Source: Octopus vulgaris
Taxonomy: Eukaryota
Assembly (NCBI GenBank): GCA_951406725.2
Contig: OX597821.1
Span: forward strand, 95,790,001-95,854,000
Direction: 5' to 3'
Length of the DNA: 64,000 nucleotides
In this document: one piece after another, positions 1 through 64,000 of the stretch
How the letters are laid out: every line of letters starts with the position of its first letter
Numbering within the stretch: position 1 is the stretch's first letter
Notes under the pieces: model-generated
What the model saw: only the letters and a program-made list of their open reading frames with translations
What the model was told of the DNA's origin: nothing
Database searches by the model: none
Made by a program: the position numbers and the translations under genes

Positions 1-620
1 GTGTGTGTTTGTGTGTCTGTGTTTGTCCCCCTAGCATTGCTTGACAACTGATGCTGGTGTGTTTATGTCCCCGTCACTTAGCGGTTTGGCAAAAGAGACC
101 GATGGAATAAGTACTCGGCTTACAAAGAATAAGTCCTGGGGGCGATTTGCTCGACTAAAGGTGGTGCTCCAGCATGGCCGCAGTCAAATGACTGAAACAA
201 GTAAAAGAGTAAAGAGAGTATCCAGCTGAGCATGCTGGCTTCACTTCTTTCAAGTTTTCATATGTCCTTTGCAGTTACAGCTCATGTCTCACGGCCATGT
301 AGCATACATGTCCATACACAGGCAAAATCTGTCATTATTCTAAGTGGGTTACATTATATATATATATATTTTTTCATATCTAAATAGTAAACTAATTATT
401 TCTACATGACTGAAATGAAGTTGTCTTGAAATGCCTCGTCATTTGAATTACAATGTTACTGTGAAAAGTAACATACTTAGTGTAGTTAGCTAAACAAAAC
501 TTCAGTCACATACATTACCATTGAAGTAAAAAGAGGAACACTACAATTTTTGCCTTCAGCATTGAGTACTCACAAATGTATCACCTTTCCCCACACCACC
601 TACATTGGTTTTAAGCAAAT

Positions 621-828
621 CTCTTTACTTTTTTACTCTTTAACTTGTTTCAGTCATTTGACTGCGGCTATGCTGGAGCACCGCCTTTAGTCGAGCAAAT
701 CGACCCCGGGACTTATTCTTTGTAAGCCCAGTACTTATTCTATTGGTCTCTTTTGCCGAACCGCTAAGTGACGGGGATGTAAACACACCAGCATTGGTTG
801 TCAAGCAATGCTAGGGGGAGAAACACAA

Positions 829-863
<35 letters not shown>

Positions 864-1034
864 CATATATACGACAGGCTTCTTTCAGTTTCCGTCTCCC
901 AAATCCACTCACAAGGCATTGGTCGGCCCGGGGCTATAGCAGAAGACACTTGCCCAAGGTGCCACGCAGTGGGACGGAACCTGGAACTATGTGGTTGGTT
1001 AGCAAGCTACTTACCACACAGCCACTCCTGCGCC
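621..1034 (-). mobile_element. tRNA-derived SINE family A (internal TA/CA microsatellite)
   Basis: Head ggcgcaggagtggctgtgtggtaag..ggttc and tail gaaacaagtaaaagag; a 3' half-copy lies at 1-219 (+). Confidence 0.85.
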
Positions 1035-1699
1035 TGTATTGATTTTTAATGAAATTAGATGATTTGAATTGACCCACTAGTTATAATGACCAAATTGCCC
1101 TCAAAATATGCCTGTTATTCTAAAAACAAACAAAACAGACTGAAATCAAGATTAAGAGAAAATGAGTCATGACTAACACACCTTTGATCATGACTCCATT
1201 CAATCAATCTAAACATTACAACCCTCTACCTTTCTCTTTTATATGTATGTGTGGGTGGGTGTATATACAAGAATATATCATGTAAATGTACAAGTTTTCA
1301 TATACAATAGATATTGTGCATACTATACTCATGTCACATGTTAGGCAAGCATCTTTGACATATTGTCCAACAAAGAAGTTTCTAAGTATTTGCTTAGTTT
1401 GCTATAAATAACTTGCATTTAATAAAACAAATTATTTCACAGTCCAATCATGCGAGTAGAAAAAAATAAAGACAACAAATGGAGTGAGAGTGAGTGATGG
1501 TCAGAGATGCTAAATGCAGGTGAACCATAGTGAGATGTTTTACTCTGATGCAGCTGGTATTTTTTTTTATTAAAATGAAACTGGAAAGTTTTATTGTAAA
1601 TTATATTAATTAATTTCACACATATATACATATGAAATTAAATATCAAACTCTTTTCAAAACACTATCATTCATGTAATATTTATAAATTATACATATA

Positions 1700-1775
1700 T
1701 GCATGCATGCATACATACATACATACATACATACATACATACATACATGCATACATACACTTACACATACATACA

Positions 1776-1809
<34 letters not shown>

Positions 1810-2310
1810 CACACATACATACATACATACATACATACACATACATACATATACATATACATACATACATACATATATACACACATACATACATACATAC
1901 ATACACATACATACATACATACACACACACATACATACATACATACATACATACATACATACACATATACATACATATATACACACATACATACATACAT
2001 ACATACATACATACACATACATACATACACATATACATACATACATACATTTATACACACATACATACATACATACATACATACATACACATACATACAT
2101 ACACACACACACATACATACATACATACACACACACATACATACATACATACATACATACATACATACATACATACATACATACATACATACATACATAC
2201 ACACACACATACATACATATATACATACACACACACATACATACATACATACATGCATACATACGTACATACGTACATACATACATACATACATACATAT
2301 GTACATACGT
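1700..2310. repeat. Long (ACAT)n compound microsatellite
   Basis: ~600 bp seen directly; a second tract lies at 2655-2790. These produce the HTYI/MYVC pseudo-ORFs. Confidence 0.97.
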
Positions 2311-2312
2311 AT

Positions 2313-2655
2313 GATCGTAGCCAGTACCGCAACGCCTGGCCTCCGTGCTGAGGGCACATAACAAACACCATCCGAGCGTGGCCGTCCGCCAGCCCCGTCT
2401 GGCACCTGTGTTGGTGACACATAAGAAAACACCATCCGAGCGTGGCCGTCTGCCAGCCTCGTCTGGCACCTGTGTCGGTGGCACATAAAATCACCCACTA
2501 CACTCTCGGAGTGGTTGGCGTTAGGAAGGGCATCCAGCTGTAGAAACACTGCCAGATCTGACTGGCCTGGTGCAGCCTTCGGGCTTGCCAGACCCCAGTT
2601 GAACCGTCCAACCCATGCTAGCATGGAAAGCGGACGTTAAACGATGATGATGATG
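2313..2655 (+). mobile_element. RTE LINE 3' UTR/tail fragment
   Basis: ggagtggttggcgttaggaagggcatccagctgtagaaa...acgttaaacgatgatgat tail. Other copies at ~22660-22790 (-), 32061-32745 (-), 41790-41990 (+), 45235-46200 (-), 56730-57222 (+). Confidence 0.8.
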
Positions 2656-2697
2656 TACATACATACATACATACACACACATACATATATACATACA

Positions 2698-2731
<34 letters not shown>

Positions 2732-2761
2732 CATACATACATACATACATACATACATACA

Positions 2762-2789
<28 letters not shown>

Positions 2790-2792
<3 letters not shown>

Positions 2793-3290
2793 GCATCTTT
2801 GGTATGGTCTTCATGAGGAGCCACATTTCCATTCCATAGAGGAGAATGGAGAGAACTGACACATTGTAGATGTGGAGCTTCATCTTCTGGAAGATAGAGT
2901 TGTGGTATCAAAGGGGATTTCATAGGAAGTACATGACCTCAGCAGCCAGACTATATCTGTGGTTGACCTCTGACATCAGGTCTCCACTGATGGTGATTTG
3001 TGAAGCCCAGGTAGATAAAGGAGCCAACAAACTCCACAATATTGGGGCCAATATGGAGAGGCAGGTTGTTCAGTCCATCACCGTCATGCATCAGCTTTGT
3101 CTTCACCCAACTCACCTGAAGGTCAAGTTTTACTGATTTCTCTTGGTATATGGTCAGTGCATCCTTGAACAGGTTGATTGAGTTGGTGAATAGGGAGGTA
3201 TTGTCTGCATACTCCAGGTTGGTAACGTGATAGTTCCCAAAGGTCATGTCAGAGACTCACTCACAGACCTTGGTCATCAGATAACACTGG
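2790..3290 (-). mobile_element. RTE-type LINE RT fragment
   Basis: LEYADNTSLF..LQVSWVKTKLM..VEFVGSFIYLG and KLHIYNVSVLSILLYGMEMW. Confidence 0.8.
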
Positions 3291-3578
3291 TCAACAAAGA
3301 ATTTGTCTCAAGTAAAAGAAAACCTGTATCTTATATGTTTTTGCATGCAGAACTGAGAAATAATGTCAAATTATCTGTATCACCCACGGTTTCTCGGTTC
3401 CATGATATCCCTCTCAGTTCCTGCTACATGGGCAAGATTTCAGTTAAGCTGTTGAAATATGAAGCTAATAGTTTAGAAATACTCCTAATTTAAATGTTTA
3501 TGAATAGAAATAACCTAATGAAATCATAAATCTAGCTATATATATATGAATGCATGTATATATATGTGTGTGGGAGTG

Positions 3579-3913
3579 AAGGTGCATGGCTCAGTGGTTA
3601 GAGCATCGAGCTTATGATCATGAGGTTGTGAGCTTGAATCCCGGACCATGGTGCGTGTTGTGTTCTTGAGCAAGACACTTTATTTCACGTTGCTCCAGTT
3701 CACTCAGCTGTAGAAATGAGTTGCGATGTCACAGGTGCCAAGCTGTATCTGCTGTTGCCTTTCCCTTGGATAACACTGGTGGCGAGGAGAGGGGAGGTCA
3801 GTATGCATGGGTGACTACTGGTCTTCCATAAACACCCTTGCCCGGACTTGTGCCTGGGAGGGTAACTTTCTAGGTGCAATCCCATGGTTTGTGTCATGAC
3901 AGAAGGGGGTCTC
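3579..3913 (+). mobile_element. tRNA-derived SINE (D-related head, different tail)
   Basis: tggctcagtggttag..ttgaatccc head and ttgagcaagacactt core. Confidence 0.75.
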
Positions 3914-4301
3914 AATATATGTGGGATATAAATGTAAGATAATAGTTTCATTATTAATAGTGAAACTATTAAATTGAAAGTATCTAACCTTACAATAGAG
4001 ATGTTATGGTTTCACTTTTGACACATAATACTGAAATAGTGTAAGAGATAAGAGATTGGTCTGGGCTTGCATTAGGCAAGAAATTGAAAATTGTTTGGCC
4101 CATGACACTGTATGGGCCCTAAGTAAGGCATGAGTAAAATTTTAATGAAATCGGTTGTGAAGGTCTCCAGTTTTAAAGATTCACACAAACAGATAGACAC
4201 ACACACAGACACACATTCTCAGTTTTATATATTAAGATATATAATATATATATATAGATACATGAAAATATATATATATACACACACACACACACAAATG
4301 T

Positions 4302-4355
<54 letters not shown>

Positions 4356-4365
4356 GTACATACGT

Positions 4366-5026
4366 TATACAAAGAAATGTTTACACACTTCAGGAAGAGA
4401 AAATTTGTAGAAATATTTGAACACCCCAGCCAATTTTCACTTCTTTATGTACCTTTTTTTAATCCCCATTAGGATTACATTGAATTTTCTCAGTATAATC
4501 AGCCTTAGCTAAGGTGAAATTGTAATGTTTCATTCTGTCTAAGTATGTTTTCATTTGCTGTAAGTGTGGAAAATTTATGAGAATTCCGTAAAAAAATGAA
4601 CTGATAATTGCTTTTTCACACACACATGCACAAATGTATGTGTGTGTGTGTATGTGTGTATACACACAAACATACACATGCACATGCTTGTTTGCTCACA
4701 CAAACATAATCTATCTACATCACAATACTCTTATTTCTTGCAACCCAGGTGAGTTAGTCACAATTAGTAACAATAAAATTTTCCCTTTGTAGTATTATAT
4801 TGTGCCTAGCTGTTTGAATTAATTTTCAATATATGCATTAGCATTTTGCTAAATCAACCATAAATTTTGATTGTAAAATATATATATATTGACATCCATG
4901 TTCAGTCAACAATCAAATGTTTGAAAAGTCACTATTGACAAGCCTACTACAGGTAGGTGGAAGTAGTCAAGCCTAGTGATCCTAGAGATGCTCATGGGGT
5001 AGTTATCTCCGCTGTCAGTGTGTATA

Positions 5027-5063
<37 letters not shown>

Positions 5064-5246
5064 TGCATGTCTTGTACAGCAGTAATAGCTTTTAACTCTT
5101 ATTTCTTGCAATATAGGTGCTTTGGCACAATCAGTCATCAGTGATGATAAAATTTTTCCTCTATTTTATTATATTGCATCTAACTGTTTATATTAAGTTT
5201 TTCTTTTCCTGAAGTGTGTACACATTTCTTTGATGGACTCTGTATA
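4366..5246. mobile_element. Possible Tc1-type MITE (imperfect terminal inverted repeats)
   Basis: caaagaaatgtttacacacttcaggaagagaaaa (~4370-4403) is the reverse complement of ~5200-5232; both ends abut TA tracts. Confidence 0.5.
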
Positions 5247-5292
5247 ACATATGTGTATATATATATACATATATATATACATATATATATAC

Positions 5293-5340
<48 letters not shown>

Positions 5341-5341
<1 letters not shown>

Positions 5342-5942
5342 CAACAACAATCAAGGAACGGCCATAATAGGCCATTCACCCACTAGAAATAACAGCCAAA
5401 GCTTCAACCGCAAATAAAAGTTAATTCTGTAAACCAGGAGAAAATTTAAAAACATTTACCCTGTAATTTCTTATACGATATACCGTTTCATCTGCTGATT
5501 AATGGTAAACTAACCTGATTAAATTAAATCAAGCCAATCTTCCACAGGCCCTCAGATTCTTCAGTAAGAAATAGCCCAAGTCGGAACAGATATTTTCACG
5601 AGGCATTTCCGACCTTGCCAAGTTTATATCTGACCTAAAATTTTCAAATCGTCGCACTCGCGCCAAATTTATCGGCAGCAAATAAATATAAGCCGTCGAT
5701 TCCATTACGGAATTAACCAGAAAATTCATAATTAATCAATATAGGGTGGCAAAAAAAATTTTGTAGAATTCTTTTGTCACCAGCGGCCTAGTAGGAAAAA
5801 ATTAAATAGTCATAGACCATTTTTAAGTTCAACAACAACAGTTGTTGAACTTAAAAATGGTCTATGACTATTTAATTTTTCCTACTAGGCCGCTGGTGAC
5901 AAAAGAATTCTACAAAATTTTTTTACCCTATATTGATTAATT
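5341..5942 (-). mobile_element. (TA)n-embedded fold-back element with hammerhead motif (probable Penelope-like or non-autonomous derivative)
   Basis: CpG-richer block between two TA microsatellites, with a ~107-bp near-perfect palindrome at 5730-5942 and a hammerhead at 5466-5572. No recognisable ORF. Confidence 0.55.
5466..5572 (-). ncRNA. Type I hammerhead ribozyme motif (canonical core, extended helix II)
   Basis: Minus strand reads AUUUCUUA-CUGAAGA-AUCUG-[~58 nt with a G.U-rich hairpin]-CAGAU-GAA-ACGG-UAUA-UCGU-A-UAAGAAAU. Helix I is 8 bp, helix II 5 bp, helix III 4 bp; the cleavage triplet is GUA. Confidence 0.75.
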
Positions 5943-5943
5943 G

Positions 5944-5984
<41 letters not shown>

Positions 5985-5991
5985 ATACATT

Positions 5992-6036
<45 letters not shown>

Positions 6037-6977
6037 GCTTTAGCATTTCCCTAAATCATCCATAAATTTTTATGGTAAAAATATATATACTGACAGCCTG
6101 ATTTTGAGTATTCACTACTGACTAGCCTACAACTAATAGGCATAACTAGTCTAGTGACCCTAGAGATGCTCATAAGGTGGTTATCTCCCTTCTCACCGAA
6201 TATATGTATTGTGCAATTCTTACCGCATTAAGACTATCGCGGGTGCTACATTACAAAACCTCCCACAGATATAATTAAAATCTAAAAAAATATAAATTGG
6301 CCGCAGAAATGCATGATATACTGAGGAGTCTGCGATACAATTTTACATATATTAGCCAGAAAAATCCACGATGTACCGAATGCATGATAGAGTGTGTGTA
6401 CTGAGTGCATGATAAGGATTAATTTAGCCTAAAGTCCGGATTCACAAGAAACACAGTTGCAAGCTGCCTGAGAAAGGATGTGCAGATATAGTGCATGGAT
6501 CAGAGAGGAATAGCGAGAAAATATTATAAAATGAAAAAAAAAAAAAACCAACCTTGATAGAGATGTAAAGAAAATAATATTTAAAGGAAGCTAAACTTTG
6601 AATGCTATAAAAATGCAAATCATCCTTTCTTTCTTAAATAGGTCCACTTAATTTTTTCCATTCTGTGGAATTTCCCTGGGTCCCATTAGTATATATTATT
6701 ATACATAACATATATATTGTCAATGCATAAGCATACAGCTAACACGTTCTCTATCAAATTTCTTTCATAAGTTGTTGATAAACCTAAAGCTATTCCAAAT
6801 TGTCATTCATTTAAATGCAATCCAGAACCATGTGGTTGCAAAATTAACTCCTTCACAACATTGTCATAAATAATATTCCATTGGCATTCTGTGCCTTTCA
6901 ATTTTCTTCCTCTTTTTCCTGTTATTATTGTAATGTTTAAATTTATATATAATAATGTTTTTTGTTTATTTTTACAG

Positions 6978-7049
6978 ATAGTGAAGGATATACTGGAAGA
7001 ATTTTCAGTAGAAAATGATATCTGGACAGATTCCGATGCTTATAAGCAT
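6978..7049 (+). CDS. DUF389 copy 1 exon (IVKDILEEFSVENDIWTDSDAYKH)
   Basis: tttttacag acceptor; gttagt donor; 72 nt, phase 0/0. Confidence 0.75.
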
Positions 7050-10000
7050 GTTAGTATCTTTTTAATATCATATTAGAATGCCTTGTCAGTAACAATCATT
7101 TAAGAGAAGATAGTTTCCAAGCAAATTGCATATTAGAGCTGTACAAGCCATGTATCGGGATGCTGTTAGTAAGGTGAGAGCCAGTCATATGTACAATGAT
7201 GAATTCAGTGTACAAGTAGGAGTTCACCAGGGCTTAGTTCTCTGTTCCATTTTATTCATCATATTTCCCCAGGCCATAACAAATTTAAGACTGGCTACCC
7301 TTTGAAACTAATATATGCTGATGATCTCACTCTTATAGCAAAACCGTAAAAGAAATTCTAGGTGTGGATGCAAAACCTGAAATCAAAGCAATTAATCTAG
7401 TGAAGACCAAAGTTGTAAGCAAGAAACAGATAAGCCTTTCTTTCTGTCAGGTAAATAGACCTGTTTAATATTGGAAGGGAATGCTTTGTGTGTTAAGTAC
7501 TAAACAATGTGGTCAGCCATAACCTGGAACATAACTGAGAGCTTCTATGGAATCCGTCTGGATAATATCTCCCTCTAAACACACACGCATACATATACAC
7601 ACAATATATAATATAAATTGTGTGTGTGTGTGTGTGTGTGTATAATGCTGTTATGTTGTTCAACGTATAACAATGTTAACCAGCAGATCTATGAAGGAAC
7701 TCATTCCAGTCATAACTGTGCTGTCTTTTTTTTATTTTAATATTCAGACACATATAACACTACATAATTTAATCTTTACTTTTCTTTAGATGGCAGAGTG
7801 AAAATATATAGAGGTGTGACTGCTACCTCTAGCCAATCTCACAAGCACATAGGAACTCCTTTGTTGCCTCATGTAATGATGAATAATGATTACATGCATG
7901 TGTGTGTGTGTGTGTGTGTGTGTTTAAAGGTGAAGCAATCCTTTATGATGTTCTGAAATTTCAATTTAGATTACATTTATTGATTGTGGTGCTCCTGCCA
8001 GAATTGAATACATATTGAAGAGACTAATGGCAATTGGAATTGGTCAGAAACTCAAAGATTCTTCTATCAGGTCAGTACAAATTAAACATTTCATTGACCT
8101 TTCTGAAACTTCATTGTTTGTCATCCAAAGCAATCCTAAGTTTTGACTAACATGGACCAGATACAAATATTTAGTTTGTCCAGCCAATCACTTCTCTCTT
8201 AAGGTTGTTGACTGAAAATTGTGTTAGGACCTGGTTAGATAGGTTCTTAATTCATGTGCCATTTAGCAGGGTATATAATATCCCTATTTCACTGATATTC
8301 AAACTTACATCATAACAAATCCATCTTGAATGATAGTGATCATTATTTTCTCTGTTTTCCCTTTATAATTTAAAAAAAATTTATATATCACCTTTCTTTA
8401 CATTTTTCTATTATTTTTTCCTGTATTTTTCTAGTATCTTTTTCTTTGCATATATTTTGTGTTATTTTTGTTTCATTGATTTTCTCTCTACTGTTTTTCT
8501 CTACAGAAATTCTGTATCAATTTATCATTGTCTTTTTTTCTGTCTATGCTTTTGTTATATAATTTTTCTATTTGCACCATACTCAGTATTTTCCCAGCAT
8601 CAATACATGTTGAGACTTTTGACCAAAAAAATTCTAAAGAGGAAAGTAACAGGTATGTATATATTATCACATTATCACGGAATTTTTTATTCTCCTTTTT
8701 CTCTCATTTCTTATTTTTCTCTTTATCAATTTTTATCATATTTTTCTTTTTTCACCTTTCCTTATTTCATTTATTTTTTTATTCTAAGTCAGAGCAGGAG
8801 TGAGAGAAATGCTCGTGCCATGTTAGCTCTCCCACACTGCAGTTAGAATATTTGTTGAGTGATGTCTAGAGACAAAAAAAAAAAAGAAAAATGGCTAGGA
8901 AGAGAAATAATAGGAAGAAAAAGCTCTACCCATGGCCTTTGCAGGCCCTCTATGACTGGGTTCTGAGTAGACAAGACTCAGCAAAGTGTTTCGTTCTGTT
9001 CTGAGATGTGGGATATAGTAAGGATAACACGAAGGAGAGGAGAAATAGTTATAACTGGTGAGCCTGGGTGGAACTTGCTGGTTCAGTGGAGCAGAGGCTG
9101 ATGTGGTAGCAGTACAACAGACTGTGAGAATAAACATTTTACATGTGTGCTAGTAGTTGTAGTGTAGTTGTGAGGGATTTGTTTGACAATTAGCTGGATG
9201 AACTTCTTTTGGATGTTGTCAGGGATGCTAGTGTGTGTAGCAGCAGCACCATTCCATATATGTGATAACAAGTCTAATGTAATCAACTATATTCCTTATC
9301 TGAATCCGAATAATCTTTAATGTGCTTGAAGTAGTCAAAAAGGTCTCACTTTCAGACTACTGAATATGCATCACCATTATCATCATCATCTTCCTTTAAT
9401 GCCCATCTCTCATGGTGGCAATGGGTTGGACAGTTCCTGGAGGCTCTGACAGGTTTGAGGACTGCATTGGGCTCCTTTGTTCATTTTGTCATGGTTTCCT
9501 TGGCTAGATGCCCCACCCAATGCCAACCACTTTACGGACTGTATTAGTTGTCATTTATTTTCAAGGAACCACCACTAGTGACATCACTGTGCAACTCACA
9601 AGACTACAGTCCCCTTCATCAGTGTGGGGTTACTGAAGAGAGAAAGGTGGCTTTATGCTAGATGAAAGATTAATGATGCCTCAAGTGGTTAGATTTGCGT
9701 TTCATCTCCCTGGGAGCTGAGCTTGATATTGCAAGTACCAGTTATATATTGAGTTCAGTTCAATCAACGATATTCTCATCTCTATAAACTTGTAACCATA
9801 TACCTTCTGAGGAAATTTTATTATTGTTGTTGTTGCAGTATAAAGAAAGAAAATGAAAGCAAGTTCAAGAAATCTGTGAAGTCCCGTCTAGTTGTGGAAC
9901 AGGTCAGTCCCTACAGTGTTTTATTGTTGTTATTACAAAAGAGTGGGTAAGGCAGTGGGTTGGCAGAATCATTAGCATGCTGGGCAAAATGTTTAACAGC

Positions 10001-13000
10001 TTTTCAAACTCGTGGACTACAAATTTGTGATCAGTACAGTTGACCTAGAGCGACTTAGAAGGCAAGGACCCACTTACTGGAAGCTGATCACGACATTCCT
10101 GGTGTTTCAAGCGTACAGAGATTGGATTAGAGAATTAGTTAAGCGGGCACTGATAGGGAGCGGGTGGGGGCTGGGAATCATCAACAACAAATGGTGGTTT
10201 GCCGTGAAAAGGACAGTTAGAGTAGAATCAGTTAGGCTTCGTAAGACTTTAGTAATAGATAGAAATAAAGTAGAAGGGAACTTAGAAACTTAAAAGATGT
10301 GCTTGGGAAAGGTGTTGCAACCGATAAGCTGGCTGCAAGATTGGCACTGGACCAATTCTTCAAAGCTAAACACAAAAGTTGCATTATCAGGGCTAAGGTG
10401 TGTCCTTTAAGACAAGAAGAAATAGAGGCTACACTGTGGGCTCGACTGGCAAAGTTGCAGTGTGGCAGCAAAGCCACAATTCGGTCTTTGGTGGACCAAA
10501 ATGGGCACACGGTACTTGAGCTCGAGCAGATGTGTGTGGAATTTCAGCAGCACTTTGACCAACAGAGAATGCAGCATGGATTTCAGGTGAATGGTGTTTG
10601 GTCCATCAAAGATGTCTCCTCTCATCTGTTCTGAATGTACTGGCTCTAGAGCCACTACTATAGAAATGGGAAGCATTGAAAGGCATTCCATGTGAACTAG
10701 GACATGGGATAACTGTCTCAGCATATGCAGATAATGTCACTGTGATAATGTCAAACATCAGATACATAGTCCTGGTCACCACTGCTCTAAAAGAATACGA
10801 GGCAGAGACAAGAAATGTGCAAGAAAAATGTCAATGGGCCTGCAGCTTGGTACCTGGAGAGGCAGGTTCATGCCATCCAACAATGTCGTGAAATGCTGGA
10901 TAGTAGGACTGGTTAAATTGCTTGGGGTCTGGTTTGGTCTGAATCTCTAGGTGAAGAAGAATGAGGTTATGAGCAGGGTAGTCAAACCCACCCAGAAATG
11001 GGTCAAGAGAAAGCTGTCTCTGAAAGTTTTATATCCTAGTGTTGGATATAGAATTTAGCAAAGCTGGGGGGAAAGAAGTATTTACATGATTCACTACAAT
11101 TACTGTTGCACAAGGTAACATGCTCTCTGCCGACAGCTCATGGTTTCTACAAGCTGCTCTTGGAAGTTCCCCTCTTTTGGGTATTTTGATTGTTGTAATT
11201 TTCTTTGTTATTCTGTATTTACATGCTTCAATCCCACTCTATTTGTATTGTATTGTCCTGTACCATCTCCAGTTTTTAAATGAACCCTCAGTGGTTAATA
11301 AATGAAAAATTATTATCATCATTGTTGTTGTTGTCATCATCATCATCATCATTGTCGTTGTCCTCATCTTCAAAATTTCTGTTTTCTTCCAGGTGGTTAA
11401 TTCCGTCCATACTGGTGCTGTTTTTACATTTGACTATTGTATGTTCATAATTTTAGCAAGGTTAGTATATGCAAAAGAGAAATAAGTACACTTCAATCAC
11501 TAGTTGTGTAAATCCTCGTAGTTCCTCTACTATCTTCTAAGTAGAATATCAGTAATCAAGATATAAGATGTACAACAAAGAAACTATGGTATATACATAT
11601 AAGAATAGTCTGGAAGCATAAAGATCCTCTGAATGGTCAGAGATTTAGAGATATGTTACTTGAAGCAGTTGATGAAAAAGAGGAGGATATAATGATGTAT
11701 AATGTGTAAGTCAACTGGAGGTTCCAATAGGACGCTTTGCTGGGGGCATTTGACCAAATTTGTGGCTGGTGCAAATTCCCTTCTTGACCTAAGGTGACAT
11801 AGTGGTGGAACAGTGTAGTTGACAGGTCCATTAAAGTGAAAGGAACAGGCCTGTAAGGACTGGAAGTATGGGTGTAGCAGGAAACTATGTCAAATAGCCA
11901 GAAGGGAGGCTAGGAGACAGGTATATTTAGACAGGGAAGAAGCAGAAAGGAAGAAGTTTGCAATGTTCTGCAGTGTGAGGACCAGAGGCTTGAAGTGTTT
12001 GGGATTTCGAGACAATGTGTAAAAGAAAATCATAATGTTGAAGGAGAGAAGTGTGTCTCCATGGATGATGGTTCACTTGCAGTTAGTGATTCTGAAAAGA
12101 GGCTTGGAAATATATTTATGAAATGCTGCTAAATGTAGAGAACGCATGAGAGAAGGAGAATTTGCCTAATGGAGACCCAACTGAGGAATCAACTATCTAA
12201 ATTGACAATAGCTTATTAAATAAAGTAATTAAGGATATGAAGACAAGGTTGGCACTGAGTATAGCTATGAATTTTGTGCATATGTAGGTGTTCCCCAAGG
12301 GTCAGTTTGAATCCCCCTCTTGTTTACCATAGACCTCCAGATCATAAGAGAGGAATTCAAGACTGGCTACTCTTGTTCTTAAAGCTGAATTTTGAATGGA
12401 CAAAACATTTAGTGATCAAGCAATTTATAAGAACATGGGAAAGCATGTATTTTAAATAGTATTAATGTATTTTAAACCTGATCTAGAGAAGAAATTTCAG
12501 GTGTGGAAACAAAGCCTGGAATCTGAAGATCTTAGAGTTAATTTAGCCAATATCTAGCAAATCACAAGTCCCTTCAGGGCGATGGTCCTGCTTGTTATGT
12601 AAGCAGGGTATAAACATCCGTTTTCCATGCTGGCATGGATGGTTTGGCAGGAACTAGCAAGCCAGATGACTATGCCAAGCTATACTGTTTGCATTGGCAT
12701 GGTTTCTATGGCTAGATGCTCTTCTTAACATCAACCACTTTACAGACTGTATTGGGTGCGTTTTACATGCAATATTGGTGACATTACCGAATATTTTGCA
12801 GGACAAAGGTCTCTCAACTGAGAGGGGGAGTTGTATTGAGTGATGTGTCTTTGTGACAGGTGATGAGAAGTTAAAAAATATGAAAGAGGGATAGGGGTCA
12901 GTGTCTTTTTATTGAGTACTTTACTATAGATTTGCCTCATTTTGGGATGAAATGAAATGAGATGTGTAGCACATCTTCACTTCTCTCTCTATATATATAG

Positions 13001-16000
13001 ATTGTTATTTTTGTTGTTTGAAAACCTCTTAGTGATACCATCTATACAGAGAGCCTATAGTTAAGCACAGACTAATGACATTAATATAATGAACCATAAA
13101 GTGTTTAATCAATTAAAACGAACAACAAAATTAGTGCTACTGATAAGTCTCTTCAAGAAAGGCAAGCAAGACAACTCTGAAATTCAAATTGTTTAAATAT
13201 TGAATGGTAAAGGGGCATTGAATGGGAAAGTATGATTTATTTTTGCATGCACAATGACAACTCTTAGTATGTTTCAGTCTTGTTAAACCTCTTCAGAAAA
13301 GCTAACTTTTAAATCCCTGAGAAGATAAAGATTTTGAATAGACAAAACATTTAGTGATCAGGCAATTTATAAAAACATGGGAAAGCATGTATTTTAAATA
13401 GTTGATACGATTCAACTAAAGGCAATTTTTTAAAATTTGAACAGAGAATCTCATTATTTCTCTTGCCAAATAAGTTCAACTAAAGAGTTTAAGTTATTTC
13501 TGCTTCTATTCTCGCAGTATGATTTCTGTTATTGGTTTGGTAGAAAACAATTCGGTTGTTTTAGTAGCCAGTATGTTGATATCACCATTGATGGTAAGTA
13601 AACCTTGATATATAACTGGTATTTGAACAGCTTGTTAGGTTTACTAAAATAAAATATCTGTAGTTGTTATTATCATAATACAGTAATAGCCAAATATTGA
13701 AGCATTTAATTGATGGTTCTCACTTTGTCCATCCTAACTTTATTTTGTTTGCAGCTCTTGAAAGATTTTAAATTCACATGTTATGGTCAAGAAAGCAGGA
13801 CTAAAAGGCCATTTTATGTGACATTAAAATTTGAATATCTTCAACAGTAGATATATTAAAAAATCCATATCATCACAGTAAGATAAGATACATATCACAA
13901 AAACATAACAGTTTATCAGTTCTATGATTAATCAAAAACTGATGTTAACTTTATGTTATGGTCGCAAGCTTATCACATATATAATTGGATGCTTTGCAAT
14001 ATTTGTAGCTAGAAATAATAAGATACCTTTTCAAAAATTTACATATCTCATAAAATGACCTTTCACTTAGAGTTCAGATTTTAGGTGGTACACCTATCAT
14101 ATCTGAGTGTATAAAAGATGCATATTAGATGATCCCAGGTTTTAGCATATTTAGGAAAATAAGTTTTTAGTGCATCAAAGTATGTAATATAGCCACAACT
14201 TCACATATAGGATCTAGGGTGATTTTTTTTGGAGACATTTTTTGATAAAAATGTGCATTTTATATGCCATCAAATATAGTAATCTATCCTCCAGTTTAAA
14301 ATTACCAAATGACCTTTGGGTGCCATTAGTGGAGGTCATTTGTGTTACAATCGCTCTTGGTCAGATCGTCAGTGTAAGAATAACTTTCTTACCAATCTTG
14401 GAGGCCTTGAGAATGGACAAAAGTCATAAGGCACCACCTTCACTATTCTCACTAAACATTTATAACGAAAATGAAAATGTAAAAATGGCAGTGATAGATG
14501 TATAATGACAAAATATACATATATATATACATATATATAGATGTATAATGACAAAATATTTGGTTGGTTGACAGAAGAAAAATCTGCATGAAGTCCAAAT
14601 ATAAAAGTATTTAATTCTTAGCTAAAAAAGTGTTGTCATTGCAACAACAACAGAAAAAAAGAGAGAGAATCAGTTTGTATAACAATATCAGTCTGTATAA
14701 CAATAGCGGCAGCAATGACAATAGTTTGTAGTAGTCATTGAATTCTGTAGCTGAGTGAGGGGGTGTAAGTTCCTGCTACTAGTTAGCTTCTGTTGTATTA
14801 CAACCACTGGTCAGTTATCAGGCAAGCCATCCCTGTGTACCCAATGGTCTGTCAAAGAAAATCCTGGAGAGAAAGCAGACAAGCAGAGTCTCATGAATGT
14901 CTAATGCTAATTTGCATAGAAAGCAGAGCACAAAATAGTTAGAAAGAGCAGCTGGGTATGAGCTGATTTATGTGGAGAGAGAGAGAGATGTGATGCAAAT
15001 TTACACTGAGTGTTGGATGAAAAGGCTCTGTGTGCAGGTTCTACTTAATTCTTGTATTTGCTAGACTTTTCCACCTTTATGCTTTGTGTATTGTAGGTTT
15101 ATGTATATTTTAAAATTGTTTTTCTCCTGTTCTTTTGTCAGGGCCCAATACTGGCAGGGACTTTTGGTATTGTGATCCAAAATTATTCTTTACGAAATCT
15201 TGGTCTGAGATCAGAATCAATTGGTCTTGCATTGTGCATTATCTGTGGTCAGTTGGATACTTTCTTTCATTTTTCGAGTTGGATATGTACAGACTGTGTG
15301 AAACATGTGGAAGAAGTGTGATTGTACATGATTGTGAGGTATTGATGTTTGATGTGGAAAATCTCTGGAGAACCTGAAGAGAAATGAGTGTCAAGTATGA
15401 TATGATGCATGTGTAACAATAAAGACATCTCCCTGTCTTACATCACTACCTGAACCACAGGTACTTTTGATGGGATTTACTCACTAGCAAGCATTCATTA
15501 AATCAAGTTCTCTAAGTGTGTGAATGTGTGTGTGTGTGTGCATGCATCCATGTGTGTGTGTGTCTCTTTGTGTTTGTATTTGTCCCTCACCGCCACTTGA
15601 CAAGCAGTGTTGGTGTGTTTAAATCCCTCTGTCTTAGCCATATGGCAAAAGAGTTTAATAGAATAAGTACCAAGCTTTAAAAATGCAAGTGCTGGCATAC
15701 TTTATTTGGCCAAAAATTATTCAAGGCAGTCCCCATGATGGCTGCAGTCTAATAACTGAAACAAGTAAAAGATAAAAAGACATATATGCATACACACACA
15801 TACACATGTATATATATTTTCATCTAGGGTTTATCTTTGGACTAATCATTGGTTCCATCCAACTCCAAGGAATGACAGGATATATTGATGAATGGCCCAC
15901 TATGGAAATGAAGTCCAGGTAAGCATCATTTCGTATTTTCATCTATTAAGACTGTTTGACAACTCTCACTTGCAATGTCATTTTAAACATTGTGACATTT

Positions 16001-16538
16001 CTAAAGTATTCCCACCATTTTTTGTGACTCCTCAAGAAAATGCCTGGAAGTCAGGAATGTGGATGGAATTGAAACCAATCTTCATTCAAGTGTGCAGTGT
16101 TTAAGGAAAAAAAAATAATAATAATTTCAAATTTTGAGACTAGGACAGCAATTTTTAGCAGGAGGTGATTAGTTGATTACATCAATCTACTGCTCATCTG
16201 ATAATTATTTTATCAAGCCTGTAAAAGATGAAAGGCAAAGTTGATTTCAATGGGATTTGAACTCAGAATGCAAAGAGCTGTTGAAATGCTGTTAAGCATT
16301 TCCTCTGATATGCTAACAATTCTGCCAGCTCTGAACCTTCCTTATAATTTCAAACTTTGGTTTTCAGTGTAGGGAGTGTGTCAGTTTCCATCAATCCCAA
16401 TGCCCAATAGGTACTTATTTCATCAAATCCTGAAAGGATGAAAAGCAATGCTAATCATGTTAGTGTTCAAACACAGAATGTAAAGTGTCAGAAAATATGA
16501 TGTTAAGCATTTTGTCATTAATGCTAAACACCTTAATG

Positions 16539-16608
<70 letters not shown>

Positions 16609-17841
16609 GAGAAAAAAAAAAGAAAAATACTGACAGGATCTAGGATGCATCACCCAAAATCTGACATAGAAAGACTATATATACAACGTATAGAAGGTGG
16701 TAGAGGCCTTATACAGCTGGAAAACTACTATAAAATAACCACCATAGGACTGCAAAAATACCTACTTCAGAAGGAAGGAAAACTGATCCAGATAGCAGCA
16801 AAACATGAGCAAAACAAAAAACTGTTCTCAGTATTTAAGGAAGCTGACAAATACAAACAAGAAATCATACCACCTAATAAACACAAAGAAGAAGAAGAAG
16901 ATGATGAAGAAACAACAAAAGCTATAAAACAAATGAAATCCAAACTAAAAATAGAACAGCAACGAGCCATGATAAAACGATGGCAAGAAAAGCCCCTACA
17001 TGGTAAATACTGCACTAAACTAAACGCAAAAGAAATAGACAAAGAAAAGTCCCAGCAATGGTTGAGAAGCTCAGGACTCAAAGCAGAAACAGAGGGATTT
17101 TTAATTGCAGCACAAGACCAAAGCCTCCCCACCAGAAATTACTAAAAACATGTAATGAAAAGAAATATTACAAGTAACTGCAGAATATGTGGAGATGGAC
17201 AAGAAACAATAAATCATATTATCTCTAGCTGCCCAGTCCTGGCTAAGAAGGAATATATTCACAGACATGACAGAGTTGGAACCTACATACATTGGAAGCT
17301 ATGCCAACATTATGGAATAACAACAGAAAAAAGATGGTATAGGCACACACCAGAAAAGGTCACAGAAAACGAGAAAGCAACCATACTCTGGGATATGCCG
17401 ATACACACAGATAGAGAAATTAAGGCCAACAGACCAGATATAGTTGTCAGAGATCATGAAGAAAAAAATGCTTTCTAATTGATGTATCAATACCGGCAGA
17501 TGACAACGTGTCTCTAAAAGAAATGGAGAAACTCTCAAAATACAAAGACCTGGAAATAGAGATAACTAGAATGTGGAACCTGAAAACAGAAACAATTCCT
17601 ATCATAGTAGGTGCATTAGGCATGATAAAAAAATATTCAGACAAATACATAACAAAAACACCAGGACTTACAAACACATATAACATACAGAAAATTGCAC
17701 TACTAGGCACTGCACACATCCTACGCAGAACACTTTTCATACAATAACCATCAGAGCATCACAACAAATCACAGCACATACCCAAGGCACACAGAGCTGC
17801 GCTCGGTAGTGAAGTGAAAGCACGCTATAAAAATAAAACTA

Positions 17842-17880
<39 letters not shown>

Positions 17881-20800
17881 CCTTTCTAGATTCTAGATTT
17901 TTGCTCTCATATCTGGAATTTCTTCTCTAAATTTATTATAGATTCATCTAAAAGAGTCAGATCATCAGCATATAGAGGTTCTTATGGATAGCCAGTCCTA
18001 AACTCCGAAGAGACAAAGATTGAACCTTGATAGACTGCTTACTTTCACTTTACTGACTGTGCATTTGTATGCAGTTTATGCAGCCTTCACAAGCCATTTA
18101 TCTACATCTTGTTTCTTTAATGACCACCACATCTCTGGCCATAATACCCTTTCAGAGGCCTTCTCCAAATCAACTTATGCTAGATAAAATAGCTTGCTCT
18201 TAGCTAAGTACTTTTGAAATTACCTCACTAGTAAGATGGCATCTGTGGTACCTCTTCCAGGCATAAAGCCAAACTACATCTTATGTAGGCTAATTGTACT
18301 ATGATTCTTTCTGTGACTTTCATAGCCTGGTCCAACAATTTGATGCTTCTGTAATTCCTCTCTCTAATGCCCCTCCTTTGCTCTTCTAGCAATTTACAAT
18401 GACACAACTATGCCAGTCATTGCTTATGACAATTTCCTGGTTAAATATTTAGCCCATTAGACATAATTGCTGATGGACTAACAACTTTCAGACCTGTAAT
18501 TGCTTTATGTCTCATATTGCTGTCAACTTGAATTGCCAGTTCCTCTGTTGGGTCAGCATGAGATTAAACTTTCTTTATTCTATGCATTCTCCTTGTTCAA
18601 CAACCTTTCATAAAAGCACGACTAAGCTTCTGTTTTGCCGTTAACATTGAAGACAAATCTGCCTCTGTTTTCATTTCTAACACTCTTCTCTCTTATGCTA
18701 ACTTGGTTTTCTGCGACACATTATCTTGCAATCTGCAACAGTTCATGCTTCAAATCCTCACATTGAGAAACATGTTCAAATCTATTCTTTTCTGCCTTCC
18801 TCATAGCTTAGTATACCTAATGCCTAGCTTCCCTGACTGTCATCTCAAGTTAAACAAATTCCTCAATCTCTTCCACCTCGTTGTTGTTGATTTTTACATG
18901 AGCTTATTGTCTGGCTTTATTTTGAAGTGTTTTACATTTTTCTGGGTTGAGTTTAAGGCTAATTCTGTCAGTGTTCTCTGCCAGTCTGTGTGTCTTGCTT
19001 TAGTTATATTCATAGGATGATGATAGCAACACTAGGTTGTCCACAAAATTGAAATCTTCGAACATGCTCATGAGGTTCCATCTAATGCCATTCCTATGCT
19101 TTTCTGTGTGCTTCACATGATCCTGTCTATTGCCATGAGAGTGCTCTCTACTTTCAACTTCCTTCCAGACTCTCCAAGAGTGTCTCTTAGTTTTCATAAC
19201 ACTATCTATTGTGTCATTTCACTAACACAACAGCTTCTGCTAAGCCAAGACCTTGCACCAGTCACATCTGACTTATAGCCCACAGCGGGTTATCTTACAA
19301 GAATTCCAAGTTGTTGTCTATCTCCCCCGTCCAAATTTCATGCACATCAACTAGAATTTCTCTAAACTTATGACCTAGACCATCTGTTGGACTCTTTAGC
19401 TTCTCGTCTTCTGTCTCTGCATCTCTAGTTCTGGCTCAAAAGTCACTAATCACTAATCAGATTTAAATAGAGCATTCTTCACCTGTCGCGTTTCCTGATG
19501 AAAATTAATTCTGATTTTTCTGTTGAATGATTATTATGTCTAATATTATTTGCTACCACCTGGCCCACAGGTACTTTTAGTGAAGCTCACTCAGATGTAA
19601 GCATTTGGTCTGCGGATAACAGTCTCTGCCCAGCAATTAATTTCCAGGAAGCAGTTTATCATTTACTTGCTGTTTTTTTATTTCTTTCTTTCTCTCTTCC
19701 CACCAGAGGTATGAGTCGTAGTCTGTGGATTGGTATCTTCATAGCACTCCCAACCGGTGCTGGAGTGTCTCTGTCTGTTCTGGGTGGTAACTCTAAGCCA
19801 CTGGTTGGAGTTGCCATATCTGCCTCACTTCTTCTACCTGCTGTCAATGCTGTAAGTAGACTTCAACCTCTTTGGTCTTCTCTCTTTGTCTGTCTGCTAG
19901 TCTGCCAATTATAACTTACCTTCTCTTCCTTCACCTACCATTCTTCAAATGTCTGCTCTTCTAATTAATTAGCTGCTAAATTACCTTCAGTGTGATTATC
20001 ATCATAACTAACAGATCTATTGCTGTCATTATAATCATCATTATCAAAATTACCTTATCCCTTGACATTATTGTGAACAACATCAGGGTCACAAACATCC
20101 TTACTCTCATCATCTTTTCAACATCACCAGTAGCAATAATCATGTTAATTAAACTACTTATTGTCTACAATATTATAACCATCAGCACATTATCATCACA
20201 ATTCTGCTCATTATTCTCATTACTTTTTTTTTAGGTTAAAATTTCAAATTAACAAAATTAAGATATTTTCATTTTAATAAATCATTATTATACACAAATA
20301 AAGAAAAATCTTATTCAAAATATATGCTACTATTTTATAACCATTTAAAATAAATTATTTCATAAAAACTGAAAATATTAACTGTTTCATAATAACTGAA
20401 AATATAGTAAAATATAGTTCAAATATGTTTGAGGCATATTTTAACTTATAAAGGCTATTTCATTGCAGTTTAAGGTGGAGAAAAAAGTCTTGCTAAGGTA
20501 AAAAGGTGTAAGAAGACCATTGTCAACTTAAAGCACCCTTTGGACTGAGAGATGCATTCTTACATGCTTCTACTTACATATTTGATCCAGCCTGGTGTCT
20601 TATGCACACAAATAAGTAAATATTATTTGCTGATTTTTAAAAATAAAGCTAAGGCTTTCCAACCAGCCCAGAGTTGCTTCTCTTAGTACTTGGTATTAAG
20701 ACAGCTTACAAACTAGAAATTCATGTATTTGTCCAGAGGGTGCTTTAAACTGACAGTGGTGTTCTTAGACCTTTTTACTTCAAGCAAGAATATTTTCTCC

Positions 20801-23762
20801 ATGGTAAACTATGGTGAAATAACTTTTACAAGTTGAAATATGTCCCAAACATATTTGAACTGATCCTAAGTTTCTTTATTTCCTATTAGTGCTTCATGCT
20901 ACTACTTACATAGAGTAAAAATAATTTATTTTACTTGATATGATATTAAATAGTCTTTTAGTAATTTGAAGTATACTCAAATATTTCATAAAAATCTAAA
21001 ATATACTAAAATATTCCTAAATAACTTTTTAGTGAGTCTGGTCACTAATCTATGATATGAAAGTGTTTGTGGAAAAGTTCAGTAGATGAGCTTTTGAGAA
21101 GTATATGAACTGGAATATCAGAAGGCATTTTTTAAACAAATAATTAAATTCATTAAAGGATAGTGAGAGCTGACAAGTCATATGAGCATAGCCGGTGTAT
21201 GTTTATAAGTCAGAGAAAGCTTTATAACTTACATTTGAAATATGGATTCAGCTGGAAGTCCTTATGAGGTAATTGTTTAGCTAGCGTATACAAAAATATA
21301 CTGCTCATAACATGACCTGAGTAGTGGGCTGATGTCCTCCAGAATTTTGCAGAGCTAAGTTGGCATAAAGGAAATAGGCTGTTCATGATGTGTCGAGTTG
21401 AGAGCTGGTATAATTCAGAGCTAGCAGCACGAAGTTGGTGTGAAAAATAAAGACACTGTTCCATGTTGAAATAGAGATGTGGCTCATCTGCCGTCTGTCC
21501 GCAAACTGGTTAAAAACGTGTTTTTCACTTCATGGGCTGAGGACTACCTCTAGTATTCATATGTGCCCAACCCTGATTGGCTGGAGAATGCCATAGCACA
21601 ACTGTGCTATGACGCAACAACTAAAATAGCTCTCCTGACATGCTGCAACTTAATATATCTTACAGTATTTCAAAATACGTTCAAATATGTAAAAATATTT
21701 CCAAATAATTTAAAATGCATGTAGTATATTCAATATCATGATTTATATTAGAATATTTTGTTTTATTTTAACTTCCTAACTTCGAAGATGATATCCTGGA
21801 CAAATTTAAATTCATAAAAGTTCTTTACCTTTCATGCAACACCATCCCTATCTTGCAACCCATGGACCAACAGGGGATTTCTAATTTTAAGAATTGTACA
21901 CCAAACACCAGTTTTGTCAGTACTTTGAAGTCTCTGAAAATACAAATCCAATCCTTCGTGAATTTTTGAAGGAGCACTACAACATTGTTAAGTGCCTGAA
22001 AATCATCGATATTGCCTGGCAGGGTGTAATAAAGAGAATGCTGAACTCTGCATGGAGGAAACTGTGGCCTGACTGGGTTTCCAAAAAAGACTTTGAGAGT
22101 TTTGCGTCTGAGACACATATAATCGAGGAGATGGTGTCTCTTGGCAAGTTCATGTGCCTTGAGGTTGATGATGGGGACATTAACGATGTTGTTGATGAGC
22201 TGACAACAGATGAACTCTTGCAGATCATGAGCAGCAGCATTCAGATGCAGTGGAAGAGTTTGATTCCCCAGAGGAAGACAATGTAGCAGAGAAGGCTATC
22301 TCTACAAGTGACATAAAGGCAGTATTGGCAAAGTGGCAGTATGTTTCTGAATTTGTAGTAAGATATCATCTTGAAAAAGTATCTACAATTTGTGCAGTTG
22401 CTTTATTTAACTGCTCTGGTGCATTTTTGTAACATTTGAAAGGCAGGAAAAAGCAGACTTCTTTTGATATGTTTCTAATGAAACGACGTGCAGGTGTGAA
22501 AAAGTGAAGAAAGTGTGTCCAAAGAGCCAAAATTAAGCGAAGTGAGAGAGAAAACACCAGAAATTGTTCTTCCTGAAGTCTTAATGGAAGGAGATTCACC
22601 TTCCAAACAATAATCCTCCTTCCCCTCTCCCCTTCGTATTCCTCACACACAAATCGTCCCATCATCATCATCATCATCATCATCGTTTAGCGTCCGCTTT
22701 CCATGCTAGCATGGGTTGGAAGGGTCAACTGGGGTCTGTGAAGCTGGAAGGCTTCGTCAGGCCCAGTCAGATCTGGCAGTGTTTCTACTGCTTTCGGTGT
22801 GAATGGTTTTTTTATACAGCGCTGAGTAAATAATAATAATGGTATTTTTATATAAGCTTAAAGCTTATGGTGATCATTGCGCAATGACTAAGGAAAATAG
22901 TCCAATAAAGAGGCATATAAGCCCTCTACAGACAAAAGAAGGCTTTCCTATCCGTGTGGGAGTTGAACCCACATCCCTTTGTTAACGCAGCTAAGTGTGT
23001 TACCTTTAGATAGATAGATAAATAGATAGATAGATAGATAGAGAGATAGAGAGATAGAGAGATAGACAGACAGCCGGACAGACAGACGGACGGATGGACA
23101 GACAGACAGGATGGTTTAAAAGAAATCTTTTAGCAATTAAACAATCACATAATATCTTAGCAGTTGAGGTTCTGAAGATTTTATCCTCTTTTACAATTTT
23201 TAATATCACCCAAACACCACTTGAAGGTCTATACCAAGTGGTCAAGCTGTTGTTGTTTAATCTCAGATCAGTTCTGATTCTTCAGCAAATCTTTAATCAA
23301 AGGAATTCCAACAATGACCATTCTACTGTTTTATTTTTCACACATAGTCTATCTTGAGTTATATTATCTAATGTATCTTACCTTTTTTTTTTTAAAGAAC
23401 ATAGTATGTTTCATGGGAGATTTGTCTGTTATTTTTAGCAGATCAAGACATTTCATCTGATTGTTGTTGTGTTGCTGTTCTAAGTTTTCTCAAATATAAC
23501 AACCACCTAAATCTGTACACTTTTCCAAATCTCTCTTCAGGGAATGCTGTGGTCATTTGCTTTACTTTCGGTCATCAGTCCACCAAAAACAACTCATAGC
23601 AATACCACTGCTGTAAGTACTTTATCCCCTTGACTTTCTCTAGTTACCTAGCCATCACATGATGTCCCCCAGCCTACCTAAAAAATAAAAGTATAAAAAG
23701 GATCTCTCTTCTCTCTCTCTCTCTCTCTCTCTATATCTCTCTCTCTCTCTCTCTCTCTCTCG

Positions 23763-23796
<34 letters not shown>

Positions 23797-24429
23797 CTAA
23801 TATCTATATATCTATATATATATATATAAGAATATTATTGTTTATAATAATATCAGTGGCTTAGCATGCATAAAAAACCATAAAGGTAAAATCACCAATT
23901 AATAATTAAGGGTACTAACAGGTAGTCCCAGCATGCTGAAATAGCAGTCAAAATGACCAAACCACAAGTTCTCACTTAAACACAAAGATGAAGGCAAGCA
24001 AATGAACACTGATATTATTATAAACAATGAATTCTTACATATTTATATAATTTTTTATTCACTTTGATCACCTTTTTAAATTTGCTGTGGCATTAAAAGC
24101 AGTCATCGCACACATTGGTTGAGATGAGCAAACTCTTCAACCCTGGATCAGTAAGACTCACTGAAGATGAACTCAGAGTACTTCTCAGAGTTTGAAATCA
24201 TGATGATATGGGTATGTCCGACTTTTGCAGTTTTCGTTTTTATTTTCAGCATCCATATGGGGCCTTAGGGTTTTTGTTCATTTGCCCTTCCTTCACCTTT
24301 ATGTTTAAGTGAGAACTTGTGGTTTGGTCATTTTCACTGCTATAATAGCATGCTGGTACTGCTTGTTAGTACTCTTAACTATTAATTTAAAAATATATGT
24401 ATACATACATGTATGTATGTGTGTGTGTG

Positions 24430-24484
<55 letters not shown>

Positions 24485-25832
24485 CACATACACACCCGCA
24501 CACATTTATGAATTTGTTTTGCAAGCTTCCTGATCTGAAATCATTGTGTTGAAACAGATATTGTTAATTTTAGGATGTTCTTCAATCGTTTAGCATTGTT
24601 CTTATTTAACTTATGTCCATTGTCTGGAAATCTTTCGATACATATTTGTGACCTCTTCAGGGTCTATTCCATCCATGTGTTTCCTCAATTGATCAGCTAA
24701 CAGAGTTCCAGTAGTATATTTACATGTATTTATATATATATATATATATATCCTTTTTTCCTTCCACTCTTCCTGGAAGGGCCATGAGGGTAGCATTCTC
24801 AGATACCGCTTTTCCATAGAGCCCTATTAGAAGCAACTGTCATTAGTTTTTTTCTGGCTGAAATCCTAACATTAGATATACAATTTGATGAATAAGCCAC
24901 AGAACCAAAATAGAAATGTTAGAGCTGCTTGTACAAGTTGCAAAATCCTCCTGATACCATACCTTACTGTTTTAAAAAAAACTAGTAGATGCAGCTCAGA
25001 TAACAGCTGTACAGAACACTTCTGATCATAGATTTGTAGAAGCCAGGCTGATGAAGAACCAAGCAATGTGAATAAAAGATGAGATGATCACAGTTGAGAT
25101 GCCTTTTTTATCATAGATCCACAGGATCAGGACTGATCTACTTGGAACAAATCAAAAACAAGCAATCAGTATAAAATACATTATTTTTTTAACTTTTAAT
25201 TCAGTGTTTTTTTCCCTTGTTTGTATTTTGAAGGTTTCGATTAATGACAACCCTTTAGGGTGCTTGCCATTTCAAGACAATGCTTATACACCAATGTACA
25301 GCTGTGACATGGCCAAAGAGATGGGAATCATGGGAACAATAAGTCTCCTGCTCACTCTACTTAACATCGTCTGCATATTCCTTGTTGGTGTTGTCATGTT
25401 GAAGGTAAATGATCTGATACATTCGTTTGGTTTCACATTCTCCTTCTCTCTATGTTATCTGTTTTTCATCTTCTGGCTTTGACTATCTGTTTTGTTAATG
25501 TGTGTGTGAGTGTGTCTTTATCATTATCATTATTTTTTTTTTTTTCTGTTTACTGCTGATCGTCTTAATTTATACAATCTGAATTTCAATGAATTTATCA
25601 CTGGTATTATACACTTTACTCCCTTTTACTTGTTTCAGTCGTTTGACTGTGGCCATGCTGGAGCACCGCCTTTAGTCGAGCAAATTGACCCCAGGACTTA
25701 TTCTTAGTAAGCCTAGTACTTATTCTATCAGTCTCTTTTGCTGAACCGCTAAGTTACTGTGACGTAAACACACCAGCATTGGTTGTCAAGCGATGTTGGG
25801 GCAAAAACACAGACACACAAAAACACACACCA

Positions 25833-25864
<32 letters not shown>

Positions 25865-28800
25865 ATATATACGACGGGCTTCTTTCAGTTTCCGTCTACC
25901 AAATCCACTCTTTGGTTGACTTGAGGCTATAGTAGAAGACACTTGCCCAAAGTGCCACGCAGTGGGACTAAACCCGGAACCATGTGGTTGGTAAGCAAGC
26001 TACTTACCACACAGCCACTCCTACGCCTAATTATAATCACTAATATCTTGAAAATATTTTTGCTATGAATTTTATTATTTCAAAGCACATTTACTGTTCT
26101 TTAAAGTAATAAAATGACTCTAAACAGAGTGTTGAGTCAAAATTATTATGAAGATCCAAGTCGACTAAGGTTTCAACAGCCAGTAGTCCAGCATGCCAGC
26201 ATGTCCCAACTCATGCCTGTATGTAAAATGGACGTTAAATGAAGGTGGTGGTGGTGGCAGTGGCAGTGGTGGCGGTTGTTGTTGTTGTTGTTCTAACAAA
26301 GCTGGAAGTTTGATCAGTTCCTTGCATAATACTCTCTGCCCTTGAGTTACTTTGGAAGATGCAAGTGGATGTCCACATGGTTTTGTGTTTATGTCAAGAA
26401 GATAACGATGTTGTTGCAAATTAGCTAGCTGTAAACACAAAATCATGTGGTCATCCGCTTTTACTTCTTCTTGAAGCATAGTCAGTGGAAATTATCTCTG
26501 TTAAGGTGTGCTTGTTGTTTCAAAGGATTAACACTTTTAAATTTATTTTATTTATTTACTTTTTTTAACTATTTATTTAATTTTTTTTTATCTATTTATT
26601 TAAATTTTTTCCCCTTCTCTTTGAAGATTAAGAAAGTTGTGCCACTAGCTTCAACAGATGAAACAGCAGAATTTTGGGGGCATGGTATACAAGTGAGTTC
26701 TTTTTTACCTGATTACTTCAGAACATATCACTGATGTGTGTGGTGGGGATGGAGGGAACATATATCTATATTAATAAATACACATATACAAAATATTTGG
26801 TGGACCTAACTTGCTACCTGTTTTGACAACACAAGTTAATGTGTGTCTGCTTTTGGCAGAGATCATTCTGTTGAAAGCATCTGATCCAGGAATGCAGTCA
26901 GGAAAAATTTCCTTCCTACAATCTTGGACACTCTTGTGTAAGAGAGAGTGTATATGTTTGTGTGTGCGCACGCGTGTGTGCATGCATGTGTGTGTGTACA
27001 TACATGCATGCATAAATTGTATATATGATGTATGCGTGTACACATAGCTCTAGTGTCTCAGTTTTGGTGTGGTTTCTGTGGCTGAACACCCTTACTAGCA
27101 TCTACCACTTTTAAGAGTGTACTGGGTAGATTTTTTTTTGTGGCACCAACCACACTCTTTTTTGTATGGAAACCCATGTTTTCAGCTATGGAGATTCTGA
27201 TTCTGTAAAAAAAATTGGCAAAAATTACATCTTCAAAATTTCAATTTTTTTGAGATTTGACTTATTTCTGCACTTATACTTTTTGTAACTTTCAAGTTTC
27301 AGTTGTAAAAAAACAAAAAAAAAAACAAAAAAACAAAGAACAATGAACACTTTAATTTCACTTTGTCATAGTATACCTCACCTTATTGCAATCTTTTTGA
27401 ACAAAACAGAAAGATAATATTAGTAAATCAACTAAAGATTAATTAGCTGTATCATATTTCTGATTTCAGAATTTTTTTCTTCAATACTGAGAGGATGATG
27501 GTTAATGATAATAATTTCAAAACTTACAACAGAGCAAAATAGATATTCCAAAGTCATGGCAACATTTGAGCTGACTAATTAAGAATTATGGGGTTGTTGA
27601 TTGTTGATGTGTTTTGTTCAGAATTTTTATGGGTCAAAAAGCAAAACCCATTCAACCACTTAACCTGTCACATTAGCAACATCAGTTACAAAGAATTGTT
27701 GACAAAGAAGAACTGATAGAAAGGGAAGAGCTGTTTCTGGGATCGGAATATGTTTTGTTTCCTTGTTGTTAAACAAGAGTCTTTTTCTCTATTACAGGTG
27801 GCCAGGGATTCCTACAAGACTATGAAGGCCCCAGAATCTTTGTATTTTATTAGAGAATATCAGGTGAGGAGTGCTGCATGTATACAGTTCTGTGTCATAT
27901 TCCAATTTGTACTGAGTACTTTTAATGTTACATTGTTTGTATAAGTGCAGGCATGGCAGTGTTAGATCTGGAGTATTATCTCCTAATGTAACATCCATGT
28001 CAGTATGTCAGGCCAAATTTCACCCATCTTCTGGAGAAGTCACTGCTAGTTATTTTTGAAGTTTTCTTACAGCTCTGGCATCACTCTTTCATAGTCAGCC
28101 TATGAACTTACCAGCCAACCCTCATAGCCATTCTAGCAAAAAATGGATCAAGTTTTCTACTTATTCTTTTACATTTCACTGTTTTCAGTCATTACACTGT
28201 GGCTATGTGGGGGGAGCACATTTAAGGGGTTTAGCTGATCATATCGACCCCAATACAAAATGTATAAGAATGTTTCCTTCATGTTCAATACTATATCAAG
28301 CTACATATTCTTTGCACACAAACACACACACACACACACACACACCTTTCCTCATTCTTTTCCTTTTTTTCAGAACTTTAATTAATAGCTGAGCCATTTT
28401 GGGCATTACTTCTATGCATAACATTTCAACCCTTTTGGACCCCTTTTCTGTCCAAACTAAACCTTGCTGGCTCTTATAAAACCATTCTCCTATCTATAGT
28501 CACCAAATGGGACCAGTGATGGAATCTACTATATAAATAATTACTATTCCTTTCCCAAACACCAATTGTTTTCTATATAACTATAACAATATTGTTTACA
28601 TTTTATTGATAGATTGCTTACAGACCTCTTAGCCAGAAATACTTGTCTTGTCAGCAATTTCTAGTTGTGTTCAGACCCGTTTTTCTCTATTTGCAGAAAC
28701 ATTTAGAGAAAGAAAGAACCATGGATCTTAATAAGTTGACTCGCAGGAATCAACTGTCAAGGGTAATTAGTCATGCTTATACATTTTTCGTTCTTTTTCT

Positions 28801-31800
28801 TTCATTACTCATTCATCTGTTTCACACACATTAACATTACCAAACTTACTTCTGGAAGACTAAACTTCCCCTTCATGGCCAAAAAATATTTCAGCCCTGA
28901 TCTGTTACTGCCTCAAAACATCAATTCCACCTTCACTACATAAATAATAATAATAATAAATGCGCCCTTTTACAGCCTAGCCAGGCTCATGAGCCTGGTT
29001 TCCCGGTTTCTATGGCATATGTGTTCCCCAGCTGGACGGGACGCCAGTCCATCGCAGCGTTACTCATTTTTGCCCGCTGAGTGAACAGGAGCAATGTGAA
29101 ATGAAGTGTTTTGCTCAAGAACACAATGCGTCGCCTGGTCCAGGAATTTAAACCACAATCTTACGAACATGGTGCTGACACCCTAACTACTAAGCCATGC
29201 GCCTCCAGACCTTCACTACATGCAGAAAGAAAAAGAAATCTCTGGGGTTTTAGTCTTTGTTTCATTTTTATAAACAACTGACAAAATTTCTCTCACTACC
29301 TATGGTGATTCTGTATTTATAACACTATTAAGAGCTTTATTAAACTTAATACACTGATTTGCCTTAAAGATAAATTCTCAGTTGCTGGTTTGATTAAAAA
29401 ATTACTGATGCATTAGCAGTGCTTGTTTTTGATGTTATGAAACTTATAGGTTTATTATAATAATAAACCCATAGATAATAAACTTATAAATTTCAGGAAT
29501 AAACATATAGATTTCAGTAATCATCCTTACTGACATTGTTGCATCATTCAAGGCTGAGTCTTTGGATCTACTTCTGGCATTAGCATTTGTTAATTGTTCT
29601 TCCAATCAAAGTGTTACTGTCATTGTAATGAAATATGCCCAGTAGCAAGATAAAATCATGGCAATTGAATTTGTGTAGAAATACAGATTTCCAAAGTGGC
29701 TGAAGAGATCTCCAGACCTCACAGAACCATCTAACATGGTGTGTGTCCAGACCATGAAACATCATTTCAGATGTTTGCTCTGCATCATGTCTTCTAGCCC
29801 AGCATAACAAAATATTGTCACCAGTACTATTTCCCCCATTGGCTTGCTGCCACTCTTAGAGACAAAAGAAAGTAAATATGTTTTAAACTCTGAAATGTTC
29901 TATCATTCTTTGCCATTTTGACTCTAAAATATATTTGGTGTTTCATATTACACACACGCACACAAATACATATTTTTTATATATTTTTCAGATATCAATT
30001 TTAATTTTATTTTATGTATCTCCATTATTGTATCATATTTTTTTGTACAATTTGCTTTTACAATATCATCATCATCATCATTTAACGTGCATTTTCCATG
30101 CTGCCATGGGTTGGACAATTTGACTGAGGACTGGCAAGCCAGTAGGCTGCACCAGGCTCCAATCTGATCTGACAAGGTTTCTACAGCTGGATGCCCTTCC
30201 TAATGCCAACCACTCCAAGAGTTTTTATGTACCACCAACACAGGAGCCAGTCAGGCGGCACTGGCATTGACCATATTCAGATGGTGCTCTTTACATGCCA
30301 CTGGCATGCGGAGCTCGTCAGGTGGCACTGGCATTGATTCACACTTGAATGATGTTTATTGCATGCCACCAGCACTGTCATCGCCCACAACTACGATTTC
30401 CAATTTGATTTTACTTGACTCAGTAGATCCTCTCAAGTGCAGAGTATCGCTCGATGATTCAAGGGCTGGTTATGTGATACTGGTATTGGCACGGCCAGGA
30501 TCTCACTTTACTTGCTGGGTCATTGGCCACGATTTGATTTCAATTGACTGAACAGGTTTTCTCAAACACACCATATTGCCCAATGATTCAAGGGTACTTT
30601 TAAATGGGTTGGTTATGTGACACTGGTATTGGTTACGGCTGTTATCTCACTTTACTTGCTGGGTCTTCTCAATCACAGCATATCTCCAAAGGTCTGTCTC
30701 TTGTCATTGCCTCTGTGAGGCCAAATGTTCAAAGGTTGTGCTTTACCACCTCATCCCGTGCCTTCCTGGGTCTCCCTTTTCCTCAGGTTTCTTCCACTGT
30801 TAGAGTGTGACACTTCTTCACTTAGCTGTCCTCATCCATACATAACACATGGCCATACAAGCACAGTCATCTCTCTTGCACACCACATCTGATGCTTCTT
30901 ATGGCCAACATTTCTCTCAGGGTGCTTACACTCTGTCGTGTATGCCCAATCACATTACACATCCAGCAGATCATACTAGCTTCATTTCTTTCAAACCTAT
31001 ATTTGTCCTCAACACTCATGGCCCATGTTTCTCTGCTGTGTAGCATGGCTGTTCACACACATGCATCATACAGTCCACCTTTCACGCTGAGTGAGAGGCT
31101 CTTTGTTACCAGCAGAGGTAGGAGTTTTCTGAACATTGCCTGGGCTATTCTTATTCTAGTGGCAACACTCTCAGAGCATCCATCGCCACTACAGACTTGG
31201 TCACCTAGGTAGCAGAAGCTATCAACTACTTCTAGTCCTTCACCCACCGACATGTGGTGGAATCTGTTTTCTGTACATCTTCAGTATTTATCACCCCTAT
31301 ACACCTGCTACACACAAGAACTATCTTCCCGGTTATCCTTTCTTTGATATTGCTGCACCTCTTATGTGTCCATAGCTTACACTGGTACATCTTGTGGAGT
31401 TTCTACCTATGTCTTTTCTACAGATCAAGCAGGGCCATCTACTGAAGGGGTTTGTGATATGTCCACCATCCTATTTACTAGGACTTTGGTCCATCATACC
31501 CTGTCAGCCAATTATAACTTACTCTTATATTCCATTATGCAATTAGTGGTCGGTATCTTATTTGGATACCTTTTTATACGTTTTAATGAATATATTTTAT
31601 GTTCTATTTTTCACAATCATTCAAAGTTCAGCAAAAAGAAAGTCCTCACTTTATGAAAATTCAACTTCTAATAGATTATCTCACTCATAATATCAAGTAC
31701 TCTTTTCTCTGTTTTGTTTACACACACATGCGCATGCACACACACACACACACATTCACAGATTGACTGAAAGAAAGTAGAACAGACTATCAAGTTTATC

Positions 31801-33522
31801 AAGAGGGCATTCAAGAAAGAACAAGAAAACAAAAAGGGGGCACCATTCAATCCTATATCTTATTTTATGCATTTCATCACCATCAATAATCACCATTGTC
31901 ACCAACACTATCAACATCATCAGCAGTGAGTCAATAAATGGAACTGGACAGTCCTAGATGCATTGTGCCTGAAAAAGGAGAGGGTGGTAGACATCAGTAA
32001 TGAGTGATAAGGATGTAACAGATGAATGGTGAGAAGGAAGTAACGGCTGTACATACACACATCATCATCATCATCATCATCATCGTTTAACGTCCATTCT
32101 CTATGCTAGCATGGGTTGAACGATTCAATCCAGGTCTGGGAAGCCAGAAGGCTGCATCAGGCTCCAGTCTGATCTGACAGTGTTTCTGCAGCTGGATGCC
32201 CTTCCTAACGCCAACCACTCCGTGAGTGTAGTCGGTGCTTTTTTCCATGCCACTGGCACAGGAGCCAGAGGAGGCTGGCAAACGGCCACAATCGGTTGGA
32301 GCTTTTATGTGTCACTGACACAGATGCCTGTCAGGCGACACTGGCATCTGCCATGTTTGGACGGTGCTTTTTACGTGTCACCGGCACGGGTATCTTAACT
32401 ACAATTTCCATTTGATTTTTATTTTGATATTGACTTACTTGACTCAATAGGTCTCCTCAAGAACAGCGGGTCACTCTATGATCCAAGGTTAGCACAGCAA
32501 GCCGTCCTGCGACCCATTTGTCGGGTCTTCACAGTCACAGCTTATTTCAGAGGTCTCGGTCTTCATCATTTCCTTTGTGAGGCCCTACATGCCACCAGCA
32601 CGGGTATCACAACTACAATATCCATACGATATTTATTTTGATGTTGATGAACTTGACACAATAAGTCTCTCAAGCACAGCAAGCCATCCTGCAAGCCATG
32701 AACTCACTTCATTTGTCGGGTCTTCGAAGTCACAGCATATCTCCAGCATATATACACAACATATGTACACATATGTACATATTTTCATATCAGTAATATG
32801 CTACTCAATGATATGAATGTGTGTGTGTGAGTGTTTGTGTATATGTGTGTATTGTTTGGACCATTTTATCAGATCATAGTGAATCATGTTGCATCGTTGC
32901 ATTTCATTACATTGTTGTTCAACAACCGACAGCTGAAATCTCAAATACCAGTCCTGTGGGAACAAAATTTTGATTGCAATTTTAATGTGAACACGAGTAG
33001 TTTCATGTGGGTTGATATTAACAGGATTGAAAGAATTGTTACAAAATGAAAAATTTGAAAGTTTTTATATTGATTTTATTTCCTATGGCTTGAGTGGCAT
33101 GGAGTGTGATGACTCCACCAATCTGGCTTCTAAACTGTTTTACTACATGATAACAAAAGTGCCAGACATTCCATCATGACTCAGTGCGTTCTGGGACTCA
33201 CTTCCTTCCAGTTTAGGTTAACAATTGTTGGCAAACAATGGGTATTGAAACTGTGTTACAAGCTTGATTTGTTTGGTGCTTACCTCTTTTTGTATAGTAT
33301 TCAGCTCTAGAATTGAACACCTTTTTCACATTATAGGCGCAGGAGTGGCTGTGTGGTAAGAGGCTTGCTTACCAACCACATGGTTCCTGGTTCAGTCCCA
33401 CTACGTGGTACCTTGGACAAGTGTATTTTACTATAGCCTCGGGCTGACCAAAGCCTTGTTAGTGGATTTGGTAGACGGAAACTGAAAGAAACCCGTTGTA
33501 TATATGTATGTGTATATATATC

Positions 33523-33561
<39 letters not shown>

Positions 33562-36500
33562 TTGTGCCACCAATGTCGCTTGACAACCGATGCTGGTGTG
33601 TTTATGTTTCCGTAACTTAGCAGTTTGGCAAACGAGACCAATAGAATAAGTACTTGGCTAGCAAAGAATAAGTCCTGTGGTCGATTTTCCCGACTAAAGG
33701 TGGTGCTCCAGCATGGCCGCAGTCAAATGACTGAAACAAGTAAAAGAGTAAAAAAAAAGTGTATTATGTTCACTGACAAAAACTTATGGACATACAGACA
33801 TATATATAAACGTATATACATGTGAATATGTATACACAGAAAATGAATTTTACAGTAAGTGATTACTTCAAATCTAAATCACTTTATCCACATCTGACAT
33901 GTTTCTAAATGTGTTTATAATCAATATATATTTAACAGAATCAAAATAAATTTAAATTTATGATCAAAATATATTTATCAGCAAAATGTATAGTTATCAT
34001 CAAATTGTACTTGTCATCCAAATATATTTATTACTAAAATGTATTTGTCATGAAAATAAATTTATCATCAGCATATAGGGTGTTTGGGCTTAATTTTAAA
34101 AATTTGCATGAAAGGTAAAAACATAATAATATCCCATCCAAAAAAAAAATATTTTTAAAAATCAAAAAATATCATGAAATATACAGCTGGGAGAGAAAAT
34201 AGTTTACTCAAAGTGCCACTTTCAGTTTCCACCATGGCCTGCAGATGGTTCTGGAACCTGCTGTATAGTGTATGCATTCCTCTCTGTATCTCTGGGAAGA
34301 TCTTTGAACACCTCCTTGATCTTGGCCTTGGGGTTGTAGGCAGAGCAGTTGGGTGTCTTTCTCAAACTACACCCCACACATATAATAACCCATCGGATTA
34401 CAATCGGAGGAATTGGGAAACCAGAAACAGAGGCTGGAGAAGTCATAAAAATTCTCCTACAACCACTTCTGACTCTTTCCAGCTGCCACTCATATGGCCT
34501 TCCAGCAACAACCCTCTCCAGCCAGGATTTGACCACAGTCTCCAGCAGCTTCACATAACCATATAAATTGTGCCTGAGGCCCTGTTCAAGGATGTGCATC
34601 AGCTTGATGTTACCCTTACAGTTTGAGGGAACTTGATTTTCATGATGTCCATGTCACATCTTAACAACCTTTACAGTGTTCACAGCAGTTATGATGCTGG
34701 CATTTTCATACCCAGCGAGAACCATCATGATACAGATAACTCTTTTCTATTATTCAAATGGCTTCCAGTCTTCCATATCAGCTAACTTTTTCTCAACTAC
34801 ATCTTTAATCTTTATATTCTTCAACATGATTGACTGTTCAACAATACATTGAGCTGTTCCTGACAAAAAAAGGGACAAAATTTAATCAAATTTAGCCCAA
34901 ACATCCTGTATTTGGTGAATGACCATTGCACCCTTTAACAATGCATTTTGCGTGATCAAAATATATTCTAAGTCAATCAGATTTACAGTATAGTATGGTA
35001 ACAAGGTCATGTGTTACATCCATTGTTTGGCTACAGTGACTCATGAAAATTTGGGTGGATAATCTCTTACTGTAAAGAAATTATTCAGTAGTAGAGAAGG
35101 AGTTATACCCATGTATGAATGTACACACATACACACACATAATTATGTTGTATGGTATTATAGCATGAATAAATATGATTATCGTTTAACTGCATGTCAG
35201 ATCTAATACAACAAACCTATGCACAAAAACATTCCATTTGTAATCTTCCCCTCTGTTTCTTTCAAACATCTTGGATTACACTATTCAATATGTCATTCTC
35301 TGTTTTTTAAAACTATTGGATGTGATATGAGGGAGGTTTGACTGTTTACTCTTGGAAGTTGAACTTTATGATTTAATTTATGACAGTAGTCATGACTAGT
35401 TAGGTAAACCCATTGAGAGATCATCCATGCAGTCACTTAACCTACTAGAAATAACAGCCAGATTTCTCAAATCATATTTCATTTGCTTCAAAAATGGATG
35501 CATTATGGCTGAATCCTTTGGAATGGCCACAGCTGGAATGCATTTGATTATCATTCTGCTTGATTTCAAGAATGAGTCTGGGCTAAACAGCAAAACTAAC
35601 AATAAATTTAACAGAAAATTATCCAAATATATATTTTCCTATCAATCCTATTTAAAATAATTTAGAATAAGTTTCTTCCCAATTTAATTCAAAATTTCAG
35701 TTCTGATATTTTATCACATTTCAATATATATATATTTATATATATACACACATGCACACACACAGATATGCACACACACACACACACAGATATGTATAGG
35801 CATTAAAAAAAAAGACTGGAATACCATTTTAATCCTGTGTTATAATATGGGAAATATTTTGTTGTCTCTGGGGAGAATCATTTTCTTCTTGTGCCTTATA
35901 ATGTAACACACTCACTGGTAAAATTTCCACTTATTTCTTTATTTTTATTTTCCTAAAATCTTCGTTGCGCCTTGCAACCTTTTCAATAGTCTTGACTCTG
36001 TCTGTTATTTACACTGTGTTCTTTTTGTTTGTTTGTTTGTGCGATATGTGTGTGGGTCAGTGTATGTGTGTACCTATGTATACATGCATGTACATATGTA
36101 TGTGTGTATGTATGTATGCATGTGTTTGTATATATATATGTATGTATGTGTGTGCATCTGTATATATGTATCCTGTATATTCATGTGCTTGCATGTCCGT
36201 ATTTGTGTAATTTCTATGTATGTGTGTATGTGAGCGTGTGTTTGTATATGTATGCATCTCTGTCTCCTTGTGTGTGTGTGTTTTGTAACTATGTACCATG
36301 TTTGTATGTATGGGTGTCCATCTCCATATGTGTGGACCCGTGTCTTCATATGTGTCCATGTGTGGAGTAAAGTGTGTGTGAATATATGGTCATGTGTTTT
36401 AGTCTCCATTTCGTATGTGTGTATGTGTGTTTGTCTGTTCTTATAACCTATGTACCTATCCGTCTGTATGTTGATCTGTTTATTTCATATCCATATGCTT

Positions 36501-37040
36501 ACATACAAAAGCATAGAAAGAGTAAGAGAGAGTGTAGGAGTTGGGGGAGGGGATCTTTTGTTTCATTTTTCTATTTTTTAATTACTTTTTTATTATTTTT
36601 CTTCGCAGAGTCCAACAGGAAACTTTGACTTCAGTTCGAAGACAAACAAAACACTACCAAGCAATCAATCGTTCCCAGATACAGTCACCCATGACAATAC
36701 TCAGACTTTCCATGGCTCCACAACGCATGGACATTATTCAGAATTTCTCGACTATGAGCTGTTTGAGGCATCCCCAGGAGTGAGAGTAGCACGACCATTT
36801 TCTTTATTTACTCCTCCTCCCAAGCATTTTCCCACTGAAATTCAACGCAGCCATAGCACTGGTAAAAGAACGAAAGATAAACATCGGAAATATCGGATAA
36901 AACCACTTTTCCATAAGCCAAGGGGTCAAGTTGTGGTGGGCAAGGAGAAAAAGTTTACTGTCACCTCTGTACCAGAAAATCCCAAACATTCATCTCATAA
37001 GGAGGAAGAAAGTTACCAAGTGGTCACAGAGGAAGTGTAA
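6978..37040 (+). CDS. DUF389-domain multi-pass membrane protein, copy 1 (5'-partial, 15 exons, 553 aa visible)
   Basis: Exons 6978-7049, 7970-8070, 8587-8652, 9839-9902, 11393-11460, 13518-13593, 15142-15247, 15828-15918, 19707-19851, 23541-23612, 25234-25404, 26627-26692, 27798-27863, 28697-28762 and 36609-37040 all have AG/GT boundaries and compatible phases, giving one open frame ending TAA. Motifs typical of metazoan DUF389 proteins: FKKSVKSRLVVEQVV, FTFDY, GLVENNSVVLVASMLISPLMGPILAGTFG, WPTMEMKSRG, LVGVAISASLLLPAVNAG, SLLLTLLNIVCI. Start codon not identified; extra exons between 28762 and 36609 cannot be excluded. Confidence 0.88.
7085..7470 (+). mobile_element. RTE LINE RT fragment
   Basis: Degenerate VQVGVHQGLVL and LIYADDL coding. 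Confidence 0.7.
7970..8070 (+). CDS. DUF389 copy 1 exon (ITFIDCGAPARIEYILKRLMAIGIGQKLKDSSI)
   Basis: tttag acceptor; gtcagt donor; phase 0/2. Confidence 0.78.
8587..8652 (+). CDS. DUF389 copy 1 exon (SIFPASIHVETFDQKNSKEESN)
   Basis: ctcag acceptor; gtatgt donor; phase 2/2. Confidence 0.75.
9839..9902 (+). CDS. DUF389 copy 1 exon (SIKKENESKFKKSVKSRLVVEQ)
   Basis: ttgcag acceptor; gtcagt donor; family-typical KSRLxVxQ motif. Confidence 0.88.
10010..11080 (+). mobile_element. Degraded L1/Tx1-type LINE fragment
   Basis: Motifs GPTYWKL, VSAYADNVTV, LKEYE and KLLGVWFG in several frames. Confidence 0.65.
11393..11460 (+). CDS. DUF389 copy 1 exon (VVNSVHTGAVFTFDYCMFIILA)
   Basis: ttcttccag acceptor; gttagt donor; FTFDY motif. 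Confidence 0.9.
11600..12610 (+). mobile_element. Degraded RTE LINE ORF fragment
   Basis: Similar to 48120-48600 (TWWW, FANVL motifs); many stops. Confidence 0.65.
13518..13593 (+). CDS. DUF389 copy 1 exon (SMISVIGLVENNSVVLVASMLISPLM)
   Basis: ctcgcag acceptor; gtaagt donor; ASMLISPLM signature. Confidence 0.93.
15142..15247 (+). CDS. DUF389 copy 1 exon (GPILAGTFGIVIQNYSLRNLGLRSESIGLALCIIC)
   Basis: ttttgtcag acceptor; gtcagt donor; continues the SPLM-GPI motif. Confidence 0.92.
15828..15918 (+). CDS. DUF389 copy 1 exon (GFIFGLIIGSIQLQGMTGYIDEWPTMEMKSR)
   Basis: catctag acceptor; gtaagc donor; WPTxEMxxR motif. Confidence 0.92.
16611..17846 (+). mobile_element. R4/Dong-clade non-LTR retrotransposon, 5'-truncated, in (TAA)n
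   Basis: Contains RLYIxRxEGGRGL, the CCHC knuckle CRICG..ETINHIISSC, RHD and the PD..D restriction-like endonuclease motif (RPDIVV..IDVSIP). One stop and one frameshift; (TAA)n on both sides. Confidence 0.9.
17885..19270 (-). mobile_element. Degraded RTE LINE fragments
   Basis: Reverse strand gives FGFMPGRGTTDAI-, DLEKA- and LYADDL-like remnants. Confidence 0.65.
19707..19851 (+). CDS. DUF389 copy 1 exon (GMSRSLWIGIFIALPTGAGVSLSVLGGNSKPLVGVAISASLLLPAVNA)
   Basis: Polypyrimidine tract plus ccag acceptor; gtaagt donor; core DUF389 motif. Confidence 0.93.
20416..20861. repeat. Diverged intronic inverted repeat (arms 20416-20545 and 20731-20861)
   Basis: Arms align by eye in reverse complement, e.g. 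agttcaaatatgtttg / caaacatatttgaact and aaagcaccctttggac / gtccagagggtgcttt. Confidence 0.8.
21780..22640 (+). mobile_element. pogo/Tigger-type DNA transposon remnant (DDE_1 C-terminal part)
   Basis: FIKVLYL..NT..ILQPMDQQGISNFK, LREFLKEHYNI, AWRKLWP; frameshifted. Confidence 0.85.
23541..23612 (+). CDS. DUF389 copy 1 exon (GMLWSFALLSVISPPKTTHSNTTA)
   Basis: ctcttcag acceptor; gtaagt donor; phase 0/0; N-T-T sequon in the predicted loop. Confidence 0.88.
23828..24390 (+). mobile_element. (TA)n-embedded nested inverted-repeat element with hammerhead motif (probable Penelope-like remnant)
   Basis: Inverted pairs 23828-23858/24007-24036 and 23897-24008/24275-24387, flanked by (CT)/(TA) and (TA)/(TG) tracts. 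Confidence 0.55.
24156..24213 (+). ncRNA. Type I hammerhead ribozyme motif
   Basis: ACUCA-CUGAAGA-U-GAACUC-agaguacuucuca-GAGUUU-GAA-AUCA-UGA-UGAU-A-UGGGU. All three helices pair (some G.U), the triplet is AUA, and there is an extra U after A9. Confidence 0.62.
25234..25404 (+). CDS. DUF389 copy 1 exon (VSINDNPLGCLPFQDNAYTPMYSCDMAKEMGIMGTISLLLTLLNIVCIFLVGVVMLK)
   Basis: ttttgaag acceptor; gtaaat donor; last TM helix with the SLxLTxxNIxCI motif. Confidence 0.92.
25612..26027 (-). mobile_element. SINE family A
   Basis: Full-length match to 621-1034. Confidence 0.85.
26627..26692 (+). CDS. DUF389 copy 1 exon (IKKVVPLASTDETAEFWGHGIQ)
   Basis: Long pyrimidine tract plus aag acceptor; gtgagt donor. 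Confidence 0.88.
27798..27863 (+). CDS. DUF389 copy 1 exon (VARDSYKTMKAPESLYFIREYQ)
   Basis: ttacag acceptor; gtgagg donor; splice sites conserved in copy 2. Confidence 0.85.
28697..28762 (+). CDS. DUF389 copy 1 exon (KHLEKERTMDLNKLTRRNQLSR)
   Basis: ttgcag acceptor; gtaatt donor; conserved in copy 2. Confidence 0.75.
28942..29206 (-). mobile_element. tRNA-derived SINE family D with (TAA)n tail
   Basis: A/B-box-like head; TSD ccttcactacat; mirror copy at 60821-61088. Confidence 0.85.
30065..31500 (-). mobile_element. RTE LINE 3' part with (GAT)n tail
   Basis: LEVVDSFCYLGD..RIRIA..LYDACV followed by a repeat-containing 3' UTR and the tail; duplicated at 58090-59555. Confidence 0.85.
33336..33758 (+). 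mobile_element. SINE family A (shared by both duplication arms)
   Basis: Mirror copy at 55712-56133. Confidence 0.85.
33960..34075. repeat. Degenerate ~17-bp AT-rich minisatellite (aaatatatttatcatca-like)
   Basis: Seen directly; the mirror at ~55370-55510 has extra units. Confidence 0.6.
34200..34700 (-). mobile_element. Tc1/mariner (maT/DD37D-like) transposase remnant
   Basis: LLETVVKSWLERVVAGRPYEWQ; mirror copy at 54700-55240. Confidence 0.75.
36609..37040 (+). CDS. DUF389 copy 1 terminal exon (SPTGNFDFSSKT...YQVVTEEV*)
   Basis: T-rich tract plus cgcag acceptor; 143 open codons plus TAA; the same frame is open in copy 2. Confidence 0.8.
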   Translation, partial: SPTGNFDFSSKTNKTLPSNQSFPDTVTHDNTQTFHGSTTHGHYSEFLDYELFEASPGVRVARPFSLFTPPPKHFPTEIQRSHSTGKRTKDKHRKYRIKPLFHKPRGQVVVGKEKKFTVTSVPENPKHSSHKEEESYQVVTEEV

Positions 37041-37398
37041 GTAGCATTGCTGAAGCAAAGGATGGCTGTAGTGTGTGTATGCATCGATACTTGTGTGTGA
37101 ATTAGTGGGAAGAATGTGTAAGGTTAGTCAGTAATATTGATTTTAAATTTTGGCACAAGGCCAGCAACTGCAGTGAAGGAAGTAAGTCAATTACATCAAC
37201 TCCAGTGTTCAACTGGTACTTACTTTATAGACCCTGAAATGACAAAAGACAAAGTCAGCCTCTGCACAATTTGAACTCAGAACATAAAAGACAGAGGAAA
37301 CGCCTCTAAGCATTTTACCCAGTGTGCTAATGATTCTGCCTTAATGTTAGTCAGTAACATTAACTCTACTCTTATCTGCAAGCCTTGGTAAAGCGGGG

Positions 37399-37404
37399 AA
37401 TAAA
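37399..37404 (+). promoter_or_regulatory. Candidate polyadenylation signal of copy 1
   Basis: AATAAA ~360 nt after the stop codon, followed by GT-rich sequence; conserved in copy 2 (52036-52041, - strand). Confidence 0.35.
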
Positions 37405-37789
37405 TATTTGTGAAGGTATGTGTATGTGTATGAATTGTTGGACAGGATGTGTATAGTGAGTGATATACATTCAGAAGAATTTGTAAATATGGATGTGTGT
37501 ATGTGTGTGGCATTAACTAGTGTATTTTGGGTAGCCAGAATGTACAGTGTGCACATGGCTATATATGTGGAAACAGTGTATATTTGTGTGCATGTGTGTA
37601 GGGGGGTTATCTGTTCAAACAGTGTATGTTTGTGCATCTGTGTGCTTGTGGTTGTGTATTTAAAAATGCATATATTTTATGTGTATAGGTGAAAATCATG
37701 ATGACAGTGATATGCATGTGTAGTTATCTTTCCATAAAAGAGAAATGTGTGTGTGTGTGTCTATACACCTCTATTCATATATATAAGGA

Positions 37790-37831
<42 letters not shown>

Positions 37832-37833
<2 letters not shown>

Positions 37834-38890
37834 AAGGATGTTCCCTGGTTCAAGTGAATCTCTGAGGATTCTTGCATGTTCAGCTATGCATAACTTACAA
37901 CGCTTCATCCTGTTGATTTATAGGCTTGGGTTCTGGAGGATTTTCCATGAGATTGTGTATGGAATCCCATCAACTCTTAGTTGCCAGATCTGGCCGGCCA
38001 ATGATGTCACATATCTCATTTCTGGCACTCTGAAGGAGGACCTGTGGTTGGAGAGACATCGCTTAAAAGAGTTCCTAGAACATCCAATATGTCTCCATGG
38101 TTGTGTGTTGTTGGTGCAGTATGTGTTGTTATTGTTGTTGTTGCTGCTACAGCTGACATTGTTGTCTTTGGAGCCGGGGCTGTTGGTGTTGGTGTCAATG
38201 GAGGTGATGTTAGCATTGGTAATGGTATCCCCACTGCTGGTTATGGTGAAGGCACTGTTGTGTTATTGTGTTATTGTTGATAATGCTGGTGCTGATGGCA
38301 ATGCTGCTGCTGTTGTTGTTATTGTTTGGGATGTTGCCATCGGAGGAACTGCCAATGGAGATACATTGAATGTTCTGGGAACTCTTTTAAGCAACATCTC
38401 TCCAACCACAGTTCCTCCTTCAGAGTTCTGGAAAGAAGATACATAACATCACTAGCCAGCCATTTCTGGCAACTAAGAGATGATGGGATTCCATACTCGA
38501 TCTCATGGAAAAGAACTCAGGCCTCTACATCAACGGGATGAAGCATTGCAAGTTATGCATAGCTGTACATGCAAGAATCCTAATAGACTCACTTGCACCA
38601 GGGAATATCCTTAATTCCAGAATGGATTTTTTCGGACAATGTTTATATTTCAAGAGGCTTCTACTAGCCTTCTGGTGCCCGCAAGATTGTGGCACAACTG
38701 GAAGTTAATAGCCATTATCAAAGGGAGATAATTCCCAGTTGTTATCTTTGAGTAGCGAGGCATTTCCCCCTCCATATTTTTAAGAGGTCTTGGGCCAACA
38801 GGTTTTCAGGATCTGACAATACGCCATAAAGCTAAACCCTTTATAGACAGGAAACCTAAGGTAATCCCATAAACCAGCCTTCTCTATTTT
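37832..38890 (+). mobile_element. Penelope-like retroelement remnant: GIY-YIG endonuclease C-terminus plus inverted partial copy
   Basis: The + strand from ~38355 to ~38700 gives WRYIECSGNSFKQHLSNHSSSF..TSLASHFWQLRDDGIPYSISWK/..HCKLC..ILNSRMDFFGQC (frameshifted). The - strand at 37832-38100 gives WRHIGCSRNSFKR..ISWKIL..CKLC. Flanked by (TA)n. Confidence 0.8.
38801..38875 (+). ncRNA. Degenerate type I hammerhead motif downstream of a Penelope-like GIY-YIG remnant
   Basis: GGUUU..GGAU-CUGACAA-...AUAAAG..CUUUAU...-GAA-ACC-UAA-GGU-A-AUCC..AAACC. The core carries G8->A and the base of helix II is eroded. Confidence 0.5.
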
Positions 38891-38948
38891 TAATATATAT
38901 ATATATAGATATATATGTCTGTGTGTGTATATATACATATGTGTGTGC

Positions 38949-38996
<48 letters not shown>

Positions 38997-39075
38997 CTCT
39001 ATCTATCTCTCTATCTATCTATCTATCTATCTATCTATATGTATATACAAACACATATGCATATATATATGTTTT

Positions 39076-39128
<53 letters not shown>

Positions 39129-40989
39129 GTGTGTGTATATATATATATATATATATACGCACACTCACACAAACACATATATGTATGTACGTATTTTAAA
39201 CAGATGTTTCCTTCATGTGGTTGTGTTTGAAACTGGAGACATAACGTATGTATATAGCAATAAACAACCCCCACCACCCACAAAAAATAACCGAGTATGC
39301 ATGGTAGGTTTGAAACCCAGACATCCCACTTTGCATCATTTGCTCCTTATTTGTATCGGTGATTTCCTTCTTGAGCAATGGCCCAGACAGATATCAAAGA
39401 TCCACTGGACTGACATGATCCCTGAGAAATGACATGGGGACTGAGCCCTCTCTAATGACCCAACAACCCATTAAAAGTCACTGGATATTTTCATTTTCAC
39501 ACACACAGACATGTTTATATATTTAAAGAATGTTTTTTATAAATATAAAACAGTGGATATAATTTGAAGAAAAGACTCAAGTCATCATTAATATCATTAT
39601 TATTATTGTCTATGTTTATGTACTAAGTTCAAATTTCGTTGTGGTAGACTTTACCTTTCATCCTTTCAGAGTCAACAAAATTAGTTAATTAGTACCAGTT
39701 GAGCACTGGGGGCAATGCAATTAATTATTCCCCTTCCCCAAAATTTCAGGCCTTGTACCTATAAGGGAAATATTATTAATATTATTAATTATTTTATTGA
39801 CTGTAACTTTGAAGTTTTGCAAGTAGTTGACTTTGTCAGGCAACAGTCTTGATAAGGCCAACTACTGAGGAAACCTTAAAGTCACTGGCAAAGCTTGCTC
39901 CCTGACCCCCTGGTTCTAGGTTCCATGTGGCATCTTGGGCAAGTGTCTTCTACTATCTCCCCAGGCTGACCAAAGCCTTGTGAGTAGATTTTGTAGATGG
40001 GAACTGAAAGAAGCCTGTAGCATATATATATGTTTATACCTATGTGTGCATCTTGTGCATGCATCTGTTTACATTGCTATAACCTAACGGTTTAGAGAAA
40101 AGAAAACGATAGAATAAGTAGCAGGCCTTAGAATACAAAAAGTATTGCGGTTGATTTCTTTGACTAAACTCTTCAAGGCAGTACCCCAGCATGGCCAAAG
40201 TTTAATGACTGAAACAAATGGATAACAAGTGAAAGACATTAATATACACATTCACATCCATACACAGATATGTAATTATCATCATTTTTTTTGTCTACTT
40301 TTCATATTGATATTAATTGAGAAAGTTTTCATGGTCCATATTAGTTCTTGTTCAGAGTTTCTGCTCTCCAAGATGGATTAGATGACCACGTTTCACTTGT
40401 ATATTCTATTTTTGGCATAGTTTCTGCAGCTGGTGGTCCAATCACTTTGCAGAGTATACTGAGGGTATTTTATCATGGTACTGATAACTATGCTGCATTG
40501 GATATGCGATATAAGTATCCACGAATGACATAGTACAAATGTGCTGAAAGAAAAAGTAGGCTTAAAAGGAATTAGATGTAGTGGACAATAAAGAAGACTG
40601 TGTTGATATGGACAGCTGTATGGATGAGGACAGTTATATAAAGAAGTAGTTCTTACATAAAGAAGTGCTTAATGTGAATGGAGTTTGCAGAAGAAGGAAA
40701 CCCAGGAAGACAGAGGACGAATGGTTGAAGGCTGCTCCCAAGACCTTGAACCTCATGGAGGAGATGAGAAGGGACCAGGTAACTGGTGATATGTGGATAT
40801 CGAGAAAACCTGCCCACATCAGCAAAACTAAGTTCTGTGTGTGCTGTATGAATATTATATGCAGTGGCCCAGCAACAAAATTTGCTAAGGGGGTGCAAAC
40901 CCAGGTCCTAATTTTTTAAATGAAAAATGTGGATTTTTCCAATGTTAACATTAAAACAAATGCAGGTATAATAATAACTTTTATTATAA

Positions 40990-41440
40990 TGAGGGTCTGC
41001 TGAAATGTTCATAATCTGAGTAAGACACTCTCAATGGAATGTGACCAAATGAAGTTCATTTCCTAACATAGTTCCTCTTACTGTCCACACACTTCCATAA
41101 GTAGTTGCAGTGCTTGGGTCGCACTGGTGAAGAAGCTTTTCTGTTGATCAAAATGGTCATCAACAACAGATAAGATGTTCTCATCATAGTGATACTGGTG
41201 CTCAGCTGAGTGTTTTTTCTATGTTGGGAAACAGATGATAACCAGAAGGAACTAAATCACTAACATAGGGAGGGTGATCAACCAGTTCAAAGCCAGTCGC
41301 ACACAGCAGCCATTGAAACCAGGGATTTGCATGCTGAAGCATTGTGCAAATGAAACAAGACTCCATTCATCAGTTTTTCTGGGTGTTTGGTCTTGATAGC
41401 CTTTCATAACTTCCTTAGGAAGTTGGTATTGAAATTTTCC
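40990..41440 (-). mobile_element. mariner 3' end remnant
   Basis: TIR-like atgagggtctgctgaaatgttc; reverse strand encodes WKCVDSKRNYV, resembling the mariner C-terminus. Confidence 0.6.
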
Positions 41441-42424
41441 ATCGATGGTGTAATCATTTTGAAGATAGCCAATAAACACAATATTTTTTGCATTAATGCA
41501 TAGTATATGTAATAATGTGAAGTATATTTTGCATATTAAAATGTTTAATTTTGGAAATGTATCAATCAGAGTTAACATAAGCAGTAAAAATGCAAATTGC
41601 AAGTATTTCAAAATGACAAAAACTAACAAAAAAAAAAAGCAGGAAGAAAATAGTGGTGCTTGTGTTCCAAAGGTACAATGAGAAGGCTCAGGAGAAGGAT
41701 AGAGAGATGGGGTAGAGGGAAGGAAGTTAGAAAGAAAGAAAAGAATGAAAAGTGAAAAGATAAACTGGGGATCTGAAATGAGTACTAGGCAGGAGTTTGG
41801 CCCCTGTGCCGGTGGCACGTAAAAAAGCACCCAATACACTCTCAGAGTGGTTGGCATTAGGAAGGGCATCCAGCTGTAGAAACACTGCCAGATCAGACTG
41901 GAGTCTGGTGCAGCCTCTTGGCTTTCCAGGCCCCAGTCGAACCGTTCAACCTATGCCAGCATGGAAAATGGACATTAAACAATGATGTTTTACCTATGCA
42001 TAAGGTCAAGTAGAAAAACGATGAGTGATAAAAAATTGGATTGTCTTTTGGTACCAAAAAAGTGAAGAAAGAGAGTAGAGAAGGTTAGGGAAGAGCAAGT
42101 AGGAAGAAAGAGAGAGTGCGGAGAAATAAGGGAATAAAGATAGACGGTAGGTAGTTGACAGAGATGGACAGAGGAAAAAATGGAAGGCAGTAAAGAGAGA
42201 AAAGCAGCAGATAGGTAGAGAGGTATGTAGAGGGGAGAGGAGAAGGACAAAGAAATAGATAGAAAAGAGAGACAGTCTTGCACCAAATATTGAACACTGT
42301 GTAGGGTACCACTGAGTGGGAACAGAAGTGGCTGTGTGATATTCCATTGACTAACAGCCATAAAATGTTGCACAGAAACTCAACACACACACACACACAC
42401 ACATATATAATGATAAAGGAAATT

Positions 42425-44665
42425 GTTGTATACAGTGTTCAGGTGCACTACAACTAAAAAGAAAACAAAATGGCCATCAGGTGTACTGTTGGCGGATTTC
42501 AGGATACATGGAAGTTTTGAAGGATGTAGTGTCTCGACAGCTAACAACTGTTGCGTGTGGTTTATTCCATGCTTCTGCAATTCTGAGCATGAAAAATTGT
42601 TTCTGAAAGTCGTAGGTGCTGTGTTGTTTTTTGATTTTATAAGCATGTCCGTGAGTGTTTGTCATATGGAATTCAAAAAGGTACTCAAGGTTGTTGTTGG
42701 AAATATGGTGGATAGTCTTGTGGGTGTCAATCAAGTCAGTTGCCAGACGTCTGGGCTTCAATGTATCCATGCCCAGGAATGCAAGACGTTCAGAGTATGG
42801 TAGATGTCTGACGGTGGGTATTTGCTTTGCTGCACATTTCTGAACAGTTTCCAGGAGATTTATATGCTGACTGGTGGATGCAAATTCCAAGTGTGGACAT
42901 ACCATTATTGTGTACAATTTTAAATAGATAACTGGAGAGTGGCTGACAAAGGTCTTACTGAGTGATGCTAGCACCCACTCAGCCTTTTTGACAATCTTTG
43001 ACATGTCGTTTGTCCAATGCAGATTATTGTTTACAATAATACCCAGATCATGTCCACTAGAAGACTTCTTGAGAATGGTGTTGCTGAGGGAGTATGTAAA
43101 GGCTGGATTTTTCCTCCCAAAATACATGGTGATATACTTGTCTACAGCTAGCTTGATTTGCCAGTCAGAGGTCCACTGCTGCACTGTATCCAGGTCTGAT
43201 TGCAGGATAAGATCTGTTCTTTTTATTTCAAGGTACAGCTTGGTGTCATCTGCATATTTCAGCACTGAAACATTCCTCAAATTGACATCTATATCATTAA
43301 TATATGCAACCAACAGTAAGGGTCCAAGAACAGATCCCTGTGGTACACCAGAAGTAATCTTGTAGGGTGAAGAACAATGTCCTAGAACCATAACTACATC
43401 TTTCTGGCCGAGAATGAAGGACTACAAAGCCAGTTATAGAGATCATACTTCACACTCACTGCAGGGAGTTTTACCATGAGTCGTTTTTGTGGTACAGAGT
43501 TGAAGGCTTTAGCAAAATCAGGGTAGACAGTATCCACCCATGAGCTGGAGTTGGGGATAAAAACAAATTGTGAGGGGTAAATAAGGCTGTGAGAGCACAA
43601 AAAGTTCCAGAGTGTTTCCCTGACACAGGACTCCATCAGTTTGGTGATGCAGCTAGTAAGGCTGACTGGAGGGTAGTTGACAGGTGATGTGCGATCACCT
43701 GTTTTGAACAGGGGAATAACACTGGCAATTTTCCAGTGCTCTGAAGTGACACAGTTGTTAAGGCAGAATTGACAAAAGGAAGAAAGCTGGTGCAATAGAA
43801 AGAACCCACAACGTTTGAGAAGAAAATAAGTTACACCATCAAGACCAGGAGAGGCATAATTGCGCTTATTCTTGAGGTGGTCTCACAGCATTGTGGGTGT
43901 GAAGTTCACAGATGTTATGGAATTTAATGTCAGAGTTGGTGAAGAAGATACATTGGGGTTATCAGCAGTAAAAATGCCAGCATAGCATTCAGCAATAAGC
44001 TCAGTGCATTCCTTGGTGTCATCAGTCATCTGACCTGTGTGGGGAACGTGAAGAGGGCCAGTTAGGGAGTGAGAACTCTGTTTTGAACGCACATATTTTC
44101 AGAACACTTTGCTGTCAGGGCTATCTGCTAGTTGCTATACATCATTCAAACTCAAGCACTGCCTTTTTCGTTGCTTGCTTGAGTCGGTTAGATGATCTGT
44201 TGCATCTTCTTCTGCTCTCATCTGTTCTATGCTGTCTGTATTTCTGTTCAGCATCACAACGATCTTTCCTGGCAAGTCAAACTGCTGCAGTCTCCCAAAT
44301 TGCATTGTTTTTATTTCTAGAGCGTTTGTACAGTAGTGATGCTTCACATGCAATCCAGACTGCACTGAGGATATTTTGAAAAACAGTATTGATATCCCCT
44401 GGATTGTAAAATTCAAACCAGTTTAGGTGTCGTAACTCCTTACGGTAACAGTTCCAGTCAAAGCGAGTGGCTTGACGGTGGTGGTGCTTCTTGTTTCTGT
44501 CTACAAGAGACAGAATGGCAATGATCATAGCATGATTGGAGTCACTTAGAGGTTCCTTTGTCACAACACTGATAACAGTTCTAGGAGAGGTGGTAAAGAG
44601 CAGGTCCAAATGGTTATTACCAACGAAACGTTTCCCATTCAATTTCAGGGTGGCTGAAGTCACCA
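42425..44665 (-). mobile_element. CR1-type LINE remnant (endonuclease tail and RT)
   Basis: Motifs SGVPQGSVLGPLL, KYADDTKLY, DFAKAFNSVP, NYxPVSLTS and HLDLLFT..SDSNH; fragmented by stops and deletions. Confidence 0.9.
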
Positions 44666-44904
44666 GTAATGAAAATATATGTGGCTGTTATATATATAGA
44701 ACATCTAGCATTGTAGGTGTTCTAACACCAGCTGGGCGGTAAGAATAGGCACAGACATGGTTATGTGGTGGGAAACTTGCTTCCCAACTACATGGTTCCT
44801 GGTTCAGTCCCACTGCATGACACCTTCGGCAAGTGTCTTCTACTATAGCCTTAGGCTTACTAAAGCCTTGTGGGAGCATTTGATAAACAGAAACTGAAAG
44901 AATC

Positions 44905-45134
44905 CGGCGAGCTGGCAGAATCGTTAGCACGCCGGGCAAAATGCTTAGCAGTATTTCTTCTGCTGCTATGTTCTGAGTTCAAATTTCGCCGAGGTCGACT
45001 TCGCCTTTCATCCTTTCGAGGTCAATTAAATAAGTACCAGTTACGCACTGAGGTCGATATAATTGTCTTAATCCATTTGTCTGTCCTTGTTTGTCCCCTC
45101 TGTGTGTAGCCCCTTGTGGACAGTAAAGAAATAG
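44905..45134 (+). mobile_element. SINE family C nested in a family A SINE
   Basis: 12-bp TSD gaaactgaaaga at 44890-44901 and 45135-45146. Confidence 0.85.
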
Positions 45135-45234
45135 GAAACTGAAAGACGCCCATCGTGTATATATATATATATTTATATATATATATAGACATACATATAT
45201 ATATACATATATATATATACATATATATAATCCT

Positions 45235-46196
45235 CCTCCTCATCATCATCGCTTTATGTCTGCTTTCCATGCTGGCATGGGTTGGACTGTTTGACTGAGG
45301 ACTTGAGAACCAGAGGCTGCACCAGGTTCAGTCTGATCTGGCAAAGTTTCTACAGCTGGATGCCCTTCCTAATGCCAACCACTCTGAGACTGTAGTGGGT
45401 GCTTTTACCTGCCACCAGCATGAGGGCCAGTCAGGTAGTTCTGGCAACGAACACGCTCAAGAGGTGTTTTTACGTGCCACTAGCACATGTGCCAGTAAAG
45501 CAAGGCTGGCAATGGTCATGCTCGAATGGTACTTTTCATGTGTCACCAGCATGGGAGCAAATCTGTGGCCCTGGCAATGACCGTGCTTGGATGTGCTTTT
45601 AACGTTCCACTGGCATGAGTGCCAATCAGGCGGTACTGTCATCGGCCATGTCAGCGATTTTGATTTGTTTACACTTGCCTCGATAGGTCTTTGCAAGTAA
45701 AATTCATTGTCCAATGAATGAGGGGTACTCATAAGTGGGCCGGTTACACCCCACGTTTGGATGTGCTTTTAATGTTCCACTGGCATGAGTGCCAATCAGG
45801 CGGTACTGTCATCGGCCACATCAGCAATTTTGATTTTGATTTCACTTGCCTTAATAGGTATTCACAAGCAATGTTAATTGTCCAATGAATGAGGGGGTAT
45901 TCATAAATGCGCTGGTTATACCCACTGGCATAGGCCATGGGCTATGGTCTCACTTGGCTTGTTGGGCCTTCTGAAGCACAGCATATCTCCAAAGGTCCCA
46001 GTCACTAGTCATTGCCTTGGTAAGGCCCAATTTTGAAAGGTCGTGCTTCACCACCTCATCCTAGGTTTTCCTGAGTCTACCTCTTCTACAGGTTCCCTCA
46101 ACTGCTAGGGTGTGACACTTTTTCATGCAGCTGTCCTCATTCATTCACAACACATGACCATACCAGTGCAGTCATCTCTCTTGCACACCTCATCTG

Positions 46197-46200
<4 letters not shown>
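45235..46200 (-). mobile_element. RTE LINE 3' end with internal ~170-bp tandem duplication
   Basis: Same tail family; 45586-45750 is repeated at 45757-45925. Confidence 0.8.
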
Positions 46201-46250
<50 letters not shown>

Positions 46251-46334
46251 GTGGATCTTGCATGCATGTTAAATTAACACTGCAACAGAACTTTTCCCAC
46301 AGTGGAACAAAGGTGTTTCTGTGACAGCAGTTTT

Positions 46335-46686
46335 ACATTTTCCAGGTAATCTTGCCCCCATCCTCCATGAAATCTCCTTCCCCTGTCCTCAGAAATTTCC
46401 AGGAAGTGTTTTCCTAAGTAATTTCCATGGAGTAATTCCTCCTCTGAACTTTCGAGGTAATTTCGTCCCCTTGGACTTTTCCAGGTATTCTTATTCCCAC
46501 CCTTGGACCTTTCCAGGTAATCTTATCCTGGATACTTTCCAGGAATTCCTCCCGCCAGAACTTTCCAGGGTGTATCTTTCCCCTTCCTCGAAACTTTCCA
46601 GGCAGTAGTTTTTCGGAACTTTGCAGGAAATTCTGCCACCTCCCCCGGACTTTTCCAGGTGATCTTTTACCTGGAACTTTCCAGGA
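46335..46686. repeat. Array of ~12 palindromic (CCTGGA)ACTTTCCAGG motifs with variable spacers
   Basis: Motif recurs at ~46339, 46375, 46421, 46448, 46475, 46507, 46534, 46559, 46592, 46617, 46649 and 46675. Confidence 0.8.
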
Positions 46687-47049
46687 AAGAGTGGTTATGC
46701 ACCTTCTGTCATTTGAGTCTAACAAATTACCTATATTGTTAAGTGCTTTATGCGTGAGAAACCAATGGTCACTCTATGACGGGCCATAACAATTGACTTC
46801 CTAAAAAAGATATATTACTGCTCTAATGCTTTAGAGCATACTTCCTTTTCAGACATATGACCTACAATATATATTATTGGCTCTTGCTCTGGATGTTGTA
46901 TGAGATTGAGGAAATTGTAATTCATTGTAATCCATTGAATAAACTACATACCAAAGCTCTATGCTAGATGGCAAGTATTTTCACAAATCTTCTTTTCAGG
47001 TAATGAAAAAAGTTCCACAACAACTACCTTCCCACTGTCACTCCCAAGT

Positions 47050-48900
47050 ATAGAATTTCAAGGCTGCTACCATCAACATTGGCACAATGAAAAGAGTGGT
47101 GAGATTATTGAAACACTGGAGCAATGCAATGCTAAAGTGTGCGCTGTGCAAGAAAAGAAATAAGATGGTTGGGGGAGGGGGCAGAGCCTTGGCTAGATTC
47201 CTCATGGGTAAGCAACAGAGGTTCAAATTCTTCTGGGTAAGTAGGAGTGATAGAATGGGTGGTGTAGGCATATTCCTAACAGAAAAGTGAGTAGATAAGA
47301 TAATTGATAGGGTAATTAAGCTGAGATTTATCATAGAAAAATTAACAGTTACATTTACCTCTGTCTATGCTCCTCAGTCTGGGCTGGCAGATAAGCAGAA
47401 GGACCAATACTATGAGGTCCTTTTGTAGACTATCTCAACAACAAATGAGAGAGAGACTTCGTTATTGTGGCTGGTGACTTCAATGGACATCTTGGACAAC
47501 ATCCCTATGGATTCCATGGACAGCATGGTGGTTATGGCTTTGGCCCTCAGAATGAGGAGGGAACAAGGCTGCTGGAGTTTTGTGATGTAAATCTCATGAC
47601 CTGCAACACTAACTTCAGAAAACCAGCAAGCCAGCCACCAAATCACTCATCATTCTGGGGGCCACGTAAGCCAGATTGATTACCTCCTCGCCAGGTAACA
47701 AGATAGACAGATGCTTGCAAATGCAAAGTGTTTCCCAGGTGAAGAGTGTACAACCCAACATAGGTTGCTAGTTAGTGACTTCAGAATTAGAGCTAAAAGG
47801 ACACAGTGAAATAAACTATTCTGGAAAAAATTATGGAAACTCAAAGGCCCAACAAACAGACAGAAATTTGAAAAAGGTGGCGAGCTGGCAGAAACGTTAG
47901 CATGCTGGGCAAAATGCTTAGCGGTATTTTGTCTGCCATTATGTTCTGAGTTCAAATTCAGCCGAGGTCAACTTTGCCATTCATCCTTTTGGGGCCAATT
48001 AAATAAGTACCAATTACACACTAGGGTTGATATAATTGACTTAACTCGTTTGTCTGTCCTTGTTTGTCTCCCCTGTGTGTAGCCCCTTGTGGGCAGTAAA
48101 GAAATAAATAAGAAATTTAGAGATGTCCTAATGAAAGCTTCTGATGAAAGGGATGGAGGACATATAGCTTAAAGTATAAGTGGAAGTTCCAGTAGGACAA
48201 TCTGTGGATGGTGAAAAGTCCCAGCTAGGCTGAAGGTGACATGGTGGTGGAACAAGGAGGTAGACAGTGTATAAAAGCAGAGACAGGCCTGGAAAGACTG
48301 GAAAAATGGTGGAGGCAGAGAATTATATCAGGTAGCCAGAAGGGAAGGTTGGCAACAGGTTTGTAAAGCAAAAGGAATAGCAGAAGGTAAGAGATTCGCA
48401 AATGTTCTACAGTATGAGAATCAAAGGTGTGAAGTGTTCAATATTGCAAAGCAGTATATCAAAGAGAATAGAAATGTGTGCGAATGGATAATGGTATGCT
48501 TTTACTTGTGACTCAGCGAAGAAAGATGCATGGAAATGTCACTATGGAAGGTTACTAAATGGAAAATGCATGGGAAAAGGAGGATCTTTCGGATATAGAA
48601 CAACCTGAGGGAGGTTTGCTTGAGTTTGTGGATAGTTTCTGTTACCTAGGTAACCAAATTAGCAATGATGGAGGATGATCTAATGTATTGTTTCTAGGAA
48701 AAGAATAGGATGGAGGAAGTTCAATGAGGTTTTACCTCTGCTGACATCGAAAGAATTCTCTCCCAAAGGGAAAAGTAGATTGTATGATGCTTGTCAATGA
48801 ACAGCTATACTCCATGGTTAGTGAGACCTGGGCCCAGAATGCTGAAGACATGTACACGAGAAAGGAATGAAGGTAGCATGCTTGGTTGGATGTGCATATA
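47050..48900 (+). mobile_element. RTE LINE remnant (APE endonuclease to RT C-terminus), interrupted by a SINE
   Basis: Motifs GGVGIFL, SVYAPQ, AGDFNGHLG, GYGFGxxNEEGTRLLEFC and VDSFCYLG. Confidence 0.85.
47876..48110 (+). mobile_element. SINE family C nested in an RTE LINE
   Basis: TSD agaaattt at 47862-47869 and 48111-48118. Older copies at ~16130-16330, 37140-37340, 39620-39770 and 52095-52295. Confidence 0.85.
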
Positions 48901-49087
48901 CAACAAAGTGCAAAAGTTAGACATAAAGTGAAGTGCTGGGGTTGATACAACTAACTAAACATCTCCCCTTATAATTGCTGGCCTTGTGCCCAAATTTGAA
49001 ACAGTATGACTGGCTGTATACTTGAGAATAGAGCCTCAGTATGCTCATGGTGCAATGATTAAAGACCTGGATATATATATATATATA

Positions 49088-50078
49088 TACAATAATATGT
49101 TACATTACTCGATAGTCAAGATAAAACTCTGAGTTTCAGATGCCGAAGTGGAAATCCACAACACCATCTCTTCGGTTATCTGGCTATTTGAAAACGCTAT
49201 GAAAAAATACCGTTATATAAAGGGAAATTACTGTGTTATAACTCTGCTTGCCTGCGTACTTATACATCGCTCGCATTTTTCGTCATAAAAATTATATAAA
49301 AATATATAAAATCTTCTTGGGACATAATATAGAAAGTATGTTCTATCTGTTTTCTTTAGGGAACCAAAAACATAACAGAAATTTAGTCACACGTGGGCAT
49401 GATCCGAAAAGTTCTGTCCTTGTGTTTAGACATGTAGTAGGGTCTAAGCTGCTTTTCCAGATAAGCCATCTCTCCATGTCACATAGACTGCACCTTGGTC
49501 TTTAAGAGATAAAGGTATCGATTATAACATACAATGGAAGATTTTGGCCAGATGTAAGCCCTATACCAACGGCAGCGGAAGGTGCGGTCTATGCGACATG
49601 GAGAGATGGCTTATCTGGAAAAGCAGCTTAGACCCTACTACATGTCTAAATACAAGGACAGAACTTTTCGGATCATGCCCACGTGTGACTAAATTTCTGT
49701 TACGTTTTTGGTCCCCTAAAGAAAACAGATAGAACATGCTTTCTATGTTATATCCCAAGAAGATTTTATATATTTTTATATATTTTTTATGTATTTATAT
49801 AATTTTTATGACGAAAAATGCGAGCGATGTATAAGTACGCAGGCAAGCAGAGTTATAACACAGTAATTTCCCTTTATATAACGGTATTTTTTCATAGCGT
49901 TTTCAAATAGCCAGATAACCGAAGAGATGGTGTTGTGGATTTCCACTTCGGCATCTAAAACTCAGAATTTTATCTTGACTATCGAGTAATGTAACATATT
50001 ATTGTACAGATAAATTTCCTCTATTTACATAATATTGAGGTCTCTTTCTTTCTTTTGTTATCTTACCGTTTTATCAAT
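49088..50078 (+). mobile_element. Young 5'-truncated Penelope-like element with ~410-bp inverted arms
   Basis: Arms 49088-49496 and 49579-50006 are near-identical. 49496-49732 encodes WSLRDKGIDYNIQWKILARCKPYTNGSGRCGLCDMERWLI..LNTRTELFGSCPRVTKFLL, a PLE GIY-YIG C-terminus. Inserted in (TA)n. Confidence 0.85.
49119..49181 (-). ncRNA. Variant type I hammerhead motif (CCGAAGA core) in a Penelope-like inverted arm
   Basis: Minus strand reads AGAUAA-CCGAAGA-GAUG..GUGGA/UCCAC..CAUC-U-GAA-ACUC-A-GAGU-U-UUAUCU. The mirror copy at 49913-49975 (+) has two disrupting substitutions. Confidence 0.5.
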
Positions 50079-50108
50079 ATATATATATACGTGTGTGTAT
50101 ATATATGT

Positions 50109-50373
50109 GGAGGCGCAGTGGCCTAGTGGTTAGGGCAGCGCACTCGCGGTCGCAGGATCGCGGTTTCGATTCCCAGACCGGGCGTTGTGTGTGTTTATTG
50201 AGCGAAAACACTTAAAAGCTCCACGAGGCTCCGGCAGTGGGTGGTGATCCCTGCTGTACTCTTTCACCACTCTTTCTTCTGTTGGCCTGCTCACTTAGCC
50301 AGCGGGGTGGCATCATTCGAAGGCTAAATGGTCTGATGGTCTGGTTGGTCAAGTGGTCAAGTGATCAAGTGAT
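50109..50373 (+). mobile_element. Young CpG-rich tRNA-derived SINE
   Basis: tggcctagtggttag A box, ggtttcgattccc B box and a short tandem tail (tggtcaag); no tRNA acceptor stem. Confidence 0.75.
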
Positions 50374-52399
50374 ATATATGTATGGCCTGCTAGATCAAAG
50401 CTGACCCTGGCATTAAACATCAATATCAATAAAGAATAGAGCTATAAGTACAGAAATAAAGGGTTTTTAAGAATAAAAACAAAAATTCGTTTTATTTTGG
50501 AATATTATTTTATTAGCATTCCCACATCCTTGAAATGTGAGAAGTGCAATTTACGAGCAACATTTCGTTGTTAGTTTATTATGATGAACTGAAAACTATG
50601 AATATGAATATGAGTAGGTGATGGGGTATAAGGGTATTTATGTTAACTTGTACCAGTCATTACAACTGAACAGTCCAACGTTGAATTGATTCACAAATGT
50701 ATTATATATGCAGGCATTGCAGTCTGGTTAAGAAGTTTACTTTACAATTACCTGCTGATGAATTTGCTCCTACTGTGCAGCACATTGCACAAGTGTCACC
50801 TGACTGTACTGGATTGACCAATGCCTTATTAGTATTGAAGCCCATTGGTTGGCCTGGGGCTATACCCAAGTGGGACATTTACCCAAGTGGGACTGAAACC
50901 AAATACATGTGGTTGAAAAGGAAGCTTCTTAACCACACAACCATGTATGAGTATGTATGTTTGCCATGAGAAATATATTGTCTTTGAGAAATTCTTCTTC
51001 ATGAATTCAAGTCATTTACCAAGCAATCGATCATTCCTAGACAAGTCTCCTTTGTTTGAGTCAATAAAGTTCCATAGGTTTTTGAATGTGTGTATTTATA
51101 TGTGCATGTGTGTGAATGTATAAGTCTGTGCATGAGTTGTGTGCATGAATTGCATGCCTGACGATTAGCAGTCCTCATTAGGACAGCTGCCAACTATTAG
51201 CAAAACTTCTGAGTTACAGTCATTAAAATAATTAATAATATTAATAACAATATTAATAATATGACTATATTTGTGAGTCCTTTCTTCAGATAATATACAC
51301 TGTTTTTAAACTTATAAAAAAAATTCTTGAACTATATGTGTGTGTGTGTGTGTGAAAATGAAAATGTCCTGTGACTTTTAATGGGTTGTTAGGTCATTAG
51401 TGAGGGCTCAGTCCCCGTGTCCTTTCTCAGGGGGCATGTCAGTCCAGTGGATCTTTGATATCTGTCTGGGCCATTGCTCAAGAAGAAAATCACCGATACG
51501 AATAAGGAGCAAATGATGCAAAGTGGGATGTCTGGGTTTCAAACCTACCATGCATACTCGGTTATTTTTTGTGGGCGATGGGGGTTGTTTATTGCTATAT
51601 ACATACGTTATGTCTCCAGTTTCAAACATAACCACATGAAGGAAACATGTGTCTAAAATACATACATACATATATATATATATATCTACACATATTCCTA
51701 TTTTATGGAAAGATAACTACACATGCATACCAATATCATCATGATTTTCACCTATATACATAAAATATATGCATTTTTAAATACACAACCACAAGCACAC
51801 AGATGCACAAACATACACTGTTTGAACAGATAACCCCCCTACATACATACACACAAATATACACTGTTTCCACATATATAGCCATGTGCACACTGTACAT
51901 TCTGGCTACTAGAAATACACTAGTTAATGTCACACACATACACACATCCATATTTACACATTCTTCTGACTGTATATCACTCACTATACACATCCTGTCC
52001 AACAATTCATACACATACACATACCTTCACAAATATTTATTCCCCGCTTTACCAAGGCCTGCAGATAAGAGCAGTGTTAATGTTACTGACTAACATTAAG
52101 ACGGAATCATCAGCACACTGGGTGAAATGTTTAGAGGTGTTTCCTCTGTCTTTTATGTTCTGAGTTCAAATTGTGCAGAGGCTGACTTTGTCTTTCGTCA
52201 TTTCAGGGTCTATAAAGTAAGTAGCAGTTGAACACTGGGGTTGATGTAATTGACTTACTTCCTTCCCTGAACTTGCTGGCCTTGTGCCAAAATTTAAAAT
52301 CACTATTACTGACTAACCTTACACATTCTTCCCACTAATTCACACTCAAGTATCGATGCATACACACACTACAGCCATCCCTTGCTTCAGCAATGCTAC

Positions 52400-53655
52400 T
52401 TACACTTCCTCTGTGATCATTTGGTAACTTTCTTCCCCCTTATGTGATGAATGTTTGGGACTTTCCGGTACAGAGGTGACAGTAAACTTTTTCTCCTTGC
52501 CCACCACAACTCGACCCCTTGGCTTATGGAAAAGTGGTTTTAGCCGAAATTTCCGATGTTTATCCTTCGTTTTTTCACGAGTGCTATGGCTGCGTTGAAT
52601 TTCAGTGGGAAAATGCTTGGGAGGAGGAGTAAAGAAAGAAAATGGTCGTGCTACTCTCACTCCTGGGGATGCCTCAAACTGCTCATAGTCGAGAAATTCT
52701 GAATAATGTCCATGCGTTGTAGAGCCATGGAAAGTCTGAGTATTGTCATGGGTGACTATATCTGGGAATGATTGATTGCTTGGTAGTGTTTTGTATGTCT
52801 TCGAACTGAAGTCAAAGTTTCCTGTTGGACTCTGCGAAGATAAATAATAAAAAAGTAATTAAAAAATAGAAAAATGAAAAAAAAATCCCCTTCCCCAAAT
52901 CCTACACTCTCTCTTACTCTTTCTATGCTTTTGTATGTAAGCATATGGATATGAAATAAACAGATCAACATACAGACGGATAGGTACATAGGTTATAAGA
53001 ACAGACAAGCACACATAAACACATACGCAAATGGAGACTGAAACACATGACCATATATACACACACACTTTACTCCACACATGGACACATATAGAGACAT
53101 GGGTCCACACATAAGGAGATGTACACCCATACATACAAACATGGCACATAGTTGCAAAACACACACAAGGAGACAGAGGTGCATACATATACAAACACAC
53201 GCTCACATACACACATACATAGAAAATACACTAACACGGACATGCAAGCACATGAATATGCAGGATACATACATACAGATGCACACACATACATACATAT
53301 ATACATATGCATATACATACATATATATATACAAAAACATGCATACATACATGCATGTATACATAGGTACACACACACTAACCCACATACATTGCGCACA
53401 AACAAACAAAAAGGAACGCAGTGTAAATAACAGACAGAGTCAAGACTATTGAAAAGGTTGCAAGACGCAACGAAGATTTTAGGAAAATAAAAATAAGAAA
53501 TAAGTGGAAATTTTACCGGTGAGTGTGTTACATTATAAGTCACAAAAAGAAAATGACTCTCCCCAGACACAACAGAATATTTCCCATATTATAACACAGG
53601 ATTAAAATGGTATTCCAGTCTTTGTTTTAATGCCTATACATATCTGTGTGTGTGT

Positions 53656-53696
<41 letters not shown>

Positions 53697-56619
53697 AAGG
53701 GTGATAAAATATCAGAACTGAAATTTTGAATTAAATTAGGAAGAAACTTATTCTAAATTATTTTAAATAGGATTGATAGGAAAATATATATTTGGATAAT
53801 TTTCTGTTAAATTTATTGTTAGTTTTGCTGTTTAGCCTAGACTCGTTCTTGAGATCAAGCAGAATGATAATCAAATGTATTCCAGCTGTGGCCATTCCAA
53901 AGGATTCAACCATAATGCATCCATTTTTGAAGCAAATGAAATGTGATTTGAGAAATCTGGATGTTATTTCTAGTAGGTTAAGAGACTACATAGATGATCT
54001 CTCAATAGGTTTACCTAACTAGTCATGACTACTGTCATAAATTAAATCATAAAGTTCAACTTCCTAGAGTAAACAGTCAAACCTCCCTCATATCACATCC
54101 AATAGTTTTAAAAAAAGAGAATGACATATTGAATAGTGTAATCCAAGATGTTTGAAAGAAACGGAGGGGAAGATTACAAATGGAATGTTTTTGTGCATAG
54201 GTTTGTTGTATTAGATCTGACATGCAGTTAAACGATAACCATATTTATTCATGCTATAATAGCATACAACATAATTATGTGTGTGTATGTGTGTACATTC
54301 ATACATGGGTATAACTCCTTCTCTACTACTGAATAATTTCTTTACAGTAAGAGATTATCCACCCAAATTTTCATGAGTCACTGTAGCCAAACAATGGATG
54401 TAATACATGACCTTGTTACCATACTATACTGTAAATCTGATTGATTTAAAATATATTTTGATCACACAAAATGCATTGTTAAAGGGTGCAAAGGTCATTC
54501 ACCAAATACAGGATGTTTGGGCTAAATTTGATTAAATTTTGTCCCCTTTTTTTGTCAGGAACAGCTCAATGTATTGTTGAACAGTCAATCATGTTGAAGA
54601 ATATAAAGATTAAAGATGTAGTTGAGAAAAAGTTAGCTGATATGGAAGACAGGAAGCCATTTGAATAATAGAAAAGAGTTATCTGTATCATGATGGTTCT
54701 CGCTGGGTATGAAAATGCCAGCATCATAACTACTGTGAACACTGTAAAGGTTGTTAAGATGTGACATGGACATCATGAAAATCAAGTTCCCTCAAACTAC
54801 GATGGTCTTTGGGCGTATTTCCTGTAAGGGTAGCATTAAGCTGATGCACATCTTTGAACAGGGCCTTAGGCTCAATTTAGATGGTTATGTGAAGCTGCTG
54901 GAGACTGTGGTCAAATCCTGGCTGGAGAGGGTTGTTGCTGGAAGGCCATATGAGTGGCAGCTGGAAAGAGTCAGAAGTGGTTGTAGGAGAATTTTTACGA
55001 CTTCACCAGCCTCTGTTTCTGGTCTCCTAATTCCTCCGATTGTAATCCGATGGATTATTATATGTGTGGGGTGTAGTTTGAGAAAGATACCAACTGCTCT
55101 GCCTACAACCCCAAGGCCAAGATCAAGGAGGTGTTCAAAGATCTTCCCAGAAATACAGAGAGGAATGCATACACCATACAGCAGGTTCCAGAACCATCTG
55201 CAGGCCATGGTGGAAACTGAAAGTGGCTACTTTGAGTAAACTATTTTCTTTCCCAGCTGTATATTTCATGATATTTTTTGATTTTTGAAAATATTTTGAT
55301 TTTTGGATGGGATATTATTATGTTTTTACCTTTCATGCAAACTTTAAAATTAAGCCCAAACACCCTATATGCTGATGATAAATTTATTTTCATGACAAAT
55401 ACATTAATAAATATATTTGGATGACAAGTACAATTTGATGATAATACATTCTGTTGATAGATCAAATTTGATGATAACTATACATTTTGCTGATAAACAT
55501 ATTTTGATCACAAATTTAAATTTATTTTGATTCTGTTAAATATATATTGATTATAAACACATTTAGAAACATGTCAGATGTGGATAAAGTGATTTAGATT
55601 TGAAGTAATCACTTACTGTAAAATTTATTTTCTGTGTATACATATTCACATGTATATACGTTTATATATATGTCTGTGTGTCCATAAGTTTTTGTCAGTG
55701 AACATAATACACTTTTTTTTTACTCTTTTACTTGTTTCAGTCATTTGACTGCGGCCATGCTGGAGTACTGCCTTTAGTCGGGCAAATCGACCACAGGACT
55801 TATTCTTTGCTAGCCTAGTACTTATTCTATTGATCTCGTTTGCCGAACTGGTAAGTTACGGAGACGTAAACACACCAGCATCGGTGGTCAAGCGATATTA
55901 GGGGGGCAAACACAGACACACAAACACACGCACGCACACACACACATATATATATACATATACATATATACGACGGGTTTTTTTCAGTTTCTGTCTACCA
56001 AATCCACTCACAAGGCTTTGGTCAGCCTGAGGCTATAGTAAAAGACACTTGTCCAAGGTTCCACGTAGTGGGACTGAACCAGGAACCATGTGGCTGGTAA
56101 GCAAGCCTCTTACCACACAGCCACTCCTGCACCTATAATGTGAAAAAGGTGTTCAATTCTAGAGCTGAATACTATACAAAAAGAGGTAAGCACCAAACAA
56201 AATCAAGCTTGTAACACAGTTTCAATACCCATTGTTTGCCAACAATCGTTGACCTAAACTGGAAGGAAGTGAGTCCCAGAACGCACTGAGTCATGATGGA
56301 ATGTCTGGCACTTTTGTTATCATGTAGTAAAACAGTTTAGAAGCCAGATTGGTGGAGTCATCACACTCCATGCCACTCAATGCCATCAGAAATAAAATCA
56401 ATATAAAAACTTCCAAATTTTTCATTTTGTAACAATTCTTTCAATCCTTTTAATATCAACCCACATGAAACTACTTGTGTTCACATTAAAATTGCAATAA
56501 AAATTTTGTTCCCACAGGACTGGTATTTGAGATTTCAGCTGTTGGTTGTTGAACAACAATGTAAGGAAATGCAACAATGCAACATGATTCACTTTGATCT
56601 GATAAAATGGTACAATACA

Positions 56620-56656
<37 letters not shown>

Positions 56657-57549
56657 TTCATATCATTGAGTAGCATATTACTGATATGGAAATATGTACA
56701 TATGCGTACATATGTTGTGTATATATGCTGGAGATATGCTGTGACTTCGAAGACCGGACAAATGAAGTGAGTTCATGGCTTGCAGGACGGCCTGCTGTGC
56801 TAACCTTGGATCGTAGGGCGACCTGCAGTGCTTGAGAGACCTATTGTGTCAAGTTATCAACATCAAATAAAAATCATATGGAACTTGTAGTTAAGACACC
56901 CATGCTGGTGACACGTAAAAAGCACCGTCTGAACGTGGCAGATGCCAGTGTCGCCTGACTGGCGTCCGTGTCAGTGACACATAAAAGCTCCAACCAATTG
57001 TGGCCGTTTGCCAGCCTCCTCTGGCCCCTGTGCCTGTTGCACGTAAAAAGCACAGACTACACTCACGGAGTGGTTAGCATTAGGAAGGGCATCCAGCCGT
57101 AGAAACACTGCCAGATCAGATTGGAGCCTGGTGCACCCTCCTGGCTTCCCAGACCCCGGTCGAACCGTCCAACCCATGCCAGCATGGAAAGCGGACGTTA
57201 AACGATGATGATGATGATGATGTGTGTATGTACAGCCGTTACTTCCTTCTCACCATTCATCTGTTACATTCCAATCACTCATTACTGATGTCTACCACCC
57301 TCTCCTTTTTCAGGCACAATGCATCTAGGACTGTCCAGTTCCATTTATTGGCTCACTACTGATGATGTTGATAGTGTTGGTGATAATGGTGATTATTGAT
57401 GGTGATGAAATGCATAAAATAAGATATAGGATTGAATGGTGCCTCCTTTTTTTTTCTTGTTCTTTCTTCAATGCCCTCTAGATAAACTTGATAGTCTGTT
57501 TGACTTTCTATCAGTCAATCTGTGAATGTGTGTGTGTGTGCATGTATGA

Positions 57550-57612
<63 letters not shown>

Positions 57613-60549
57613 CGTGCATGAAAGAGCTCATTTAGTAATAGATAAAATGTTTACCTTGGGGCTGGGGCTGAATTCTGAATGATTAAATTCATCAGCATAA
57701 AACTGAAACAGAAAAATTTATATATATATATTGCTTAGATATACATATACTGTTTACAATGGATGTAAATATAACATCAGTACTTGGCTCAAATGATGTG
57801 AAGACATACAGAATGCAAACTTCATACAGACACACACACATGTATATATGCAGATATACATGTGTGTGTGTGTGTGTGTGTGCATGCGCATGTGTGTGTA
57901 AACAAGTCAGAGAAAAGAGTACTTGATATTATGAGTGAGATAATCTATTAGAAGTTGAATTTTCATAAAGTGAGGACTTTCTTTTTGCTGAACTTTGAAC
58001 GATTGTGAAAAATAGAACATAAAATATATTCATTAAAATGCATAAAAAGGTATCCAAATAAGATACCGAGCACTAATTGCATAATGGAATATAAGAGTAA
58101 GATATAATTGGCTGACAGGGTATGATGGACCAACGTCCTAGTAAATAGGATGGTGGACAAATCACAAACCCCTTCAGGTAGATGGCCCTGCTTGATTTGT
58201 AGAAAAGACGTAGGTAGAAACTCCACAAGATGTACCAGTGTAAGCTATGGACACATAAGAGGTGCAGCAATATCAAAGGAAGGATAACCGGGAAGATAGT
58301 TCTTGTGTGTGGCAGGTGTATAGGGGTGATAAATACTGAAGATGTACAGAAAACAGATTCCACCACATGTCGGGTGGGGGGGGACTAGAAGTAGTTGATA
58401 GCTTCTGCTACCTAGGTGACCAAGTCTGTAGTGGCGATGGATGCTCTGAGAGTGTTGCCACTAGAATAAGAATAGCCCAGGCAATGTTCAGAAAACTCCT
58501 ACCTCTGCTGGTAACAAAGAGCCTCTCACTCAGAGTGAAAGGTGGACTGTATGATGCATGTGTGTGAACAGCCATGCTACCCAGCAGAGAAACATGGGCC
58601 ATGACTGTTGAGGATAAATATAGGTTTGAAAGAAATGAAGCTAGTATGATCTGCTGGATGTGTAATGTGAGTGGGCATACACGACAGAGTGTAAGCACCC
58701 TGAGAGAAATGTTGGACATAAGAAGCATCAGATGCAGTGTGCAAGAGAGACGACTGCATTGGTATGGCCATGTGTTATGTATGGATGAGGACAGCTAAGT
58801 GAAGAAGTGTCACACTCTAACAGTGGAAGAAACCTGAGGAAAAGGGAGACCCAGAAAGGCATGGGATGAGGTGGTAAAGCACGACCTTCGGACATTTCAC
58901 ATCACAGAGGCAATGACAAGAGACAGAGACCTTTGGAGATATGCTGTGATTGAGAAGACCCAGCAATAAAGTGAGATAACAGCCATGGCTGATACCAGTG
59001 TCACATAACCAGCCCAATTAAAAGTACCCTTGAATCATCGGGCAATATGCTGTGCTTGAGAAGACCTGTTGAGTCAATTGAAATCAAATCGTGGTCAATG
59101 ACCCAGCAAGTAAAGTGAGATCCTAGCCGTGCCAATACCAGTAGCACATAACCAGCCCATTTAAAAGTGCCCTTGAATCATCGAGCGATACGCTGCACTT
59201 GAGAGGACCTATTGAGTCAAGTAAAATCAAAATGGAAATCGTAGTTGTGGGCGATGACAGTGCTGGTGGCATGTAATAAGCACCATTCAAGTGTGAGGCA
59301 ATGCCAGTGGCATGTAAAAATCACCATCTGAATGTGGTCAATGCCAGTGCTGCCTGACTGGCTCCTGTGCTGGTGGCACATAAAAACACTTGGAGTGGTT
59401 GGCATTAGGAAGGGCATCCAGCTGTAGAAACCTTGTCAGATCAGATTGGAGCCTGGTGCAGCCTACTGGCTTGTCAGTCCGCAGTCAAACCGTCCAACGC
59501 ATGCCAGCATGGAAAACGGACGTTAAAGGATGATGACGACGATGATGATGATGATATTGTAAAGGCAAATTGTACAAAAAAATATGATACAATAATGGAG
59601 ATACATAAAATAAAATTAAAATTGATATCTGAAAAATATATAAAAAATGTATTTGTGTGCGTGTGTGTAATATGAAACACCAAATATATTTGATAGTCAA
59701 AATGGCAAAGAATGATAGAATATTTCAGTGTTTAAAACATATTTACTTTCTTTTGTCTCTACGAGTGGCAGCAAGTCCAAGTCAATGGGGGAAATAGTAC
59801 TGGTGACAATATTTTGTTATGCTGGGCTAGAAGACATGATGCAGAGCAAACATCTGAAATGATGTTTCATGGTCTGGACACACACCATGTTAGATGGTAC
59901 GGTGAGGTCTGGAGATCTCTTCAGCTACTTTGGAAATCTGTTTTCTACACAAATTCAGTTGCCATGATTTTATCTTGCTACTGGGCATATTTTATTACAA
60001 CGACAGTAACACTTTGATTGGAAGGACAATTAACAAATGCTAATGCCAGAAGTAGATCCAAAGACTCAGCCTTGAATGATGCAACAATGTCAGTAAGGAT
60101 GATTACTGAAATCTATATGTTTATTCCTGAAGTTTATTATCTATAAGTTTATTATTATAATAAACCTATAAGTTTCATAACATAAAAAACAAGCACTGCT
60201 AATGCGGCAGCAATTTTTTAATCAAACCAGCAACTGAGAATTTATCTTTAAGGCAAATCAGTGTATTAAGTTTAATAAAACTCTTAATAATAGTGTTATA
60301 AATACAAAATCCCCATAGGTAGTGAGAGAAATTTTGTCAGCTTTTTTTTTTTTTACTTGTTTCAGTCATTTGACTGTGGTCATGCTGGAGCACCGCCTTT
60401 TAGTCGAGCAAATCGACCCCGGGACTTATTCTTTGTAAGCCCAGTACTTATTCCATCGGTCTCTTTTGCCGAACTGCTAAGTAACGGGGACGTAAACACA
60501 CCAGCATTGGTTGTCAAGCAATACTAGGGGGACAAACACAGACACGCAA

Positions 60550-60580
<31 letters not shown>

Positions 60581-62240
60581 CATATATACGACAGGCTTCT
60601 TTCAGTTTCCGTCTACCAAATCCACTCACAAGGCATTGGTCGGCTTGGGGCTATAGCAGAAGACACTTGCCCAAGATGCCACGCAGTGGGACTGAACCCG
60701 GAACCATGTAGTTGGTTAGCAAGCTACTTACCACACAGCCACTCCTGCGCCTATTATAAAAATGAAGCAAAGACTAAAACCCCAGAGATTTCTTTTTCTT
60801 TCTGTATGTAGTGAAGGTGTGGAGGCGCGTGGCTTAGTGGTTAGAGTGTCAGCACCATGATCGTAAGATTGTGGTTTCGATTCCTGGACCAGGCGACGCA
60901 TTGTGATCTTGAGCAAAACACTTCATTTCCTGTTGCTCCTGTTCACTCAGAGGGCAAAATTGAGTAACGCTGCGATGGACTGGCATCCCGTCCAGCTGGG
61001 GAACACATATGCCATAGAAACCGGGAAACCAGGCCCATGAGCCTGGCTAGGCTTTAAAAGGGCGCATTTATTATTATTATTATTATTTATGTAGTGAAGG
61101 TGGAATTGATGTTTTGAGGCAGTAACAGATCAGAGCTGAAATATTTTTTGGCCATGAAGGAGAAGTTTAGCCTTTCAGAAGTAAGTTTGGTAATGTTAAT
61201 GTGTGTGAAACAGATGAATAAATAATGAAAGAAAAAGAACGAAAAATGTATAAGCATGACTAATTACCCTTGACAGTTGATTCCTGCGCGTCAAGTTATT
61301 AAGATCCATGGTTCTTTCTTTCTCTAAAAGTTTCTGCAAATAGAGAAAAACGGGTCTAAACACAAACAGAAATTGCTGACGAGACAAGTATTTCTGGCTA
61401 AGAGGTCTGTAAGCAATCTGTCAATAAAATGTAAACAATATTGTTATAGTTATATAGTAAACGATTGGTGTTTGGGAAAGGAGTAGTAATTATTTATATA
61501 GTAGATTCCATCACTGGTCCCATTTGGTGACTATAGATAGGAGAATGGTTTTATAAGAGCCAGCAAGGTTTAGTTTGGACAGAAAAGGGGTCCAAAAGGG
61601 TTGAGATGTTATGCATAGAAGTAATGCCCAAAATGGCTCAGCTATTAATTAAAGTTCTGAAAAAAAGGAAAAGAATGAGGAAAGGTGTGTGTGCAAAGAA
61701 TATGTAGCTTGATATAGTATTGAACATGAAGGAAACATTCTTATACATTTTGTATTGGGTCCATATGATCAGCTAAACCCCTTATATGTGCTTCCTCCTC
61801 ATAGCCACAGTGAAAACAGTGAAATGTAAAATAATAAATAGAAAACTTGATCCATTTTTTGATAGAATGGCTATGAGGGTGGGCTGGTAAGTTCATAGGC
61901 TGACTATGAAAGAGTGATGCCAGAGCTGTAAGAAAACTTCAAAAATAACTAGCAGTGACTTCTCCAGAAGATGGATGAAGATGGTGTTATCAAGTACCTG
62001 TACAAAAATGGTTTAGCCCCAAAAGACATTCATACTGACAAGGATATTACATTAGGAGATAATACTCCAGATTTAACACTGCCATGCCTGCACTTATACG
62101 AACAATGTAACATTAAAAATACTCAGTACAAATTGGAATATGACACAGAACTGTATACATGCAGCACTCCTCACCTGATATTCTGTAATAAAAGACAAAG
62201 ATTCTGGGCCCTTCATAGTCTTGTAGGAATCCCTGGCCAC
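52400..62240 (-). CDS. DUF389-domain protein copy 2, convergent paralogue; only the last three exons are in the window
   Basis: Exons 62175-62240 (VARDSYKTMKGPESLSFITEYQ), 61268-61333 (KLLEKERTMDLNNLTRRNQLSR) and 52400-52831 (SPTGNFDFSSKTYKT...YQMITEEV*). Splice sites and frame are intact, with no indels relative to copy 1. Upstream exons are expected beyond 64000. Confidence 0.8.
54700..55240 (+). mobile_element. Tc1/mariner (maT/DD37D-like) transposase remnant (duplicated copy)
   Basis: KFPQTTMVFGRISCKG..GLRLNLDGYVKLLETVVKSW..SRFQNHLQAMVETESGYFE. Confidence 0.75.
55712..56133 (-). mobile_element. SINE family A (duplicated copy)
   Basis: Mirror of 33336-33758. Confidence 0.85.
58090..59555 (+). 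mobile_element. RTE LINE 3' part with (GAT)n tail (duplicated copy)
   Basis: Mirror of 30065-31500; contains ERRLHWYGHVL. Confidence 0.85.
60342..60751 (-). mobile_element. SINE family A, right-arm specific
   Basis: Empty site at ~29270-29280 in the left arm. Confidence 0.85.
60821..61088 (+). mobile_element. SINE family D (duplicated copy)
   Basis: tggcttagtggttag..ggtttcgattcc head; flanking atgtagtgaagg TSD. Confidence 0.85.
61872..62080 (+). mobile_element. mariner 5' end remnant
   Basis: TIR-like tatgagggtgggctggtaagttc followed by VIKYLYKNGLAPKDIH..TLGDNTP; a shorter mirror copy lies at ~27955-28125. Confidence 0.65.
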
Positions 62241-64000
62241 CTGTAATAGAGAAAAAGAAACTTGTTTAATAACAAGGAAACAAAAACTTATTCTGATCCC
62301 AGAAACAGCTGTTGCCGCCGCCGCCACCGCCACCACCACCACCATCATAACTATTCTGTTGTGCACCTTCTTCACCCAGGAATGTGGTTGACAATAGGAA
62401 CAACATCCAGGTAGAAACTTGAAGACAGCTTGCTGATGTAATTGCAGTCTATCAAAAACTCAATATGCAGCAAGCCTGTAGGTTTCAGGGGTCATTAGGA
62501 GAGAATGTGCATCATTTTGGGGGCCTCCTCCTTGATGGCTTTGCAGAGCATTGGCCCCACTTACTGCTGGACCAACTGACTAGTGTTTGAACCTAAGTCT
62601 ATTTCAGGATCATCACTGTGAAATGATGATGGAAATGGAACATGTTCATAGAATGTGTTTCCCATCCCATCTAGTCAAATTGTAGCTCTGACTTAGAACT
62701 GACTTGAATTGTGACAACCTATCCAACTCATGGCACCATGGAAAGTGGATGCAAAATGATGCTGACAGTGATGATGGCAGCAATATCAATCTCTCTTTCT
62801 CACACACACACACAAACATACATATATACATATACTTATACACACACACACACACACATATCAGTGACATGTAGTTGAGACATGCTAGTCATGTACTGCA
62901 TGTCCATTGATTTTTATATAACTCAAAAATCAATTTAAGAATGCAATGTATTTATAACCACATTGAAAAGTTGTCCAATCATTGGAAACTGAAATAGTTA
63001 CTTAGTTTCAAAGGAAACCTTTCCAGATTGATACTTCCCTGTGTTTCCATTTTGTTTCCACTAGTCATGCTTAAAGAAAAACGCATATGAAATCTTTTGT
63101 CCCCCACTTCTTATCTTTCAATAACTATCATTTCAATGTCTGTAAGATTCTTTTTTATTCCATTAAAATAACTATGGAAGGCATGCTTTCAGAAAAATGC
63201 ATGTTTTAGCTTCTCTTCCCTTTCTATCAGTTCTTCTTTGTCAACAATTCTTTGTAACTGATGTTGCTAATGTGACAGGTTAAGTGGTTGAATGGGTTTT
63301 GCTTTTTGACCCATAAAAATTCTGAACAAAACACATCAACAACCCTGTAGTTCTTAAATAGTCAGCTCAAATGTTGCCATGACTTTGGAATATCTATTTT
63401 GCTCTGTTGTAAGTTTTGAAATTATTATCATTAACCATCATCCTCTCTGTATTAAAGAAAAAAATTCTGAAATCAGAAATATGATACAGCTAATTAATCT
63501 TTTGTTGATTTACTAAAATTATCTTTCTGTTTTGTTCAAACAGATCGCAGTTAAGTGAGGTATATTATGACAAAGTGAAAGTAAAGTGTTCATTGTTCTT
63601 TGTTTTTTTTTTTACAACTGAAACTTGAAAGTTACAAAAAGTACAAGTGCAGAAATAAATCAAATCTCAAAAAAATTGAAATTTTGAAGTTGTAATTTTT
63701 GCCAAATTTTTTTACAGAATCAGAATCTCCATAGCTGAAAACATGGGTTTCCATACAAAAAAAGAGCGTGGCTGGTGCCACAAAAAAAAGCAAACTACCC
63801 AGTCCACTCTGTAAAGTGGTAGATGCTAGTAAGGGTGTCCAGCCACAGAAACCACACCAAAACTGAGACACTGGAGCTACGTGTACACGCATACATCATA
63901 TATACATTTTATGCATGCATGCATGTACACACACATGTATGCATGTATGCACACATGCGCACACACACATACACTCTCTTACACAAGAGTGTCCAAGATT

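What the first reader, a model, noticed from the sequence alone, without database searches (positions are those of the whole stretch)
5341..50078. Recurring system: (TA)n-targeted fold-back elements that each carry a hammerhead ribozyme fold
Seen: four elements with no clear similarity to one another outside short motifs (5341-5942, 23828-24390, 37832-38890, 49088-50078). All share three features: insertion between TA-rich microsatellites, an internal inverted duplication, and a type I hammerhead fold with a short helix III. Two keep a Penelope-type GIY-YIG C-terminus; two have no recognisable ORF. Established: Penelope-like elements (PLEs) carry type I hammerhead motifs in their terminal repeats and often form inverted 5' copies on insertion. 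Inference: this genome holds several PLE lineages, plus possibly non-coding ribozyme-bearing derivatives (retrozyme-like), that prefer TA microsatellites. About four per 64 kb would imply a very large, probably unannotated ribozyme repertoire.
Basis: partly seen in the sequence, partly recalled or inferred. Interest (0 to 1): 0.85.

Follow-up and report, generated by a model that had tools for sequence, protein, structure and literature searches.

The report
Penelope-type hammerhead stubs in TA repeats
Four mirror-image insertions in TA repeats carry hammerhead-shaped RNA motifs (three clear, one decayed); two are cut-short copies of a known class of Penelope-type jumping gene already described from octopus, and the other two are likely short non-coding passengers of the same machinery, so the pattern is real but largely known.

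Summary
All four elements (E1-E4) are head-to-head inverted duplications lying between (TA)n tracts. A type I hammerhead scan finds 3 hits in the 64 kb, one each in E1, E2 and E4 (0.28 expected; 5 of 2468 shuffles reach 3). E3's fold is decayed and not above chance on its own. E3 and E4 carry the C-terminal endonuclease of Hydra-clade Penelope-like elements (PLEs; profile E 1e-20 to 1e-32). For that clade, (TA)n preference and hammerheads are published, including Hydra-1_Obim from Octopus; inverted 5'-truncated copies and one-sided tails are published for PLEs generally (Craig 2021). E4's end lies on thousands of contig pieces in public runs. E1 and E2 have no endonuclease remnant. E2's arms overlap as a circular permutation of a ~420-nt unit (29/30 match), and E1 may be one ~488-nt unit (9-nt redundancy), so both look like retrozyme-like passengers. 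Only two of five hammerhead copies keep an intact core. E4's abundant subfamily carries the U4C core change. Cleavage, helix covariation and genome-wide counts were not shown. Verdict: new members of known kinds; interest 0.3.

The parts
5342..5838 (-). E1 hammerhead-bearing arm, no ORF; begins and ends with the same 9-nt (TTG)3 word, possibly one ~488-nt unit
5466..5572 (-). E1 type I hammerhead: helix I 8 bp, intact core, 68-nt extended helix II, helix III 3 bp with near-palindromic loop; predicted cut between 5474 and 5473
5841..5942 (+). E1 second arm, head-to-head copy of the first ~107 nt of the long arm (102/102 aligned bases identical)
23829..24008 (-). E2 second arm: copy of 24275-24387, then 38 nt, then a 30-nt copy of the start of the other arm (circular permutation)
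24007..24390 (+). E2 hammerhead-bearing arm, no endonuclease remnant; in a probable intron of a DUF389 gene, same strand
24156..24213 (+). E2 type I hammerhead: helix I 5 bp, intact core, one extra U before helix II (6 bp, G-U closing), helix III 4 bp; predicted cut after 24208
37833..38354 (-). E3 inverted arm: Asn/Thr-rich low-complexity stretch, then Hydra-type endonuclease (38142-37858, one stop), cut off inside the endonuclease at the TA tract
38355..38890 (+). E3 forward arm: frameshifted Hydra-type endonuclease C-terminus (38347-38690), 3' UTR, decayed hammerhead
38809..38867 (+). E3 hammerhead relic: helix I 4 bp, core CTGACAA (G8A), helix II lost at the junction, helix III 3 bp
49089..49496 (-). 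E4 inverted arm: endonuclease C-terminus, 3' UTR, hammerhead; ends at the short 3' end
49119..49181 (-). E4 hammerhead, core CCGAAGA (U4C), helix I 6 bp, interrupted helix II, self-complementary helix III with 1-nt loop
49497..50076 (+). E4 forward arm: Hydra-type endonuclease C-terminus (49493-49741), 3' UTR, second hammerhead copy, tail
49913..49975 (+). E4 second hammerhead copy with a further core change (G12A) and a helix III change
50007..50076 (+). E4 one-sided 70-nt tail, absent from the inverted arm
51670..51685 (.). (TA)8 at the position paralogous to E3 in the other arm of a 12.9-kb inverted duplication; E3 and about 370 nt of microsatellite are absent there

Best explanation
All four are likely insertion stubs left by Penelope-like (PLE) retrotransposon machinery: E3 and E4 are truncated, head-to-head copies of the 3' end of Hydra-clade PLEs, and E1 and E2 are likely short non-coding hammerhead units copied by the same kind of enzyme. 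Shown: the arms, the TA flanks, the endonuclease remnants in E3/E4, three hammerhead folds, E4's one-sided 70-nt tail, E2's 30-nt circular overlap, and the multicopy state of E4's end. Inferred from published PLE biochemistry (PMC11167929): the RT-endonuclease protein nicks both strands of an AT-rich target, here a (TA)n tract, and primes cDNA from two nearby internal start points on the RNA. Two incomplete cDNAs meet head to head, giving a fold-back whose arms end a tail-length apart (70 nt in E4, about 68 nt in E2). For E2 the longer end runs on into the sequence that begins the other arm, so its template was likely a tandem or circular RNA with a ~420-nt unit; E1 may be the same with ~488 nt. 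The hammerhead sits near the 3' end of the unit. It is predicted to cut weakly, as a dimer or with protein help, and the copies read through the cut site, so uncut or re-joined RNA was the template. Most copies are now decaying.
For: Endonuclease: phmmer with E4's 77-aa piece finds 1317 proteins at E<=0.001. A profile of 149 of the top 150 hits matches only E3 and E4 in the six-frame window (E 1e-6 to 1e-32; next best 1.3). Of those 149, 144 have CxxC..E and 132 have N..E..CxH; the one full-length hit has the DKT motif and a CxCx5C linker, the Hydra hallmarks listed in PMC8557442 section 11. By eye, E3 shares NHRSSFRVPE with Hydra-1_Obim and E4 shares LNxRTExxGSCP. E4's helix III equals that of Penelope-3_HM in that paper's hammerhead table, and 26 of its 27 Hydra families are listed as (TA)n. 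Inverted 5'-truncated copies and one-sided tails are the described PLE layout. Hammerhead excess over shuffles; the 3 blind hits all fall in short inter-TA gaps that make up 15% of the window. E4's end is covered by many variant contigs in runs under three organism labels, with summed depth 4e5-2e6 against tens in the lowest covered flank bin (not a copy number). E2 overlap 29/30; E1 redundancy 9 nt, which 16 of 100,000 random pairs reach.
Against: No RT or full-length parent is in the window, and no whole genome was available. E1 and E2 are known from one copy each; nothing ties them to Hydra rather than another PLE clade. E1's redundancy is a low-complexity word found among 16 end-pair comparisons. 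E3's arms differ by 14.3%, more than the surrounding duplication (2.8-7.7%) from whose other arm E3 is missing. So either its arms came from two different RNAs or it is older and was deleted, and the empty (TA)8 does not prove a pre-existing target. E3's inverted arm stops inside the endonuclease, not at a 3' end. No compensatory helix change was listed among variants at 5% or more in E4's hammerhead. In E1, E2 and E4 the hammerhead fold lies 1.5-4 kcal/mol above the predicted minimum-energy fold. Rfam models do not match.
Confidence: 0.72

Rival explanations
1. All four are plain 5'-truncated ends of autonomous PLEs. E1 and E2 were cut short inside the 3' UTR, and their end-to-start matches come from template switching during insertion or from chance. 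No separate non-coding element exists.
For: E4 has about 170 nt and E3 about 120 nt between the end of the endonuclease match and the hammerhead, so a stub cut inside the UTR would look ORF-less. PMC4209133 reports that most PLE hammerheads lie in dispersed truncated copies. E1's redundancy is weak.
Against: E2's forward arm runs hammerhead then segment C, while its other arm runs C then the start of the forward arm; one ~420-nt circular order explains both without extra jumps. E1 has about 265 nt upstream of its hammerhead with no endonuclease trace, and E1 and E2 run 125 and 177 nt past the hammerhead against 25-30 nt in E3 and in E4's short arm.
Confidence: 0.3
2. The elements did not target TA tracts: they landed in AT-rich DNA and the (TA)n arrays grew afterwards, or the association reflects how the first reader picked them.
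For: E3's site carries about 370 nt more microsatellite than its paralogue, so tracts do grow or shrink there. E3 may predate the duplication. Flanks of other E4 copies could not be read.
Against: A (TA)8 run sits at the paralogous site without E3. Hammerhead and endonuclease searches blind to TA hit only TA-bounded elements. 26 of 27 published Hydra families are listed as (TA)n.
Confidence: 0.12
3. They are foldback DNA elements or replication-made palindromes at microsatellites, and the hammerhead folds are chance.
For: The descriptor had to be loosened; no Rfam match; E3's fold is at chance level.
Against: Two perfect-core folds against 0 of 2468 shuffles. The arms face head to head rather than forming terminal inverted repeats, and hold PLE endonuclease in E3 and E4.
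Confidence: 0.04

Closest known systems
Hydra-clade Penelope-like elements, including Hydra-1_Obim of Octopus bimaculoides (Craig et al. 2021, PMC8557442; abstract, passages, section 11 and supplement parts 2, 24, 52, 53 read)
   Same: C-terminal endonuclease with CxxC and CxH around the conserved E and N; type I hammerhead with a short self-complementary helix III near the 3' end; (TA)n insertion sites; an inverted 5'-truncated copy (noted for Penelope-13_HM); a low-complexity Asn/Thr stretch before the YIG motif, as in Hydra-1_Obim.
   Different: E3 and E4 are other families than Hydra-1_Obim (different UTRs and helix II, compared by eye). They are stubs without RT. E4's subfamily has a U4C core, whereas all Hydra rows of the paper's table have U4. 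E4's tail is 70 nt against the 30-40 nt described. E3's low-complexity stretch is much longer.
Metazoan non-LTR retrozymes (Cervera and de la Pena 2020, PMC7229834, passages read; Li et al. 2026, 10.64898/2026.07.22.740005, part 1 of 5 and passages read)
   Same: Non-coding units of a few hundred bases with one type I hammerhead; proposed to be non-autonomous PLE derivatives; monomer copies are common.
   Different: E1 and E2 are single, inverted two-armed insertions in (TA)n, not head-to-tail arrays with two hammerheads. Their inferred units (~420, ~488 nt) are longer than the 220-390 nt described. E1 has a 68-nt helix II. No circular RNA or cleavage was shown.
PAc, the Poseidon PLE of Anolis (Frangieh et al. 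2024, PMC11167929, parts 1-2 of 4 read)
   Same: Supplies the mechanism: both-strand nicking of AT-rich DNA, two internal RT start points that make the tail, a protein-assisted hammerhead not needed for insertion in vitro.
   Different: Another clade; nothing of this was tested for Hydra elements or for these copies.
Cephalopod Naiad PLEs (same paper, supplement part 24)
   Same: (TA)n preference, found in octopus.
   Different: N-terminal endonuclease, no canonical hammerhead; the 3' ends of Naiad_Obim, Naiad_Ovul and Naiad_Omin do not resemble E1 or E2 by eye.

Membership tests
Hydra-clade PLE (E3, E4) | C-terminal GIY-YIG endonuclease followed by UTR and hammerhead | tested here: met
   Profile hits 49493-49741 (+), 49504-49325 (-), 38142-37858 (-), 38347-38690 (+); hammerheads lie downstream on the same strand
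Hydra-clade PLE (E3, E4) | CxxC and CxH motifs flanking the conserved E and N | tested here: met
   CxxC-x-x-E present in E4 and in E3's minus arm; the CxH histidine is changed in both copies (CPR, CLY) but present in 132 of 149 relatives
Hydra-clade PLE (E3, E4) | RT with DKT and RWK motifs, CxCx5C linker | tested here: inconclusive
   Not in the stubs; DKT and the linker are present in the one full-length relative P0129, the linker in 19 of 64 hits of 150 aa or more
Hydra-clade PLE (E3, E4) | Canonical type I hammerhead | tested here: inconclusive
   E4: right architecture with U4C (second copy also G12A); E3: G8A relic at chance level
Hydra-clade PLE (E3, E4) | Insertion into (TA)n | tested here: met
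   All 4 ends at (TA)>=5 runs; paralogous site holds (TA)8, with the age caveat
Hydra-clade PLE (E3, E4) | Placement in the clade by RT phylogeny | not testable with these tools
   No RT in the window and no genome held
Hydra-clade PLE (E1, E2) | Endonuclease remnant | tested here: not met
   No profile or tblastn hit (best profile E 2.8 in E2)
Non-LTR retrozyme (E1, E2) | Type I hammerhead with intact core, no coding capacity | tested here: met
Non-LTR retrozyme (E1, E2) | Head-to-tail tandem units, each with a hammerhead | tested here: inconclusive
   No tandem array here; only partial redundancy: 29/30 nt in E2, 9 nt in E1
Non-LTR retrozyme (E1, E2) | Multicopy family | tested here: inconclusive
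Non-LTR retrozyme (E1, E2) | Self-cleavage and circular monomer RNA | not testable with these tools
   Needs transcription assays and divergent RT-PCR
Naiad PLE (E1, E2) | Similarity to cephalopod Naiad 3' ends; absence of a canonical hammerhead | tested here: not met
   By-eye comparison with three consensus ends; both elements have complete folds
Rfam hammerhead families | Covariance-model match | tested here: not met
   No hammerhead match up to E 10 for E4, E2, E1; E3 not scanned alone

The most novel reading that the evidence does not exclude
E1 and E2 are cephalopod-type retrozymes: ~488-nt and ~420-nt non-coding hammerhead RNA circles or tandems that a Hydra-clade PLE enzyme copies from two fixed start points into both ends of a cut (TA)n tract. 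The insertions would then be a direct genomic record of which enzyme moves animal retrozymes. E4's U4C subfamily, amplified to very high copy number, would show that spread does not need an efficient ribozyme.
Probability: 0.4. Interest if true: 0.55.

Novelty: new member of a known kind. Interest (0 to 1): 0.3.

Why it matters
For annotation: in this genome, fold-backs between TA tracts with a hammerhead are PLE stubs that Pfam and Rfam both miss, so hammerhead counts from Rfam alone will be far too low here. For mechanism: the link between retrozymes and PLE enzymes rests so far on co-occurrence and sequence relatedness (10.64898/2026.07.22.740005). If E1 and E2 prove to be short non-coding units with the PLE two-armed, tailed footprint, that link becomes testable with a purified Hydra protein. 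The U4C subfamily offers a natural test of whether cleavage matters for spread. None of this needs a new kind of element.

Tried and rejected
Whole-genome analysis: no genome held. Rfam: window scan dominated by microsatellite noise, 150 of 196 rows shown, no hammerhead; single scans of E4, E2, E1 gave none. First hammerhead descriptor: 0 hits in the elements, one unrelated loose hit. Pfam: nothing for E4's peptide or for 7 relatives. Word-based protein search for longer relatives: none. Exact-pattern scans for E1, E2 and E4 in viral and metagenome contigs: 0 in all 5 scans. Run search: no RNA holder listed. In run X15, guessed to be RNA, one variant set of E4's end is much commoner than in X1 (e.g. 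98% against 14% at 49185); the run type is a guess and no silent control was laid, so it is not used as evidence. Flanks of other E4 copies could not be read because contigs are cut at the TA tract. Earlier scan notes by sequence: nothing for E1, E2 or E4. A by-eye reading of E2's segment C as an endonuclease tail was not supported by the profile. Naiad origin for E1/E2: rejected by eye. Loose hammerhead-like cores at 4493, 5141 and 24660 (all - strand) lack the helices. The paralogous empty site as proof of targeting: weakened.
Full report
Setting. The window is 37% G+C animal DNA rich in microsatellites and old repeats. No whole genome is held, so everything rests on the window, public protein and read collections, and papers. 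That the host is a cephalopod is my inference from the likeness to Hydra-1_Obim. I call the four elements E1 (5342-5945), E2 (23829-24390), E3 (37832-38890) and E4 (49089-50076).

Inverted arms and TA flanks. All four have head-to-head arms: E1 102/102 aligned bases identical, E2 99/112, E3 222/259, E4 399/409. Self-BLAST shows no similarity between the four. Seven of eight ends lie within 10 nt of a (TA)>=5 run, against 2.4% of window positions; E2's right end meets a mixed AT-rich microsatellite. Of the 16 gaps of 150-1100 nt between TA runs (15% of the window), the four with inverted arms over 100 nt are these four.

Hammerheads. My first descriptor found none in the elements. Allowing one bulged base beside helix II, as PLE hammerheads have (PMC4209133, parts 1-2 of 4 read), and a longer helix II gave three hits in the whole window: E1 and E2 with perfect cores, E4 with CCGAAGA. 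In 2468 block-wise dinucleotide shuffles none had two perfect-core hits and 5 had three hits of any kind; the descriptor was tuned after the fact. The chance that three blind hits all fall in the short inter-TA gaps is about 0.003. E3's motif has G8A and no helix II at the junction, and is not above chance (8 hits against 3.3 +/- 1.8); only its place, after the endonuclease and about 25 nt from the end, marks it as a relic. E4's second copy has G12A. So two of five copies keep an intact core. The forced hammerhead fold lies 1.7, 1.5 and 4.1 kcal/mol above the minimum in E1, E2 and E4. Rfam does not match.

E3 and E4 are Hydra-clade PLE ends. E4's 77-aa piece finds 1317 proteins at E<=0.001. 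A profile from 149 of the best 150 (one repetitive hit, P0031, left out) matches both arms of E3 and both arms of E4 and nothing else in the window. The relatives carry CxxC..E (144 of 149) and N..E..CxH (132 of 149), and the one full-length hit has DKT and a CxCx5C linker. Craig et al. 2021 (PMC8557442; abstract, passages, section 11, supplement parts 2, 24, 52, 53 read) define the Hydra clade by these motifs, report canonical hammerheads, and list (TA)n for 26 of 27 families, among them Hydra-1_Obim from Octopus bimaculoides. By eye, E3 shares NHRSSFRVPE and E4 LNxRTExxGSCP with that element, and E4's hammerhead has the same layout; these comparisons were not run through an aligner. The same paper draws the typical PLE copy with an inverted 5'-truncated partner and a tail at one end only. 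E4 is that picture, with a 70-nt tail.

E4 is multicopy. Laid on 48850-49280, four runs gave 6230, 4565, 3055 and 344 contig pieces; these counts include another short repeat at 48955-49014. Summed depth over the hammerhead end reaches 2.2 million, 1.3 million and 0.4 million in the first three, against 24, 190 and 5 in the lowest covered flank bin. The tool warns that this is no copy number; it shows a large family under three organism labels. Only two variants at 5% or more fall in the hammerhead: one puts a C before G12 (35% in X1 and X3), the other lies in an internal loop. No compensatory pair was listed. No G>A change was listed in any run, so the abundant subfamily keeps C4, while loose ends show a sister subfamily with the canonical U4. 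U4C strongly lowers cleavage in vitro but is tolerated in a viroid (PMC3088659, passage).

E1 and E2 look non-coding and unit-like. Neither holds endonuclease sequence. In hammerhead sense, E2's long arm reads A-hammerhead-B-C and its short arm reads C-x-A', where A' matches the first 30 nt of A at 29/30. One circular order of about 420 nt explains both arms, and their two 3' ends are then about 68 nt apart, like E4's tail. E1's long arm starts and ends with the same 9-nt (TTG)3 word, which suggests a unit of about 488 nt; 16 of 100,000 random pairs reach 9 nt, but the word is low in complexity and I compared 16 end pairs. E3 and E4 show no such redundancy. Each rests on one copy. Retrozymes of 220-390 nt are known from coral, mussel and axolotl (PMC7229834, passages), and a 2026 preprint argues that they are non-autonomous PLE derivatives (10.64898/2026.07.22.740005, part 1 of 5 and passages; its supplements were not seen and may list a cephalopod). 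Earlier scan notes on this genome describe 492-nt and 360-nt two-armed families; they are unchecked leads, and I could not match E1 to them.

The empty site. A 12.9-kb inverted duplication pairs 26920-39829 with 51191-64000. Where the left arm holds E3 and about 370 nt of extra microsatellite, the right arm holds (TA)8. This fits insertion into a TA tract. But E3's own arms differ by 14.3% (10.7% outside CpG sites), more than the duplication arms (2.8-7.7%). Either the arms were copied from two related RNAs, or E3 is older and was deleted between TA tracts. The site is therefore only weak support.

How it most likely works. For the anole PLE, purified protein nicks both strands of AT-rich DNA and starts cDNA at two internal points that define the tail; its hammerhead cuts only with protein and is not needed for insertion (PMC11167929, parts 1-2 of 4). 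Applied here by inference: a Hydra-type protein cuts a (TA)n tract, copies RNA onto both ends, and the two short cDNAs join head to head. Its own RNA gives E3 and E4; short hammerhead RNAs give E1 and E2. All long arms read through the predicted cut site, so the template was uncut or re-joined. Which clade moved E1 and E2 is not shown.

Novelty. The three shared features are published for this clade or for PLEs generally. Large repertoires are published too: 9,000 in Xenopus, up to 120,000 in axolotl (section title), 235 Rfam hits in giant squid (PMC6962438, passage). Three folds per 64 kb would scale to roughly 100,000 in a genome of octopus size (size recalled; one window, wide error). I found no paper on cephalopod retrozymes or on a U4C PLE family in searches; the library lacks most subscription papers, Repbase and Dfam. 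Verdict: real, new members of known kinds, with a possible variant in E1/E2. Interest 0.3.

Noticed in passing
window 26920-39829 and 51191-64000: Inverted segmental duplication of at least 12.9 kb, 3-8% diverged, with private insertions in each arm; it runs off the end of the window.
   Followed up: partly
window 15140-15260, 19709-19852, 25235-25405 (+): Exons of a DUF389 membrane-protein gene (Pfam PF04087 for the first two; the third from splice sites and a hydrophobic frame only). E2's intact-core hammerhead would lie in an intron on the sense strand.
   Followed up: partly
window 38100-38354 (-): About 85 codons of Thr/Asn-rich low-complexity sequence just before the YIG motif of E3's endonuclease, far longer than the similar stretch in Hydra-1_Obim.
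   Followed up: partly
window 629-1035, 25615-26029, 33330-33755, 55716-56140, 60342-60757, 1-213: A ~410-nt repeat family made of two halves joined by a (CA)n(TA)n tract, 84-93% alike; no hammerhead hit.
   Followed up: no
window 50106-50330: tRNA-like SINE head (by eye) directly right of E4, with weak matches at 60818-60923.
   Followed up: no
window 48955-49014: A short repeat with very high summed depth in all four runs laid.
   Followed up: no
window 20416-20558 / 20718-20861: An older inverted repeat (80%, 144 nt) with no TA flanks and no hammerhead hit.
   Followed up: partly
window 24474-24730: 257-nt segment between two TA tracts right of E2 with a loose hammerhead-like core at 24660 (-) that lacks helices I and II; perhaps a very old stub.
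   Followed up: partly
window 5936-5942 and 24381-24387: E1's short arm and E2's long arm both end in the palindrome ATTAATT before the microsatellite.
   Followed up: no
window 4727-5036, 5095-5200, 6031-6213: Older local duplication (72-80%) on both sides of E1.
   Followed up: no
window 42477-43882 (-), 16609-17747 (+), 2951-3256 (-): Decayed LINE-type reverse transcriptase fragments (Pfam RVT_1, zf-RVT), unrelated to the PLE stubs.
   Followed up: partly

What the first reader, a model, noticed from the sequence alone, without database searches (positions are those of the whole stretch)
49088..50006. Young ~410-bp-arm hairpin with mirrored variant hammerheads and a competing fold
Seen: near-identical arms around an 82-nt spacer. 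The - strand copy (49119-49181) has a complete fold with a CCGAAGA core (U4C), an extra U before GAAA and a near-palindromic helix III (ACUC-A-GAGU). The + strand copy (49913-49975) has GAAA->AAAA and GAGU->GAAU. In both, the core CCGAAG is exactly complementary to CUUCGG inside helix II, allowing a mutually exclusive fold. Inference: an atypical, possibly dimeric or switchable hammerhead variant in a recently active PLE family.
Basis: partly seen in the sequence, partly recalled or inferred. Interest (0 to 1): 0.7.

Follow-up and report, generated by a model that had tools for sequence, protein, structure and literature searches.

The report
Penelope ribozyme family with altered core
The hairpin is two clipped, mirror-image tail ends of a known kind of jumping gene, and the hammerhead-shaped RNA they carry has a core letter change shared by the whole repeat family that likely makes it a weak cutter at best, while the proposed folding switch looks incidental.

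Summary
The arms (49088-49496, 49579-50006) differ by 10 substitutions and one 19-nt indel. The 82-nt spacer is not a loop: it is coding sequence in frame with the right arm. The whole is a head-to-head pair of 5'-truncated 3' ends of a Hydra-type Penelope-like element in (TA)n, a described layout. In contigs of four public runs, CCGAAGA (U4C) is the family consensus: no other letter reaches 1%. The two core changes in the + copy are private, and that copy is almost certainly dead. The palindromic helix III is standard in this clade. U4C is absent from all 26 Hydra rows of the published table, though a viroid precedent is reported. The CCGAAG/CUUCGG helix exists but holds about 2% or less of the predicted ensemble of the full motif. 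It peaks near 49% only briefly during chain growth, and the commonest helix II variant breaks it uncompensated. This locus cannot form a tandem dimer, because the two motifs are on opposite strands. Most likely it is a weakened, dimer- or protein-dependent hammerhead that the family does not need in order to spread. Cleavage is untested.

The parts
49071..49087 (.). (TA)n target, left side
   Evidence: sequence
49088..49496 (-). inverted, more deeply 5'-truncated copy of the element's 3' end; stops at the short end, without the tail
   Evidence: translates to the last 50 codons of the same ORF at 94% identity
49119..49181 (-). type I hammerhead-shaped motif equal to the family majority at every place scored: C3 C4 G5 A6 A7 G8 A9, long helix II, extra U, GAAA, ACUC-A-GAGU; predicted cut after U17 at 49125
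   Evidence: cut site inferred from standard hammerhead numbering
49496..49732 (+). C-terminal 78 codons and stop of a Hydra-type GIY-YIG endonuclease domain; includes the 82-nt 'spacer'. CxxC..E..N present, CxH reads CxR in both arms
   Evidence: 1231 proteins at E<=0.001, best 7e-20; motif counts
49733..50006 (+). 3' UTR / pseudo-LTR of the longer copy
   Evidence: position after the stop; same layout as Hydra consensus sequences in Craig et al. File S7
49913..49975 (+). hammerhead copy with private G12A (49957) and G16.2A (49967)
   Evidence: G holds 98.5-99.98% of depth at both places in 4 of 4 runs
49919..49951 (+). rival helix CCGAAG (49919-24) / CUUCGG (49946-51); mirrored in the left arm
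   Evidence: minor in the predicted ensemble
50007..50077 (+). likely PLE 'tail' (long end), on the right arm only; its far boundary is inferred from where (TA)n resumes
   Evidence: loose ends behind 50006 in run X1 reproduce 12 letters of 50021-50032 in register; sequence
50078..50104 (.). (TA)n-rich target, right side
   Evidence: sequence

Best explanation
This is a head-to-head pair of 5'-truncated 3' ends of a Hydra-type Penelope-like retrotransposon lying in a TA microsatellite, and the family's hammerhead carries U4C as its consensus, which likely makes it a slow cutter that would work only as a dimer or with the element's protein. Steps. (1, inferred) The element's RT/endonuclease nicked (TA)n and reverse-transcribed from two start points on the RNA, giving a long-ended 581-nt copy (49497-50077) and a short-ended 409-nt copy joined at their truncated 5' ends. 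(2, shown) The arms have since diverged by 10 transitions and one indel, and the right copy lost G12 and G16.2. (3, shown in contigs) C4 is family-wide, so it arose in a source element and was amplified with it. (4, inferred) In tandem transcripts of full elements two motifs would pair through ACUC-A-GAGU to build helix III and cut after U17, at a reduced rate. (5, inferred) Cutting is probably not needed for insertion, so a weakened core is tolerated. (6, predicted) This locus itself is inert: a read-through RNA buries either motif in a duplex of about 400 bp. The CCGAAG/CUUCGG helix is at most a brief folding intermediate.
For: Element identity: the ORF tail hits 1231 proteins; 137 of the 150 listed have CxxC..E..N..Cx, 134 of those ending in H. 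One 723-aa hit has the Hydra DKT and CxCX5C motifs and matches at its C-terminus. By-hand comparison with the end of Hydra-1_Obim gives 35 of 72 identical residues without gaps, with a different hammerhead. Inverted 5'-truncated copies, tails and (TA)n targets are described for PLEs and Hydra (PMC8557442). Two RT start sites explain tails, and hammerhead mutants do not affect insertion in vitro, while cleavage needs the protein (PMC11167929). U4C consensus: 1515, 844, 574 and 227 contigs laid in 4 runs; no other letter at 1% or more at 49919-25. Fold retained: all 4 family variants listed inside the motif fall on unpaired, non-core places (P=0.002 over 63 places, 0.026 over the 20 U's; post hoc). 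Dimer: the active-type dimer is -37.6 kcal/mol against 2 x -13.0 for two monomeric hammerhead folds. U4C precedent: lower activity in vitro but enough for viroid infectivity (PMC3088659).
Against: No cleavage or RNA-end data. In a pairwise mutagenesis of a type III hammerhead all CUGA-turn mutants but the C3/G8 swap had low activity (PMC9901934), so C4 may be dead rather than slow. The predicted ensemble pairs A9 with the extra U (87%), which would compete with the G12-A9 pair. The lowest-energy dimer (-45.8) is a mispaired one that traps GAAA, 8 kcal/mol below the active-type dimer. No variants were listed in the 54 flanking places either, which weakens the inference of selection on the fold. 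The CxH histidine is arginine in both arms. No full-length element or tandem of this family was seen, since no genome is held. Fold z-scores of the motif are modest (-1.6 to -1.8).
Confidence: 0.58

Rival explanations
1. Same element, but the hammerhead is catalytically dead: U4C was fixed in one source element and amplified because the family does not need cleavage. The fold persists by recent descent, or as a binding or positioning structure for the RT.
For: CUGA-turn mutants have low activity. Catalytic mutants do not affect PLE insertion in vitro, and no RNA-seq reads ended at the cut site in the anole element. A9-U pairing and a mispaired dimer are predicted to dominate. The family is homogeneous enough that little selection need be invoked.
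Against: Every other core base, both stems and the palindrome are invariant at the 1% level in 4 runs, and the 4 variants avoid them. U4C is reported as viable in a viroid.
Confidence: 0.25
2. One reading: C4 was selected because it turns a U-G into a C-G pair with CUUCGG, creating an off-state that holds the ribozyme inactive until dimerisation or protein binding. A variant: C4 removes the CUGA/UCAG lock that a U4 core would form with helix III and swaps it for this weaker one.
For: The complement is exact. In a growing chain the rival helix reaches 49% at 37 C when CUUCGG has just emerged, and 11-15% before stem I closes. With U4 modelled, the rival falls to 0 and a CUGA/UCAG misfold of -20.1 kcal/mol appears. 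The 49933 T>G variant raises the rival to 7%. Five of the six CUUCGG bases show no variant at 1%.
Against: 0.7-1.8% of the final ensemble at 37 C and 0.1% at 20 C; 2.9-4.0 kcal/mol above the best fold. It falls below 1% four bases later in chain growth. 49947 T>C, at 6.1-11.5% of depth in 4 of 4 runs, breaks the A7-U pair with no A7>G partner listed. Most invariant CUUCGG bases are explained by helix II pairs. The chance of such a 6-mer is not small.
Confidence: 0.08
3. The C4 core is fully compensated, by a tertiary contact between the long helix II and the extended, bulged stem I or by the extra U, and cleaves at a normal rate.
For: Stem I is predicted to extend beyond 6 bp with bulges. Tertiary contacts are proposed to offset variant cores. 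Helix II is long and kept.
Against: No such contact was identified here. Metazoan PLE hammerheads with intact cores already cleave poorly in vitro (PMC4209133).
Confidence: 0.09

Closest known systems
Hydra clade of C-terminal EN+ Penelope-like elements, esp. Hydra-1_Obim (Craig et al. 2021, PMC8557442; read: passages, section 11, supplement parts 2, 52, 53 and two searches)
   Same: Endonuclease tail with CxxC before E and N (35 of 72 residues identical to Hydra-1_Obim, by hand); type I hammerhead near the 3' end; 4-bp palindromic helix III with 1-nt loop (Penelope-3_HM identical); (TA)n target; inverted 5'-truncated copy (as in Penelope-13_HM).
   Different: A different family from Hydra-1_Obim (other hammerhead sequence). 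Core CCGA, whereas 26 of 26 Hydra rows have CUGA. Longer, interrupted helix II (31 nt between the core boxes). The U before GAA has no facing extra base, whereas in the U-GAA rows it faces a U. CxH reads CxR in this copy.
Metazoan PLE minimal/dimeric hammerheads (Cervera and de la Pena 2014, PMC4209133; read parts 1-2 of 4, one supplement search with one file not searched)
   Same: Type I, long helix II, palindromic helix III thought to need dimers; opposite-strand pairs 100-700 bp apart are mentioned; core variants exist (U3-A8).
   Different: Their usual extra base lies between A9 and 10.1; the U4C core was not seen in the text read or the supplement search.
Natural U4C viroid hammerhead (Ambros and Flores 1998, not held; known only through Perreault et al. 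2011, PMC3088659, passages and section 8)
   Same: The same core change, reported as much less active in vitro but sufficient in vivo.
   Different: There a single viroid variant; here the consensus of a multi-copy animal retrotransposon family.
Poseidon element PAc of Anolis (Frangieh et al. 2024, PMC11167929; read parts 1-2 of 4)
   Same: Two RT start sites explain copies with and without a tail; protein-assisted hammerhead, dispensable for insertion in vitro.
   Different: Another PLE clade, canonical core, hammerhead overlapping the ORF start; transfer to this family is an inference.
Animal non-LTR retrozymes (Li et al., bioRxiv 10.64898/2026.07.22.740005; read part 1 of 5)
   Same: Type I hammerhead of PLE origin.
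   Different: Those are non-coding same-strand tandem repeats; this carries ORF remnant and is inverted.

Membership tests
Hydra-clade PLE | C-terminal GIY-YIG-type endonuclease ending the ORF | tested here: met
   ORF tail matches the C-terminus of a 723-aa RT-EN protein with YRDD, DKT, CxCX5C. Pfam gave no hit for the fragment. Atlas second hit 'GIY-YIG domain-containing', 0.95.
Hydra-clade PLE | CxxC before the conserved E | tested here: met
   CGLC..E
Hydra-clade PLE | CxH after the conserved N (called 'possible' motif in the paper) | tested here: inconclusive
   C-P-R in both arms, one transition from H; 134 of 137 relatives have H. The family state at this place was not read.
Hydra-clade PLE | RWK, DKT, CxCX5C linker, no CCHH | not testable with these tools
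   These regions are lost by 5' truncation; no genome held
Hydra-clade PLE | (TA)n insertion preference | tested here: met
   TA runs on both flanks; TA-rich loose ends behind 50002-50006 in several runs
Hydra-clade PLE | inverted 5'-truncated copy and one-sided tail (general PLE layout) | tested here: met
   described in PMC8557442
Type I hammerhead ribozyme | three helices round the core, open at stem I | tested here: met
   all pairs valid; -13.0 kcal/mol as monomer; helix II P about 0.98, stem I 0.16-0.58, helix III about 0.5
Type I hammerhead ribozyme | canonical CUGANGA box | tested here: not met
   CCGAAGA in both arms and in the family. Filed as a variant, not as a canonical member.
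Type I hammerhead ribozyme | C3-G8, G12-A13-A14, A15.1-U16.1, H17 | tested here: met
   met in the - copy and the family majority; G12 lost in the + copy
Type I hammerhead ribozyme | Rfam hammerhead model match | tested here: not met
   none at gathering score or E<=10
Type I hammerhead ribozyme | self-cleavage after N17 | not testable with these tools
   only contigs were laid; they cannot show RNA ends
Non-LTR retrozyme | non-coding same-strand tandem units | tested here: not met
   ORF remnant present; no second same-strand copy in 64 kb
Two-state RNA switch | two folds of similar energy | tested here: not met
   rival 2.9-4.0 kcal/mol above the best fold, under 2%; near parity only over 2 bases of chain growth
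Two-state RNA switch | rival helix conserved or covarying | tested here: not met
   49947 T>C at 6-11% without a partner change; no covariation data from sister families

The most novel reading that the evidence does not exclude
A successful animal retrotransposon family has fixed U4C because it retunes its hammerhead. C4 removes the CUGA/UCAG self-lock of a U4 core and creates a co-transcriptional CCGAAG/CUUCGG trap, so cleavage is delayed until a second motif or the element's RT refolds the RNA. It would be a conformationally gated ribozyme in a eukaryotic transposon.
Probability: 0.1. Interest if true: 0.65.

Novelty: new variant of a known kind. Interest (0 to 1): 0.33.

Why it matters
Whether PLE hammerheads matter for transposition is open: they cleave poorly in vitro and mutants still insert. 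A multi-copy family that spread with a changed uridine turn is a natural test of that question. A dead C4 motif would show that a family can amplify without cleavage; an active one would show how a damaged core is rescued. It also means CUGA-based searches miss whole families. The hairpin layout, the dimer-type helix III and the clade are already described.

Tried and rejected
No genome is held, so copies could not be counted or full elements recovered. Word-index protein searches found nothing (3 candidates, none scored; none); the full HMMER search did. Pfam gave no family for the fragment. Among 9 hits scanned, 7 had no Pfam family, one had a weak L31e match and one was an unrelated fibronectin protein, i.e. 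a false hit in the list. A 17-letter motif scan of metagenome contigs gave 119 loci; only 1 of 123 alignment rows reached 30 nt and none matched the protein, so they were rejected as chance. The Rfam mir-3473 matches (39 bits, below the 71.8 gathering score) reflect the long hairpin. No RNA holder listed on record. ADAR editing as the source of arm differences: not supported where testable, since the two polarised changes are G>A in the right arm. A slipped G10.1-U pairing with bulged C: predicted probability 0 to 0.003. The permuted-core hammerheads in earlier notes: this motif has the ordinary type I order of Hydra rows, so they do not apply. The relaxed scan had a pattern error and printed nothing; it was rerun. 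Papers not held: Lunse et al. on small PLE hammerhead variants and Ambros and Flores 1998. Lunse et al. may already list U4C variants. Literature searches: 'hammerhead'+'U4C' gave 1 paper; 'octopus'+'hammerhead ribozyme' gave 5, 4 listed, of which only Craig et al. concerns PLEs by title; 'hammerhead'+'CCGA'+'Penelope' gave 3, not searched for that motif. PMC3376415 and PMC13725137 passages added nothing on position 4. Earlier notes: none by sequence, by 'CCGAAGA' or by 'U4C'.

Full report
Observation. The left arm 49088-49496 and the right arm 49579-50006 differ by 10 substitutions and one 19-nt indel, with 82 nt between them. The - strand motif 49181-49119 has stem I (6 bp), CCGAAGA, a 31-nt helix II region ending in an extra U, GAAA, ACUC-A-GAGU and U17. 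The + copy has G12A and G16.2A. A relaxed hammerhead scan finds 2 motifs in 64 kb against 0.03 per shuffle over 30 shuffles. Rfam has no hammerhead match.

What the hairpin is. The spacer is coding sequence: 49496-49732 is one open frame of 78 codons that runs through spacer and right arm to a stop, and the left arm encodes its last 50 codons. The peptide matches 1231 proteins at E<=0.001. Of the 150 listed, 137 show CxxC..E..N..Cx and 134 of those end in H. A 723-aa hit with YRDD, DKT and a CxCX5C linker matches at its C-terminus. Craig et al. give these motifs, (TA)n targeting and hammerheads as marks of the Hydra clade of Penelope-like elements. By hand, the peptide is identical at 35 of 72 residues to the end of Hydra-1_Obim from Octopus bimaculoides, whose hammerhead is different, so this is a sister family. 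The host is therefore probably an octopus; I did not establish this. Both flanks are TA runs. The right arm goes on for about 70 nt beyond 50006, and loose ends of other copies reproduce 12 letters of that stretch in register, so it is likely the PLE tail. An inverted 5'-truncated copy at the 5' end and a tail on one side only are the described PLE layout, and two RT start sites account for tails in the anole element. A second, older pair of the same kind lies at 37832-38892 (arms 83% alike).

Is U4C the family state? Yes, within the limits of contigs. On 49892-50008, 1515, 844, 574 and 227 contigs of four runs were laid (4 of the 24 runs listed; four organism labels, four studies). Six places show another letter at 1% of depth or more in at least one run, and none is in 49919-25. 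At 49957 and 49967 G holds 98.5-99.98% of depth, so the + copy's changes are private. G12A slows a full-length hammerhead about a million-fold (PMC2553840, passages), and G16.2A removes the helix III self-duplex (-7.4 to -0.8 kcal/mol). The other four places are 49933 T>G (0.4-3.8%), 49942 T>C (1.0-4.6%), 49947 T>C (6.1-11.5%) and 49956 T>C, the extra U (6.3-11.6%). All four are unpaired, non-core places of the hammerhead fold (P=0.002 over 63 places, 0.026 over the 20 U's; post hoc). Limits: contigs drop rare variants, depth is no copy number, relatives under 80% alike are unseen, one run may be the assembly's own sample, and no variants were listed in the flanks either. Only these 117 bases were laid, so the other eight arm differences and the CxR codon are not polarised.

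How unusual is the motif? In File S2 of Craig et al. all 26 Hydra rows have a CUGA core. Five have ACUC-N-GAGU, with Penelope-3_HM identical to ours. Fourteen have a U directly before GAA, but there it faces another U, whereas here it is one-sided (counted by hand). So helix III is ordinary, the extra U is mildly unusual, and U4C is the real departure. U4C is reported from one viroid variant, with much lower activity in vitro but infectivity kept (original not held). In one pairwise mutagenesis, changes in the CUGA turn gave low activity. My searches found no report of a U4C PLE family, but the most relevant paper, Lunse et al., is not held.

The competing fold. The complement is exact but of modest significance (P=0.026). 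It holds 0.7% (63 nt) or 1.8% (143 nt) of the ensemble at 37 C and 0.1% at 20 C, and the best fold containing it lies 2.9-4.0 kcal/mol above the optimum. In a growing chain it reaches 49% at 49951 and 45% at 49952, drops below 1% at 49955-56, returns to 11-15% at 37 C (2% at 20 C) until stem I closes, and ends at 2%. The commonest helix II variant breaks one of its pairs without compensation. In its favour, a modelled U4 abolishes it and creates a different lock, CUGA on UCAG of helix III (-20.1 against -17.1 kcal/mol), and the 49933 variant raises it to 7%. The larger predicted obstacle to the active core is A9 pairing with the extra U (87%), which the 49956 variant removes.

Dimer. The active-type dimer is predicted at -37.6 kcal/mol, better than two monomeric hammerhead folds (2 x -13.0) and than two best monomers (-34.2), but worse than a mispaired dimer (-45.8). 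This locus cannot supply it: the two motifs lie on opposite strands, and in a transcript across both arms 61 or 63 of the 63 sense-motif bases pair with the other arm. No second same-strand copy lies in the window.

Mechanism. Shown: the element's anatomy, the private decay of the + copy, and C4 as the family majority. Inferred: insertion from two RT starts into (TA)n; slow cleavage after U17 in tandem transcripts of full elements or with the protein; cleavage dispensable for spread, as in the anole element in vitro. I put this at 0.58, a dead relic at 0.25, full compensation at 0.09 and a selected switch at 0.08. Earlier notes on this genome describe head-to-head cassettes with a short and a long end, and a few large families with altered cores; they agree but are unchecked AI notes and are not counted as support.

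Verdict. A new core variant in a known clade and a known insertion layout. Worth a cleavage assay as a natural test of whether PLE hammerheads need to cut, but not evidence of a switch. Interest 0.33.

Noticed in passing
window 37832-38892: A second, older head-to-head Hydra-like insertion between TA runs (arms 83% over 266 nt). It has a degenerate hammerhead at 38809-38867 with CUGA core, A at position 8 and ACCU-A-AGGU helix III.
   Followed up: partly
window 26920-39579 vs 51274-64000: A large inverted duplication, 90-95% identical in blocks, that encloses the finding in its spacer. It could be a segmental duplication or two haplotypes misjoined in assembly.
   Followed up: no
window 49088-50006: All 10 arm differences are transitions, against 60% (140 of 233 isolated mismatches) in the large duplication; P about 0.006, post hoc. 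Three are at CpG. Unexplained.
   Followed up: partly
window 49682-49684 and its mirror in the left arm: The CxH histidine of the endonuclease tail is arginine in both arms, against H in 134 of 137 relatives; either the source element or the family carries it.
   Followed up: no
window 629-1035, 25615-26036, 33334-33757, 55716-55956, 60341-60759, and 1-213: A ~410-nt repeat family next to CA/TA runs, 84-93% alike, probably a SINE.
   Followed up: no
window 38005-38340: Codon-like repeat-rich stretch (GTT/GCT/GGT) between the arms of the second insertion, open in several frames.
   Followed up: no
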